Assembly: GCA_036514755.1 (NCBI GenBank)
Contig: DATBWN010000063.1
Span: 1-38,142 of the forward strand
Direction: 5' to 3'
Source: Dehalococcoidia bacterium
Lineage (GTDB): Bacteria > Chloroflexota > Dehalococcoidia > DSTF01 > WHTK01
Length of the DNA: 38,142 nt
The notes beneath the pieces are model-generated. The model had not been told where the DNA came from. It searched no databases and saw only the letters and a list, made by a program, of their open reading frames with translations. Made by a program: the position numbers and the translations under genes. Positions 1 to 38,142 of the stretch are shown piece after piece. How positions within the stretch are numbered: the first letter of the stretch is position 1; the number at the start of each line of letters is the position of its first letter.

Positions 1-25
1 CGTGAGCCTCAGCCGGAGAAGGATC

Positions 26-51
26 GAAGGCCAGACTTAAGTCTGGCCTTC
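26..51. terminator. Perfect 26-bp palindrome GAAGGCCAGACTTAAGTCTGGCCTTC (hairpin / REP-like element)
   Basis: The sequence is its own reverse complement. A near-identical copy (1 mismatch) lies at 28578..28603 between convergent genes. No T-tract follows it. Confidence 0.4.
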
Positions 52-446
52 CCACTTATCGCATCGCTTCAAGCCGGCCGCCACCGGGTTGCCGCGGGCG
101 GCGCGCGCGGTTATGATCACTTCTTGGCGGGGAGAGGAGCAGGCTTCTGCTGCGACCCGCCGTACTCCTGAGACCCCTTCTGCTCTACTTCGTCCTCGTC
201 ATCATCTTCGCCGTCGCGTTCTCCGTCGCCTGCGGCGGCGGCGGGCCGGAGGCGACGCCGACCGAGCCGGCGCCGCCGGCGGACGCCGCGGCCATCCGAG
301 AGGTCGATTTCTCGCGCGTTGCCGAGGTCCAGTCGCTGCTGGGTCGGCTGGGCAGCGGTAGCCTGGACGCCGCCGCGGCGGTCTACGCGGACCTCAGCGG
401 CGACCGGCGCGAGGAGGCGATCCTGCCCATCAGCTCCGGCGGCACG

Positions 447-716
447 TTGGGCAACCTGGCCTACCTTGTGTTCACCCTGCGCGACTCGGCGCCGACGCTC
501 GTCCTCTCGCGCACCGTCGACCGCGCAACCGCGGGCGGCCTGCGCATGGCGGTGGAGGATGACAAGCTAGTGGAGACGGCGGGCGAGTTCGGGCCGGAGG
601 ACCCGCTCTGCTGCCCGAGCCTGCTGCGTAAGACGACCTTTCGCTGGGATGGCACGCGGCTCCAGGTGGAGCGAGAGGAGAAGGTGCCGAACCCCGGCGC
701 CCAGGACAAGGACTGA
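447..716 (+). CDS. Putative secreted protein or lipoprotein; only the 3' part has a canonical start, and the frame is open from 117
   Basis: The ORF track gives a TTG start at 447. The same frame is open from 117 and reads ...RPLLLYFVLVIIFAVAFSVACGGGGPEATPTEPAPP..., a signal-peptide-like hydrophobic stretch ending in Cys followed by a Gly/Pro/Thr linker. There is no ATG/GTG/TTG in that frame between 117 and 447 (only CTG at 147, 150, 168, 180). An ATG at 113 is in another frame. The 5' end is therefore unresolved. Confidence 0.4.
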   Translation: MGNLAYLVFTLRDSAPTLVLSRTVDRATAGGLRMAVEDDKLVETAGEFGPEDPLCCPSLLRKTTFRWDGTRLQVEREEKVPNPGAQDKD

Positions 717-756
717 GCTGACCGTGAGCGGTGTGCCTCATCCAGGCGCGCCGATT

Positions 757-762
757 TATAAT
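757..762 (+). promoter_or_regulatory. Candidate -10 box (TATAAT) for tRNA-Val
   Basis: A perfect TATAAT hexamer lies 24 nt upstream of the tRNA 5' end, in a local AT-rich patch (GATTTATAATCG). I saw no convincing -35 element. Confidence 0.3.
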
Positions 763-785
763 CGTTGAGGCAGAGACGTCCTCGA

Positions 786-862
786 GGGCGATTAGCTCAG
801 CTGGTCAGAGCGTCTGTTTTACACACAGAAGGTCGCAGGTTCGAGCCCTGCATCGCCCACCA
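786..862 (+). tRNA. tRNA-Val (anticodon TAC), CCA encoded
   Basis: Hand-folded cloverleaf. Acceptor stem GGGCGAT/ATCGCCC. D stem GCTC/GAGC. Anticodon stem TCTGT/ACAGA with loop TTTACAC (anticodon TAC at 820..822). T stem GCAGG/CCTGC with loop TTCGAGC. Discriminator A followed by CCA. Confidence 0.9.
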
Positions 863-864
863 AG
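816..864 (+). repeat. att site (left), 49-bp direct repeat inside tRNA-Val 3' half
   Basis: GTTTTACACACAGAAGGTCGCAGGTTCGAGCCCTGCATCGCCCACCAAG is identical to 15571..15619. It runs from the anticodon stem through CCA plus 2 nt. Confidence 0.9.
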
Positions 865-920
865 ACCTAGATTCGATTTGAGGCAAAGGGAAGGCCTTCG
901 GTAGCGTCCTGAGGGCCATT

Positions 921-942
921 TGACGCCAACGCTGACGCCAAC
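921..942 (+). repeat. Tandem TGACGCCAAC x2 (candidate integrase arm-type sites, int-proximal end)
   Basis: TGACGCCAAC-GC-TGACGCCAAC sits ~57 bp inside the left att core. The same tandem is found inside the right end (15414..15435). Confidence 0.55.
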
Positions 943-952
943 CCGCGCAGAA

Positions 953-2080
953 TCAGGCCCTGAGCAACGTCTCCATGGCTTCGACGGCCTGTCGCTGCAT
1001 GGTAGGGGTCACGTGGCTGTAGAGGTCGAGGGTGATGCTGACGCGGCTGTGGCCGAGGCGTTCCGAGACGATCTTCGGATGGATACCCTGGCCGAGCAGG
1101 AGTGTCGCGGCAGTGTGGCGGAGGTCGTGGAAGCGAATCCGCGGGACGCCTGCTTTCGCAAGGAGCGGCTCGAAAGAGCGGCGCCGGAGGTTCGTGTCCT
1201 CAATGGGCTTCCCGACTTCGTTGGCAAAGACGAGGTCGTTGTCTTGCCAAGCTGGACCCTTGAGCAGGCGCTCGGCTGTTTGATTAACCCTGTGACGCCG
1301 AAGTCCGTCGATGGCCAGGCCACCGATGGAAACGTGGCGCCGGCTGCCGGCGGTCTTGGGTTCCGAAATCGTCATGCCTTCCTTCGTCCTTAGAAGCGTC
1401 CCGCGGACAGAGAGGGAGCCCGCGTCCAGGTCAACGTCTCTCCAGCGCAGAGCAAGCAACTCACCGAGACGCATCCCGGTAGTCAGCGCCAGCACATAGA
1501 GAGCCTCTAGGCGGTCTCCCGTCGCGGCATTCAGGAAGCGCCGCGCCTGCTCCGGGTCGAGGGTGCGCATTTCGTGACGCTGAACCCTCGGCGGCGTTAC
1601 CAGGTCGGCGACTTTGCGATGTACTAGGCTCCACCGTGCCGCCTGCTCAAGAGCGCGATGGATTACTGCGTGAAGGTGGCGAACGCTTTGCGGGCTGAGG
1701 CCGGCGGCGAGTCGCTCGGAGTAAAGGCGCTGCAGATGTTGAGGGGTCAGCCGGGAGAGGATCACGCGGCCGATGCCTGGACTAACGTGAAGTCGAATGA
1801 GGCCTTCGTAGGTGACATGTGTCCGGGTCCGTAACGCAGGTTTCGCTGATTCGAGCCAGCTCGCGAGAAACTGAGCGACCGTCTGGCGCTCGTTGACGAC
1901 GGGCAGCCCGTCGCGATGCTTCTTCATGGCGTCGATCAGCTTGCCATTGACCTCCGCCCGCGTCTTACCGAAAAAGTCCTTGCGCTTTCCAATGGGAAGC
2001 GTCATGCGGGCGGTCCAACGCCCGTCCTTGCGCTTGTAGACGCTACCTTCGCCGTTCGCCCGCTTTCTTTCCTTAGCCAT
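953..2080 (-). CDS. int: Tyrosine recombinase / phage-type integrase
   Basis: 375 aa. N-terminal GSVYKRKDGRWTARM (arm-binding-type motif). Catalytic signature LALRWRD (Arg), HDLRHTAATLLL (His-x-x-Arg) and LGHSRVSITLDLYSHV (His, Tyr). Lies 90 bp from tRNA-Val. Confidence 0.92.
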   Translation of the reverse strand: MAKERKRANGEGSVYKRKDGRWTARMTLPIGKRKDFFGKTRAEVNGKLIDAMKKHRDGLPVVNERQTVAQFLASWLESAKPALRTRTHVTYEGLIRLHVSPGIGRVILSRLTPQHLQRLYSERLAAGLSPQSVRHLHAVIHRALEQAARWSLVHRKVADLVTPPRVQRHEMRTLDPEQARRFLNAATGDRLEALYVLALTTGMRLGELLALRWRDVDLDAGSLSVRGTLLRTKEGMTISEPKTAGSRRHVSIGGLAIDGLRRHRVNQTAERLLKGPAWQDNDLVFANEVGKPIEDTNLRRRSFEPLLAKAGVPRIRFHDLRHTAATLLLGQGIHPKIVSERLGHSRVSITLDLYSHVTPTMQRQAVEAMETLLRA

Positions 2081-2101
2081 GATGGCCTCCCTTCTTGGTC
2101 T

Positions 2102-3556
2102 TCAGCGCTTATTCCGAGTCCTGTAGACCCGCTGGTGGTATCGGTTGCTGCATTTCGAGCTGCAGAAGACTTGGTCTGTACGCGTGGGCTCGAAGACTTC
2201 GTGGCACTCCTGGCAGATACGACCACTCGCGCGGTCGTTGAGAATGTCATCGAAGAGCTGGAGCCATGCTGACGAAAGAGGAGTGCGAGGAAGGAAGCGC
2301 AGCCTTGCCTTGCTCCTTCGAAGGTCAGTCTTCCCTATAGTTGCGTCCGGCGGGAAGTAAGAGTGGCCGGCCTGCGGTCGCACGGCTCCGATGTGGGAGT
2401 TGATTAGGTCCTGTAGGTGAAGCTCAGTCCAAAAGATGAGGACGCGATGCGACGGCTTCAGCGGCGCGTACTCGTGGTCAAAGAGCCAGAGCCGGCCGTC
2501 CGGCCTCTTGCGCCAAAGGGACGCGACCACGTCGCTCTTGTCTCCGAGGCGATAGCGACGAAGGGCGTCCCAGATGCGAGCTGCCCTGCGCAGTGCGAGG
2601 GCTTCTTGGAGAATCCAGCCCACGGCGTTGGCGTGTTCGACCTCTGGGTTAGCCGAGAAGAAGTCGGAGTGAAGCCAGTAGAAGCGGTCGCTCACGTAAT
2701 GGTAGAAGGAGTGCCTATAGGAGTCGCTTGTTGGCGGCTCCACCTTAGCCTGTTCGGTCTCTTCCAGGAGCTTCTTCTCCAGCGAAGCCTTCCGCTCCTT
2801 TAGCCGAGCCCATCGCTCGGCAGGGGAAGGTGGGTCAAATCGGAATGGTGTCCCGAAAACACGGAGACCCGGTACTGAAGACGGTACGCGCAGATCGAGT
2901 CCGTCGAGGAGACTCGCCTTCCCGGGCTCATCGTTCGGCGCCGTTACCCCCGAGGGCTCCGAAGCTTCGTCGAGCAGGCCGTCGAAGCTAGCTAGTTCTT
3001 GTTCGACAGCCTCCAGCTCGTCGATTGCGCTCTTCAGCGCGTAAGGAATCTCTATTCGGCCGAACCTGGCTTGGTCGCCAACGCAGTCGCAGCCCGCGTG
3101 CTTGTCCCATTCGAGCAGGCCAAACGCTCTCACGAACTGCTCTGTCAGGGCTACGGCCTTCGTCGAAGGGCTGTAGCAGAGACCAAGCGCTTCGTCTCCG
3201 AGGTCGTCCGTTGAGCAAACACGCTCCGACAGCTCAACTAAGGCCTTGTAGAGGTTCGCTCCGCCGTTCTCTATCAGCAGGTCGAAGCGTTCGCCTTCTT
3301 CGTACGGTGGGTAAACCACAACGATGGGCTCGTCCTTGCCGTGGTCGCCACTGAAACTTTCGATGCGGCACGGGCCACGGTAGGACTTCCCCTCAGCGAG
3401 CCTCGACAGGTCGAGCGAGAACTCTCGCGGCTCCAGGCGGCGATTAGAGCGGCGACGCTTTCGTAAGGGCTCTGTAAGCTCCTGTGATTGATAAGGCTTC
3501 AATAAGGAGTTATCAGCCCCCTCTAAACGGGTCTGCGACTTGCGATCTTCGACCAT
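2102..3556 (-). CDS. Hypothetical 484-aa protein with C-terminal Cys4 zinc-ribbon-like tail
   Basis: Long ORF with non-shadow amino-acid composition. The C-terminus CQECHEVFEPTRTDQVFCSSKCSNRYHQRVYRTRNKR resembles the C-x2-C...FCS-x2-C...YR-x-R tails common on actinobacterial mobile-element proteins. I recognise no other domain. Confidence 0.6.
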   Translation of the reverse strand: MVEDRKSQTRLEGADNSLLKPYQSQELTEPLRKRRRSNRRLEPREFSLDLSRLAEGKSYRGPCRIESFSGDHGKDEPIVVVYPPYEEGERFDLLIENGGANLYKALVELSERVCSTDDLGDEALGLCYSPSTKAVALTEQFVRAFGLLEWDKHAGCDCVGDQARFGRIEIPYALKSAIDELEAVEQELASFDGLLDEASEPSGVTAPNDEPGKASLLDGLDLRVPSSVPGLRVFGTPFRFDPPSPAERWARLKERKASLEKKLLEETEQAKVEPPTSDSYRHSFYHYVSDRFYWLHSDFFSANPEVEHANAVGWILQEALALRRAARIWDALRRYRLGDKSDVVASLWRKRPDGRLWLFDHEYAPLKPSHRVLIFWTELHLQDLINSHIGAVRPQAGHSYFPPDATIGKTDLRRSKARLRFLPRTPLSSAWLQLFDDILNDRASGRICQECHEVFEPTRTDQVFCSSKCSNRYHQRVYRTRNKR

Positions 3557-3568
3557 CGCCTAGATTAT

Positions 3569-3587
3569 GGACGCAGGCGTTGCGTCC
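3569..3587. promoter_or_regulatory. Palindromic operator candidate GGACGCA-n5-TGCGTCC in divergent intergenic region
   Basis: Perfect 7-bp inverted arms lie between the divergent genes 2102..3556(-) and 3620..3802(+), next to TAGATTAT. GGACGC also occurs within the TTGGAC repeats at 6343 and 6430. Confidence 0.35.
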
Positions 3588-3619
3588 GTCAAGCTGCGCC
3601 GAGGTTCTGGAGGAACAGG

Positions 3620-3802
3620 ATGGACGACAAGCTCTTGCTGACGATCCCTGAGGCCGCGCAGCGCGTCGGCCTCGGCCGGAGCAAGCTCTACGAGTTGATT
3701 CAGGCTGGCGACGTGCCGGTGGTAAGGATCGGGCGAGCCGTTCGCATCTCGGCTGAACGCCTGCGCGAGTGGACAGAGAAGCTGGAGCGCGAGCAGGCGT
3801 GA
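3620..3802 (+). CDS. xis: Excisionase-family helix-turn-helix DNA-binding protein
   Basis: 60 aa. LLTIPEAAQRVGLGRSKLYELIQAGDVPVVRIGRAVRI is the typical excisionase/MerR-like HTH_17 pattern. Confidence 0.8.
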   Translation: MDDKLLLTIPEAAQRVGLGRSKLYELIQAGDVPVVRIGRAVRISAERLREWTEKLEREQA

Positions 3803-5919
3803 CCTCCGCGGCCGTTAGCCGAGAGCAGCGCTGGCACCGCTCGAATCCCTGCCCCGTCTGCGGCGGCTGGCCCGGACTCCCGCAGGGCCAGGGGCGGCGC
3901 TGTCACGGTTTCCTGTCGGCGGATGGCCTTTACGCCCACTGCTCCCGCGAGGAGTACAGCGGCGCCATGCAGCCCGGCCGCGACGACCTCTACGCTCACC
4001 TTCTCGCGGGTGCGTGTCGCTGCGGGCGTCAGCATGGAGCCAATGCGGCGCCTGCCAGTGGCATAAACGGAGCGAAAACGGGCAAGCGCCTGGCCATGAC
4101 GACCCGGTATGAGGTCCGCGACGTTGACGGCCAGCTTGTTGCGGTCCACGTCCGCCGCGACAAACCGGATGGCTCGAAGTCGTTTGCCTGGGCGCGGCCG
4201 GACGGCACGTCGGGCCTGGGCGGGCGTCGCGTCGAGACGCTGCCGCTGTACGGCGCCGAGAAGCTTCGGGAGCTGTCGGACGGCGCCGAGGTCGTCATCA
4301 CGGAGGGCGAGAAGGCATGCGAAGCGCTGCGGGCGCGAGGCGTCGCCGCCCTCGCTACCGTCACAGGCGCACACGGCGCACCTGGCGACGAAGCGCTCCG
4401 CCCGCTGGTGCACCTTGAGCCTGTCCTCTGGGCCGATAACGACGACGAGGGCCGGCGCCACATGGAGCGCATCGCCGCCCGCCTCCGTGCTCTCGGAGCC
4501 CGACCTCGCGTCGTGGCTTGGCCTGATGTGCCTCCAAAGGGCGACGCCGCCGACTTCACGGGTTCGGACGAGGAAGTGCGCGACCTGCTGGACGCGGCGC
4601 GGCCGTGGCAGGCCCCGTCAGGTATCGATCTAGCCGCGCTCCTGGATCAGGTTGTCGCGTTCATCCGCCGGTACGTGGTGATGGACGCGCGGCAGGTGGA
4701 CGCCGCGGCACTCTGGGTCGCACACACGCACGTCATCGAGGTGGCCGACGTAACACCCTACTTGCACGTCACATCGGCGGAGAAGCGGAGCGCAAAGACT
4801 CTCCTGCTGGAGGTCGCCGAGTTGCTGGTAGCGAAGGCATGGCCGACAGGTCGCGTCACCGCAGCAGTTCTGGCCCGAAAGGTGGATGCGGAGCAGCCGA
4901 CGCTTCTCCTAGATGAGAGCGATGCTGCCTTCAATGGCGACAAGGAGTATGGGGAGACGCTGCGAGGCATTCTGAACACTGGCTACCGGCGGGGAGGTGC
5001 CTACTCATGCTGCGTCGGACAGGGCGCCAACCTCACATATCGCGACTTCTCAACCTTTGGGCCGAAGGCTATCGCTGGCCTCGGAAGGCTGCCGGACACG
5101 GTTGCGGATCGGTGCATTCGGATCGAGCTGAAGCGCCAGGCGCCGAACGAGAAGGCAGCGAAGTTCCGTCGGCGTAGGGTCGAGCCGGAGGCGAAGCTAA
5201 TCAGGCGTGATCTGGAGCGCTGGGCGGTCGTTGGCGCACCTATGCTGGGCGATGCGGAGCCGGAAGTACCCGACGCCCTGGACGACCGGGCTGGCGACGT
5301 ATGGGAGCCACTGTTCGCCATCGCTGACCTCGCGGGCGGCGATTGGCCTCAGCGGGCCCGCAGTGCTGCTCTGTCCCTGTCTGCCGGCGACGGGCGCGAG
5401 GACGACTCGCTCGGGGTCCGGCTGCTGTGCGACATCAAGGCCGTCTTCGAGGAGAGGGGAGTCGAGCGTCTACCTAGCGGCGAGCTTGCTACGGCCTTAC
5501 AGCGGATCGAAGAGTCGCCCTGGGGCGACCTGCGTGGCAAGCCCATTGACCCGCCCGGGCTGGCCCGGAGGCTGAAACCTTACGGCGTGAAACCCAAGAA
5601 CGTCCGCCTTGCCCACGACCGCCAGGCGAAGGGATACGAACGGGCGGACTTCGAGGACGCTTGGCGTCGCTACATGCCCAATCAGCCGTCCCACCCGTCC
5701 CAAGCGTCCCAAAGCTCGGATTCAGCTTGGGCGGTTGGGACGGCTGGGACGCCTGGGACGGGCAATCCGGGTGTCGGGAAGACTGACTCGAAGGGCGACG
5801 GTCTCTTCGCCGAGGACCCGGTGGCCTGCCCCGAGTGCGCCGCCCTCATCCCCCCGCCGGCTCGACACTCTGCGCCGCTGCGGGGCAAAGGGCAGCAAGC
5901 TTGTCGCGTATGCCCTTGA
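3799..5919 (+). CDS. Primase-like replication protein: N-terminal Zn-binding motif + Toprim + DUF3631-type domain
   Basis: CPVCGGWPG...CHGF...HC zinc motif. Toprim signature VVITEGEKACEAL ... LWADNDDEGRRH. DUF3631-like block LDQVVAFIRRYVV...AAALWVAHTH...LLLDESDAAF...RGILNTGYRRGG...FGPKAIAGLG..LPDTVADRCIRIEL. The ORF track starts at 3769; I prefer GTG 3799, which overlaps the xis stop as GTGA. Confidence 0.8.
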   Translation: MTSAAVSREQRWHRSNPCPVCGGWPGLPQGQGRRCHGFLSADGLYAHCSREEYSGAMQPGRDDLYAHLLAGACRCGRQHGANAAPASGINGAKTGKRLAMTTRYEVRDVDGQLVAVHVRRDKPDGSKSFAWARPDGTSGLGGRRVETLPLYGAEKLRELSDGAEVVITEGEKACEALRARGVAALATVTGAHGAPGDEALRPLVHLEPVLWADNDDEGRRHMERIAARLRALGARPRVVAWPDVPPKGDAADFTGSDEEVRDLLDAARPWQAPSGIDLAALLDQVVAFIRRYVVMDARQVDAAALWVAHTHVIEVADVTPYLHVTSAEKRSAKTLLLEVAELLVAKAWPTGRVTAAVLARKVDAEQPTLLLDESDAAFNGDKEYGETLRGILNTGYRRGGAYSCCVGQGANLTYRDFSTFGPKAIAGLGRLPDTVADRCIRIELKRQAPNEKAAKFRRRRVEPEAKLIRRDLERWAVVGAPMLGDAEPEVPDALDDRAGDVWEPLFAIADLAGGDWPQRARSAALSLSAGDGREDDSLGVRLLCDIKAVFEERGVERLPSGELATALQRIEESPWGDLRGKPIDPPGLARRLKPYGVKPKNVRLAHDRQAKGYERADFEDAWRRYMPNQPSHPSQASQSSDSAWAVGTAGTPGTGNPGVGKTDSKGDGLFAEDPVACPECAALIPPPARHSAPLRGKGQQACRVCP

Positions 5920-6189
5920 GTTGGGCGCGAGACAGCTCTGCTGGAGCTGCGGCAAGGCGGCAGGTAGTGATCCGGATGGCTGCCTCGCGTGTTACGCGGC
6001 TATTCTTGGAGCGGAGCGCCGGAGAGTGTTGGTGAAGTCAGACTAGAGACGGGCTGAGTTTGACCCGTCAGTCGCAGCTCACTGAAACAGAGTCCGCGTC
6101 GAATGGTCGTTGTATTTGAATCAGCACGGGAGCAACGAGACACGAAGGGCATTCGTGCATCTCGTCTTAGTCAAACTCCTCAACTCGTA

Positions 6190-6435
6190 GTCCAACGTGA
6201 ATGAGTCAAAGAAATCAGAAAAGTATATTAGCCACGCTCATATTTTTGCTCCTACGCTGGTCCAATCGGCCGACGAGAAACCCAGGCAGAGGTACCCGCT
6301 GCCATCCGGCGGGGACGCTTCGCGTCTCGTTCCAGCCACAAGTTGGACGCGGCCGTCTTCGACCTTGCGCGAAGTTGGAGTAGAGAGCAGGAGTTCTTGG
6401 ACCTTCGAGCGCGGGGCGTTGGACTGTAATTGGAC
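6190..6435. promoter_or_regulatory. AT-rich tract plus phased TTGGAC/GTCCAA hexamer array (candidate origin or operator region)
   Basis: GTCCAA at 6190 and 6260. The inverse TTGGAC occurs at 6343, 6397, 6419 and 6430, plus TTGGAG at 6375. Spacings in the right-hand array are 32, 22, 22 and 11 bp. A conspicuously AT-rich stretch lies at ~6197..6250. Confidence 0.4.
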
Positions 6436-6458
6436 GTGCCATCGCTAGCATTGGGCGC

Positions 6459-6677
6459 ATGAAGGTTCAGGACATGGCCACTGAGAGCGCTCTGCGCCTG
6501 CTTCTTACTGTGGACGAGGTGGCCGAGCGCCTGGGATTAGGACGCACTAAGGTCTACGAGCTTCTCGGGCGCGGCGAGATCGCCTCTGTGCGCATCGGAA
6601 CGGCGCGCCGGGTGCCAGCGAGCGCGCTAGAGGCTTACGTCGAGCGGCTCCTCAGAGAACAGAGTGAGAGCGCCTAG
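6459..6677 (+). CDS. Excisionase-family HTH DNA-binding protein (paralogue of 3620..3802)
   Basis: 72 aa. LLLTVDEVAERLGLGRTKVYELLGRGEIASVRIGTARRV aligns position-by-position with the first Xis-like protein. Confidence 0.75.
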   Translation: MKVQDMATESALRLLLTVDEVAERLGLGRTKVYELLGRGEIASVRIGTARRVPASALEAYVERLLREQSESA

Positions 6678-7738
6678 ACTTTGCGGAACCGGCCGTGCTC
6701 CCCGACCAGGCCCCGAGGGCGAACGTAAACGCGCTTGCCCGGCTCGCTAGTGACAGTCCCCAGATCGAAGGCCTTGTAGCCTGTCTTCGCCGCGATCTCT
6801 ATCGTGCGGATGGCATCGGCCTTCGGGACGACCGCGACGAAGCCAATTCCCATGTTGTACACGAGTAACATCTCCTCGTCGGAGATTCCACCGCGCTCCT
6901 GGATCAAGTTGAAGATAGCCGGTGCTTCTGGCAGGCGCTCCAGATTAAACGTCACGTCAGCCTCGACGCGAGCAAGGTTGAGGAAGCCATCGCTGGTGAT
7001 GTGCGCGAGCGCCTTCACGTCCACGGCCGACGCCAGCAGCTCTTTGGCGAAGCGAACGTAAATCGTGGTGGGCCGGAGCAGCTCTTCTCCAACCTTGCAG
7101 CCGAGCTCCGGCAGGTGCTCAGACAGGTTCGGGAGCGCCCTGCGCGCGAGCGTGAGCCCATTGCTATGAACGCCAGAGCTGGCCAATCCGATGATCGCGT
7201 CGCCAGATCGAATGCTCTTACCAGTTATCACGCGGTCCAAAGCGACAGTGCCAATACAGGTGCCGACCAGGTCGAAGCCCGAACCCTCAGACACGCCCTT
7301 GATCATGTCTGGAATCTGGGCAAGTTCGCCGCCAGGGATCGAGATTTCGGCCTGACGGGCACCCTCAGCGAACCCAATGCCGAGCTGCTCTAGTAGGTGA
7401 TCGTCCGGCTTCTCGACGGCGATGTAGTCGACCATGCTGATGGGCGTCGCGCCGACGCAGATTACGTCGTTGACGTTCATGGCGACGCAGTCGATGCCGA
7501 TGGTGTCGAACTTTTCGAGGGCCTCCGCGACGAGGATTTTCGTGCCCACGCCATCTGTCGAGATGGCGATGCCGAGATTAGGTGCAACTGGGATGACATT
7601 GGCGTAGTAGCCGAAACCTATGACGGGCCGGGCGTTCGGGGCGAAGTCGAAAGTGGGCGCGAGGCGCTTCAGGAGCGCCTTGAAGCCTGGCATCTCGTCA
7701 GCCGACTTGACTCCGGCACGGCTGTAGGCGGTCTGCAT
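6674..7738 (-). CDS. PurM-like protein (AIR synthase / PurM superfamily)
   Basis: ISTDGVGTKILVA, GIDCVAMNVNDVICVGATP, IPGGELAQ, GLASSGVHSNGLTLARRAL and VYNMGIGFV match the PurM architecture over the full length. ATG 7738 is preferred (GAGG upstream); the ORF-track TTG start is at 7744. Confidence 0.8.
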   Translation of the reverse strand: MQTAYSRAGVKSADEMPGFKALLKRLAPTFDFAPNARPVIGFGYYANVIPVAPNLGIAISTDGVGTKILVAEALEKFDTIGIDCVAMNVNDVICVGATPISMVDYIAVEKPDDHLLEQLGIGFAEGARQAEISIPGGELAQIPDMIKGVSEGSGFDLVGTCIGTVALDRVITGKSIRSGDAIIGLASSGVHSNGLTLARRALPNLSEHLPELGCKVGEELLRPTTIYVRFAKELLASAVDVKALAHITSDGFLNLARVEADVTFNLERLPEAPAIFNLIQERGGISDEEMLLVYNMGIGFVAVVPKADAIRTIEIAAKTGYKAFDLGTVTSEPGKRVYVRPRGLVGEHGRFRKV

Positions 7739-7740
7739 GG

Positions 7741-8046
7741 TCAAGCCTCGCTGGTGACTCTAATCAACGGCTGCCCAATCTGAACGTCGGCGCCGCAGTA
7801 GGCGGTGAAGCGAACCTGTGCGTCGCCCGGCGCTGTGGCTTCGAATCTAGCAAGGTCACTCTTCGAACCGCGACCCTCGATCTCGAACGAAGAGGGAGAA
7901 AGCACGGCTGGCTCGACTTCGACAACGACTCGCCACGCTTCATCGGCACCGATCCCGTCAATCGACCACTGGTAGACGACTATCTCGCCAATTCCAGCGC
8001 TGCCACGTGGCAGCGCCTGACCGAACGGAATCACGGTGAACCTCAT
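7741..8046 (-). CDS. Small beta-rich hypothetical protein immediately upstream of the PurM-like gene
   Basis: The ORF track gives 7741..8238. Its first 64 codons overlap the IS3 remnant region, so I prefer Met65 (ATG 8046): MRFTVIPFGQ... Its stop lies 2 nt from the PurM-like ATG. Confidence 0.45.
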   Translation of the reverse strand: MRFTVIPFGQALPRGSAGIGEIVVYQWSIDGIGADEAWRVVVEVEPAVLSPSSFEIEGRGSKSDLARFEATAPGDAQVRFTAYCGADVQIGQPLIRVTSEA

Positions 8047-8292
8047 TGGTGAAGCCAGTAACAAGGTTATCAGAGGGGAAGCGTAGTGGACATTGGTCGG
8101 GATTGAAGGAGTAGCTGTGACGAGAAGGCGGCTCACGTAGGCGCCAACGCCTCCAGCGGCCCCGCCATTGCCGTGAAGGTAGTCCTCGGGGCGTGCGTCG
8201 TCAAGATGGCGAGAACGCTTCGGAGGAGAGCTTGACAAGTTGGATTTCTACTCGGCCTCGAATCCGGTGCTCGCTCAGCCTCGTCCATATGT

Positions 8293-8575
8293 CTAAACCC
8301 TGTACACCTTGAGCACTTTGAACCGCCCGGGTGATGGAGACTCGGATCGTTGAGTCCCGGCTCCGGCCGGGATGGGTGCAGGGTACCAGGACGCCTCGTA
8401 CTCCGCCGGCGTGATGGCGACTGCGTCGTACGACGCCTCGGAGGCCCAGGTCGCGCATCAGCCGCTTCACTGTGCAGCGGGGCAACGGCGGTCCCTTCGC
8501 GCTTGAGCTGGCGCGAGAGCTTGCGCACGCCGTAGACGCCGAAGTGCTGAGCGTGCACCTGGCCTACTGCGACTC
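8293..8575 (-). pseudogene. IS3-family transposase (OrfB) remnant, frameshifted and internally deleted
   Basis: Minus-strand frames read ...HAQHFGVYGVRKLSRQLKREGTAVA, then after a frameshift RCTVKRLMRDLGLRGVVRR (OrfB N-terminal HTH region). A third frame reads ...ITPAEYEASWY..., the typical IS3 OrfB C-terminal motif, ending in a stop at 8293. The DDE core is absent. Confidence 0.6.
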
Positions 8576-8580
8576 CAACA

Positions 8581-8885
8581 ATGCCAGCCGGCTACTGCTT
8601 GGTCGCAGCCAGCGTCTCCAACGCCGCGCCAAGCCTCAACCAGACGGTAACGGTGACCGGGACATTGACGTGTGGCGCAGCCGGGGTCGGTGGCGCGCCG
8701 ATGACGGCGACCTGGCACCACCGCACGACCACGTCGACCTGCACGGCGACGAGCGGGCAGAGCGGGGCCGCCTCCTGCAGCAGGTCCATCAGGTCTGCGA
8801 CTCCGGGGTTCTTCGTCCGCATCGACGTCTGCTTCGTTCACGTTGGAAGGCAACACTGCGCCCAGACGGGGTCACGCCCCAGTAG
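8581..8885 (+). pseudogene. 3' fragment of an Ig-like/secreted-protein gene, probable frameshift near the end
   Basis: SVSNAAPSLNQTVTVTGTLTCGAAGVGGAPMTATWHHRTTTSTCTATSGQSGAASCSRSI...FVRIDVCF is protein-like and beta-rich. There is no signal peptide and no plausible start. It abuts the IS remnant. The terminal ...GVTPQ* is in a neighbouring frame (stop at 8885). Confidence 0.35.
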
Positions 8886-9049
8886 GCAATCGCGGTCTCT
8901 CCAGCGCCTCTGCCGTCCAGCCGAAGATCACAAGAGAGGCTCGGAGCCACATGACCTCGTCAGGGGCACGCGCATAGACGCGGTTGTCAGCCACGGCGTA
9001 GACTAGGGCGCGTTGTGCTTTCTTAACAGTGGCTCTGCGAGAAGGCTAG

Positions 9050-10741
9050 ATGTCGGAGCCAAGCAGTCCTAGTAAAGAAAGATCGAGGCACCGGTACTCT
9101 CGGAGAGTCAGTGCCCGCGCAGCCTCTGGTTCTCCGCCCTCATTCTTAACTGATCTCCAGGAGCCTTTCGCATCGAATCCCTTCAGGCTGCTCCGCCTTA
9201 AGGCGGGGGCGTCTGTGGCTGAGATCCAAGTAGCCTTAGCAGAAGCTCGCGTTGCGGCGAGGCTATCAAGCACGCTCGATCCGGAGACAGCACTGGATCG
9301 CGTTCGCCGCGCCCAAACCGAATTGTTGGATTCACCTTCGCGAATACGGCATGCTTCGGCGTGGTTCTACGACCCGCCTAACCTCTTGTTTGCCGGGACT
9401 TTTCAGCCAGACGACGAGGTTCTCAGAGGCTATGAGGAGAGATCCCAGCTTGGTGGTGCCGAAGGAGCGCTTTACTTACATGACGCCGCGAACTGGTATC
9501 TAGCACTGGCGCTTCATGCAGGCAAGCCAGGTCAAATCGAAAGCTTCGCTGCTACTGCACTCGAAAAGTGGGAGCTTTTGCTGTCGTGCCGCGATTTCTT
9601 GGCCACTCAGTCACAGCCAGTTCGATTGTCGCCTAACAGCCAGTCACGATGGCCGGAGCATGTGCTCGGTTCTCTTTCGGCTGCAAATGCTCGGCGGTGC
9701 AGAAACGGTGAAACAGAAAACGTGGTCGCGTGCCTGAACGCACTGCGCGTTTTTGGTTGCGAGCGAGATGAAGTACTTCTGGCTGCAGACGGCGCCTTAA
9801 GTTACCTATCTCAGAAGGTCGCTTCTGGGCTTAGCAATGCGCAGGCCAGCCAAACGGAAACAGTGTCTCTGGCCAATACCCTTGCCGACGATGCCTTTCC
9901 CCTCTTCGAACTTCTAACCGCCCTGGGCGAGGATGCACCCAGTCAATACGCCAGCGTCCTGGATGACGTGTGTTCCTTTTTGCGCGGCATCGCCGTGAAT
10001 CTTCATAACGAAAGAAGCGCCACTCAGACCGCCATTGAAGTCATTGAATGTGCTTTGGATTTAGCGATAGGAGCGACGGAAGAGAAGCTTCTAGCTGACC
10101 GAGCCAACCTTCAGGACCAGCAGAGGCAACAACTCGTGGTTACTGCGCTCAACAACTATGCAGCGCATGTTCAGGAAAAAAGGTGGGACGAAGCGAGCAA
10201 CTCGCTAAGTGAAGCTTCCCGCCACGCGCGCTCGCCCGAAGAATTCGCTTTGGTCCAGGCGGCGAGGAATGCTCTAGAAAAGAGGCGCCGGGGTCTCGTT
10301 GGGGCTTTACGCGGCGTGTTGGGCACCATAGCGGTGATCGGAGTGATCGCGGCCATTCGTTTGGCCGCGAGTTCATCGGACGATGGAACTAGCGCGGGAA
10401 GTTCCCCGGGCTCAGCCCCTCCCGCCATCCAGCCATCCACAAACTCTGAACGAGAGAGACTGGGACAACAGATAGAGTCCAACAAGGCCAGGCTGGCGCA
10501 ACTTGCTGCTCAAGTCGATGGACTCGACAGTCGCCTCAACAGCCTCGAAGCGCAGATGAACTCGATTGTCAGAACCTATGGTGTCGGCAACGCCCTTCGC
10601 GAGCCCGGCTATAGTCAGTACGAATCCCTACGGGCTCAATACAACGGCTTAGTCTCTCAACGAAACACCGTCACTAAGGAATATGACGATCTTCTCTCGC
10701 AGACAAACTTGCTGATAAGCCGTTATAACTCTCTCAGATAA
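9050..10741 (+). CDS. Membrane-anchored coiled-coil protein with N-terminal J-domain-like segment lacking HPD
   Basis: 563 aa. NPFRLLRLKAGASVAEIQVALAEARVAA...ALDRVRRAQTELLDSPSR follows the helix I-III pattern of J domains, but no His-Pro-Asp occurs anywhere. Single TM LVGALRGVLGTIAVIGVIAAIRLAA (KRRRG before it, SSSDDG after it). The C-terminal ~100 aa are heptad-rich (ERERLGQQIESNKARLAQLAAQVDGLDSRLNSLEAQMNS...). Confidence 0.7.
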   Translation: MSEPSSPSKERSRHRYSRRVSARAASGSPPSFLTDLQEPFASNPFRLLRLKAGASVAEIQVALAEARVAARLSSTLDPETALDRVRRAQTELLDSPSRIRHASAWFYDPPNLLFAGTFQPDDEVLRGYEERSQLGGAEGALYLHDAANWYLALALHAGKPGQIESFAATALEKWELLLSCRDFLATQSQPVRLSPNSQSRWPEHVLGSLSAANARRCRNGETENVVACLNALRVFGCERDEVLLAADGALSYLSQKVASGLSNAQASQTETVSLANTLADDAFPLFELLTALGEDAPSQYASVLDDVCSFLRGIAVNLHNERSATQTAIEVIECALDLAIGATEEKLLADRANLQDQQRQQLVVTALNNYAAHVQEKRWDEASNSLSEASRHARSPEEFALVQAARNALEKRRRGLVGALRGVLGTIAVIGVIAAIRLAASSSDDGTSAGSSPGSAPPAIQPSTNSERERLGQQIESNKARLAQLAAQVDGLDSRLNSLEAQMNSIVRTYGVGNALREPGYSQYESLRAQYNGLVSQRNTVTKEYDDLLSQTNLLISRYNSLR

Positions 10742-10756
10742 GGGGAGCAGGTCACC

Positions 10757-11125
10757 ATGGCCGACGATCCCGACGCCTCAGCTCACAATTCCGATAGACT
10801 CGCCGCGATTATTGCGGAGTTGGCGCGAGACATCTGGCGGCTTCATTCAACCGTCGCACGCCTGTCTCAGAGCGGCGAGGCCATGCCAGAAGCTCTTGCT
10901 GCACTGGTGGAGCGTTTACAAGAGGACTTGACAATCAGTGGAATCGAGCTCATCGAGCCCACGGGCCAACCTTACGACAAGAACTCGACCTTTGAAATCG
11001 CTTTCGTGGCCGGGGGCCAAGGTGACTTGTTCATCTCGGAGACGATCACGCCGGGGGTGAGAATCGGAGGGAAACTGGTCGCCAAGCCTAAGGTTGCCCT
11101 CGCAGCAAGGGAGAAGCATCCATGA
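10757..11125 (+). CDS. GrpE-like nucleotide-exchange-factor homologue (short)
   Basis: 122 aa. ISGIELIEPTGQPYDKNSTFEIAFVAGGQGDLFISETITPGVRIGGKLVAKPKVALAARE parallels the E. coli GrpE C-terminus ([24 protein letters not shown]...[22 protein letters not shown]). SD GGGGAG lies upstream. The stop overlaps the next start as ATGA. Confidence 0.6.
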   Translation: MADDPDASAHNSDRLAAIIAELARDIWRLHSTVARLSQSGEAMPEALAALVERLQEDLTISGIELIEPTGQPYDKNSTFEIAFVAGGQGDLFISETITPGVRIGGKLVAKPKVALAAREKHP

Positions 11126-13590
11126 GACAGACGATCGACATAGGCATTGATCTGGGCACAACTAATTCCGCTGTGGCCGTAGTAGACAACGGCCGCCCCA
11201 AGGTGCTGAAGGACGACTATGATAATCAGGAACTTCTCCCATCCTACGTTGCTTTCGGCAGTGACGGGTCGGTTCACTGCGGGAATGCCGCGAGGAACGC
11301 ACTGCTGACTGACCCGGAGAACGCTTTCGAAGGTTTCAAGCGACTACTGGGCACGGCCTGGAGGCGAACGGCGCCGGCAACAGGCGTGTCCTATGGTCCC
11401 GAGGACTTGGCCAGCATCATCCTGCAGGAGCTGAGACGGAGAGCAGCTCAATGGCTGAACAAGGAACCGACGGAAGCGGCCATAACCGTCCCTGCCGTCT
11501 TTGGAGAAGTCGAAAAGCACGCTGTTACCCGTGCGGCCCAGTTGGCAGGGTTTCTCAACGTCACGTTAGTGCAGGAGCCAGTTGCTGCGGGACTTTGCTA
11601 TGGCTGGGACAAAACGTCCGAAGAGCGGCCATTTCTGGTCTACGACATCGGCGGCGGTACGTTCGACGCCTCGCTAATGCAGTGCGTCGGGGGACAACTC
11701 ATAGTATTGGGCCACCTGGGTGAGCACACGCTGGGCGGCCGAGATATGGATGACACGATCGCTGGCCAGATCGTTGCTACTCGTCTCGCCGGAAGGATCG
11801 CACCCGGCGAGCTCAACGAGAAGGCGCTGAGACTGTGCTGTGAGGAGGCGAAGAAGCGGCTCTCAAGTCTACCCTCGGCTCAGATTGCACTCGGTGGGAT
11901 GGTTCGTTCCGTTGACGGCCGAAGCATGGACGATGTCATTCCCATAACACGGGACCAGTTTGAGTCGCTTGTCCTGCCGAAAATCGACCAGACGATAAAC
12001 ATTGTCCTGAGACTGCTGAAAGACGCCGGCGTTGATCCACGCGATTTGGCGTCGGTCATCTTGGTTGGCGGTCCAACTCGTATGCCCATCCTCCGGAGGC
12101 GGCTGGAGGAATCCCTCGGCGCGCCAATACTGACAAAGATCGATCCGATGACAGTCGTGGCCCAAGGGGCCGCGCTCTACGCGGCTTCAATCCTTGGGTC
12201 CGCTCCGTCAGGTGACCGAGGTCAGCAGTTACCACACGAAACGAAGATCAGGCTTGCTTTCGATCCCGTGACGAGTCAGCCCTCTATTCCTGTGGGTATC
12301 GCTGCTGGCGATTCAAGATTCGTAGACGGAACAATGGTCAGGTTTCGGAGGCAGGACGGGTTATGGGATAGCGGTCTCGTGAAGCTGCCGGGCGGCAAAG
12401 GCATCGTGCACGTCATGCTCGCTGATTCGCCGGTCTCCGTCTTCAGTGTGGAGCTATTTGGTCCAGGTGGCGATTCAATTCCAGTGGAGCCGGGTACTTT
12501 CCAGATCACGCGCGGGCTGGCAGCCGCGCCCCCCCCGCTCTCAAGGGCGATAGGCGTCCTCGCAGACAGGCCAGATTCACTCTCGAAAAACGATCGATAC
12601 TCGATCTCGATCATCGCCAGCCGCGGTGAGCCTACGCCTTTCACTCACAGAGCGAAGTTTGTCACGACGAAGCCGCTTGCGCCGGGGTCAATTGAACCAG
12701 TGCTCAACGTGGGCTTCTTTGAAGGCCCTGCTCATGAAGAGAGAACCAATCGCCCAGAGCGGTTTCGCAAGATAGGGGTCGTTCCAATCAAAGGAACGGA
12801 CTTCGAGAGACCGATGCCGGCGGGCACTGAAGTCGAGATAACGATTCGTGTCGAAGCGTCTCACGAGGCTGTGGCCCGCGTCTACGTCCCGTCGATCAGT
12901 AGATACTTTGAAGGCAACTTGCTTGAGTTCGGGCTAGAGGAAACGCCGGTCGCCGAGGAGTTGGAGCTCCGAGTGAACCAGCTGGCGGAGCGTTTGAACG
13001 ACCTTGAAGAGGCTTCGGTCGCCGTAGAGCATTTAAAATCGAGGGTGCTGGAAGCAAGACACGAAATAGAGGCTGCGCGAAGCAGTGGCGCCGACAGTCA
13101 CGCTCGGGCTGTGACCATCTTGGAAAGGATCGAGCTTGAGGCAGATGCCGCAGAGGAGCGAGAAGTGCCGCGTCTCGCCCTCGAAGAGCTGGACGGTTAC
13201 TTGGCCCTCGCCGAAGAGATTGTCTCGAACTACGGCGATCCTGAGCATCTGAGGCGTCTGAACCAGCTGAAGCTAGATGCAGAGCGAGCTCGATCGCGAC
13301 AGGATGTGGAAGAGGCCCGTTCAGTTCGAGGGCGTCTTCTTGAGCTGGTAAGTCTCGTCTATTGGAACCAGCCGGGCGCGTGGGTACAGCGATTCCAAGA
13401 ACTCGCTGCCTTTGAGGGTTACCAGGAACAGGAGAGGGCAAGCGGCCTGATTCAGAGGGGCAGGCAAGCTCTCGAATTGGGGGACATGGACATGCTAAAG
13501 AGGGTAGTGCTCGACTTAATTGGCCTCACCCCGCAAACGACCGAGCCAGGGCCTTGGAGCATGTTTGGCGGAATAGCCAGGGCTAGGTGA
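11122..13590 (+). CDS. Hsp70/DnaK-family ATPase with long divergent C-terminal region
   Basis: 822 aa. Actin-fold/Hsp70 motifs are intact: IGIDLGTTNSAVAVV (phosphate-1), LPSYVAF, FKRLLG, VYDIGGGTFDASL (phosphate-2), VILVGGPTRMPILRRRL (adenosine). After ~residue 360 there is a beta-rich and then a long helical/coiled region that I cannot align by eye to the DnaK SBD. Confidence 0.88.
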   Translation: MRQTIDIGIDLGTTNSAVAVVDNGRPKVLKDDYDNQELLPSYVAFGSDGSVHCGNAARNALLTDPENAFEGFKRLLGTAWRRTAPATGVSYGPEDLASIILQELRRRAAQWLNKEPTEAAITVPAVFGEVEKHAVTRAAQLAGFLNVTLVQEPVAAGLCYGWDKTSEERPFLVYDIGGGTFDASLMQCVGGQLIVLGHLGEHTLGGRDMDDTIAGQIVATRLAGRIAPGELNEKALRLCCEEAKKRLSSLPSAQIALGGMVRSVDGRSMDDVIPITRDQFESLVLPKIDQTINIVLRLLKDAGVDPRDLASVILVGGPTRMPILRRRLEESLGAPILTKIDPMTVVAQGAALYAASILGSAPSGDRGQQLPHETKIRLAFDPVTSQPSIPVGIAAGDSRFVDGTMVRFRRQDGLWDSGLVKLPGGKGIVHVMLADSPVSVFSVELFGPGGDSIPVEPGTFQITRGLAAAPPPLSRAIGVLADRPDSLSKNDRYSISIIASRGEPTPFTHRAKFVTTKPLAPGSIEPVLNVGFFEGPAHEERTNRPERFRKIGVVPIKGTDFERPMPAGTEVEITIRVEASHEAVARVYVPSISRYFEGNLLEFGLEETPVAEELELRVNQLAERLNDLEEASVAVEHLKSRVLEARHEIEAARSSGADSHARAVTILERIELEADAAEEREVPRLALEELDGYLALAEEIVSNYGDPEHLRRLNQLKLDAERARSRQDVEEARSVRGRLLELVSLVYWNQPGAWVQRFQELAAFEGYQEQERASGLIQRGRQALELGDMDMLKRVVLDLIGLTPQTTEPGPWSMFGGIARAR

Positions 13591-14459
13591 AGGGTCCCCT
13601 GCAAGCTGGTCAAGTCATCAATCGCACCTACACGATTGAGGCTCTCGTCGGCACTGGTGCATTTGGTGAGGTCTACCTGGTTTCTCACCGTTTTCTCGGG
13701 CAGCAAGCCCTTAAGGTTCTGAAGGCTGGACCGGAAGCTGGTTTCGAGGATGTTCTAGCAGAGGCGCGACTGCTCGTCGATCTCACTCATCCGAATATCG
13801 TCCGTATCTACGATGCGAACGTCTGTGACGAGTTCGGGAAACCATTCGCATTCATGGCAATGGAATATGCGGAAGGCAGAACTCTTGCCAGCCTGATTTC
13901 CACGAGCATAAGGTTGCCAGATTCAACCGTCGTCTCAATAGGTATGCAGGTAGCTTCAGCTCTTGCGGAGACTCACGCTCGAAACCCGCCACTACTTCAT
14001 CGCGATATCAAGCCCTCCAACGTTCTCATCTTTTCTGAAGTTCATAGCCTTCCCGTTGTGAAGGTCTCGGATTATGGCATGGCCACGACTCTAGATCCCG
14101 AGACTCGCCTTACACGCTCAGCAGGCACGATTGCCTTCGCCCCTCCTGAAATGGCATGGGGCGTTACGGACCAGCGCGGGGATGTCTACAGCCTCGGTGT
14201 AACGCTGTATCGGGCGCTGACTGGAGTTCATCCCTTTCCCTTGACTTCCCCGGAGGAGTTGTCAGCGAGTCGCCAATTTACCCACGTGTTAACTAACGGG
14301 CGAAGGAGCATTGCACCTCCATCAAAGCTCCTCATGCGCCGTTCAAATCAGTTGGACGCCGTTGTAATGAAGTGCCTGGAGTTTGACCTCTTCGCCCGAT
14401 TTCGAGATGGCGCTGAGCTTCTTGGCGCTCTGCGAGACGTGGCGGGTTCCTCTGTGTAG
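13587..14459 (+). CDS. Hanks-type Ser/Thr protein kinase, catalytic domain only
   Basis: 290 aa. GTGAFGEVY (G-loop), ALKVLK (VAIK Lys), HRDIKPSNVL (catalytic loop), SDYG (DFG variant), APPE (APE), DVYSLGVTLY. GTG start overlaps the Hsp70-like stop as GTGA. Confidence 0.88.
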   Translation: MKGPLQAGQVINRTYTIEALVGTGAFGEVYLVSHRFLGQQALKVLKAGPEAGFEDVLAEARLLVDLTHPNIVRIYDANVCDEFGKPFAFMAMEYAEGRTLASLISTSIRLPDSTVVSIGMQVASALAETHARNPPLLHRDIKPSNVLIFSEVHSLPVVKVSDYGMATTLDPETRLTRSAGTIAFAPPEMAWGVTDQRGDVYSLGVTLYRALTGVHPFPLTSPEELSASRQFTHVLTNGRRSIAPPSKLLMRRSNQLDAVVMKCLEFDLFARFRDGAELLGALRDVAGSSV

Positions 14460-14499
14460 CACGCCACGGCGTCGCCCGCTCGTCCTCTTCCTCTGGAAG

Positions 14500-14636
14500 T
14501 GGCACCTGCGGGACGTCTGCCTTCGACGATCTCGTTCGTGATTCCGTCCTCGTCGAAGCGGAAGTGACGTAGAGGCACTCCGCATGGCGAGTTGATGACT
14601 GGGTTCTCGATGATGACCGTCGGGCAACCGATCTCC
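14500..14636 (-). pseudogene. Short N-terminal fragment of a Res-like (type III restriction/helicase-type) protein
   Basis: The minus strand reads IGCPTVIIENPVINSPCGVPLRHFRFDEDGITNEIVEGRRPAG, preceded by a stop. From memory this matches the conserved N-terminus (IENPI-NSPF-EP-RHF-FD-GIT-EIVEGRR) of Res-subunit-like helicases. Similarity is lost after ~40 aa. Confidence 0.35.
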
Positions 14637-14810
14637 TATGCGATGTATCGGCTGGCCGAATCATAAGGCGAACGGCCGCAGACTTAAACTGCCGAACACG
14701 GAAGCGTGTAGGATGGAGGAGTGCTGAAACTACGCTTCGTCCTTACGGCAGGGGCAAGGTCAAGCTTGATGGTCCTCAAGTCCTCAGTTCCAAGGAACAG
14801 GCAGTTTTAG

Positions 14811-15077
14811 ATGAACGCAGGCATTGAAGACAGTGCCGACGAGGAGTCAGACGAGCTACTGTCCTCCGTCCAAGCCGGAATGCTCCTTGGCGTCGGGCCC
14901 GAGAGAATGCGCCAGCTCGCGAACGCCGGTGAAGTGCCGGTCATTCACACACCCCTTGGCAGGCTCTTCCGGATGCGTGATGTGGAGGAGCTGATGGAGC
15001 GGCGCGAAGCTCAGGGAGGTGGGGGGCACTGGCTCGCCCGCTTACCCGCCCGCCTCCGACGTAAGCTCCTCAGTTAG
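14811..15077 (+). CDS. HTH DNA-binding protein (excisionase/MerR-like, divergent third copy)
   Basis: 88 aa. LLSSVQAGMLLGVGPERMRQLANAGEVPVIHTPLGRLFRMRDVEELM. Confidence 0.6.
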   Translation: MNAGIEDSADEESDELLSSVQAGMLLGVGPERMRQLANAGEVPVIHTPLGRLFRMRDVEELMERREAQGGGGHWLARLPARLRRKLLS

Positions 15078-15092
15078 GAGGCACGACTGGGC

Positions 15093-15362
15093 GTGGCGTC
15101 GCACCCCACCATCGAGGCGCACCAATTCAGGCCAGGCGAATCAGGCAATCCTAAGGGCCGGCCTCCGACGCCTCTATTTATTCCTGCCCTCCGCCGCTTT
15201 GGCGTCATGCGTCGGAGCGACTTCGACGAGGTAGACATTTGGAAGTTGAAGGCAAGGGAGGCGATAGCATACAGGCTGTGGCAGCTCGCCCTTCAGGGCG
15301 GCGCGCAAGGATTACGCGCGACGAGGCTGCTGGCGGACCTACTCGATGGCCCCATCAGGTAG
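15093..15362 (+). CDS. DUF5681-like small protein
   Basis: 89 aa. The FRPGESGNPKGRPP motif is characteristic of DUF5681 proteins of phages and islands. AGGAGG lies 11 nt upstream of the GTG start. Confidence 0.55.
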   Translation: MASHPTIEAHQFRPGESGNPKGRPPTPLFIPALRRFGVMRRSDFDEVDIWKLKAREAIAYRLWQLALQGGAQGLRATRLLADLLDGPIR

Positions 15363-15413
15363 CCGAGATGCCTATCGCCGAGAAGCAGATCAACCTGGCG
15401 GGAGCGCCATGAT

Positions 15414-15453
15414 TGACGCCAACGTTGACGCCAACCTGTGCGGCTGACGCCAC
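15414..15453 (+). repeat. TGACGCCAAC x2 plus degenerate third copy (candidate integrase arm-type sites, distal end)
   Basis: TGACGCCAAC-GT-TGACGCCAAC at 15414..15435 and TGACGCCAC at 15445..15453, ~120-155 bp inside the right att core. Same orientation as the left-end copies. Confidence 0.55.
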
Positions 15454-15570
15454 CGGCGATGAACGACGGCGAACAATAGGATTCGTGCGAGGTCTTGTTT
15501 CAGATTCAGGAGCGGACGGTTATGGATGGTAGCGGGCGGTGGCGACTGGAGCCGTCCGGACTCCGCATCG

Positions 15571-15619
15571 GTTTTACACACAGAAGGTCGCAGGTTCGAG
15601 CCCTGCATCGCCCACCAAG
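15571..15619 (+). repeat. att site (right): displaced partial 3' half of tRNA-Val
   Basis: 49/49 identity to 816..864. The upstream sequence cannot form a D arm, anticodon stem or acceptor 5' strand, so this is not a functional tRNA. Confidence 0.9.
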
Positions 15620-15621
15620 CG

Positions 15622-17610
15622 TTAGTTAGCGCCGAGCGCGGCGACGGCCTGGCGGCCGCTGCTGGCGTGCGTCGTCAGCTCGCTGATCCGCCAGGCGATG
15701 AGGTCGGCGTAGACCAGAGCTCCGTCCCGGTTGAGGTGGATGAGGTCGTCGCCAAAGAGCTCGGGCTTGTCTGAGCTCTCTGTTTGCCAGTCGACGAGGG
15801 CCACGTTGGCGTAGCGCTCGGCGGCCTCGGCCAAGTGACGGTTGTTGGCGTCCTGCCATGACCGCGGCACCTTGAGCGTCACCAGCAGCACGCGCCGCTC
15901 CGGCCCGACGACCGCCATGATCTCGTCCAGCTGGCGGCCGCTGAGCGTGCCGTTGTTGCCGATGTGCAGCAAGACGATGTCGCCCAGCTCACCGGCATCC
16001 AGGCGCTGCTTGAGGATGTTGACGACGGCCGCCGCCTGCCGGCCGACGGCCGCGTCGACGTCGATGCCGGGTACGAGGTAGGCCAGCCGGTAGGCGCCGC
16101 CCAGCATGACGGAGTCGCCCAGGGCCGTGACGCGCGACGACACGGCGATCGGGCCCGCCAGCCGCAGCAGGACCGGCCCGGTCTTCCCCAGGCAGCTGGC
16201 GAGGAACCAGTCGCGCTCCTGAGGCGATAGGTAGTCGGTGCCGCGGATAGCGGCGCAGTCGGCGCGGTTAGGTGGCTGCGCCTCCGCCGGCGTCTCCTCC
16301 TGAGTCGGGATCGTCCCGGTCAGCCAGAAGTCGGGTACGAACTCGGGCGCCGGCGAGCTGACGAGGCGGATCGCCATCGCCTGCGGGTAGGCGCTGGCCC
16401 GGCCCGGCGGCGAGACGCTGAAGGAGACGGCGATTCCGACCACCACCGGGACCGCGACCGGGATCGCCAGGAGAGTCGGCGCAAGGCGGAACCGGCCGAC
16501 GCCCGGACGCCGTCGCAGCAGGCTGCCGAGGGCGCCGCGACGCACCGGCTCCTCGACGAAGCGATAAGAGAAGGAGGCAATGAGCAGCGTCGCCGCCACG
16601 TAGCCGGCCAGGAGGGGGAGATCGGCCGTCGCCGGCCAGGCCAGGAGGAGGATGGGCCAGTGCCAGAGGTAGACGCCATAGGAGCGCATGCCCAGCCAGC
16701 GCAGGGGCGCCAAGGCCAGCGCCCGCGCCAGCAGCGTCGACGGCTGGGAAAGGAGGACGATGAGCGCCGCCGTGGCGAGGCCGACCACGAGGAAGCCGCC
16801 CCTGTACAGCAGGGGCGCGCCTTCGCCGAGGAAGACGCAGAGGCCGACGAGCAGCCCCAGCGCCGCCAGCGCCGCGGCGTTGAGGAAGACGGAGGCTACG
16901 AATCGCGACGGGCCGGGGAGCGAGAGCGGCGCCAGGGCCAGCGCGGCGCCCAGCAGCAGGCCGGAGAGGCGCGTGTCGCTGCCGTAATAGATGCGGGAGA
17001 CGTCGCCGGCGACGGGGTCGTAGAGGAGCGCCATCAGCAGTGCCGAGACGGCGGCGCCGGCGAGCGCCAGCGCGACGACGAAGCGGCGCCCCAGCCGCGT
17101 CAGGCCAAGGGCGACGATGAGCGGCCAGACAACATAGAACTGCCCCTCGACGGCGAGGGACCAGAGGTGGCGCAGCGGCGAAGGCTTGAACCAGGAGTCG
17201 AAGTAGGACTGGCCCTCAAGGATGAGCTGCCAGTTCGAGAGGTAGGCGACGCCGGCGAGGGCCTCGGTGCGCAGCCCGGCCAGGCCGGCCGGGTCAAAGG
17301 CGGCGCTGAGGACGAGCACGGCAAAGACGAACAGCAGGAGCGCGGGGAGCAGACGACGGGCGCGGCGCAGCCAGAACGCCCGCAGGTCTACGCGACCGCT
17401 CGCCCGCCACTCGGCGGCGAGGCCGCGCGTGATGAGGAAGCCGCTGAGCACGAAGAAGACCTCGACGCCCAGGAAGCCGCCCGGCAGCCAGGCGGGGTTG
17501 GCGTGGTAGATAAGGACGGCTACCACTGCCAGCGCCCGCAGCCCGTCAAGGGCGGGCAGCTGGTCGGCGCGGCTGGGAGCAGGCGCTGCGTGCATCCTCG
17601 CGCCTAGCAT
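15622..17610 (-). CDS. Acyltransferase family 3 membrane protein with C-terminal SGNH-like domain (OafA/OatA-type)
   Basis: LDGLRALAVVAVLIYHA and GVEVFFVLSGFLIT motifs. Many TM segments. The C-terminal soluble domain contains VTALGDSVMLGG. The start may instead be Met6 (17595). Confidence 0.8.
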   Translation of the reverse strand: MLGARMHAAPAPSRADQLPALDGLRALAVVAVLIYHANPAWLPGGFLGVEVFFVLSGFLITRGLAAEWRASGRVDLRAFWLRRARRLLPALLLFVFAVLVLSAAFDPAGLAGLRTEALAGVAYLSNWQLILEGQSYFDSWFKPSPLRHLWSLAVEGQFYVVWPLIVALGLTRLGRRFVVALALAGAAVSALLMALLYDPVAGDVSRIYYGSDTRLSGLLLGAALALAPLSLPGPSRFVASVFLNAAALAALGLLVGLCVFLGEGAPLLYRGGFLVVGLATAALIVLLSQPSTLLARALALAPLRWLGMRSYGVYLWHWPILLLAWPATADLPLLAGYVAATLLIASFSYRFVEEPVRRGALGSLLRRRPGVGRFRLAPTLLAIPVAVPVVVGIAVSFSVSPPGRASAYPQAMAIRLVSSPAPEFVPDFWLTGTIPTQEETPAEAQPPNRADCAAIRGTDYLSPQERDWFLASCLGKTGPVLLRLAGPIAVSSRVTALGDSVMLGGAYRLAYLVPGIDVDAAVGRQAAAVVNILKQRLDAGELGDIVLLHIGNNGTLSGRQLDEIMAVVGPERRVLLVTLKVPRSWQDANNRHLAEAAERYANVALVDWQTESSDKPELFGDDLIHLNRDGALVYADLIAWRISELTTHASSGRQAVAALGAN

Positions 17611-17790
17611 CGCCTGAGCGGGCCCGTTTTGGAAGAGGGTCGCGGGCGAAACCTTCGCGCCGACGGCGAAAAGCGCCGCGAGAAAGGCGCGCCGCCGGAG
17701 CCGGCGGCCGACGGAGCGTCGCCGGCCAGGGCTGGGCCGGCCGAGCTGAAATGAAAGGGTAGCAGTGGGGAATGCTCGCTTGCCGAAGAT

Positions 17791-17838
17791 GAAACAAGCA
17801 CTTAACGCGGTGTAATCTTCCTGACATCTGCCGTTAAC
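17791..17838 (+). promoter_or_regulatory. Phased pentamer array GAAAC/TTAAC/GTAAT/GACAT/GTTAA upstream of the orphan wHTH gene
   Basis: Pentamers start at 17791, 17802, 17812, 17823 and 17833, i.e. 10-11 bp apart, 26-73 bp upstream of the GTG at 17864. Confidence 0.3.
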
Positions 17839-17863
17839 ACGCCTTCGCTACCTTCTCGACATT

Positions 17864-18235
17864 GTGGAGTCGTTGATCCGTGAGCCGCCGGCCGAGGCGC
17901 CGGACGAGGGGCAGGACGCAGAACCCGAGGTCCTCACCTTCGCCAACCTGACGCTCAACCTCGCCAACTACCGCGTGACAGTCGGCCAGGAGCCGGTGGA
18001 GCTCACCTATCACGAGATGGAGGTGCTGCGCATCCTCCTGGCGAAGCCGGACCGCATCCACTCCTACGAGTCGCTGGCGGAGAGCCTCTGGGGCGACTCG
18101 AGCCGGCGCTCCATCCGCCACCTGAACGTGCTCATCCACCGCCTGCGAAGCAAGCTGGCGCACTCCTCCCAGTTCGCCATCGAGACGGTGCGGGGCCGCG
18201 GCTACGGCCTGCTCGCCTCGCGGGATTCGACGTGA
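17864..18235 (+). CDS. OmpR/PhoB-type winged-helix DNA-binding protein without receiver domain
   Basis: 123 aa. FANLTLNLANYRVTVGQEPVELTYHEMEVLRILLAKP...SLAESLWGD...IRHLNVLIHRLRSKL...IETVRGRGYGL is a Trans_reg_C pattern. The N-terminus has only ~25 acidic or Pro-rich residues. Confidence 0.8.
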   Translation: MESLIREPPAEAPDEGQDAEPEVLTFANLTLNLANYRVTVGQEPVELTYHEMEVLRILLAKPDRIHSYESLAESLWGDSSRRSIRHLNVLIHRLRSKLAHSSQFAIETVRGRGYGLLASRDST

Positions 18236-18359
18236 GCAAGCGCCGGCGGCCGTGCGTAACAAGCTCTTAAAGCGCATGTAACCGGCCGGACACTAAATGG
18301 AAACATCGGTCGCCTATGTTCTCGGCAAGCACCCCGTGCAGACAGAAGGGAAGGAGCCA

Positions 18360-19808
18360 ATGGCGTTCAGAGAAGCAAGCATTGGGGAGGAAGGCCCGGC
18401 GATGGGGGTCGTGAGAGCGCTGGCCGCGTCGAAGGTCTTCCGCATGACGCTCATGGGGATCTGCGTCATGCTCGTGGGCCTGACGGCTATGAAGGGCGTT
18501 GCGCTCGCAGACCCGGACCGCACGGGCGCGACGTTGCTCGAGGAGGACCCGAACCTCGCCGTCAACTTCGCCTGGACGCTCATCGCCGCATTCCTGGTCT
18601 TCTTCATGCAGGCCGGCTTCGCCCTCCTGGAGGCGGGATCGGTCCGCGCCAGGTCGGTGTCCAACGTCCTGACGAAGAACGTCGTCGACTTCCTCATGTG
18701 CGGCATGGCCTTCTGGGCCTTCGGCTTCGCCATCATGTTCGGCGGCTCCGCCTTCACGTCCGGCCTCGACGACGGCAACAAGATCTTCGGCTCGTCCGGC
18801 TGGTTCCTCGCCGGCGACGCTTATGACGTCAACACCTTCAAGCTCTGGTTCTTCCAGATGGTCTTCGCCGCCACGGCCGCGACGATCGTCTCCGGCACGA
18901 TGGCGGAGCGGACGAAGATCAACGCCTACATGGCGTACAGCTTCCTGATCAGCGCCATCATCTACCCGGTCTACGGCCACTGGATCTGGGGCGGCGGCTG
19001 GCTCGCTTCGATGGCCACGCCGGCCTGGGACTTCGCCGGCTCCGGCGTCGTCCACACGGTGGGCGGCACGGCGGCGCTCGTCGGCGGGCTGATGGTCGGC
19101 CCGCGCCTGGGCAAGTTCGGGCCGGACGGCAAGCCGCGGTCGATCCCCGGCCACAGCGTAACGCTCGTCGTGCTGGGGATGATGATCCTCTTTCTCGGCT
19201 GGTTCGGCTTCAACCCCGGCAGCACCCTGGCCGCGACGGAGCTGCGCATCTCGGTCATCGCCGTCAACACCTTCCTCGCCGGCGTCGCCGGCGGCCTCGC
19301 CGCCTACTACATCCGCTTCATCGAGACCGGCAAGGTCGACATCGCCGCGACGTGCTCCGGCATCATCGGCGGCCTGGTGGCGATCACGGCACCCTGCGCC
19401 TTCGTCGAGTCCTGGGCGGCGGTGGTCATCGGCGGCGTCGCCGGCCCGATCGTGGTCTACGGCGCCCGTTTCCTCGAGAGCGTCGTGAAGCTGGACGACC
19501 CGGTGTGGGCGGTGCCCTGCCACATGTTCTCCGGCCTCTGGGGCGTGCTCGCGGTCGGCATCTTCGCCGACGGCACCTACCTCGGGGTGTCGGGCCTGAT
19601 CGACGGCAACAGCAGCCAGATCGTCTCGCAGCTGATCAGCATGGTCGCCGTCGTCAGCTGGACGGCGATAACCTCGGCGCTCATCTTCGGCGGCATCAAG
19701 ATGACGATGGGCCTGCGGGTCTCTCACGAGGACGAGATCGCGGGCGTCGACGCCAGCGAGCACACGCAGATCGCCTACCCGGCGGACGAGCCGGTCATGG
19801 TCACGTAA
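18360..19808 (+). CDS. amt: Ammonium transporter (Amt family)
   Basis: AWTLIAAFLVFFMQAGFALLEAG, HTVGGTAALVGGLMVGPRLGKF and LGWFGFNPGS. The ORF track starts at 18297; ATG 18360 is preceded by AAGGAG and followed by a signal-like segment. Confidence 0.88.
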   Translation: MAFREASIGEEGPAMGVVRALAASKVFRMTLMGICVMLVGLTAMKGVALADPDRTGATLLEEDPNLAVNFAWTLIAAFLVFFMQAGFALLEAGSVRARSVSNVLTKNVVDFLMCGMAFWAFGFAIMFGGSAFTSGLDDGNKIFGSSGWFLAGDAYDVNTFKLWFFQMVFAATAATIVSGTMAERTKINAYMAYSFLISAIIYPVYGHWIWGGGWLASMATPAWDFAGSGVVHTVGGTAALVGGLMVGPRLGKFGPDGKPRSIPGHSVTLVVLGMMILFLGWFGFNPGSTLAATELRISVIAVNTFLAGVAGGLAAYYIRFIETGKVDIAATCSGIIGGLVAITAPCAFVESWAAVVIGGVAGPIVVYGARFLESVVKLDDPVWAVPCHMFSGLWGVLAVGIFADGTYLGVSGLIDGNSSQIVSQLISMVAVVSWTAITSALIFGGIKMTMGLRVSHEDEIAGVDASEHTQIAYPADEPVMVT

Positions 19809-19836
19809 TCGACTGGAAGTAGGGAGGTTAGAGAAG

Positions 19837-19914
19837 ATGGAGTTTATAGCTGTGGGAGCCTTCGCGGCGATGATCACGCTATTCGTCATCATCCCAACGA
19901 AGCTCCGGAAGTAG
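19837..19914 (+). CDS. 25-aa hydrophobic micro-protein MEFIAVGAFAAMITLFVIIPTKLRK
   Basis: Not in the ORF track (too short). ATG at 19837 is preceded by AGGGAGG (19821..19827). The sequence is one TM-length hydrophobic stretch followed by a basic tail. It lies between amt and the antiporter gene. Confidence 0.4.
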   Translation: MEFIAVGAFAAMITLFVIIPTKLRK

Positions 19915-19997
19915 CGCAGCCCCCTCCACGCGCGGAGAGGACGGGGCCGGGGGGCCCGTCCTCTCCGCCGTCGTAATCGCCGCGGAGCGGAGGAGCT

Positions 19998-21197
19998 ATG
20001 GAAGCGCAGTCCGACCTGCTGCTGGTGCTGGCGCTGATCCTGGTGGCGGGCAAGCTCGCCAGCCACCTGGGCCAGCGCGTCGGCCTGCCGACGGCGGTGG
20101 CGAAGATCTGCGTCGGCCTCGCCATCGGGCCGGCGGCGCTGGGCTTCGTCTCGGACGGCGGCACGCTGGAGGCGTTCTCGACGATCGGCGTCATCCTGCT
20201 GATGTTCCTGGCCGGCCTGGAGACGGACATGGCGACGATGCGCCGCGTGAGCCTGCCGGCCTTCGCCGTGGCCGTGGGCGGCGTGCTGCTGCCGTTCCTC
20301 GGCGGCGTCGGCATCGGCTACGCCTTCGGGCTCGAGGCGACGGAGACGCTGTTCCTGGGCGCGATCCTGACGGCGACGAGCGTCAGCATCTCGGCCCAGA
20401 CGCTGCGCGAGCTGGGGCGGCTGCAGAGCCGGGCCGGCACGGCGATCCTGGCGGCGGCGGTCATCGACGACGTCCTGGGTATCGTTATCCTCGCCTTTGT
20501 GTTCTCGCTGACGGGAGACGGCGACCCCGTGGTCGCCATCGGGAAGATGCTGGCCTTCCTGCCGCTGGCGTACCTGGCGGGCCGCGCGATCAGCGGCGGG
20601 CTGGGGCCGCGCATACACGCCCACCTCTCGGAGGACGCGCAGCTGGCGGTCGCCATCGCAGCGGCGCTTGCGCTGGCCTGGGCGGCGGAGCACCTGGGCG
20701 GCGTCGCGGCCGTCACCGGCGCCTACATGGCGGGCCTGCTCATCGCCCAGACGCCGCTGGGCGAGCGCGTGACGCACGGCCTCAACTGGGTGGGCTACAG
20801 CTTCTTCGTGCCGCTGTTCTTCGTCGCCATCGGGCTGAAGGCGGACTTCGCCAGCCTGGGCGAGGCGCCGTGGCTGGTCGTCGCGCTCATCGGCGTCGCC
20901 GTCGCCAGCAAGGTCATCGGCTGCTATGCCGGCGCGCGTCTGGGGCGCTTCGGCCACGGCGAGTCGGTTACGGTGGGCATCGGCATGATGTCACGCGGCG
21001 AGGTGGCGCTGGTCATCGCCGCAGCGGGCCTGGACGCCGGCGTGGTAGAGGGCAGCATCTTCTCGGCCGCGGTCCTGATGACGCTGACGACGACGCTGCT
21101 GACGCCCATCCTGCTCAAGCTCTGGACGGGCCGGGAGGAAGAGCCGGAGGCGGCGCTGGCGCCTTTCGCGGCGGCGCTGCCGGCGCTCGACTCCTGA
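19998..21197 (+). CDS. Cation:proton antiporter (CPA2 / Na+-H+ exchanger family)
   Basis: LLLVLALILVAGKLASHLGQRVGLPTAVAKICVGLAIGPAALGF and LLMFLAGLETD. Polytopic membrane protein. GGAGGAG SD upstream. Confidence 0.85.
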   Translation: MEAQSDLLLVLALILVAGKLASHLGQRVGLPTAVAKICVGLAIGPAALGFVSDGGTLEAFSTIGVILLMFLAGLETDMATMRRVSLPAFAVAVGGVLLPFLGGVGIGYAFGLEATETLFLGAILTATSVSISAQTLRELGRLQSRAGTAILAAAVIDDVLGIVILAFVFSLTGDGDPVVAIGKMLAFLPLAYLAGRAISGGLGPRIHAHLSEDAQLAVAIAAALALAWAAEHLGGVAAVTGAYMAGLLIAQTPLGERVTHGLNWVGYSFFVPLFFVAIGLKADFASLGEAPWLVVALIGVAVASKVIGCYAGARLGRFGHGESVTVGIGMMSRGEVALVIAAAGLDAGVVEGSIFSAAVLMTLTTTLLTPILLKLWTGREEEPEAALAPFAAALPALDS

Positions 21198-21208
21198 GTA
21201 GCCGGCGT

Positions 21209-22999
21209 CTAGCCGACGCCGATGTCCTGGTCCTTGTACTGCAGCTCGTAGAGGCGGAAGTAGGTGCCGCGGCGGGCCAGCAGCTCCTCGTGCGTGCCCT
21301 CCTCGACGATGCGGCCCTGGTGCAGGACGATGATCCGGTCGACGTAGCGGATCGTGTTCAGCCGGTGGGCGATGACGATGGCGGTGCGGCCCTGCATGAC
21401 GCTGCGCATGCTGCGCTGCAGCGTCGCCTCCGTCTCCGGGTCGATGCTCGCCGTCGCCTCGTCCATGACGAGGACGATGGCGGGGTCGAAGGCGGCGACG
21501 CGGGCCAGCGCTATCAGCTGCTTCTGGCCGGTCGATAGGTTGGCGCCGCGCTCGGCCAGGAGGCTGTCGTAGCCGTCGCGCATGCGGCCGATGAAGCCGT
21601 CGGCGCCGACGGTGCGCGCCGCCGTCTCCACCTGCGCCGGCGTGATCGACTCGTCGCGCATGCGGATGTTCTCGCGCAGGCTGTCCGTGAAGATGAAGGG
21701 GTCCTGGAGGACGAGGCCGACCTGGCGCCGCAGCTCACGCTGGCGCAGGCGGCGCACGGGCACGCCGTCGACGAGGATATCGCCGCGTTGGACGTCGTAG
21801 AAGCGGTTGAGCAGGTTCATCAGCGTCGACTTGCCGGCGCCCGTCGCGCCGACGACGGCGACGCGCTCGCCCGGCTGGATGAGGAAGGAGACGTCCTTCA
21901 GCACCCAGTTGCCCGGGTCGTAGGCGAACCAGACGTCGCGGAACTCGATGCGCCCCTCGATGCGCGGCAGAGCGACGGCGTCCGGGTCGTCGCGCACTCC
22001 TTCCGGCTCGTCCAGCACGCCGAAGATGCGCTCGCTGGAGGCCATGGCCTGCTGCAGGGTAGTAAAGCGCTCGGAGAGGTCGCGGATCGGCCAGTAGAAG
22101 CGCTGCATGTACTGGAGGAAGGCGATGAGCGTGCCCAGGGTTAGCGTCTCGTCCAGGACGCGGCCGCCGCCGTACCAGATGATCACGCCCGTCGTCACGG
22201 CGTTGAACAGCGTCACCGTCGGCTCGAACAGGGCGTAGAAGAAGACGGTGCGCAGGTTCGCGTCCAGCAAGCCCCTGCTGCGCTGGTCGAAGCGGGTGAG
22301 GTTCGCCCGCTGGCGGTTGAACAGCTGCACCACGGCCATGCCCGTGATGCACTCGTTCAGGTAGGCGTTGAGGCGGGCCAGCCAGGCCCGCTGGTCGCGG
22401 AAGGCGTCGCGCAGGATGAGCGCGAAGATGCGCACCACGTAGATCAGGGCCGGCAGCAGGACGACCATCGCCAGGGCGAGGCGCCAGTCGAGGAGGACGA
22501 GGACGCCGACGATTACGACGAGGGTGAGGACGTTGGTCACGGCTTCGACGACGCCCTGCGAGAGCACCTCTTCCAGCGTCGAGACGTCGTTGGTCAGGCG
22601 CGTGACCAGGCGGCCCACCGGGTTGCGGTCGAAGAAGGCGATGGACATGCGCTGCAGGTGGGCGAAGAGCTGCAGGCGTAGGTCCATCATCGCCCGCTGG
22701 CCGATGTAGGTCATGAGCACGGCCTGACCGAAGGAGAGGACGAAGACGGCGCCGAGGACGCCGAGGTAGAGGAGAACAAGCTCGCCGAGGCGGTCGTCGC
22801 GGCGCTGCTGGATCTGCCCGTCCACCGCCTCGCGCACGATGAGCGGCCCAACCGCGTTGAGCATCGCCGCGGCGATGACGAGGGCGAGCGTGAGGAAGAG
22901 GACGTTCAGGTAGGGGCGCAGGTAGCCGCCCAGCCGCCGGACGATGCGTCCGTCGTAGGGGCGCCCGAACTCCTCCTCTTCGAAGAAGTGCTCGCTCAA
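21209..22999 (-). CDS. ABC exporter, fused permease/ATPase (subunit 2 of heterodimer)
   Basis: Six-TM N-terminal domain. Walker A GATGAGKST, signature LSTGQKQ, Walker B LVMDEATASID. TTG start overlaps the upstream stop (TTGA). Confidence 0.88.
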   Translation of the reverse strand: MSEHFFEEEEFGRPYDGRIVRRLGGYLRPYLNVLFLTLALVIAAAMLNAVGPLIVREAVDGQIQQRRDDRLGELVLLYLGVLGAVFVLSFGQAVLMTYIGQRAMMDLRLQLFAHLQRMSIAFFDRNPVGRLVTRLTNDVSTLEEVLSQGVVEAVTNVLTLVVIVGVLVLLDWRLALAMVVLLPALIYVVRIFALILRDAFRDQRAWLARLNAYLNECITGMAVVQLFNRQRANLTRFDQRSRGLLDANLRTVFFYALFEPTVTLFNAVTTGVIIWYGGGRVLDETLTLGTLIAFLQYMQRFYWPIRDLSERFTTLQQAMASSERIFGVLDEPEGVRDDPDAVALPRIEGRIEFRDVWFAYDPGNWVLKDVSFLIQPGERVAVVGATGAGKSTLMNLLNRFYDVQRGDILVDGVPVRRLRQRELRRQVGLVLQDPFIFTDSLRENIRMRDESITPAQVETAARTVGADGFIGRMRDGYDSLLAERGANLSTGQKQLIALARVAAFDPAIVLVMDEATASIDPETEATLQRSMRSVMQGRTAIVIAHRLNTIRYVDRIIVLHQGRIVEEGTHEELLARRGTYFRLYELQYKDQDIGVG

Positions 23000-24756
23000 G
23001 CCGGCTCCCCCCTGGCGCCATCGCCGCTCGGCGCCGGCGTCTCTTCCTCGATCTGCTCGGCGAGAAGCTGGCGGCGGTAGAAGCGGGCGTAAACGCCGTC
23101 GCGGGCGATGAGCTCTTCGTGCGTCCCCACCTCGGCGACGCGGCCGTCGTCCAGGACGACGATGAAGTCGGCCGCGGCCACGGTCGACGTGCGGTGGGCG
23201 ATGAGCACCGTCGTGCGCTCGCGCATGAAGTCGCGCAGGCGGGAGAGGATCGCCTCCTCCGTATGCGTGTCGACGTGGGCGAGGGCGTCGTCGAGGACGA
23301 CGACGGGCGAGGCCTTGAGGAGGGCGCGGGCGAGGGCAGTGCGCTGCTTCTGGCCGCCGGAGAGTGTCAGGCCGCGCTCGCCGATGACCGTATCGAGGCC
23401 ACCGGTGAGCTGCGGCAGGTCGTTCACCAGCTGCGAGGTCGCCACGGCGAAGTCGAGCTCGGCGGGCGTGGCGTCCTCGCGGGCGAGGGCGATGTTCTCG
23501 CGCAGGCTCTCGGAGAAGAGGAAGGTCTCCTGCGGCACGACGGCGACGAGGTCGCGCAGGTTAGCGAGGGACAGCCGGCGCACGTCGACGCCGTCCAGGA
23601 GCACCTGGCCCTGCGACGGGTCGTAGAGGCGGACGAGGAGGTTGACGAGGGTGGTCTTGCCGGCGCCCGTGCCGCCGACGATGGCGACGGTCCGGCCCGC
23701 CGGCACCTTGAGGCTGACGCCGCGCAGCACCGGGCTGCCGTCGTAGCCGAAGGTGACGTCGCGGAACTCGATCTCGCCGCGAGGCCGCTCGATGACGGCC
23801 GGCGTCGCCGGGTCGTCGATGCGCGGCGCGGCGGCGAAGACCTCGTTGACGCGGCGCAGGGAGGCGAGGCCCTGCTGGAACATCGTCGCCGTCCAGCCCA
23901 GCGAGACCAGCGGGTTGGTGAGGATAGCGAGATAGGCGCTGAACTGGACGAACTCGCCGACCGAGAGGCGGCCGGCGACGACGTCGCGGCCGCCGAACCA
24001 GAGGACGAGGGCGACGGAGGCGCCGGCCGCCAAGCTCAGCAGCGGCCAGAAGGAGCCCATCCAGTAAGCCCAGGCCATCGTGCGGCGCATGAGCTCCTGG
24101 TTGGCGCCCGTGAAGGCGGCCGACTCCGAGTCCTCCTGGGCGTAGGCCTTGATCGTCCGGATGCCCGAGATGTTCTCCTGCACCCGGTTCGAGATCTCGC
24201 CGAACTGGTCCTGCACCTCGCGATAGCGGCGCTCCATCGTGTCGCGGAAGCGGACCAGGAGGATGGCGATGGCGGGGAAGTAGCCGAGGGAGATGAGCGC
24301 CAGACGGACGTCGATGGTGAGCATGAAGAGGAAGCCGGCCAGCATCATGGTTACGGCGCGGCTTATCTCGAGCGCGGAGGGGCCGGCCAGCTCGCGGACG
24401 CGCTGCATATCGTTGCTGCAGCGGGCCATGAGGTCGCCGGTCTGGGCGCCGACGTAGTAGGACTGGTCGAGGCGCATGAGGTGGGCGACGAGGTCGTTGC
24501 GCATCTCGTACTCGACGTGGCGGGAGCCGCCGGAGATGAGGACGCGAGAGGCGAGGCGCAGCCCTCCCTCAAACAACGCGAGGACGAGGATCAGGCCGAA
24601 GTAGGCGGCGAGCCTGGCGCGCGTCGTGCCGGAGTCGATCGCGTCGATGGCGTCGCGGATGATGACGGGCGGCAGCATGACGACGACGGAGGCGCCGACC
24701 ATGAAGACGAAGCCGAGCAGGTAGCGCCACTTGTAGCGCGCAAGGTAGTAGAGCAA
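22996..24756 (-). CDS. ABC exporter, fused permease/ATPase (subunit 1 of heterodimer)
   Basis: Walker A GGTGAGKTT, signature LSGGQKQR, Walker B VVLDDALAHVD. TTG start. Confidence 0.88.
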   Translation of the reverse strand: MLYYLARYKWRYLLGFVFMVGASVVVMLPPVIIRDAIDAIDSGTTRARLAAYFGLILVLALFEGGLRLASRVLISGGSRHVEYEMRNDLVAHLMRLDQSYYVGAQTGDLMARCSNDMQRVRELAGPSALEISRAVTMMLAGFLFMLTIDVRLALISLGYFPAIAILLVRFRDTMERRYREVQDQFGEISNRVQENISGIRTIKAYAQEDSESAAFTGANQELMRRTMAWAYWMGSFWPLLSLAAGASVALVLWFGGRDVVAGRLSVGEFVQFSAYLAILTNPLVSLGWTATMFQQGLASLRRVNEVFAAAPRIDDPATPAVIERPRGEIEFRDVTFGYDGSPVLRGVSLKVPAGRTVAIVGGTGAGKTTLVNLLVRLYDPSQGQVLLDGVDVRRLSLANLRDLVAVVPQETFLFSESLRENIALAREDATPAELDFAVATSQLVNDLPQLTGGLDTVIGERGLTLSGGQKQRTALARALLKASPVVVLDDALAHVDTHTEEAILSRLRDFMRERTTVLIAHRTSTVAAADFIVVLDDGRVAEVGTHEELIARDGVYARFYRRQLLAEQIEEETPAPSGDGARGEPA

Positions 24757-24913
24757 GCGGTTGCGTCGCAGGGTGAAAGCCTCACTGAGCTAAACGCCGA
24801 AAGGCTGCGTCTCCGAGGAGGCGGCAGCCGGAGTGATGGCGCGGCCGGGCGATCAAGCTATGTTAGCGTAAGCGGCGCCGTCGTTCACCGCGTGCTTCCG
24901 CGGAGGCAGTGGG

Positions 24914-25000
24914 TCAGTTTGAGGACCGTTCGTCCTGAGCTTGTCGAAGGACGATGCGCTCGACGAGGAAACGTGGTTCGACAGGCTCACCACGAACGTG
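24914..25000. repeat. GC-rich imperfect palindromic interspersed repeat (translates as ...VRPELVEGR...RQAHHERV...)
   Basis: CGTTCGTCCTGAGC / GCTCACCACGAACG and TTGTCGAAGG / GGTTCGACAGG are imperfect inverted arms. Intergenic, upstream of the ABC operon. Confidence 0.5.
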
Positions 25001-25054
25001 TGTCTGGCACCAGCCGTCTAGAGTGACGCACTACCTCCGCGGGGCGTCGCCGCC

Positions 25055-25945
25055 CTAGTCCCAGCCGGAGCGCGTGCCGTAGGGAAAGACGTTTAGCACC
25101 GCCTCGATGTGGTGGAAGCGACGGCTCTTTATCTTGAAGATCTCCGCCACCATCATGCTGTTCGGCTCGCGGTAGCGGGAGGTGAAGGCGGCGGCCGTCA
25201 CCGGGCCGGGGTGGTCCCAGAAGAAAACGGCGAAGATGAGCCCCTTCTCCTCGTCGACGACGGGGAAGCGCCGCTCCCGCGCCGCCTCGATGTCGCGGAA
25301 GATGCCGGTGTTCACCTGGTCGACGACGCCCAGCTTCATCGTCTCGCTCTGGCCTTCCGTGTTGAGCACCGTCTGGACGCCGTTCTCGATGCGGATGCAG
25401 CCCGGCAGCGCCGGGATTATGTCGCCCTTGCCGGAGACCACGCCGTCGAAGTAGAGGTGGGCGAGGCGCACCATCTCGGCGCGGGGCGCGCGCTCGGCCG
25501 GCGCCAGCGTCTCCTGGAAGGCGGCGCGCGGCTGCAGGAGCGCGTCCGGGTTGAAGACGCGGAAGCGGCCGTCCGTCGGCTGGCGCGCTACCAGCGTCTC
25601 GACCTCGCTGATGACCGCTCGCCCTGAGCCTGCCTGCCCTGAGCCCGGTCGAAGGGTCGAAGGGTCCACCCTCAGGCGCAGCGAGAGGATCGCCGGCCGG
25701 TCCTCCTCCCGCACGACGGCGAAGCAGGCGATCTGGCCGGACGCGGGCTCGACGACGTCGACGAAGTGCGGTCGCGCCACCTCGAAGGGCGTCGCCGTGG
25801 CCCAGAGGCCCTTGCCCAAGGGCAGCGCCTGGCAGTTCTCCGTGAACCGGACGTTCGGCGACAGGGGCAGTCGCGACGGGTCGTTCCGGCCCAGGGCCTC
25901 CAGGTAGCGGTCGACGGCGCCGATCAGCTCCTCGCGCGTGCTCAT
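25055..25945 (-). CDS. Hypothetical protein (296 aa) carrying an in-frame repeat-derived 16-aa insert
   Basis: Protein-like composition (MSTREELIGAVDRYLEALGRNDPSRLPLSPNVRFTENC...). The PSTLRPGSGQAGSGRA segment is encoded by the repeat at 25616..25664. Confidence 0.65.
   Translation of the reverse strand: MSTREELIGAVDRYLEALGRNDPSRLPLSPNVRFTENCQALPLGKGLWATATPFEVARPHFVDVVEPASGQIACFAVVREEDRPAILSLRLRVDPSTLRPGSGQAGSGRAVISEVETLVARQPTDGRFRVFNPDALLQPRAAFQETLAPAERAPRAEMVRLAHLYFDGVVSGKGDIIPALPGCIRIENGVQTVLNTEGQSETMKLGVVDQVNTGIFRDIEAARERRFPVVDEEKGLIFAVFFWDHPGPVTAAAFTSRYREPNSMMVAEIFKIKSRRFHHIEAVLNVFPYGTRSGWD
25616..25664 (-). repeat. 49-bp GC-rich repeat unit inside a CDS (inverted copy of 30277..30325)
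   Basis: The reverse complement CCCTTCGACCCTTCGACCGGGCTCAGGGCAGGCAGGCTCAGGGCGAGCG matches 30277..30325 with one mismatch. Confidence 0.85.
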
Positions 25946-26082
25946 GGCTGCTCCTCCTCGCGGGGATGTTAGCGGTGGGCAGGCGGGCCGGCAACCGCGC
26001 CGCCGCGCCGGGCCCTATGCATAAGGGCTGCGCGAGTGCCAATATAGACTCGTCCACGCTTTTCGAGTGACGGGGGAATAGC

Positions 26083-27000
26083 ATGCCTGACCTGCCGAAG
26101 AGGACGCTGGGCCGCACCGGCCGGGAGGTGACGGCCCTCGGCTTCGGGGCGATGGAGCTGCGCGGCGCGCCCCGCGGCCCCGAGGTCTCCGAGGAAGAGG
26201 CCGACAAGCTCCTCAACGCCGTTCTCGACGCCGGCATCAGCTTCATCGACACGTCCATCGACTACGGCCAGAGCGAGGAGCGCATCGGCAAGTTCATCTC
26301 GCACAGGCGCACCGAGTACTTCCTCGCCTCGAAGTGCGGCTGCGTGCCGGACGCGCCCATGGGCTCCGATCACGTGCACACGGCGGAGAACATCCGCGCC
26401 GGCGTCGAGAACAGCCTGCGGCGCCTGCGCACGGACCACCTGGACCTGGTGCAGTTCCACCGCAGCCTGACGCAGAAGGAGTTCGAGGCGGACGGCGGCC
26501 TGCAGGAGCTGCTGAAGCTGCGCGAGGAGGGCAAGGTGCGCTTCCTCGGCGTCTCGGGGACGCTGCCCAACCTCGACGAGCAGATCGCCATGGGCGTCTT
26601 CGACGCCTTCCAGATACCGTACTCGGCGCTGCAGCGCGAGCACGAGGGCGTCATCGCCAGGGCGGCGGCGGCGGGCGCCGGCATCATCATCCGCGGCGGC
26701 GCCGCCCGCGGCGCCCCGACCGACTGGGAGGGCAAGCTCTACTACATGGTCTCGCCGGACGAGATGCGCCGCCGCTGGGAGCTGGCGCGCCTGGATGACC
26801 TGCTGGGCGACATGAGCCGCATGGAGTTCACGCTGCGCTTCACGCTCTCGAATCCGGACCTGGACACGACCATCGTCGGCACGAAGGACCCGGGCCACCT
26901 GCGCGACAACGTCGCGGCGGCGCTGAAGGGCGCCCTGCCGGACGAACTCTACCAGGAGGCGAAGCGCCGCCTGGCGGAAGCGGGCTCGCGGCCGGCCTGA
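26083..27000 (+). CDS. Aldo/keto reductase
   Basis: LPKRTLGRTGREVTALGFGAMELRG, IDTSIDYGQSEE, LDLVQFH and VRFLGVS motifs. Confidence 0.85.
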   Translation: MPDLPKRTLGRTGREVTALGFGAMELRGAPRGPEVSEEEADKLLNAVLDAGISFIDTSIDYGQSEERIGKFISHRRTEYFLASKCGCVPDAPMGSDHVHTAENIRAGVENSLRRLRTDHLDLVQFHRSLTQKEFEADGGLQELLKLREEGKVRFLGVSGTLPNLDEQIAMGVFDAFQIPYSALQREHEGVIARAAAAGAGIIIRGGAARGAPTDWEGKLYYMVSPDEMRRRWELARLDDLLGDMSRMEFTLRFTLSNPDLDTTIVGTKDPGHLRDNVAAALKGALPDELYQEAKRRLAEAGSRPA

Positions 27001-27046
27001 TCTGGGAACGACGCCCCTTCGGGGACGCTTTGGGGGATGAGACGCC

Positions 27047-28501
27047 ATGGCAGCACGCAGACAGACGCCGGATGAGGTGAAGGGCGGCGGCTACTCGATG
27101 ACCGTGCGGGTCGAGTACACGGACTCGCCGGGCATGCTGGGCCGGGTAGCGTCGGCCATCGGCGGGGCCGGCGGCGACATCGGCGCCGTCGACCTGGTGG
27201 AGATCGGCCGAGACCGGATCACGCGCGACATCACCATCGGCGCGCGCGACCCGGATCACGCGCAGGCGATCATCGAGGCGCTGCGCCAGGCGGTGCCCGG
27301 CCTCGCCGTGCGCAGCGCCTCGGACCAGGTGTTCATCGCCCACGTCGGCGGCAAGATCGAGATCCGCAACAAGGTGCCGGTGACGACGCGCCAGGACCTC
27401 TCCACCGTCTACACGCCGGGCGTGGCGCGCGTCTGCCTGGCCATCGCCGCGGACCCGGAGGCCGTCTGGAACCTGACGACGAAGCGCAACACGGTGGCCG
27501 TGGTCACGGACGGCACGGCCGTCCTCGGCCTGGGCGACATCGGCCCGAAGGCGGCCCTGCCGGTGATGGAGGGCAAGGCGATGCTCTTCAAGGAGTTCGC
27601 CGGCGTCGACGCCTGGCCCATCTGTCTGGACACCAAGGACCCGGACGAGATCGTGCGCATCGTAAAGGCGCTGGCGCCGGGCTTCGGCGGCGTCAACCTG
27701 GAGGACATCTCCGCGCCGCGCTGCTTCGAGATCGAGCAGCGCCTGCGCGAGGAGGTGGACATCCCCGTCTTCCACGACGACCAGCACGGCACGGCTGTCG
27801 TCGTGCTGGCGGGGCTGCTCAACGCGCTGAGGATCGTCGGCAAGGAGATGAACGACCTGCGCGTCGCCATCGTCGGCGCGGGGGCGGCGGGCAACGCCTG
27901 CGCCAAGATGCTCCTCGCCGCCGGCTGCACGAGCATCGCCGTCTGCGACCGCCGCGGCATCCTCTACCCTGGGCGCGAGGGCATGGACCCCTTCAAGGCG
28001 GAGCTGGCGCGCCTGACGAACCCGGAGGGCGGCCCCGGCAGCCTGCACGACGCCATCGCCGGCGCCGACGTGTTCATCGGCGTCTCCGGCCCGGACATCG
28101 TCAGCGAGGACGACGTCCGCGAGATGCGCCCCGACCCCATCATCTTCGCGCTCTCGAACCCGAACCCGGAGATCAGGCAGGAGCTGGCCGTGAAGCACGC
28201 GCGCGTCGTCGCCACCGGCCGCTCCGACTACCCGAACCAGGTGAACAACGCCCTCTGCTTCCCCGGCCTCTTCCGCGGCGTCCTGGACGTGCGCGCCCGC
28301 ACGATCAACGAGGAGATGAAGCTGGCGGCGGCCAAGGCCATCGCCGCGACGGTAGGCAAGAACGAGCTGTCGGAGGAGTACATCATCCCGAGCATCTTCA
28401 ACCGCAACGTCGCGCGCAACGTGGCGCGGGAGGTGGCGCGCGCCGCCCAGCGCAGCGGCGTCGCCCGCCGCGTGAGCAGAAGCCGGGCGGCGTTCGCGTA
28501 G
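27047..28501 (+). CDS. NAD(P)-dependent malic enzyme with N-terminal ACT-like domain
   Basis: ACT-like MTVRVEYTDSPGMLGRVASAIGGAGGDIGAVDLV, then VYTPGVARVC, AVVTDGTAVLGLGDIGPKAALPVMEGKAMLFKEFAGVDA and VGAGAAGNA. Confidence 0.88.
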   Translation: MAARRQTPDEVKGGGYSMTVRVEYTDSPGMLGRVASAIGGAGGDIGAVDLVEIGRDRITRDITIGARDPDHAQAIIEALRQAVPGLAVRSASDQVFIAHVGGKIEIRNKVPVTTRQDLSTVYTPGVARVCLAIAADPEAVWNLTTKRNTVAVVTDGTAVLGLGDIGPKAALPVMEGKAMLFKEFAGVDAWPICLDTKDPDEIVRIVKALAPGFGGVNLEDISAPRCFEIEQRLREEVDIPVFHDDQHGTAVVVLAGLLNALRIVGKEMNDLRVAIVGAGAAGNACAKMLLAAGCTSIAVCDRRGILYPGREGMDPFKAELARLTNPEGGPGSLHDAIAGADVFIGVSGPDIVSEDDVREMRPDPIIFALSNPNPEIRQELAVKHARVVATGRSDYPNQVNNALCFPGLFRGVLDVRARTINEEMKLAAAKAIAATVGKNELSEEYIIPSIFNRNVARNVAREVARAAQRSGVARRVSRSRAAFA

Positions 28502-28577
28502 GCGTTCAGACGGGCCCTGCGGGATGAATCCCGCAGCTAGCCGATGAGTGGACACGAGGACGAACCGAGGATGAACT

Positions 28578-28603
28578 GAAGGCCGGACTTAAGTCTGGCC
28601 TTC
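28578..28603. terminator. Hairpin GAAGGCCGGACTTAAGTCTGGCCTTC between convergent genes (copy of 26..51)
   Basis: 25/26 identity to the palindrome at 26..51. It sits between the malic-enzyme stop (28501) and the VapC stop (28603). Confidence 0.45.
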
Positions 28604-29007
28604 TACCACCTGGCCTGGCGCACTTCGAGGCCGGGAATCCGTTCAAACTCGCGGACGTCGTGGGTGACCAGGGTGTACTGATGAGCCAGCGCTGTCGCCG
28701 CGATCATGAAGTCGTGGGCGCCAATGCGCTGACCCGAGGCGACGAGCTCTGCCCACAGGCGCGCGTGCACCTGGGCCACCGGCAGGTCGAATGGCAGGAC
28801 GGGAAGCACAGCCAAGGCGGCATCTATGAACGTCTGCCTCTGCGTTCGCTGGCGGTCGGTCCGCGCTCGGTAGAGGCCGAAGAGAAGCTCCGAGACCGTC
28901 AGCGCTGATACGGCGCACGGCTCGGCGTCATTCTCATTCAAGGCGCCGGGGGACAGGCCCCTGCGCTCGAGGTCGATCAAGACGGAGGAGTCAATCAGGA
29001 GTCCCAC
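28603..29007 (-). CDS. vapC: PIN-domain toxin VapC
   Basis: VGLLIDSSVLIDLERRG..., SELLFG, AHDFMIAATA and LVTHDVREF give the PIN acidic residues. The ORF track extends to 29100, but that extension overlaps the antitoxin; GTG 29007 is preferred. Confidence 0.8.
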   Translation of the reverse strand: MGLLIDSSVLIDLERRGLSPGALNENDAEPCAVSALTVSELLFGLYRARTDRQRTQRQTFIDAALAVLPVLPFDLPVAQVHARLWAELVASGQRIGAHDFMIAATALAHQYTLVTHDVREFERIPGLEVRQARW

Positions 29008-29273
29008 GATGGCGGCTCTGGCATGGGCCGATTCATCAGCCGGTGCGCTTCTTCCACGTCCTTCCAGAAGTCCGGGTCGGGCTTCGGGAGAGTCGGCCAA
29101 AGCTCAAGAAGCTCAGCCGCGGTTAGCTGCTTCGTGGCGCCGGTGGATGGCCCGATCACCGCAATGATCTCCCCGTTGCGCTCGACTCGGAAGCGCTCAC
29201 CCCGATAACGGACGCGGTTCAGAATGTCGGAGAGCCGCCGCGCCAGCTCGGTGGCAGTGATTCTCGTCTCCAT
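28995..29273 (-). CDS. Phd/YefM-type antitoxin
   Basis: 92 aa. METRITATELARRLSDILNRVRYRGERFRVERNGEIIAVIGP. Lies immediately upstream of, and overlapping, vapC. Confidence 0.75.
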   Translation of the reverse strand: METRITATELARRLSDILNRVRYRGERFRVERNGEIIAVIGPSTGATKQLTAAELLELWPTLPKPDPDFWKDVEEAHRLMNRPMPEPPSWDS

Positions 29274-29326
29274 GGAGCCATGATAATCAGATTATCTGAT
29301 GAAGGGAAGGCCGCTACAATTGTCTC

Positions 29327-30415
29327 GTGACTCTCAACAAGCTGCGAGGACGCCTTCTTCTCTCCCTGGTTCTCGGCGCCGTCGTCTTCGTCGGCCTCAG
29401 CGCCTACGCCGATTTCAGCGACGTGGCGGACGGCTTCGGCCGCTTCCGGTGGCAGTTCCTGCCGCTGGTCCTCGGCCTGACGTTCCTCAACTACGTGCTG
29501 CGCTTCCTGAAGTGGCAGTTCTACCTGCGCACGATCGGCGTCGAAGGCTTCGCCCGCGGCGATAGCGCCCTCGTCTACTTCTCCGGGCTGGGCATGGTGG
29601 TGACGCCGGGCAAAGTGGGCGAGTGGCTGAAGTGCTACCTCCTGCGCGAGCTGCACGGCACGCCCTTCAGCCGCTCGGCGCCGATCATCATCGCGGAGCG
29701 GCTCACGGACAGCCTCGCCATCGTGCTACTGGGCGCCGCCGGCCTCATCGTCTTCGGCGACGCCTGGCCGGCCTTCGTCATCGTCGTCGTCGGCGCGGCG
29801 CTGGCGGTCGTCGTCGCGCGTCACCAGCCGCTGGCCTACTGGATCCTGCACCGGCTGGAGCGGCTGCCGCTGGTCTCGCGCTTTGCCCACCACGCGGAGG
29901 AGTTCTACGCCAGCAGCTACGCCCTGCTCTCGCCCTTCGCGCTGGGCTCGATGACGGTGCTGAGCTTCGTCTCCTGGGGCTTCGAGGTACTGGCCTTCTA
30001 CTTTGTGCTGGTCGGGCTGGGCGTGGAGGGCGGCGGCGACCTGCTGCTGAAGGCCTCGTTCATCATGCCGGCGGCGACGCTGGCCAGCGCCCTGCTGCTG
30101 ACGCCGGGCGGCCTGGGCGTGGCGGAGGGCGGCATCACCGGCCTCTCCCAGGTCTTGCTCGACCTGCCGAAAGGCGAGGCGGTGGTGGGCGCGCTGGTGA
30201 TCCGCTTCGGGACGCTGTGGTTCGGCGTCATCGTCGGCGTCGTCGCCCTGGCCTTCGTGACGCGAAGGCTGGCCGGCCCTTCGACCCTTCGACCGGGCTC
30301 AGGGCAGGCGGGCTCAGGGCGAGCGGGAGAAGGAGCCGCTCATGGTGAGCTAGCCTGCCCTGAGGGAAGCCGAAGGGAACCACTCGCCTCGACGCGGGAG
30401 ACGACGGGGCCATGA
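29327..30415 (+). CDS. UPF0104 / lysyl-PG-synthase-TM-like (flippase-like) membrane protein; C-terminal tail encoded by a repeat element
   Basis: The polytopic pattern FLPLVLGLTFLNYVLRFLKWQFYLR...GKVGEW is typical of the family. The last ~45 aa (PSTLRPGSGQAGSGRAGEG...) are read through the repeat at 30277..30377. Confidence 0.65.
   Translation: MTLNKLRGRLLLSLVLGAVVFVGLSAYADFSDVADGFGRFRWQFLPLVLGLTFLNYVLRFLKWQFYLRTIGVEGFARGDSALVYFSGLGMVVTPGKVGEWLKCYLLRELHGTPFSRSAPIIIAERLTDSLAIVLLGAAGLIVFGDAWPAFVIVVVGAALAVVVARHQPLAYWILHRLERLPLVSRFAHHAEEFYASSYALLSPFALGSMTVLSFVSWGFEVLAFYFVLVGLGVEGGGDLLLKASFIMPAATLASALLLTPGGLGVAEGGITGLSQVLLDLPKGEAVVGALVIRFGTLWFGVIVGVVALAFVTRRLAGPSTLRPGSGQAGSGRAGEGAAHGELACPEGSRREPLASTRETTGP
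30277..30377. repeat. ~100-bp GC-rich dyad-symmetric repeat element
   Basis: CTCAGGGCAGGC (30298..30309) pairs perfectly with GCCTGCCCTGAG (30353..30364). CCCTTCG (30277..30283) pairs with CGAAGGG (30371..30377). The left half is duplicated at 25616..25664. Confidence 0.8.
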
Positions 30416-31386
30416 CCGCCGTGCTGCGACGCCTGTTCCCCGCCGACCTCGCCGGCCGGGCGGCGACGCTCTCCCTCGTCGCCAACCTCGGCCTCATGGT
30501 GCTGAAGCTGAGCGTCGGCGTCATCACGGGCAGCGTCGCCGTGCTCTCGGACGGCGTCGACAGCGCCCAGGACGCGCTGGCGGCGGCCATCGCGCTGGTG
30601 AGCGTGCGCTTCGGCTCGCGGCCGCCGGACCTCTCCCATCCCTACGGCCACGGCCGCGCCGAGACGGTCGCGGCGACGCTGCAGGCGCTGTTCATCGCCG
30701 TCGGCGGCGCCTTCATCATCTTCCGCGCCGTCGACCGCCTCATCGACCCGCCGGCGTCCATCGGCACGAGCCTCGGCCTCGTCGCGATGGCGATCACGGC
30801 GGGCGTGAACCTCGTCGTCGGCCGCTACGCGACGCGCGTGGCGCGCATCACGGGCTCGCCGGCCATCGCCTCCGACGCGCGCCACCTGTGGACGAACGTC
30901 GTCCAGGCCGCGGCCGTGCTCCTCGGCCTGGCGCTCGTCGCGCTCACGGGCGAGCTCGCCTTCGACGCCATCGCCGCCCTCGCCCTCGGCGTCTACCTGG
31001 GCTGGACGGCGACGGCGATCCTCCTCGCGGCGGTGGGTGATGTGCTGGACAAGAGCCTGTCGGAGGAGGAGGTCCACTTCGTCGAGGAGGCGATCCTCGC
31101 GGAGCGGGGCGAGATCGCCGGCTACCACCGCCTGCGCACGCGGCGCTCCGGCCAGCGCCGCAACGTCGACTTCCACCTCATCCTGCCGCCGGCCCTCACC
31201 GTCGCCGAGGCGCACGTCATCACCGACCGCATCGAGGGCCGGATCCAGTCGCGCTGGCCGGGGAGCGCGGTCACGATCCACATCGAGCCGTCGGACGGCC
31301 GCTTCCGCGGGCCCATGGATGTGCGCGCTCCCTCGCGGGGCCGTGAAGGCGAGGAGGCGGAGGGGCCGCTCAGGCGTCGGCTATAA
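30412..31386 (+). CDS. Cation diffusion facilitator (CDF) family metal efflux transporter
   Basis: LSDGVDSAQD and HPYGHGRAE motifs. Six TM segments plus a C-terminal cytoplasmic domain (VDFHLILP). ATGA overlap with the upstream gene. Confidence 0.85.
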   Translation: MTAVLRRLFPADLAGRAATLSLVANLGLMVLKLSVGVITGSVAVLSDGVDSAQDALAAAIALVSVRFGSRPPDLSHPYGHGRAETVAATLQALFIAVGGAFIIFRAVDRLIDPPASIGTSLGLVAMAITAGVNLVVGRYATRVARITGSPAIASDARHLWTNVVQAAAVLLGLALVALTGELAFDAIAALALGVYLGWTATAILLAAVGDVLDKSLSEEEVHFVEEAILAERGEIAGYHRLRTRRSGQRRNVDFHLILPPALTVAEAHVITDRIEGRIQSRWPGSAVTIHIEPSDGRFRGPMDVRAPSRGREGEEAEGPLRRRL

Positions 31387-31387
31387 T
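31382..31387 (+). promoter_or_regulatory. Candidate -10 box TATAAT upstream of proB
   Basis: GCTATAATCCG lies 28 nt upstream of the proB ATG. The same 11-mer recurs at 38125..38135. Confidence 0.3.
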
Positions 31388-31414
31388 CCGACTCGAAGGC
31401 GCAAACCCCATCAG

Positions 31415-32527
31415 ATGAAGCGACGTTACAAGCGCATTGTCGCCAAGTTCGGCACCAACCTGCTGACGGCCGGCGAGCAGCTGGACCTGGCGCAGATGAA
31501 GGCGCTCGTCGACCAGGTGGCGGCGCTGCGCCGCGATGGCGTCGAGGCGATCGTCGTCACGTCCGGCGCCGTGGCGGCGGGCCGCTCGCGCCTGGGCGTC
31601 ACGCGTTCGCGGCGGGACATTCCCTTCCGACAGGTGCTGGCCGCCGTCGGCCAGGGTCAGCTGATGCAGGCCTACGACCGCCTGTTCGGCGAGCACGGCA
31701 TCGCTGTGGCGCAGACGCTGCTCACTCGCCGCGACCTGTCCGACCGCCTGAGCTACCTGAACGCGCGCAACACGCTGCTCGCCCTGCTGCAGTACGGCGT
31801 CGTGCCCATCGTCAACGAGAACGACGCCGTCGCCGTCGAAGAGCTGGCGGAGAGCCGCATCGGCGAGAACGATACGCTGGCGGCGCTGACCGCCAACCTG
31901 GTCGACGCCGACCTGCTCGTCCTCCTGATGACGCGCGAGGGCCTCTACACGGCGGATCCGCAGCAGGACCCTTCGGCGACGCTGGTGCGACGCGTGGAGA
32001 GGATCGACGCGACGATCGAGGCCTACGCGGGCGGCAGTGAGGCGCAAGGCACGGGCGGCATGGTGACGAAGCTGCAGGCGGCTCGCCTGGCGACCGCGGG
32101 GGGGACGGAGGTGGTCTTCGCCGGCGGCCGCGAGCCGGACGTGCTCCTGCGCCTGGCGCGCGGCGAGGCGGTGGGCACCTTCTTCCCGGCCACGGCGGAC
32201 CGGCTGGAGAGCCGCAAGCGCTGGATCCTCTCCGGCCTCGCCATCCGCGGCAGCATCGTCATCGACGAGGGGGCGGCGCGCGCCCTGCGCGAGCGCAAGA
32301 CGAGCCTGCTGCCGGCGGGCGTCAAGGACGTCTGCGGCAGCTTCGAGCGGGGGGAGACGGTGGAGATCGCGACGGCCGGCGAGGAGCGCGTCGGCTGCGG
32401 CATCACGAACTACGGCTCGGAGGAGATGCTGGCCATCCGCGGCGCGAAGTCGTCGCAGATCGCGTCGATCCTCGGCTACGACTATGGAGCGGAGGCCGTC
32501 CACCGCGATAACCTGGTCCTGGTGTAG
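31415..32527 (+). CDS. proB: Glutamate 5-kinase (with PUA domain)
   Basis: MKRRYKRIVAKFGTNLLT, IVVTSGAVAAGR and VPIVNENDAV. C-terminal PUA-like GSIVIDEGAARAL..LLPAGV. The ORF-track extension to 31037 overlaps the CDF gene and was rejected. Confidence 0.9.
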   Translation: MKRRYKRIVAKFGTNLLTAGEQLDLAQMKALVDQVAALRRDGVEAIVVTSGAVAAGRSRLGVTRSRRDIPFRQVLAAVGQGQLMQAYDRLFGEHGIAVAQTLLTRRDLSDRLSYLNARNTLLALLQYGVVPIVNENDAVAVEELAESRIGENDTLAALTANLVDADLLVLLMTREGLYTADPQQDPSATLVRRVERIDATIEAYAGGSEAQGTGGMVTKLQAARLATAGGTEVVFAGGREPDVLLRLARGEAVGTFFPATADRLESRKRWILSGLAIRGSIVIDEGAARALRERKTSLLPAGVKDVCGSFERGETVEIATAGEERVGCGITNYGSEEMLAIRGAKSSQIASILGYDYGAEAVHRDNLVLV

Positions 32528-32533
32528 GTCGAG

Positions 32534-33808
32534 ATGGACATAGACCCAACGCTACTCGCACAGGCGCAGGTGGCGAAGGCGGCCTCCCGCAGGCTCGCCG
32601 GCCTCTCGACGCTGGTGAAGAACCGCGCCCTGGAGGCGATCGCCGACAGCCTCCTCGTCCGCCGGGACGAGGTCCTCGCCGCCAACGCCCAGGACGTCGA
32701 GCGCGCGCGCGACGCCGGCCTCGCCGACGCGCCGCTGAACCGGCTACGTCTGACGCCGGAGAAGATCGCCGGCATCGCCGCCGACGTGCGCAACGTGGCG
32801 CTCCTGGCAGACCCGGTGGGTGAGGTGATCGACGGCCGGCGCCTGCCCAACGGCCTCCAGGTCAGCCGCCGGCGCGTGCCGCTGGGCGTCCTCGCCGCCG
32901 TCTTCGAGAGCCGGCCTAACGTCACCATCGACATCGCCTCGCTCTGCCTCAAGTCGGGCAACGCCTGTCTGCTGCGCGGCGGCAGCGAGGCCATCCGCTC
33001 CAACACCGTCCTGGCGCGCATCGCCCGCGAGGCGGAAACGGACGCCGGCGTGCCGGAGGGCGCGCTTCAGCTCGTCGAGAAGACGGACCGCGCCCTCGTC
33101 GGCCAGCTGCTGACCCTGCGCGAGTACATCGACATCGTCGTGCCGCGCGGCGGCGCTGAGCTCATCCGCTTCGTGGTCGAGAACGCGCGCATGCCGGTGC
33201 TCACGGGCGGAGTCGGCGTCTGCCACACCTACGTCGACGCCGCGGCCGACCTCGACAAGGCTCTGAACATCGCCGTGAACGCCAAGACGCGCAACTGGTC
33301 GATCTGCAACGCCCTGGATACGCTCCTCGTCCACGCCGGCGTCGCGGCGGGCTTCCTGCCGCGCATCGGCCGCGCCTGGGCGGAGAAGGGCGTGGAGCTG
33401 CGCTGCGACGAGCGCTCGCTGGCCTTCCTGGGGAGCAGCGGCGACGGCGTCAGGGCCATGCCGGCGGCGGCGGACGACTTCGGCCGCGAGTTCCTGGCGC
33501 CGGTGGCGGCCGTGCGCGTCGTTGACTCCCTGGACGAGGCGCTGGAGCACATCGCGCGCTACGGGACGGGCCACTCGGACGCCATCGTCACGGAGGACTT
33601 CAGCGCCGCGCGCCGCTTCACGGACGAGGTCGACACGGCCGTGGTCTACGTCAACGCCTCGACGCAGTTCACGGACGGCGCCCAGTTCGGCCTCGGCGCC
33701 GAGATCATCGACTCGACGCAGAAGACCATCGCCCGCGGGCCGGTGGGCCTGCGCGAGATCACGACCTACAAGTGGATCGTCCAGGGCGACGGCCAGGTGC
33801 GGCCGTAG
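32534..33808 (+). CDS. proA: Gamma-glutamyl phosphate reductase
   Basis: VPLGVLAAVFESRPNVTIDIASLCLKSGNACLLRGGSEA, CNALDTLLVH and GHSDAIVTED. Adjacent to proB. Confidence 0.9.
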   Translation: MDIDPTLLAQAQVAKAASRRLAGLSTLVKNRALEAIADSLLVRRDEVLAANAQDVERARDAGLADAPLNRLRLTPEKIAGIAADVRNVALLADPVGEVIDGRRLPNGLQVSRRRVPLGVLAAVFESRPNVTIDIASLCLKSGNACLLRGGSEAIRSNTVLARIAREAETDAGVPEGALQLVEKTDRALVGQLLTLREYIDIVVPRGGAELIRFVVENARMPVLTGGVGVCHTYVDAAADLDKALNIAVNAKTRNWSICNALDTLLVHAGVAAGFLPRIGRAWAEKGVELRCDERSLAFLGSSGDGVRAMPAAADDFGREFLAPVAAVRVVDSLDEALEHIARYGTGHSDAIVTEDFSAARRFTDEVDTAVVYVNASTQFTDGAQFGLGAEIIDSTQKTIARGPVGLREITTYKWIVQGDGQVRP

Positions 33809-33853
33809 TAAGAGGACGCTCCTCTGCCGCGGATCTCTTACTTCTACGGCATT

Positions 33854-34084
33854 GTGATCCGCATGTACTACAATGAGCATGACCCGCCGCACTTCCACGC
33901 CGTTTACGGCGGCCAAAGGGCCTCGATCCTGATCGAATCCCTGGAAGTGAGCAGTGGCCGGCTGCCAAGAAGAGCGCATGCCCTGGTGGTTGAGTGGGCC
34001 GCGATGCACAAGGCGGAGCTCCTGGAGAACTGGCAGCTGGCCAGAGAGCACGTCGAGCCCAAAAGAATCGAGCCGCTCGAATGA
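33854..34084 (+). CDS. DUF4160 family protein (likely begins upstream at a CTG, 33824)
   Basis: IRMYYNEHDPPHFHAVYGG is the DUF4160 core. The upstream in-frame sequence LPRISYFYGIV matches the usual family N-terminus (MP-IS-FYGI), but the position of the Met codon is CTG. Confidence 0.7.
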   Translation: MIRMYYNEHDPPHFHAVYGGQRASILIESLEVSSGRLPRRAHALVVEWAAMHKAELLENWQLAREHVEPKRIEPLE

Positions 34085-34338
34085 GGAAAGCGGAAACAGT
34101 ACCCGTCGTCACAGACGTGCGCGTAATCGAGCCTTACACGCTGGTCGTGCGTTTCGATGATGGCGTTTGCAGACGGGTCGACCTCGCCAACGAGCTTTGG
34201 GGTCCTGTGTTCGAGCCGCTGCGTGACCCTGCCTTCTTTGCCAAAGCCTTCGTCGACCACGAGGCTGGCACCGTCGCGTGGCCGAACGGGGCCGATCTGG
34301 CCCCCGAGTTCCTCCACGAGGCCGGGGAAGGAGACTAA
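34081..34338 (+). CDS. DUF2442 family protein
   Basis: VVTDVRVIEPYTLVVRFDDGVCRRVDL...FVDHEAGTVAWPNGADLAPEFL. The ATG overlaps the DUF4160 stop (ATGA). The ORF-track extension to 33994 was rejected. Confidence 0.7.
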   Translation: MRKAETVPVVTDVRVIEPYTLVVRFDDGVCRRVDLANELWGPVFEPLRDPAFFAKAFVDHEAGTVAWPNGADLAPEFLHEAGEGD

Positions 34339-34347
34339 CTGGGAGCC

Positions 34348-34680
34348 ATGGCCACTTACCACTTCGAGCGCGAGACGCGGACGCCCCACTCGGAGGCGTT
34401 CGTCATCGAGGCCGACGGCGACGAGGTAGGCCGCGTCGACCTCCACTACGCCGCGAGCACCGCCTACGCGACCCTCTGCGTCCCGGCCGAGTTCGACGAC
34501 GACGCCATCGAGGAGCTGATCAGGGAGATCGACGAGCGGCTGGTGATGAGCTGGGAGCCGCTGCGGGACGACTTCATCGTCACCGTCTGGGCCGGCCGCG
34601 AGGTCGGCGTCTTCTCGGAGACCGGCGAGGAGGACGAAGAGAACGAGGAAGACATCGAGGGCGGCAACGGCAACAGATAA
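34348..34680 (+). CDS. Hypothetical protein with acidic C-terminal tail
   Basis: 110 aa with non-shadow composition. GGGAG lies upstream of the ATG. I recognise no family. Confidence 0.5.
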   Translation: MATYHFERETRTPHSEAFVIEADGDEVGRVDLHYAASTAYATLCVPAEFDDDAIEELIREIDERLVMSWEPLRDDFIVTVWAGREVGVFSETGEEDEENEEDIEGGNGNR

Positions 34681-35059
34681 GGCCACTAGCGTGGCGGCAT
34701 CGCGCTGCCGCCGGCCACGAGGCGCGCCGGTGTTTCGACGAAGCGTAGGAGTCCCAGGACACGACCAAGATGATCGTCCTGGGTTCCAGCTCGGCACCTC
34801 ATCGAGCGCACCGGCGAGGAAGTGCAGAAGCTGACGGGGAGTCTGAGGGGGTGTCCCGTCAGGGACTTCCCTCCTTAGATAGGGGGGTGGGGGAGGAGCA
34901 GCGCGACGCGATGCGTAGCAAGCGTGGCACGTTGAAGACGAGCTCCTTCGAGCATCGTCCTCACCCGCCAAGAATCACTGTGGTGGAGCACTAGGACTCA
35001 CCGAGCCTCTGTAACTCAACCAGCCACATTGTGTTCCTGTCATCTCGATGGCGTTGCCG

Positions 35060-35518
35060 TCAGCCGCCGCCGCTGCTGCCGCCGCCGATCGGCCGCGGCG
35101 TCTCGACGAGGAAGGACACCGCCACCTCCACGCCCGCGCCTCGCGCGACGAGGTCGTAGCGGCCCGTCGGCAGCGTCTTGCCGTCCGGCGTCCTCTCCAA
35201 GCGGAAGCGCGCCGCGAAGGAGCCGTCGCTGGCGGCGGTGACGCGGGCATAGGGCGCCGCGCCCTGGGCGGAGTCGCGCGCCGTCAGGAGCACCTCGGCG
35301 CCGGCGGGCCAGCCGCGGCCGCTGACGCCGACATCGGTGCCGGGCGGGCCGCTGCGCGGGTCGATCTGCAGGCTGGGTCCGCCCGCCGAAAGGGGCGTGC
35401 TGGTCGCGAGAGGCGCTGGCGTCGGCGAGGACGGCGAACCGTAGCTACCGCTGTTACCGCTGCAGGCGACCGCGCCCAGGAGTAGCAGCGCCGCGACGAG
35501 GACGCTTCGCTTCACCAC
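35060..35518 (-). CDS. Lipoprotein (signal peptide + lipobox)
   Basis: MVKRSVLVAALLLLGAVAC-SGNSGS..., followed by a Pro/Ser/Thr linker and a beta-rich domain. Confidence 0.7.
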   Translation of the reverse strand: MVKRSVLVAALLLLGAVACSGNSGSYGSPSSPTPAPLATSTPLSAGGPSLQIDPRSGPPGTDVGVSGRGWPAGAEVLLTARDSAQGAAPYARVTAASDGSFAARFRLERTPDGKTLPTGRYDLVARGAGVEVAVSFLVETPRPIGGGSSGGG

Positions 35519-35793
35519 GACTCGATCTTAGCAAGCAGGGCGTCCCAGACCTGGGTGCGCTGGTCTTCCGAGATGAGGGGGCTGAGGAACTGCAGCCGGT
35601 CGGCGACGAAGGCGAGGGCTGACTCGCGGTCGACCACGTCGTCGCTGGCTGCCGCCTCGGCGAGGAGGCCGTCGACAAGCATAGGCAAGCGGTCGGCCGC
35701 TGTCCGGCGGACCTCCTCGGCGCCGGCGGAGCGCAGGCTTCTATCGCCCAAGAGACGGGCGATCTGGGCCAGGGCTTCCGGGTCTTCGGCCAT
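35512..35793 (-). CDS. Hypothetical helical protein (93 aa)
   Basis: ORF with plausible composition that overlaps the downstream lipoprotein start by 7 nt (operon-like arrangement). Confidence 0.45.
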   Translation of the reverse strand: MAEDPEALAQIARLLGDRSLRSAGAEEVRRTAADRLPMLVDGLLAEAAASDDVVDRESALAFVADRLQFLSPLISEDQRTQVWDALLAKIESW

Positions 35794-35940
35794 CTTCTTG
35801 CCCTCGCGCGATGACGAGGGTGCTCAACTCAGGCGCCGACGGAGACCAGCCGGTGAGGGGTTATGACCTGTCTGCCCTTACCCTCGCCCGGCGGCTGGGC
35901 GCTCAGCCCAGGCGTTGGAGGATCGGCCGGCGAGGCCTGA

Positions 35941-36288
35941 CTAGGGAGTTCTCGTGACGCCCCGGACCTTGTTGTAGCAGGAGCTGCAGTAGACCGGGCG
36001 GTCGCCGCGCGGGATGAACGGGACCTCGGTCATTACGCCGCACTCGGCGCAGGCGGCCGGGTGCATCTGGCGCGGCGTCTTGCCGCCAAAGCTGGCGAAG
36101 ACGCCGTAGCGGACGTAGCCGTCCTCCGGCTCCACCGCCCGCGCCGTGCGTCGCGCCGTGCGACAGCGGGGGCAGCGGGCAGGCTCGTTCTGCAGCCCCT
36201 TGGCTGCGTAGAACTCCTGCTCGCCGCCGGTGAAGACGAAGCCGTTGCCACAGTCCTTGCAGATGATTTCCTTGTCAACGTAGGCCAA
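35941..36288 (-). CDS. Zinc-ribbon domain protein (two CxxC...CxxC units)
   Basis: ICKDCGNGFVFTGGEQEFYAAKGLQNEPARCPRC and CAECGVMTEVPFIPRGDRPVYCSSCY. Resembles the zf-trcl type of probable zinc-ribbon proteins. Confidence 0.7.
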   Translation of the reverse strand: MAYVDKEIICKDCGNGFVFTGGEQEFYAAKGLQNEPARCPRCRTARRTARAVEPEDGYVRYGVFASFGGKTPRQMHPAACAECGVMTEVPFIPRGDRPVYCSSCYNKVRGVTRTP

Positions 36289-36442
36289 TTGCGCTGCAAC
36301 CTCCTTGGTTCAGGCCGGGGAAAACCGTGCGAATCTTAAGTACTGGGAAGCGCTTAGGGCAAGCATCAGCAGCCTAGAGGGCGGCTCCGCGCTCCCGTTC
36401 AAGTGACTTTCGGCAGAAATTGGAAGCTAGAATAGTGCCACT

Positions 36443-37252
36443 ATGCCTGAAGTGCCCGACCTGGAAGCGATCCGCTCCTTCTTCAACCGGCAGATCGTCG
36501 GCCAGAGCATTACCAGTGTCGAGATCCCCATCCCTGTACCAATCAGAGTACCACGAGACGACTTCGTCCGTCTCCTCACCGGCGACACCTTCGGCGAGGT
36601 GCAACGCTACGGCAAGTTCCTCCTCTTCGCCTTGGCCAGCGGCCGCCTGCTGGTGATCAACCCGATGCTCACTGGCCGCTTTGCTTACGTCCAGCCGCCG
36701 GCGCGCAAGCGCTCGCGCACCTGCCTCATCATCGGCCTCGACTCCGGCAACGAGATCCGCTACGCCGATCTCCGCCTGATGGGACGCATCTACCTGACGA
36801 CGCCGGAGGGGCTGCAGACGCTGCCCCAGTTCCCGGAGATGGGCCCAGACGTCCTCTCGCCCGAGCTGACGGAGGCGGCCTTCAGGCAGCGCCTGCTGCA
36901 CCATCGCGGCCAGATCAAGAGCATCCTCACCAACCACCGCTTCGTCGCCGGCATCGGCAACGCCTACTCGGACGAGATCCTCTGGGAGGCGCGCATCCAC
37001 CCCTACCGCAAGCGCACGCAGCTCTCGGACGAGGAGATGAGCGCCCTGTACCGCGCCACGCACTCGGTCATCGACTGGGCGACGGCCATCGTCAGCGAGA
37101 AGATGCGAGACTCCATCGACTACGCGGAGTGGCGAGACCACCTGCGCGTGCACCGGCGGGGCGGCGAGCCGTGCCCGCGCTGCGGCGCGACGATCAGCGA
37201 GATCACGGCCGGCCAGCGCGTGACGAGCTTCTGCCGCCGCTGCCAGCCTTGA
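36443..37252 (+). CDS. Formamidopyrimidine-DNA glycosylase / endonuclease VIII family (Fpg/Nei)
   Basis: N-terminal MPEVPDLE (catalytic Pro2/Glu3). H2TH region NHRFVAGIGNAYSDEILWEARIHP. C-terminal zinc finger CPRCGATISEITAGQRVTSFCRRCQ. Confidence 0.88.
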   Translation: MPEVPDLEAIRSFFNRQIVGQSITSVEIPIPVPIRVPRDDFVRLLTGDTFGEVQRYGKFLLFALASGRLLVINPMLTGRFAYVQPPARKRSRTCLIIGLDSGNEIRYADLRLMGRIYLTTPEGLQTLPQFPEMGPDVLSPELTEAAFRQRLLHHRGQIKSILTNHRFVAGIGNAYSDEILWEARIHPYRKRTQLSDEEMSALYRATHSVIDWATAIVSEKMRDSIDYAEWRDHLRVHRRGGEPCPRCGATISEITAGQRVTSFCRRCQP

Positions 37253-37265
37253 ACGCCACGAACAG

Positions 37266-37411
37266 TCATTGCGAGCCCTTCGCAGAAGGGCGAAGCAACC
37301 TTTGACGTCCCGGCCTCGCGATAGGGCCTGTCAAGGATTGCTTCGGGCGGAGCCTGCCCTGAGCCCTTCGGCTTCGCTCAGGGCGAACTTCGCGAAGGGC
37401 CCTCGCAATGA
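37266..37411. repeat. MITE-like, highly structured GC-rich element between convergent genes
   Basis: Terminal inverted repeats TCATTGCGAGCCCTTCGC (37266..37283) and GCGAAGGGCCCTCGCAATGA (37392..37411). Internal hairpins CGAAGCAA/TTGCTTCG and CCCTGAGC/GCTCAGGG. It shares the GCCTGCCCTGAGCCC motif with the repeats at 25616 and 30277. Confidence 0.7.
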
Positions 37412-37480
37412 TAGAGGCGTAGCCGCGCGGCTCGGGTTTGGGCGCCCGCCGACGCGACTCAAGCTGTGTCTCTATGGGCG

Positions 37481-37975
37481 CTAGAAGCCGCTGATCGCCG
37501 TCTTGAACTCCGCCGGCAGGATGTGCTTCAGCACCGGCAGGAAGTCGAGGAAGAAGGGAGACAAGGCAGAGTCGTTGATGGCTCCCTCCAGGCCGAGAGA
37601 GGTGAACGTTATCGCGACGACGAGCCCCATCTCGACGAAGACGAAGGACTTCACCATGCCGATGACGGCGCCGGCGATGGAGTCGAAGATGCCCAGCAGG
37701 AGCAGCGACGCCGCCTGCCGGAGGAAGAGGGCCGCCAGCTGGCTCGCCAGCACGGTCGCGCCGAAGATGGTGCCGAAGGCGATGATACGCGCCGTCTCCA
37801 CGTCGTCCACCGCGACCTTGATGTCCTCCGCCAGGTCTTCGTAGAAAAGGCCGGCGAGGGCGACGGCGAAGACGGCGCCGACGATCGTGACGATCTCTCG
37901 GATGGCGCCGGCATGAAAGGCGGCGTAGGTGAACCAGGCGAAGGTAGCGAGGATTACGACGTCGACCCAGTTCAA
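37481..37975 (-). CDS. cvpA: CvpA family membrane protein
   Basis: MNWVDVVILATFAWFTYAAFHAGAIREIV... with four hydrophobic segments, the typical CvpA N-terminus. Confidence 0.8.
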   Translation of the reverse strand: MNWVDVVILATFAWFTYAAFHAGAIREIVTIVGAVFAVALAGLFYEDLAEDIKVAVDDVETARIIAFGTIFGATVLASQLAALFLRQAASLLLLGIFDSIAGAVIGMVKSFVFVEMGLVVAITFTSLGLEGAINDSALSPFFLDFLPVLKHILPAEFKTAISGF

Positions 37976-38142
37976 GGACGGGACCCCTTAGCTTACGCTG
38001 ATACTGTCTTATCGACCGCGCGCCGCGTCCCGTGCATGCCGCGTCGCCAAGCCGGCCCCCGCCCTGGCGCGACGAGTGTAGCACACCTGTCGAAGGGCAG
38101 GTGGCTCGGCCGCGAGCTGCCGATGCTATAATCCGTCCACAA

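Follow-up and report, generated by a model that had tools for sequence, protein, structure and literature searches.

A tRNA-Val-integrated island of Dehalococcoidia with its own replication genes, a candidate defence operon and a possible dependence on a helper phage

Phage satellites are known mostly from Proteobacteria and Firmicutes, with some from Actinobacteria, according to a 2023 survey (PMC10085698), and the core definition of the PICIs followed here is the one modelled in SatelliteFinder (PMC10085698). The PICMI, minimalist islands of Vibrionaceae, have a core of three genes, namely int, alpA and primase (bioRxiv 10.1101/2023.07.18.549517). Among conjugative integrative elements, the AICE pMEA300 uses RepAM, a DUF3631 protein, as its replication initiator (PMC3218068). 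Here we describe an island in the genome of a Dehalococcoidia bacterium that shares features with each of these systems (Table 1; the window is the whole stretch of 38,142 nt that was analysed). We consider the chances about even that it is a helper-dependent, self-replicating integrative island of the PICI/PICMI type, with a phage as the most likely helper and with defence cargo.

A key finding is that the island is an insertion in the segment of tRNA-Val(TAC) that runs from the anticodon loop to the 3' end, where it left a 49-bp duplicate and regenerated the target tRNA. The direct repeat extends over 55 nt at 96% identity, with two mismatches at 812 and 815, and the perfect pair is therefore 49 bp long (816-864 and 15571-15619), as the initial annotation had reported; its copies are spaced 14,755 bp apart and bound an island of that size. 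The repeat begins at nucleotide 31 of the tRNA, in the anticodon stem/loop, and stops 2 nt beyond the encoded CCA. Because the 3' half alone is repeated, it does not represent a duplication of the tRNA gene, an explanation that had been raised at the outset together with the possibility that the block is fixed in all relatives; the block is not fixed, as DUF3631 was found in 0 of 17 genomes of the same genus. The distance of 2 nt between the right copy and the stop codon of the flanking acyltransferase gene was also as first described. The proposed empty site, in which tRNA-Val is followed directly by the acyltransferase gene, exists in two independent metagenome contigs (Ga0209108_10000190 and Ga0209520_10026256), both with a single 49-bp copy and with flanks 99.3-99.8% identical to those of the window. 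Near-identical strains precisely without the island are thus present, which constitutes a presence/absence polymorphism, and the MAG studied here holds the island as a single copy. A 94-nt 'tRNA-Gly' that ARAGORN called at 15524-15617 joins island DNA to the 3' half of tRNA-Val; it has no Rfam support and was rejected as a chimera.

Table 1. Features of the island and its borders, in window coordinates
Feature	Position	Strand	Evidence or remarks
tRNA-Val(TAC), integration target	786..862	+	ARAGORN; Rfam RF00005, 72.9 bits
attL, left 49-bp core repeat copy	816..864	+	tRNA nucleotide 31 to 2 nt past CCA
Left-arm candidate integrase/excisionase sites	921..942	+	two exact TGACGCCAAC, 12 nt apart
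Tyrosine integrase, 375 aa	953..2080	-	PF00589 at 2e-24, and PF14659
ORF484, backbone protein, 484 aa	2102..3556	-	invariant C-terminal CxxC...CxxxC (FCS-like) zinc ribbon
Sigma-70-like promoter TTGACG-17-CATAAT	3564..3592	-	63-bp divergent gap ORF484/xis; consensus match only; sole promoter-like site found across 800-15700
Excisionase / AlpA-like HTH_17 protein, 60 aa	3620..3802	+	PF12728 at 1.9e-12; weak Phage_AlpA match
Primase/replication initiator, 716 aa	3769..5919	+	PF12307 at 2e-58
Candidate replication origin or operator	6047..6458	.	TTGGAC/GTCCAA hexamers and AT-rich stretch; putative function
Second HTH_17 DNA-binding protein, 72 aa	6459..6677	+	PF12728 at 2.4e-14
purM (AIR synthetase), accessory gene	6674..7744	-	TIGR00878, 316.5 bits (cut-off 236)
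ORF of 165 aa upstream of purM	7741..8238	-	4-nt overlap; no family match
Possible IS3-type transposase remnant (HTH_21 fragment)	8133..8558	-	PF13276 at 3.4e-4, below cut-off; weak
Four-gene cargo operon, candidate defence system	9050..14459	+	Hsp70-like and kinase genes
ORF563, cargo operon gene 1	9050-10741	+	
ORF122, cargo operon gene 2	10757-11125	+	
Hsp70-like protein, 822 aa, cargo operon gene 3	11122-13590	+	HSP70 at 1.5e-77
Hanks-type Ser/Thr kinase, cargo operon gene 4	13587-14459	+	Pkinase at 2.2e-39
Third small HTH_17-like protein, 88 aa	14811..15077	+	PF12728 at 3.3e-4 (below cut-off); phrog_66 at 1.4e-5
DUF5681 protein, 89 aa, far end of island	15093..15362	+	PF18932 at 5.1e-11
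Right-arm candidate integrase/excisionase sites	15414..15454	+	two exact TGACGCCAAC, 12 nt apart, and a one-mismatch copy
attR, right 49-bp core repeat copy	15571..15619	+	perfect repeat
Acyltransferase gene, right flank	15622-17610	-	PF01757

The composition of the island is foreign. Its G+C content is 60.8%, compared with 68.2% and 69.2% in the flanks and 69.1% in the genome, and none of the 57 equally sized genome windows is as low. Island genes have a GC3 of 0.55-0.84, versus 0.90-0.97 for flanking genes, with the lowest values in the four-gene cargo operon (0.55-0.65). Windowed G+C and GC3 thus agree with the earlier, uncomputed impression of an interior less G+C-rich than its flanks.

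Four sister elements were detected in other Dehalococcoidia, integrated in tRNA-Lys (14,943 bp), tRNA-Arg CCT (12,178 bp), tRNA-Arg TCG (6,353 bp) and tRNA-Gln (6,551 bp), each bounded by perfect repeats of 37-49 bp, and together with the island they form a previously undescribed Dehalococcoidia island family. The primase/replicase is common to all four sisters, and the integrase and HTH_17 excisionase are kept in three of them, with integrases 45-59% identical to that of the island; the G610 integrase is only 28% identical, and no excisionase homologue was detected in that element. The 6.4-6.6-kb sisters (G505 and G610) have minimal content and no recognisable hijacking gene.

The recombination module of the island includes an intact integrase catalytic set (R204, H318-x-x-R321, H344 and Y354). 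Exact copies of TGACGCCAAC number four in the window, all within ~160 nt of the island ends, and the 12-nt doublet layout at both ends is also found in the G487 and G442 elements, each with its own motif. The tyrosine integrase, the HTH_17 excisionase and these phased arm-type repeats would allow the island to be excised as a circle. ORF484, which has only weak profile matches of the NinG/HNH zinc-ribbon type and whose neighbours in the Atlas are hypothetical proteins that in some cases have zf-FCS or CGNR fingers, has homologues in two sisters only (G442 and G487), where they adjoin int; an unmatched 291-aa ORF occupies its position in G505. As it lies in the position of the PICI master repressor, divergent from xis and the primase gene, ORF484 is likely to be the switch.

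The 716-aa primase comprises an N-terminal Zn finger, a Toprim domain, DUF3631 (RepAM-type) and a C-terminal Zn ribbon; its residues 107-295 match PHROG 239 ('DNA primase/helicase'). Homologues in Dehalococcoidia are 46-58% identical across nearly the full length, and, as a point against the satellite reading, a search of IMG/VR returned no relative. Adjoining the replicase gene is the 60-mer with the lowest G+C in the window (33%, at 6188), and 6 of the 15 TTGGAC/GTCCAA hexamers in the window fall within 246 bp (6190-6435). The replication module of the initial annotation, Toprim/DUF3631 plus a candidate origin, is therefore borne out in the sequence, and the excised circle may be replicated by the Toprim-DUF3631 protein from this hexamer-array/AT-rich region. 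Like the island, G505 has a second HTH_17 gene after its primase gene.

The island purM, the sole purM found in the MAG, may support nucleotide supply. Its identity is 52-62% to chromosomal purM genes from other families of the order, compared with 38-42% for its own genus, so the element has crossed between lineages; a purM 50% identical to it occupies the same relative position in G487. A possible IS3-type fragment lies between the purM module and the cargo operon. In the cargo operon, PADLOC matched the kinase to the PD-T4-6 and MAD6 models and returned no match for the other three proteins. Among 400 genomes from the phylum, the kinase/ORF122/Hsp70 neighbourhood recurs in 3, and the C-terminal domain of the Hsp70-like protein is sporadic (3/400). 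In two sisters the corresponding slot contains restriction-modification systems (type I and type III-like), which supports the earlier suggestion that such islands carry defence cargo and because of which the Hsp70-like/kinase operon is probably a defence system. The variable cargo slot would thereby provide the host with anti-phage defence.

All of the components first listed for the island (int, the Zn-ribbon ORF, xis, Toprim/DUF3631, the candidate origin, cargo and DUF5681) were found, and the reported lack of capsid, portal, tail and large terminase ORFs holds among the ORFs scanned: these families had no Pfam match in 20 island ORFs, most of at least 60 aa, with the other short overlapping ORFs outside this set, and no PHROGs match in 10 of those 20. 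No capsid-morphogenesis gene was recognised in the island. Likewise, FtsK/Tra (FtsK/SpoIIIE), spd, relaxase and coupling-protein genes had no match in the island (Pfam, PHROG, NCBIfam and PADLOC), and there were none in the sister-element ORFs scanned against Pfam. With neither virion nor transfer genes, the island would therefore need a helper to move between cells. The MAG, which is 82.5% complete, gave no match to Phage_capsid or TerL_ATPase, the two families searched for a resident helper.

A link to phages is provided by the DUF5681 protein. Thirteen of 29 homologues match phrog_26239, the structural neighbours in BFVD are phage DUF5681 proteins, and a DUF5681 gene lies directly upstream of terL in phage MW202647.1, in a prophage-like region from the host's own order (G454:C32) and in Salmonella phage STGO-35-1 (PMC8954984). 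From this gene position in its homologues, DUF5681 is a candidate small-terminase-like packaging factor. The island protein is short (89 aa versus about 105-160 aa in homologues), no solved small terminase matches it by sequence or fold, and DUF5681 was not found in any sister element tested and is not a family trait.

The island has integrated at this tRNA gene; as to its transfer route, which we infer, the evidence leans, between the satellite and IME options first named, towards a phage over a conjugative helper, given the PICI-like gene order and the position of the DUF5681 family. It appears distinctly unlikely that the island is an IME moved by conjugation, that is, a reduced AICE relative in which int, xis and the RepAM-type replicase persist, the FtsK-like Tra has been lost and mobilisation occurs in trans, through a co-resident conjugative element that acts on a cis site (clt or oriT). 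Such an origin would agree with a replicase family best known from conjugative actinomycete elements (PMC3218068), with the Actinomycetes/Gaiellales origin of the MAGs in which, within the species-representative genome collection, the C-terminal half of the primase has its nearest matches, with the similar block of int, HTH, DUF3631 and Prim-Pol in a 13.5-kb Streptomyces AICE, and with the existence of oriT-only elements (PMC11389934). However, the conjugation genes sought are missing from both the island and the scanned sister ORFs, and the host belongs to Dehalococcoidia, whereas AICEs were found only in Actinomycetales in a 2011 survey (PMC3218068). In addition, int and the xis-rep block are divergent, as in PICIs, while the Streptomyces AICE has one co-directional block, and the sole gene linked to a transfer machine, DUF5681, is phage-associated.

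Perhaps the island has no dedicated helper at all, but is an integrative plasmid-like replicon that excises, replicates and reintegrates, passes between cells only on occasion (through generalised transduction, vesicles or transformation), and persists through useful defence and metabolic cargo, with DUF5681 as incidental cargo or a remnant. We regard this as somewhat unlikely. Family-wide sharing is indeed limited to recombination and replication genes, DUF5681 is confined to this member, the smallest members have no recognisable hijacking gene, and elements as different in size as 6.4 and 14.9 kb occur, which gives no sign of a packaging size constraint. Yet the occurrence of the family in five different tRNA genes, in different genera and with perfect repeats, argues for frequent and recent transfer between cells, as the affinities of purM argue for movement between lineages; moreover, PICMI, which are proven satellites, also lack packaging genes, and the absence of such genes therefore does not separate a satellite from a helper-free replicon. 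It seems highly improbable that the island is a prophage in decay or a genomic island that has become fixed and lost its mobility. The lack of structural genes, the possible IS fragment and the other tRNA-Val-linked islands of the genus, which hold metabolic genes only and no detectable integrase, would fit such decay, but the two 49-bp copies match perfectly, the integrase retains its catalytic residues, no backbone ORF is interrupted, and the island is polymorphic among strains more than 99% identical. Three independent sisters that share the integrase and replicase are likewise without structural genes in the ORFs scanned, a pattern that decay would not yield repeatedly. The reading that we favour is a helper-dependent, self-replicating island, whose movement between cells would be supplied by a helper, most likely a phage.

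Like the PICIs (SaPIs, EcCICFT073; PMC10085698), it is an integrated island of ~15 kb without tail or holin genes, and it shares their gene order of int, a leftward repressor-position gene, a divergent alpA/xis-type HTH gene, primase-replicase and ori, followed by accessory/defence cargo and, at the far end, a small gene from a family known in the terS position. It differs from them in its Toprim-DUF3631 (RepAM-type) replicase, in a 484-aa Zn-ribbon protein, rather than a Stl or cI-like one, at the repressor position, in having no recognised capsid-morphogenesis gene, in a small-terminase candidate, DUF5681, that is assigned by position only, and in its Dehalococcoidia host; the likeness is one of gene content and order.

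With RepAM AICEs of the pMEA300 type (e.g. the 13.5-kb Streptomyces plasmid NZ_CP108827.1), the island shares a tyrosine integrase, a small HTH excisionase, DUF3631/RepAM, tRNA-type integration, a size of ~13-15 kb and, putatively, excision followed by autonomous replication. Unlike the island, AICEs carry FtsK/SpoIIIE Tra, spd genes and a GntR/Kor regulator; its Toprim is fused to DUF3631, whereas the AICE has a separate Prim-Pol gene, and the host phyla differ. The phiRv2-type prophage-like elements of Mycobacterium are likewise small and tRNA-linked, and they combine int with an HTH excisionase-like gene and a replication protein of the DUF3631 type (Rv2655c; a phage record notes 'Rv2655c' on that phage's own DUF3631 protein). 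phiRv2 also encodes capsid, prohead protease and terminase, genes that the island does not have. The PICMI, whose helper dependence has been shown experimentally whereas that of the island is predicted, are likened to it by description rather than by protein comparison: both have a core reduced to integrase, AlpA-type regulator and primase, no capsid-remodelling genes and phage-defence cargo, and the two smallest sisters are similarly minimal.

A 14.8-kb stretch of the window is almost certainly an integrated mobile element, as the initial annotation had proposed. A single genuine tRNA-Val(TAC) gene was recognized by both ARAGORN and Rfam, and a repeat finder returned a 55-nt direct repeat (96% identity) whose only mismatches fall at 812 and 815, leaving two identical 49-bp copies spaced by 14,755 bp. 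In the tRNA gene, the repeated sequence begins within the anticodon stem/loop, at nucleotide 31, and continues to 2 nt past the encoded CCA. On the right, the repeat stops 2 nt short of the stop codon of an acyltransferase gene; both this proximity and the perfect repeat are as first described. The impression of a less G+C-rich interior was likewise borne out by calculation, with 60.8% for the island interior vs 68.2% and 69.2% for the flanks and 69.1% for the 2.1-Mb metagenome-assembled genome (MAG), a value lower than that of every one of 57 same-sized MAG windows. Third-position G+C (GC3) is 0.55-0.84 in island genes vs 0.90-0.97 in flanking genes. The window is a complete contig (C63) of this 82.5%-complete MAG, in which the island has a copy number of one. 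Dehalococcoidia account for every named neighbor of the malic enzyme encoded on it, and other genomes of the class include complete ones of 1.4-1.9 Mb, in keeping with what is expected of Dehalococcoidia.

A synteny search of 40 related species-level genomes did not find the empty site, because the genus is very divergent: identity is 49-67% for a flank protein and about 50% for acyltransferase paralogues, and synteny is lacking downstream of tRNA-Val. When metagenome contigs were scanned for exact matches to the attR/flank junction, two were found, Ga0209108_10000190 and Ga0209520_10026256. In both, window positions 1-864 (99.8% and 99.3% identical) are joined directly to 15620 onwards (99.3-99.6%), such that tRNA-Val is followed at once by the acyltransferase gene, and the 49-bp sequence is present once in each. 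In a four-way alignment, the empty site corresponds to the left side of attL joined to the right side of attR. Thus, the 14.8 kb is an insertion, present or absent in strains that otherwise share more than 99% identity, and shows the tRNA-derived repeat at both ends and the empty site that define a tRNA-integrating tyrosine-recombinase island. The two scenarios that the initial annotation had set against its own reading, a gene block shared by all relatives at this site and a duplication of the tRNA gene, are excluded by this polymorphism and by the restriction of the repeat to the 3' 49 nt. A 94-nt 'tRNA-Gly' called by ARAGORN at attR (15524-15617) is chimeric, made up of island DNA and the 3' half of tRNA-Val; it is absent from the Rfam output.

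Two smaller features of the surrounding DNA were also seen. In the gap between the acyltransferase gene and the next gene, a stretch of about 95 bp in the window (17690-17784) gives way to 8 bp (8992-8999) in one empty-site contig (L060) that is otherwise 99.4% identical, a second, small strain-level indel. A REP-like palindrome, AAGGCCAGACTTAAGTCTGGCCTT, occurs at 25-51 and 28578-28603, and its 22-nt core is found ten times in the MAG, spread over many contigs.

The same tRNA gene has been used elsewhere in the genus. Five other genomes (G005, G004, G011, G006, and G017) carry a partial tRNA-Val(TAC) copy 4.6-18.8 kb downstream (loci L038, L040, L041, L042, L051, and L053 in the genus), and all of these partial copies share their starting point in the tRNA, near nucleotide 33. 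Between the copies, G+C is lower and genes of metabolism are found, including those for CoA-transferases, HpaB, a TPP enzyme, a Rieske oxygenase, and a histidine kinase. Relatives of the window's integrase were not detected in these loci by tblastn, and none of ten larger ORFs sampled from five of them matched an integrase family. We therefore rejected the idea that these are the same element, although the crossover point is shared; rather, tRNA-Val(TAC) is an integration hot spot in the genus, with older islands that are possibly immobilized.

Features of the island and its immediate flanks (window coordinates)
Feature	Position	Strand	Remarks
tRNA-Val(TAC)	786-862		
attL	816-864		
TGACGCCAAC exact doublet	921, 933		left end; 12 nt apart
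Tyrosine integrase	953-2080	minus	PF00589 at 2e-24; R204, H318xxR321, H344, Y354 present
ORF484 (484 aa)	2102-3556	minus	sole recognizable feature a C-terminal CxxC...CxxxC zinc ribbon
Divergent gap, ORF484/xis			63 bp; sigma-70-like promoter, the island's sole consensus match
xis (HTH_17 excisionase/AlpA-like)	3620-3802		weak Phage_AlpA match
Toprim-DUF3631 protein (716 aa)	3769-5919		Zn finger, Toprim, DUF3631, Zn ribbon
Candidate-origin gap			410 bp; 6 of the window's 15 TTGGAC/GTCCAA hexamers and its most AT-rich 60-mer
Second HTH_17 gene	6459-6677		
purM	6674-7744	minus	TIGR00878, 316 bits vs cut-off 236
165-aa ORF		minus	directly before purM; no assigned family
ORF with HTH_21 match	8133-8558	minus	weak match (IS3-type transposase N-terminal)
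Cargo operon	9050-14459	plus	563-aa, 122-aa (ORF122), 822-aa Hsp70-like, and 290-aa Hanks kinase genes; stops/starts overlapping or closely spaced
Third HTH_17-like gene	14811-15077		
DUF5681 gene	15093-15362		
TGACGCCAAC exact doublet	15414, 15426		right end; 12 nt apart; plus a one-mismatch copy
attR	15571-15619		
Acyltransferase (662 aa)	15622-17610	minus	PF01757

All the components listed by the initial annotation, from integrase, Zn-ribbon protein, and xis through the Toprim/DUF3631 gene and candidate origin to the cargo and DUF5681 genes, were located, and its failure to find capsid, portal, tail, or large-terminase ORFs was matched by our scans, in which none of these families appeared among the island ORFs examined (20 against Pfam, 10 against PHROGs). 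FtsK/SpoIIIE and relaxase families were also without a match among the scanned ORFs. The four exact copies of the TGACGCCAAC decamer in the 38 kb all lie just inside the island ends, and the doublets have the layout of candidate arm-type integrase sites. An AlphaFold2 (AF2) model of ORF484 reached a pLDDT of 48.7. Judged from the genes, excision and replication functions are present and appear intact, and a transfer function appears to be absent.

The island has sisters in the class. Homologs of its primase (E <=1e-30) are present in 19 of 400 other genomes of Dehalococcoidia, with nine matches covering both Toprim and DUF3631, and the ends of the surrounding element were readable in four of the carriers. 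In G442, a 14,943-bp element lies in tRNA-Lys(TTT) with a 49-nt perfect repeat; its integrase (59% identical), ORF484 homolog (36-39% over the aligned parts), xis, and primase (50%) are arranged and oriented as in the window. In G487, a 12,178-bp element occupies the 5' half of tRNA-Arg(CCT) (40-nt perfect repeat) and encodes an integrase (45-46%), an ORF484 homolog, xis, the primase (58%), and purM. The 6,353-bp element of G505, in tRNA-Arg(TCG) with a 43-nt perfect repeat, has the integrase (51%), xis, the primase (53%), and a second HTH_17 gene, and that of G610, 6,551 bp in tRNA-Gln(CTG) with a 37-nt perfect repeat, combines the primase (55%) with a different integrase (28%). Doublets phased by 12 nt lie at both ends of the G442 and G487 elements, each with its own motif (YTGCTGTCA and TGGCTGTCA, respectively), and the zinc ribbon is invariant across the three ORF484-type proteins. 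Full comparison of these two elements with the window's island revealed no further genes common to all three.

The variable region of these elements appears to be a slot for defense genes. In G487 it holds a type I restriction-modification (R-M) system, with HsdR (ResIII and EcoEI_R_C), HsdS, and HsdM, and in G442 a type III-like pair of ResIII helicase-nuclease and N6_N4 methylase, plus DUF4268 and TnsA-like nucleases. The window's corresponding slot is filled by the Hsp70-like/kinase operon, which, with known R-M systems in this slot in two members, is a well-founded candidate for a new defense system. Its Hanks kinase has HRD, DYG, and APE motifs and matches the PD-T4-6 and MAD6 defense kinases in PADLOC; the other three operon proteins matched no PADLOC model. 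The non-chaperone C-terminal half of the Hsp70-like protein occurs in three of 400 other genomes of the phylum, all three with a kinase and/or an ORF122-like gene nearby, and homologs of about 815 aa are widespread outside the phylum, for example in Myxococcota. A literature search for an Hsp70-containing defense system found none. The candidacy of the operon thus draws on position and distribution. GC3 is 0.55-0.65 in the cargo vs 0.70-0.84 in the backbone. Between the purM module and the operon lies the ORF with the HTH_21 match, which may be the scar of a cargo-acquiring event.

The island purM is the only one detected in the MAG (82.5% complete). Its identity is 38-42% with purM from the host's genus and 52-62% with the chromosomal copies of three genomes of the order; these belong to other genera, one within the host's family and two within a different family, and carry the gene in ordinary chromosomal contexts. 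Together with the G487 copy (L091:7723-8829), which is 50% identical and lies at the equivalent relative position, these identities suggest that the family acquired purM within this order and retains it. Nucleotide supply during replication is a guess at its role.

DUF5681 proteins are associated with phages: phrog_26239 is matched by 13 of 29 homologs, and the island protein, modeled by AF2 at pLDDT 84, has phage DUF5681 proteins as its BFVD neighbors. In three genomes a homolog lies directly upstream of terL and overlaps it, namely in phage MW202647.1 (Terminase_3 TerL), in a prophage-like region of G454, from the host's order (Terminase_6N/6C TerL), and in Salmonella phage STGO-35-1. In this last phage, whose genome has been re-oriented to begin at terL, the homolog is the final gene, and its product has been detected in the virion proteome (PMC8954984). 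In all three genomes, this is the canonical small-terminase position, and its recurrence before large-terminase genes gives a domain of unknown function a testable one. In further searches with the island protein, Foldseek (PDB, VIA-wide) returned only weak and uninformative helical matches (E >=2, Z <=4.2), a PDB profile search returned nothing, and a word-indexed protein search returned only the protein itself. By tblastn against phages, it and two homologs found nothing, and a third homolog found the terL-adjacent match in MW202647.1. The G454 region (L094, contig C32, 2162-16178) also encodes a phage metallopeptidase and, after terL, ORFs of 651, 739, and 1618 aa; a phage of this kind could act as a helper.

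The replicase itself does not separate conjugative from phage-related elements, because DUF3631 occurs in both. The domain is that of RepAM, which initiates replication of pMEA300, an actinomycete integrative conjugative element (AICE; PMC3218068), and a 13.5-kb Streptomyces plasmid encodes a DUF3631 protein 40% identical to the island's. A Pseudomonas phage-derived record also encodes a DUF3631 protein, in which its annotators noted a likeness to Rv2655c. Among GenBank phages, the island primase was matched only through its DUF3631 half, by this one prophage-like record. In IMG/VR, the best match to the island integrase is 34% identical. DUF3631 is sporadic in the host's order: it was detected in four of the 92 other genomes, and the 17 from the same genus showed none. 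Full-length Toprim-DUF3631 homologs, 46% identical, are also present in four complete class genomes of 1.4-2.1 Mb (G109, G735, G073, and G061; loci L100-L103). Within 20 kb of these, no tRNA, long direct repeat, or close integrase homolog was found, the only integrase match being a partial, 26%-identical one at L100; the replicase thus also occurs in another context.

Excision and replication without a transfer function place the island in the 'hitcher' class of helper-dependent elements (PMC11389934), and we consider it likely that it depends on a helper. That it is a dead remnant is highly improbable for an element whose excision and replication genes appear intact, and a prophage remnant was considered and rejected. 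Mobilization by a conjugative element would suit a RepAM-type replicase but is unlikely. Integrative mobilizable elements (iMOB/iOriT; PMC11389934) have a relaxase and/or an oriT, and no relaxase family was matched among the island ORFs scanned.

A phage is the favored helper, at about even odds. The gene order is that of phage-inducible chromosomal islands (PICIs): int and a leftward gene in the place of the repressor, then, in divergent orientation, alpA/xis and primase-replicase, followed by origin, cargo, and a small end gene, the last of which belongs to a phage-associated family. However, DUF5681 is absent from every sister, the island copy is short relative to its homologs, and no solved small terminase matches it in fold or sequence. 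Moreover, neither Phage_capsid nor TerL_ATPase, the two families sought, was matched in the 82.5%-complete MAG, and IMG/VR holds no relative of the island primase. Spread without any dedicated helper is a minor possibility, somewhat better placed than mobilization by conjugation. Returning to a phage helper, it is tempting to speculate, though we hold the whole of it doubtful, that these elements are an undescribed Dehalococcoidia satellite family (int, Zn-ribbon regulator, xis, Toprim-DUF3631) that shuttles defense systems, of which this member would use a DUF5681-type small terminase to redirect helper packaging and carry a new four-gene Hsp70-like/kinase anti-phage system, with purM supporting nucleotide supply. 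If so, DUF5681 would gain its first assigned role.

Dehalococcoidia are mostly uncultured, and the literature searched yielded no description of such an island family. As boundaries, attachment site, arm sites, and empty site can be read to the base, the integration system could be reconstructed in a model host for testing, and the family, two members of which have known R-M systems, offers a natural 'cargo slot'.

Among known systems, PICIs were compared component by component, using profile matches and the SatelliteFinder definition, whose core is an integrase, a regulator, a primase-replicase, capsid morphogenesis, and a small terminase (PMC10085698). The island has the integrase (PF00589, catalytic set intact), a regulation module of the alpA/merR/stl kind (xis and the two further HTH_17-type genes), and a primase-replicase joining Toprim (phrog_239, 'DNA primase/helicase') to DUF3631/RepAM, and the forbidden components (tail, holin) were not detected. 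No capsid-morphogenesis gene was matched among the scanned ORFs (Pfam/PHROGs), nor any Pfam or PHROG terminase on the island, the DUF5681 gene being a small-terminase candidate by the position of its homologs. In that scheme, int, AlpA, and primase alone form the ambiguous 'Type C', and SaPI-type PICIs likewise lack a capsid-morphogenesis gene (PMC10085698). PICMIs, which are proven satellites, have three core proteins for excision/replication and defense cargo without capsid-remodeling genes (bioRxiv 10.1101/2023.07.18.549517), and the lack of packaging genes therefore does not speak against a satellite. The integrase and RepSA/RepAM/Prim-Pol module of AICEs (PMC3218068) is present (PF00589, PF12307). 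The Streptomyces plasmid, with int, HTH, DUF3631, Prim-Pol, FtsK/SpoIIIE Tra, spdB, and a GntR regulator, is a textbook AICE; the island shares its int, HTH, and DUF3631 functions but none of its transfer genes, with no FtsK/SpoIIIE-domain Tra (PF01580) in the scanned ORFs, and an AICE was rejected since Tra and spd genes are absent. An island of integrase, excisionase, primase, and cargo is of a known kind. The particular family appears to be new to the literature searched; it is marked by its Toprim-DUF3631 replicase, by an FCS-type Zn-ribbon protein in the place of the repressor, by phased arm doublets and R-M or Hsp70/kinase cargo, and by its hosts, which are Dehalococcoidia.

What the first reader, a model, noticed from the sequence alone, without database searches (positions are those of the whole stretch)
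9050..14459. Island-borne four-gene operon: J-like membrane protein + GrpE-like + atypical Hsp70 + Hanks kinase, a candidate novel conflict/defence system
Four same-strand genes are packed with a 15-nt gap carrying an SD (10742..10756), then an ATGA overlap (11122..11125) and a GTGA overlap (13587..13590). This implies one translationally coupled unit. Together they form a complete but non-canonical Hsp70 triad: a J-like partner lacking HPD, a short GrpE-like exchange factor and an 822-aa Hsp70 with intact ATPase motifs. A stand-alone Ser/Thr kinase is welded onto this triad. The operon is cargo of a tRNA-integrated mobile element and is bracketed by an IS3 remnant and a Res-like helicase fragment. 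That is the kind of neighbourhood where defence or addiction modules accumulate. Housekeeping dnaK-grpE-dnaJ loci do not carry a kinase, a TM-anchored J-like protein or a ~450-aa alternative C-terminus. Known precedents are only partial: E. coli HscC with membrane-anchored DjlB/DjlC, and Hanks kinases in phage defence such as Stk2 and the TerY-P triad. I know of no described system with this composition.
Basis: partly seen in the sequence, partly recalled or inferred. Interest (0 to 1): 0.88.

Follow-up and report, generated by a model that had tools for sequence, protein, structure and literature searches.

The report
Mobile Hsp70–GrpE–J-like–kinase operon
A 14.7-kb mobile element in an uncultured Dehalococcoidia genome carries a conserved four-gene operon (membrane J-like protein, mini-GrpE, long atypical Hsp70, protein kinase) that elsewhere sits beside known anti-phage genes and swaps its last gene for TIR or AAA+ fusions, so it is a well-supported but untested candidate for a new chaperone-driven defence system.

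Summary
Four same-strand ORFs lie at 9050-14459, joined by a 15-nt gap with GGGGAG, then an ATGA and a GTGA overlap.

- **B** is a true short GrpE, shown by profile and by fold.
- **C** is an Hsp70 with every ATPase catalytic residue conserved. Its C-terminus is not "alternative". It is a beta-sandwich insert, a diverged DnaK-type substrate-binding domain with lid, and an extra helical bundle.
- **A** is a single-pass, N-in membrane protein with a weak J-like domain that lacks HPD.
- **D** is an intact stand-alone Hanks kinase.

The operon is cargo of a tRNA-Val integrative element, with an integrase and 55-nt att repeats at 810-864 and 15565-15619.

The module recurs in about 19 unrelated loci. 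The kinase stays linked in 12 of them, even when gene order changes, and is sometimes fused to TIR or to an AAA+ domain. Neighbours include Hma, BREX, GmrSD, AIPR, type I restriction genes, integrases and IS elements.

No description of this composition was found in PADLOC v2 or in the searchable literature.

Best reading (about 0.5): a membrane-anchored Hsp70 switch with its own exchange factor that gates a kinase-type effector in a conflict or defence system. Function is inferred, not shown.

The parts
786..862 (+). tRNA-Val(TAC), integration target. Its 3' half (810-864) is the attL core.
   Evidence: ARAGORN; Rfam tRNA 72.9 bits; 55-nt direct repeat.
920..948 (.). 29-nt repeat copy 1 (TTGACGCCAACGCTGACGCCAACC...), a possible arm-type integrase site.
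   Evidence: Direct repeat with 15413-15441, 90% identity. The function is inferred.
953..2080 (-). Tyrosine integrase of the element.
   Evidence: Pfam Phage_integrase 2e-24 and Phage_int_SAM_3 4e-10.
3769..5919 (+). Primase/DUF3631 protein of the element.
   Evidence: Pfam DUF3631 2e-58; PHROG 239 DNA primase/helicase 1.7e-17.
8133..8558 (-). Frameshifted IS3-type transposase remnant (weak support).
   Evidence: Two sub-threshold HTH_21 fragments in adjacent frames, covering profile positions 14-38 and 40-60.
9050..10741 (+). Gene A: 563-aa single-pass membrane protein. Cytoplasmic J-like domain without HPD (aa ~38-105), ~300-aa helical region, TM helix (aa ~417-445, nt ~10298-10384), Ser/Pro-rich linker and extracytoplasmic coiled coil (aa ~462-563).
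   Evidence: ORF. J-like. TM helix and positive-inside signal (KRRRG before the helix, SSSDDG after it). Coiled-coil family hits at 464-555. Conserved architecture in homologues. A weak PG_binding_1 hit after the TM helix in the L020 homologue.
10742..10756 (+). 15-nt A-B spacer with a GGGGAG Shine-Dalgarno-like motif.
   Evidence: Sequence read directly.
10757..11125 (+). Gene B: 122-aa short GrpE-type nucleotide exchange factor (two helices plus a six-strand beta domain; no long N-terminal tail).
   Evidence: Profile against PDB GrpE: 4ani 3.4e-5, plus 3a6m, 8gb3 and 1dkg. 22 of 64 homologues hit Pfam GrpE. AF2 model pLDDT 95. The 12 best Foldseek hits are all GrpE or GrpEL1.
11122..12201 (+). 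Gene C, nucleotide-binding domain (aa 1-360) of the 822-aa Hsp70.
   Evidence: Pfam HSP70 1.5e-77 over aa 7-358. 32% identity to E. coli DnaK NBD. D8, T11, K70, E171, D194, T199 and D201 are invariant in 118-119 of 119 family members, while R167, N170 and T173 are replaced.
12241..12513 (+). Gene C, ~100-aa beta-sandwich insert (aa ~374-464) between the NBD/linker and the substrate-binding domain.
   Evidence: AF2 model of aa 365-822, six strands, pLDDT ~90. No PDB sequence match for this part.
12547..13233 (+). Gene C, diverged DnaK-type substrate-binding beta domain (aa ~476-599) and helical lid (aa ~611-704).
   Evidence: Profile A1 against PDB DnaK SBD, 8.5e-8. Foldseek top hits are DnaK, BiP and HscA SBDs at probability 1.0.
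13240..13590 (+). Gene C, extra C-terminal helical bundle (aa ~707-800) and a conserved terminal G-h-R strand.
   Evidence: AF2 secondary structure. Conserved across the family.
13587..14459 (+). Gene D: 290-aa stand-alone Hanks-type Ser/Thr kinase (GTGAFGEVY, ALKVLK, HRDIKPSN, DYG, APPE).
   Evidence: Pfam Pkinase 2.2e-39. Motif alignment with operon-linked homologues.
14811..15077 (+). Excisionase-like HTH protein of the element.
   Evidence: Pfam HTH_17 3e-4, below threshold. PHROG 66 excisionase 1.4e-5.
15093..15362 (+). DUF5681 protein of the element.
   Evidence: Pfam DUF5681 5e-11.
15413..15441 (.). 29-nt repeat copy 2.
15565..15619 (+). attR: a 55-nt copy of the 3' half of tRNA-Val (96% identity; the last 49 nt are identical). 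It marks the right end of the ~14.75-kb element.
   Evidence: the repeat finder family D1. Only a partial tRNA, 18 bits.

Best explanation
The operon encodes a self-contained, membrane-anchored Hsp70 machine that works as an ATP-driven switch on a kinase-type output. It travels as cargo of mobile elements and defence islands as a conflict module, most likely anti-phage or abortive infection.

**Shown here**
- C is an Hsp70 with a catalytically complete ATPase and a diverged substrate-binding domain.
- B has the GrpE fold.
- A is a single-pass membrane protein with a conserved N-terminal J-like motif that lacks HPD.
- D is a kinase with all catalytic motifs.
- The four genes are translationally coupled, co-inherited and carried on an integrative element.

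**Inferred**
1. A sits N-in, C-out. Its cytoplasmic J-like and helical region recruits and loads C at the membrane through a non-canonical interface. The DnaK residues that contact HPD (R167, N170, T173) are replaced in C throughout the family.
2. B resets C by nucleotide exchange, so C cycles.
3. In the resting state C holds D, or the A-D complex, inactive as a client.
4. A trigger shifts the cycle and frees or assembles D. The trigger could be envelope perturbation sensed by the external coiled coil of A, or phage proteins that titrate C.
5. D then phosphorylates host or invader proteins and stops growth or infection.

In relatives the same slot holds TIR-pseudokinase or kinase-like-AAA+ fusions. 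This suggests that the kinase fold is the coupling module and that the enzymatic output is interchangeable.
For: **Anatomy**
- ORFs and junctions.
- GrpE.
- Hsp70 NBD.
- SBD.
- J-like domain.
- Topology of A.
- Kinase motifs.

**Co-inheritance**
- A-B-C-D order in L002, L004/5, L007/17, L008/14-16 and L009; C-D in L010 and L013.
- The kinase stays linked after reshuffling: A-D-B-C in L020, D-x-B-C in L029, B-C-D in L031.
- D is the best-conserved partner and A the least: about 50-53% against about 31-33% identity, where C is about 40-42%.

**Variable output slot**
- TIR_2-kinase fusion with HGY in place of HRD in L019.
- Kinase-like (HNE) fused to a Cdc48-type AAA+ domain in Haliscomenobacter hydrossis pHALHY02.
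- AAA+ alone in a Vibrio rumoiensis plasmid.
- An unknown 628-aa protein in L030.

**Neighbourhood**
- HmaB and HmaC at about 553 bits each, next to D in L002.
- BrxL and PglZ in pHALHY02.
- A GmrSD/HEC-06-type enzyme in L020.
- AIPR in L029.
- HsdR, an nSTAND NTPase, relaxases and TraG in L014-16.
- Integrases or IS elements in L004, L017, L018/19 and L030.
- In the window itself: a tRNA-Val integrative element with att repeats, where GC is 0.56-0.59 against 0.65-0.73 in the flanks.

**Rarity and patchiness**
- Only 64 B-family clusters at 50% identity among 1.84 billion representatives.
- Almost absent from GTDB species genomes.

**Conceptual precedents in the literature**
- Predicted Hsp70+GrpE+DnaJ themes in conflict systems (PMC7159879).
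- CnuD Hsp70-like proteins in CoCoNuT systems (PMC11090510).
- DnaK-like fusions to EACC1-protease modules (PMC12642450).
Against: - There is no experimental evidence of any kind.
- The neighbourhood sample is small (about 19 loci) and was not tested statistically against a background.
- Some loci have ordinary neighbours: L001 lies beside a cytochrome oxidase operon, and L031 beside greA and an aminoacyl-tRNA synthetase.
- A large Myxococcota branch of the same long Hsp70 family lies in big chromosomes without B or D, which could indicate a cellular role.
- A, B and C match nothing in PADLOC v2.
- The PADLOC kinase hits (PD-T4-6, 173 bits) are no better than generic kinase similarity (PknB model, 166 bits).
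- The system was not found in viral contigs or phage genomes.
- The J-like assignment is statistically weak. A-C and C-D contacts were not modelled.
- A-B-C loci without a kinase show that D is not essential to the core.
Confidence: 0.5

Rival explanations
1. A dedicated envelope or proteostasis stress-signalling module, not an immune system. The membrane protein A reports envelope state. The Hsp70 with its exchange factor buffers or titrates the kinase, in the manner of BiP with IRE1/PERK or DnaK with sigma-32. The kinase then reprograms the cell. Mobile elements carry the module as adaptive cargo.
For: - The parts are ordinary signalling and chaperone parts.
- Some loci have housekeeping neighbours.
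- Myxococcota relatives of C are chromosomal.
- The known specialised bacterial Hsp70 HscC works with membrane-anchored J proteins and has no immune role (PMC8215388).
Against: - Repeated adjacency to Hma, BREX, GmrSD, AIPR and type I restriction genes.
- A TIR fusion in the output slot.
- Very patchy, rare distribution, and carriage on integrative or conjugative elements.
Confidence: 0.22
2. An addiction (toxin-antitoxin-like) module that stabilises the mobile element. The kinase is a toxin kept in check by the Hsp70 system, analogous to toxin-antitoxin-chaperone loci.
For: - The operon is the main intact cargo of an integrative element.
- Kinase toxins and chaperone-dependent TA systems are known (10.1101/2024.02.24.581848, listed; abstract only read).
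- TA genes lie near the Vibrio plasmid homologue.
Against: - Four large genes, including a 563-aa membrane protein, are far more than addiction needs.
- A-B-C occurs without any kinase.
- No labile antitoxin-like small protein is present.
- This reading overlaps with abortive-infection defence rather than excluding it.
Confidence: 0.1
3. A private chaperone system whose only job is the folding, insertion or assembly of protein A (or of a surface structure that A builds). In this reading the kinase is a regulator of that assembly.
For: - A, B and C form the invariant core, while the fourth gene varies.
- Homologues of A carry peptidoglycan-binding, zinc-ribbon or ParA-like additions.
- OmpA-like and PG-binding genes follow the operon in L029 and in the Vibrio plasmid.
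Against: It does not explain the TIR or AAA+ fusions, the defence-gene neighbourhoods, or why such a system would be mobile and rare.
Confidence: 0.1

Closest known systems
DnaK-DnaJ-GrpE chaperone machine
   Same: An Hsp70 with a complete ATPase active site and an SBD-beta/lid; a GrpE-fold exchange factor; a partner with a J-like helical motif. All three are encoded together.
   Different: - C scores far below the DnaK, HscA and HscC equivalog cut-offs (235-252 bits against 620-823 bits).
- C carries a ~100-aa beta-sandwich insert and an extra helical bundle.
- The DnaK residues that contact HPD are replaced family-wide.
- The J-like partner lacks HPD and is a membrane protein.
- GrpE is cut down to 122 aa.
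- A kinase is co-translated with the other three.
- The locus is mobile.
E. coli HscC with membrane-anchored DjlB/DjlC
   Same: A specialised Hsp70 paralogue that works with membrane-anchored co-chaperones. Both show a deletion in NBD lobe I around DnaK residues 76-101.
   Different: - HscC is 550-580 aa and needs no exchange factor.
- DjlB and DjlC have canonical J domains (PMC8215388).
- Here there is a dedicated GrpE, no HPD, an 822-aa Hsp70, a kinase, and a mobile context.
Predicted GTPase-centric conflict systems with Hsp70 + GrpE + DnaJ-FNIII (GAP1-N2 theme; Kaur et al. 2020, PMC7159879)
   Same: Hsp70 and GrpE are recruited into a predicted conflict system. A separate theme in the same class has a kinase.
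   Different: - Those systems are built around GAP1-N2 GTPases with FNIII-repeat proteins.
- Their kinase theme comes with a PP2C phosphatase and a vWA protein.
- No GTPase, FNIII, PP2C or vWA domain was found in A-D.
CoCoNuT CnuD Hsp70-like proteins (PMC11090510)
   Same: An Hsp70-like NBD/SBD with added helical repeats inside defence superoperons.
   Different: CnuD belongs to McrBC-type systems and has degenerate ATPase motifs. Here the ATPase residues are invariant, no McrB or McrC is present, and a GrpE and a kinase are.
Kinase-based defences: Stk2, PD-T4-6, TerY-P (from my own knowledge of Depardieu 2016, Vassallo 2022 and Gao 2020; not read here)
   Same: A Hanks-type kinase as a likely effector. 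D matches PADLOC PD-T4-6 and mad6 models.
   Different: Those are single-gene systems, or triads with vWA and PP2C. The PADLOC scores (173 bits) are similar to generic kinase models (166 bits). None involves an Hsp70, GrpE or J-like partner.

Membership tests
Hsp70 superfamily (protein C) | Actin-like NBD with catalytic residues equivalent to DnaK D8, K70, E171, D194 and T199. | tested here: met
   Pfam HSP70 1.5e-77. These residues are invariant in 118-119 of 119 homologues.
Hsp70 superfamily (protein C) | Substrate-binding beta domain plus helical lid. | tested here: met
   Profile against PDB DnaK SBD 8.5e-8. Foldseek gives DnaK, BiP and HscA SBDs at probability 1.0.
DnaK / HscA / HscC equivalogs | Score above the curated NCBIfam cut-off for the whole protein. 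| tested here: not met
   HscA 252 bits against cut-offs of 709 and 620. DnaK 235 bits against cut-offs of 648 and 823.
DnaK-type J-domain docking site | R167, N170 and T173 (DnaK numbering), which contact the HPD loop. This is established knowledge from the DnaK-J-domain structure 5NRO, recalled from memory. | tested here: not met
   Family-wide, R167 becomes E, P, V or T (never R), N170 becomes Q, and T173 becomes I or V.
GrpE (protein B) | GrpE fold: paired helices followed by a C-terminal beta domain. | tested here: met
   AF2 pLDDT 95. Foldseek ranks 1-12 are all GrpE or GrpEL1, then E jumps from 0.04 to 0.5.
GrpE (protein B) | Sequence match to Pfam GrpE (PF01025). | tested here: inconclusive
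   B itself has no hit at E<=1. 22 of 64 family members do, best 3.6e-7. The family profile hits four PDB GrpEs, best 3.4e-5.
GrpE (protein B) | Nucleotide-exchange activity on its Hsp70. | not testable with these tools
   Needs biochemistry.
J-domain proteins (protein A) | HPD tripeptide between helices II and III. | tested here: not met
   The aligned position reads L-S-S/T in the window and L-G-S-D/N in homologues.
J-domain proteins (protein A) | J-domain helix II/III sequence pattern. | tested here: inconclusive
   Eight of the ten PDB hits are J domains aligned in register, but at E 0.06-1.2. Pfam DnaJ matches 3 of 8 homologues, best 0.0024. No structure model was made.
Hanks-type Ser/Thr kinases (protein D) | Gly-rich loop, VAIK Lys, HRD Asp, DFG Asp and APE motifs. 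| tested here: met
   Pfam Pkinase 2.2e-39. GTGAFGEVY, ALKVLK, HRDIKPSN, DYG and APPE are present.
PD-T4-6 single-gene kinase defence | Specific match to PD-T4-6 models, and a stand-alone gene. | tested here: inconclusive
   Best PADLOC model scores 172.6 bits over its full length, against 166 bits for the generic PknB model. The gene is not stand-alone; it overlaps the stop codon of C.
TerY-P triad | vWA (TerY) plus PP2C phosphatase plus kinase. | tested here: not met
   No vWA or PP2C domain in A-D or in the other element proteins scanned.
GAP1-N2 GTPase-centric Hsp70/GrpE conflict systems (Kaur 2020) | A GAP1-N2 TRAFAC GTPase with FNIII-repeat proteins. | tested here: not met
   No GTPase or FNIII hit in the operon or in the other element proteins scanned.
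tRNA-integrated integrative element | Tyrosine integrase next to a tRNA, with a direct repeat of the tRNA 3' end at the far boundary. | tested here: met
   Integrase 953-2080. 55-nt repeat at 810-864 and 15565-15619, 96% identity. An excisionase-like gene is present.
Anti-phage defence system | Protection against phage on expression. | not testable with these tools
   Only guilt by association is available.

The most novel reading that the evidence does not exclude
This is a fourth kind of bacterial Hsp70 machine, beside DnaK, HscA and HscC. Its dedicated role would be immune: a membrane-anchored, GrpE-reset Hsp70 switch that senses infection at the envelope or by chaperone titration, and releases interchangeable kinase, TIR or AAA+ effectors. 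It would be the first Hsp70-centred prokaryotic defence system.
Probability: 0.38. Interest if true: 0.9.

Novelty: new variant of a known kind. Interest (0 to 1): 0.77.

Why it matters
Reviews of bacterial Hsp70s recognise three types: DnaK, HscA and HscC (PMC8215388). This family adds another. It has its own minimal GrpE, a J-like membrane partner without HPD, and a remodelled J-docking surface. That makes it a natural experiment on how Hsp70 cycles can be rewired.

If the conflict reading is right, a general protein-remodelling motor has been recruited as the sensor or switch of an immune module with swappable outputs. This would parallel chaperone-gated kinases and NLRs in eukaryotes.

A homologue lies next to BREX on a plasmid of a cultured strain, Haliscomenobacter hydrossis DSM 1100. 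The idea is therefore directly testable.

Tried and rejected
1. **PADLOC v2 on A, B and C.** No meaningful hits; only D matches kinase models.
2. **Word-indexed homologue search with A.** It returned only the window's own protein and one relative. Homologues of A had to be taken from neighbourhoods instead.
3. **GTDB genome scans.** A2 found nothing. A9 found one MAG. No organism-level census was therefore possible, and the window's own genome is not in that collection.
4. **Viral contigs (two alignments) and phage genomes.** No relatives. The GrpE-like protein has no plasmid match by tblastn.
5. **The tRNA next to the operon.** Rfam does not support ARAGORN's 94-nt tRNA-Gly. It was reinterpreted as attR.
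6. **14-nt repeat at 8190/15664.** Rejected as the element boundary, because a repeat this short is near chance expectation, in favour of the 55-nt tRNA repeat.
7. **Promoter and terminator scan.** Nothing above the shuffled expectation.
8. **Res-like helicase fragment.** No family hit in any frame.
9. **Literature.** Seven searches found precedents but no description of this composition. The component-modularity preprint has no Hsp70 term.
10. **'C-terminus unrelated to Hsp70'.** Rejected.
11. **Filing D as PD-T4-6.** Rejected as unspecific.

Full report
**1. Observation**

- A: 9050-10741, 563 aa
- B: 10757-11125, 122 aa
- C: 11122-13590, 822 aa
- D: 13587-14459, 290 aa, GTG start

The junctions are exact. 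TAA ends A at 10741. The 15-nt spacer GGGGAGCAGGTCACC precedes the ATG of B. B and C share ATGA at 11122-11125. C and D share GTGA at 13587-13590. No promoter- or terminator-like site inside the block exceeds the shuffled expectation. GC is 0.56-0.59 across 9-15 kb, against 0.65-0.73 in the right-hand flank.

**2. What each protein is**

*C (Hsp70).* Pfam HSP70 covers only aa 7-358 (1.5e-77). NCBIfam scores for HscA and DnaK (252 and 235 bits) are far below their cut-offs. So C is an Hsp70, but none of the named types.

- The NBD is 32% identical to E. coli DnaK, with a ~25-residue deletion in lobe I.
- Across 119 full-length relatives, D8, T11, K70, E171, D194, T199 and D201 (DnaK numbering) are invariant.
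- The residues that dock the HPD loop of J domains are replaced: R167 to E/P/V/T, N170 to Q, T173 to I/V.
- The C-terminal 458 residues are not unrelated to Hsp70. A 14-sequence profile hits DnaK substrate-binding domains (8.5e-8).
- An AlphaFold model of aa 365-822 (pLDDT 84) shows four parts: a six-strand beta-sandwich (aa ~374-464), an SBD-beta (aa ~476-599), a lid (aa ~611-704), and a further helical bundle (aa ~707-800).
- Foldseek returns DnaK, BiP and HscA SBDs.

*B (GrpE-like).* B has no Pfam, NCBIfam or PADLOC hit on its own.

- An exhaustive HMMER search found 64 small relatives.
- Their profile hits four PDB GrpEs, with 4ani at 3.4e-5.
- 22 of the 64 match Pfam GrpE.
- The model (pLDDT 95) has two helices and a six-strand beta domain.
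- Its 12 best structural matches are all GrpE or GrpEL1.

B is therefore a truncated GrpE.

*A (membrane J-like protein).* A has no family hit beyond coiled-coil noise at aa 464-555.

- It has one strong hydrophobic helix (aa ~417-445), with KRRRG before it and SSSDDG after it. This implies an N-in, C-out topology. The same layout holds in six homologues.
- One homologue has a weak peptidoglycan-binding hit after the helix.
- The conserved N-terminal motif is (L)QEPFASNPFRvLRLpagAS..qIr....e.r...RL........l..l..Aq.eLlDp.kR..h...WFY.
- This motif aligns in register with J domains. Eight of the ten PDB hits are J domains at E 0.06-1.2. Pfam DnaJ matches 3 of 8 homologues, best 0.0024. There is no HPD.
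- I treat 'J-like' as probable, not proven.

*D (kinase).* D is a kinase domain and nothing else (Pkinase 2.2e-39), with all catalytic motifs.

**3. The island**

- tRNA-Val lies at 786-862 and is followed by a tyrosine integrase at 953-2080.
- The 3' 55 nt of the tRNA (810-864) recur at 15565-15619 with 96% identity. This bounds a ~14.75-kb element.
- A 29-nt repeat lies just inside each end.
- ARAGORN's 'tRNA-Gly' at 15524-15617 is this attR copy.
- The element also carries a primase/DUF3631 gene, a purM-like gene, an IS3-type remnant (weak), an excisionase-like HTH and a DUF5681 gene.
- An identical copy occurs in a contig from another sample.
- ProA in the flank is 83-85% identical to proteins named 'Dehalococcoidia bacterium', so the host is an uncultured Dehalococcoidia.
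- The 'Res-like helicase fragment' could not be confirmed.

**4. Comparative genomics**

*The Hsp70 family.* C belongs to a large family of ~810-830-aa Hsp70s that are conserved over their full length.

*Gene content of the loci examined.*

| Arrangement | Loci |
|---|---|
| A-B-C-D | L002, L004/5, L007/17 (two A paralogues), L008/14-16, L009 |
| C-D (contig cut) | L010, L013 |
| A-D-B-C | L020 |
| D-x-B-C | L029 |
| B-C-D | L031 |
| A-B-C plus TIR_2-kinase fusion whose HRD is HGY | L018/19 |
| A-B-C, no kinase | L001, L006, L022 |
| A-B-C plus an unknown 628-aa protein | L030 |
| C, then a J-like 118-aa protein, then a 495-aa membrane protein; no B, no D | L003 (Cystobacter fuscus chromosome) |

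In L008/14-16 and L009 the A protein carries an N-terminal zinc-ribbon and ParA-like domain.

*Plasmids of cultured bacteria.*
- Haliscomenobacter hydrossis pHALHY02 encodes a J-like 571-aa protein, a membrane-anchored GrpE-like protein, an 841-aa Hsp70, and a kinase-like (HNE) domain fused to a Cdc48-type AAA+ domain. BrxL and PglZ lie next to it.
- Vibrio rumoiensis plasmid 2 has B, C and an AAA+ ATPase.

*Conservation of the partners.* Where C is about 40-42% identical to the window protein, D is 50-53% and A is 31-33%.

*Neighbours.*
- HmaB and HmaC, about 553 bits each
- A GmrSD/HEC-06-type enzyme
- AIPR
- HsdR, an nSTAND NTPase, relaxases and TraG
- Integrases and IS elements

*Rarity.* The module is rare. 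It is absent from GTDB genomes for the close clade, and one MAG was found for the next clade. It is absent from viral collections.

**5. Mechanism**

*Shown.* The operon encodes a complete Hsp70 ATPase with an SBD, a GrpE-fold partner, a membrane partner with a J-like motif, and an active-looking kinase. They are co-translated and co-inherited on mobile DNA.

*Inferred.*
1. A anchors and loads C at the membrane through a non-HPD interface. This fits the family-wide replacement of the HPD-contact residues in C.
2. B resets C by nucleotide exchange.
3. C keeps D, or an A-D assembly, off until a trigger arrives. The trigger could be envelope perturbation sensed through the external coiled coil of A, or titration of C by foreign proteins.
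4. D then acts as the effector.

The kinase fold persists while its catalytic residues decay in the TIR and AAA+ fusions. This suggests that the fold is the coupling module and that the enzymatic output is interchangeable, a pattern typical of defence systems. I put about 0.5 on this conflict-system reading. The particular order of events is less certain.

*Rivals.*
- A non-immune stress-signalling module (0.22)
- An addiction module (0.1)
- A private assembly chaperone for A (0.1)

**6. Comparison and novelty**

The closest machines are these:
- DnaK-DnaJ-GrpE
- HscC with DjlB/DjlC (PMC8215388)
- The predicted Hsp70+GrpE themes of GTPase-centric conflict systems (PMC7159879)
- CoCoNuT CnuD (PMC11090510)
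- DnaK-like fusions to EACC1-protease modules (PMC12642450)

None has this composition. A, B and C have no meaningful match in PADLOC v2. Seven literature searches found no description of it. I rate it a new variant of a known kind: an Hsp70 machine, or a chaperone-gated conflict system.

**Caveats**
- The neighbourhood sample is small and was not tested statistically.
- No complexes were modelled.
- The function is untested.

Noticed in passing
window 6674-7744 (-): A purM-like gene lies inside the att-bounded mobile element rather than in the host backbone. It scores 316 bits on NCBIfam purM and 215 bits on PHROG 1207 'auxiliary metabolic gene'.
   Followed up: partly
window 920-948 and 15413-15441: A 29-nt direct repeat (TTGACGCCAACG[C/T]TGACGCCAACC, 90% identity) lies just inside both ends of the element. 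In the excised circle the two copies would flank the att core, so they may be arm-type integrase sites.
   Followed up: no
window 15524-15617: ARAGORN calls a 94-nt tRNA-Gly here, but only the 3' half is tRNA-like (Rfam 18 bits). It is the duplicated 3' end of tRNA-Val (attR).
   Followed up: yes
window 2102-3556 (-) and 3769-5919 (+): Two element genes: a 484-aa ORF with no Pfam hit and only a weak HNH-like C-terminus, and a primase/DUF3631 protein. Together they suggest a self-replicating or satellite-like integrative element.
   Followed up: partly
window 13573-13587 (C aa 818-822) and family homologues: The long Hsp70 family ends in a conserved Gly-hydrophobic-Arg motif that AlphaFold models as a short strand. 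It could be an intramolecular pseudo-substrate for the protein's own binding cleft. This was not tested.
   Followed up: no
L033 (Haliscomenobacter hydrossis pHALHY02, record 8539-16064): A homologue in a cultured strain. The GrpE-like domain is fused to a coiled-coil membrane anchor. The kinase-like domain (HNE instead of HRD) is fused to a Cdc48-type AAA+ domain. A TerB gene follows, then BREX genes brxL and pglZ.
   Followed up: partly
L019 9527-10954: A TIR_2 domain is fused to a kinase domain that has lost the catalytic Asp and Lys (HGYISPRN). It occupies the slot held by the kinase in the window.
   Followed up: partly
L015 6709-9528 and L009: Some A homologues carry an N-terminal zinc ribbon plus a ParA/MinD-like ATPase domain in front of the J-like motif.
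   Followed up: no
L029 7001-15749: A 1254-aa variant of the long Hsp70 is followed by an OmpA-like gene, a Clp-type double AAA+ protein and an AIPR abortive-infection gene.
   Followed up: no
window 18267-20957 (-), 24987-28555 (-): Several large ORFs in the GC-rich host flank have no Pfam or NCBIfam match. In sequence this GC-rich, some may be spurious reading frames.
   Followed up: no
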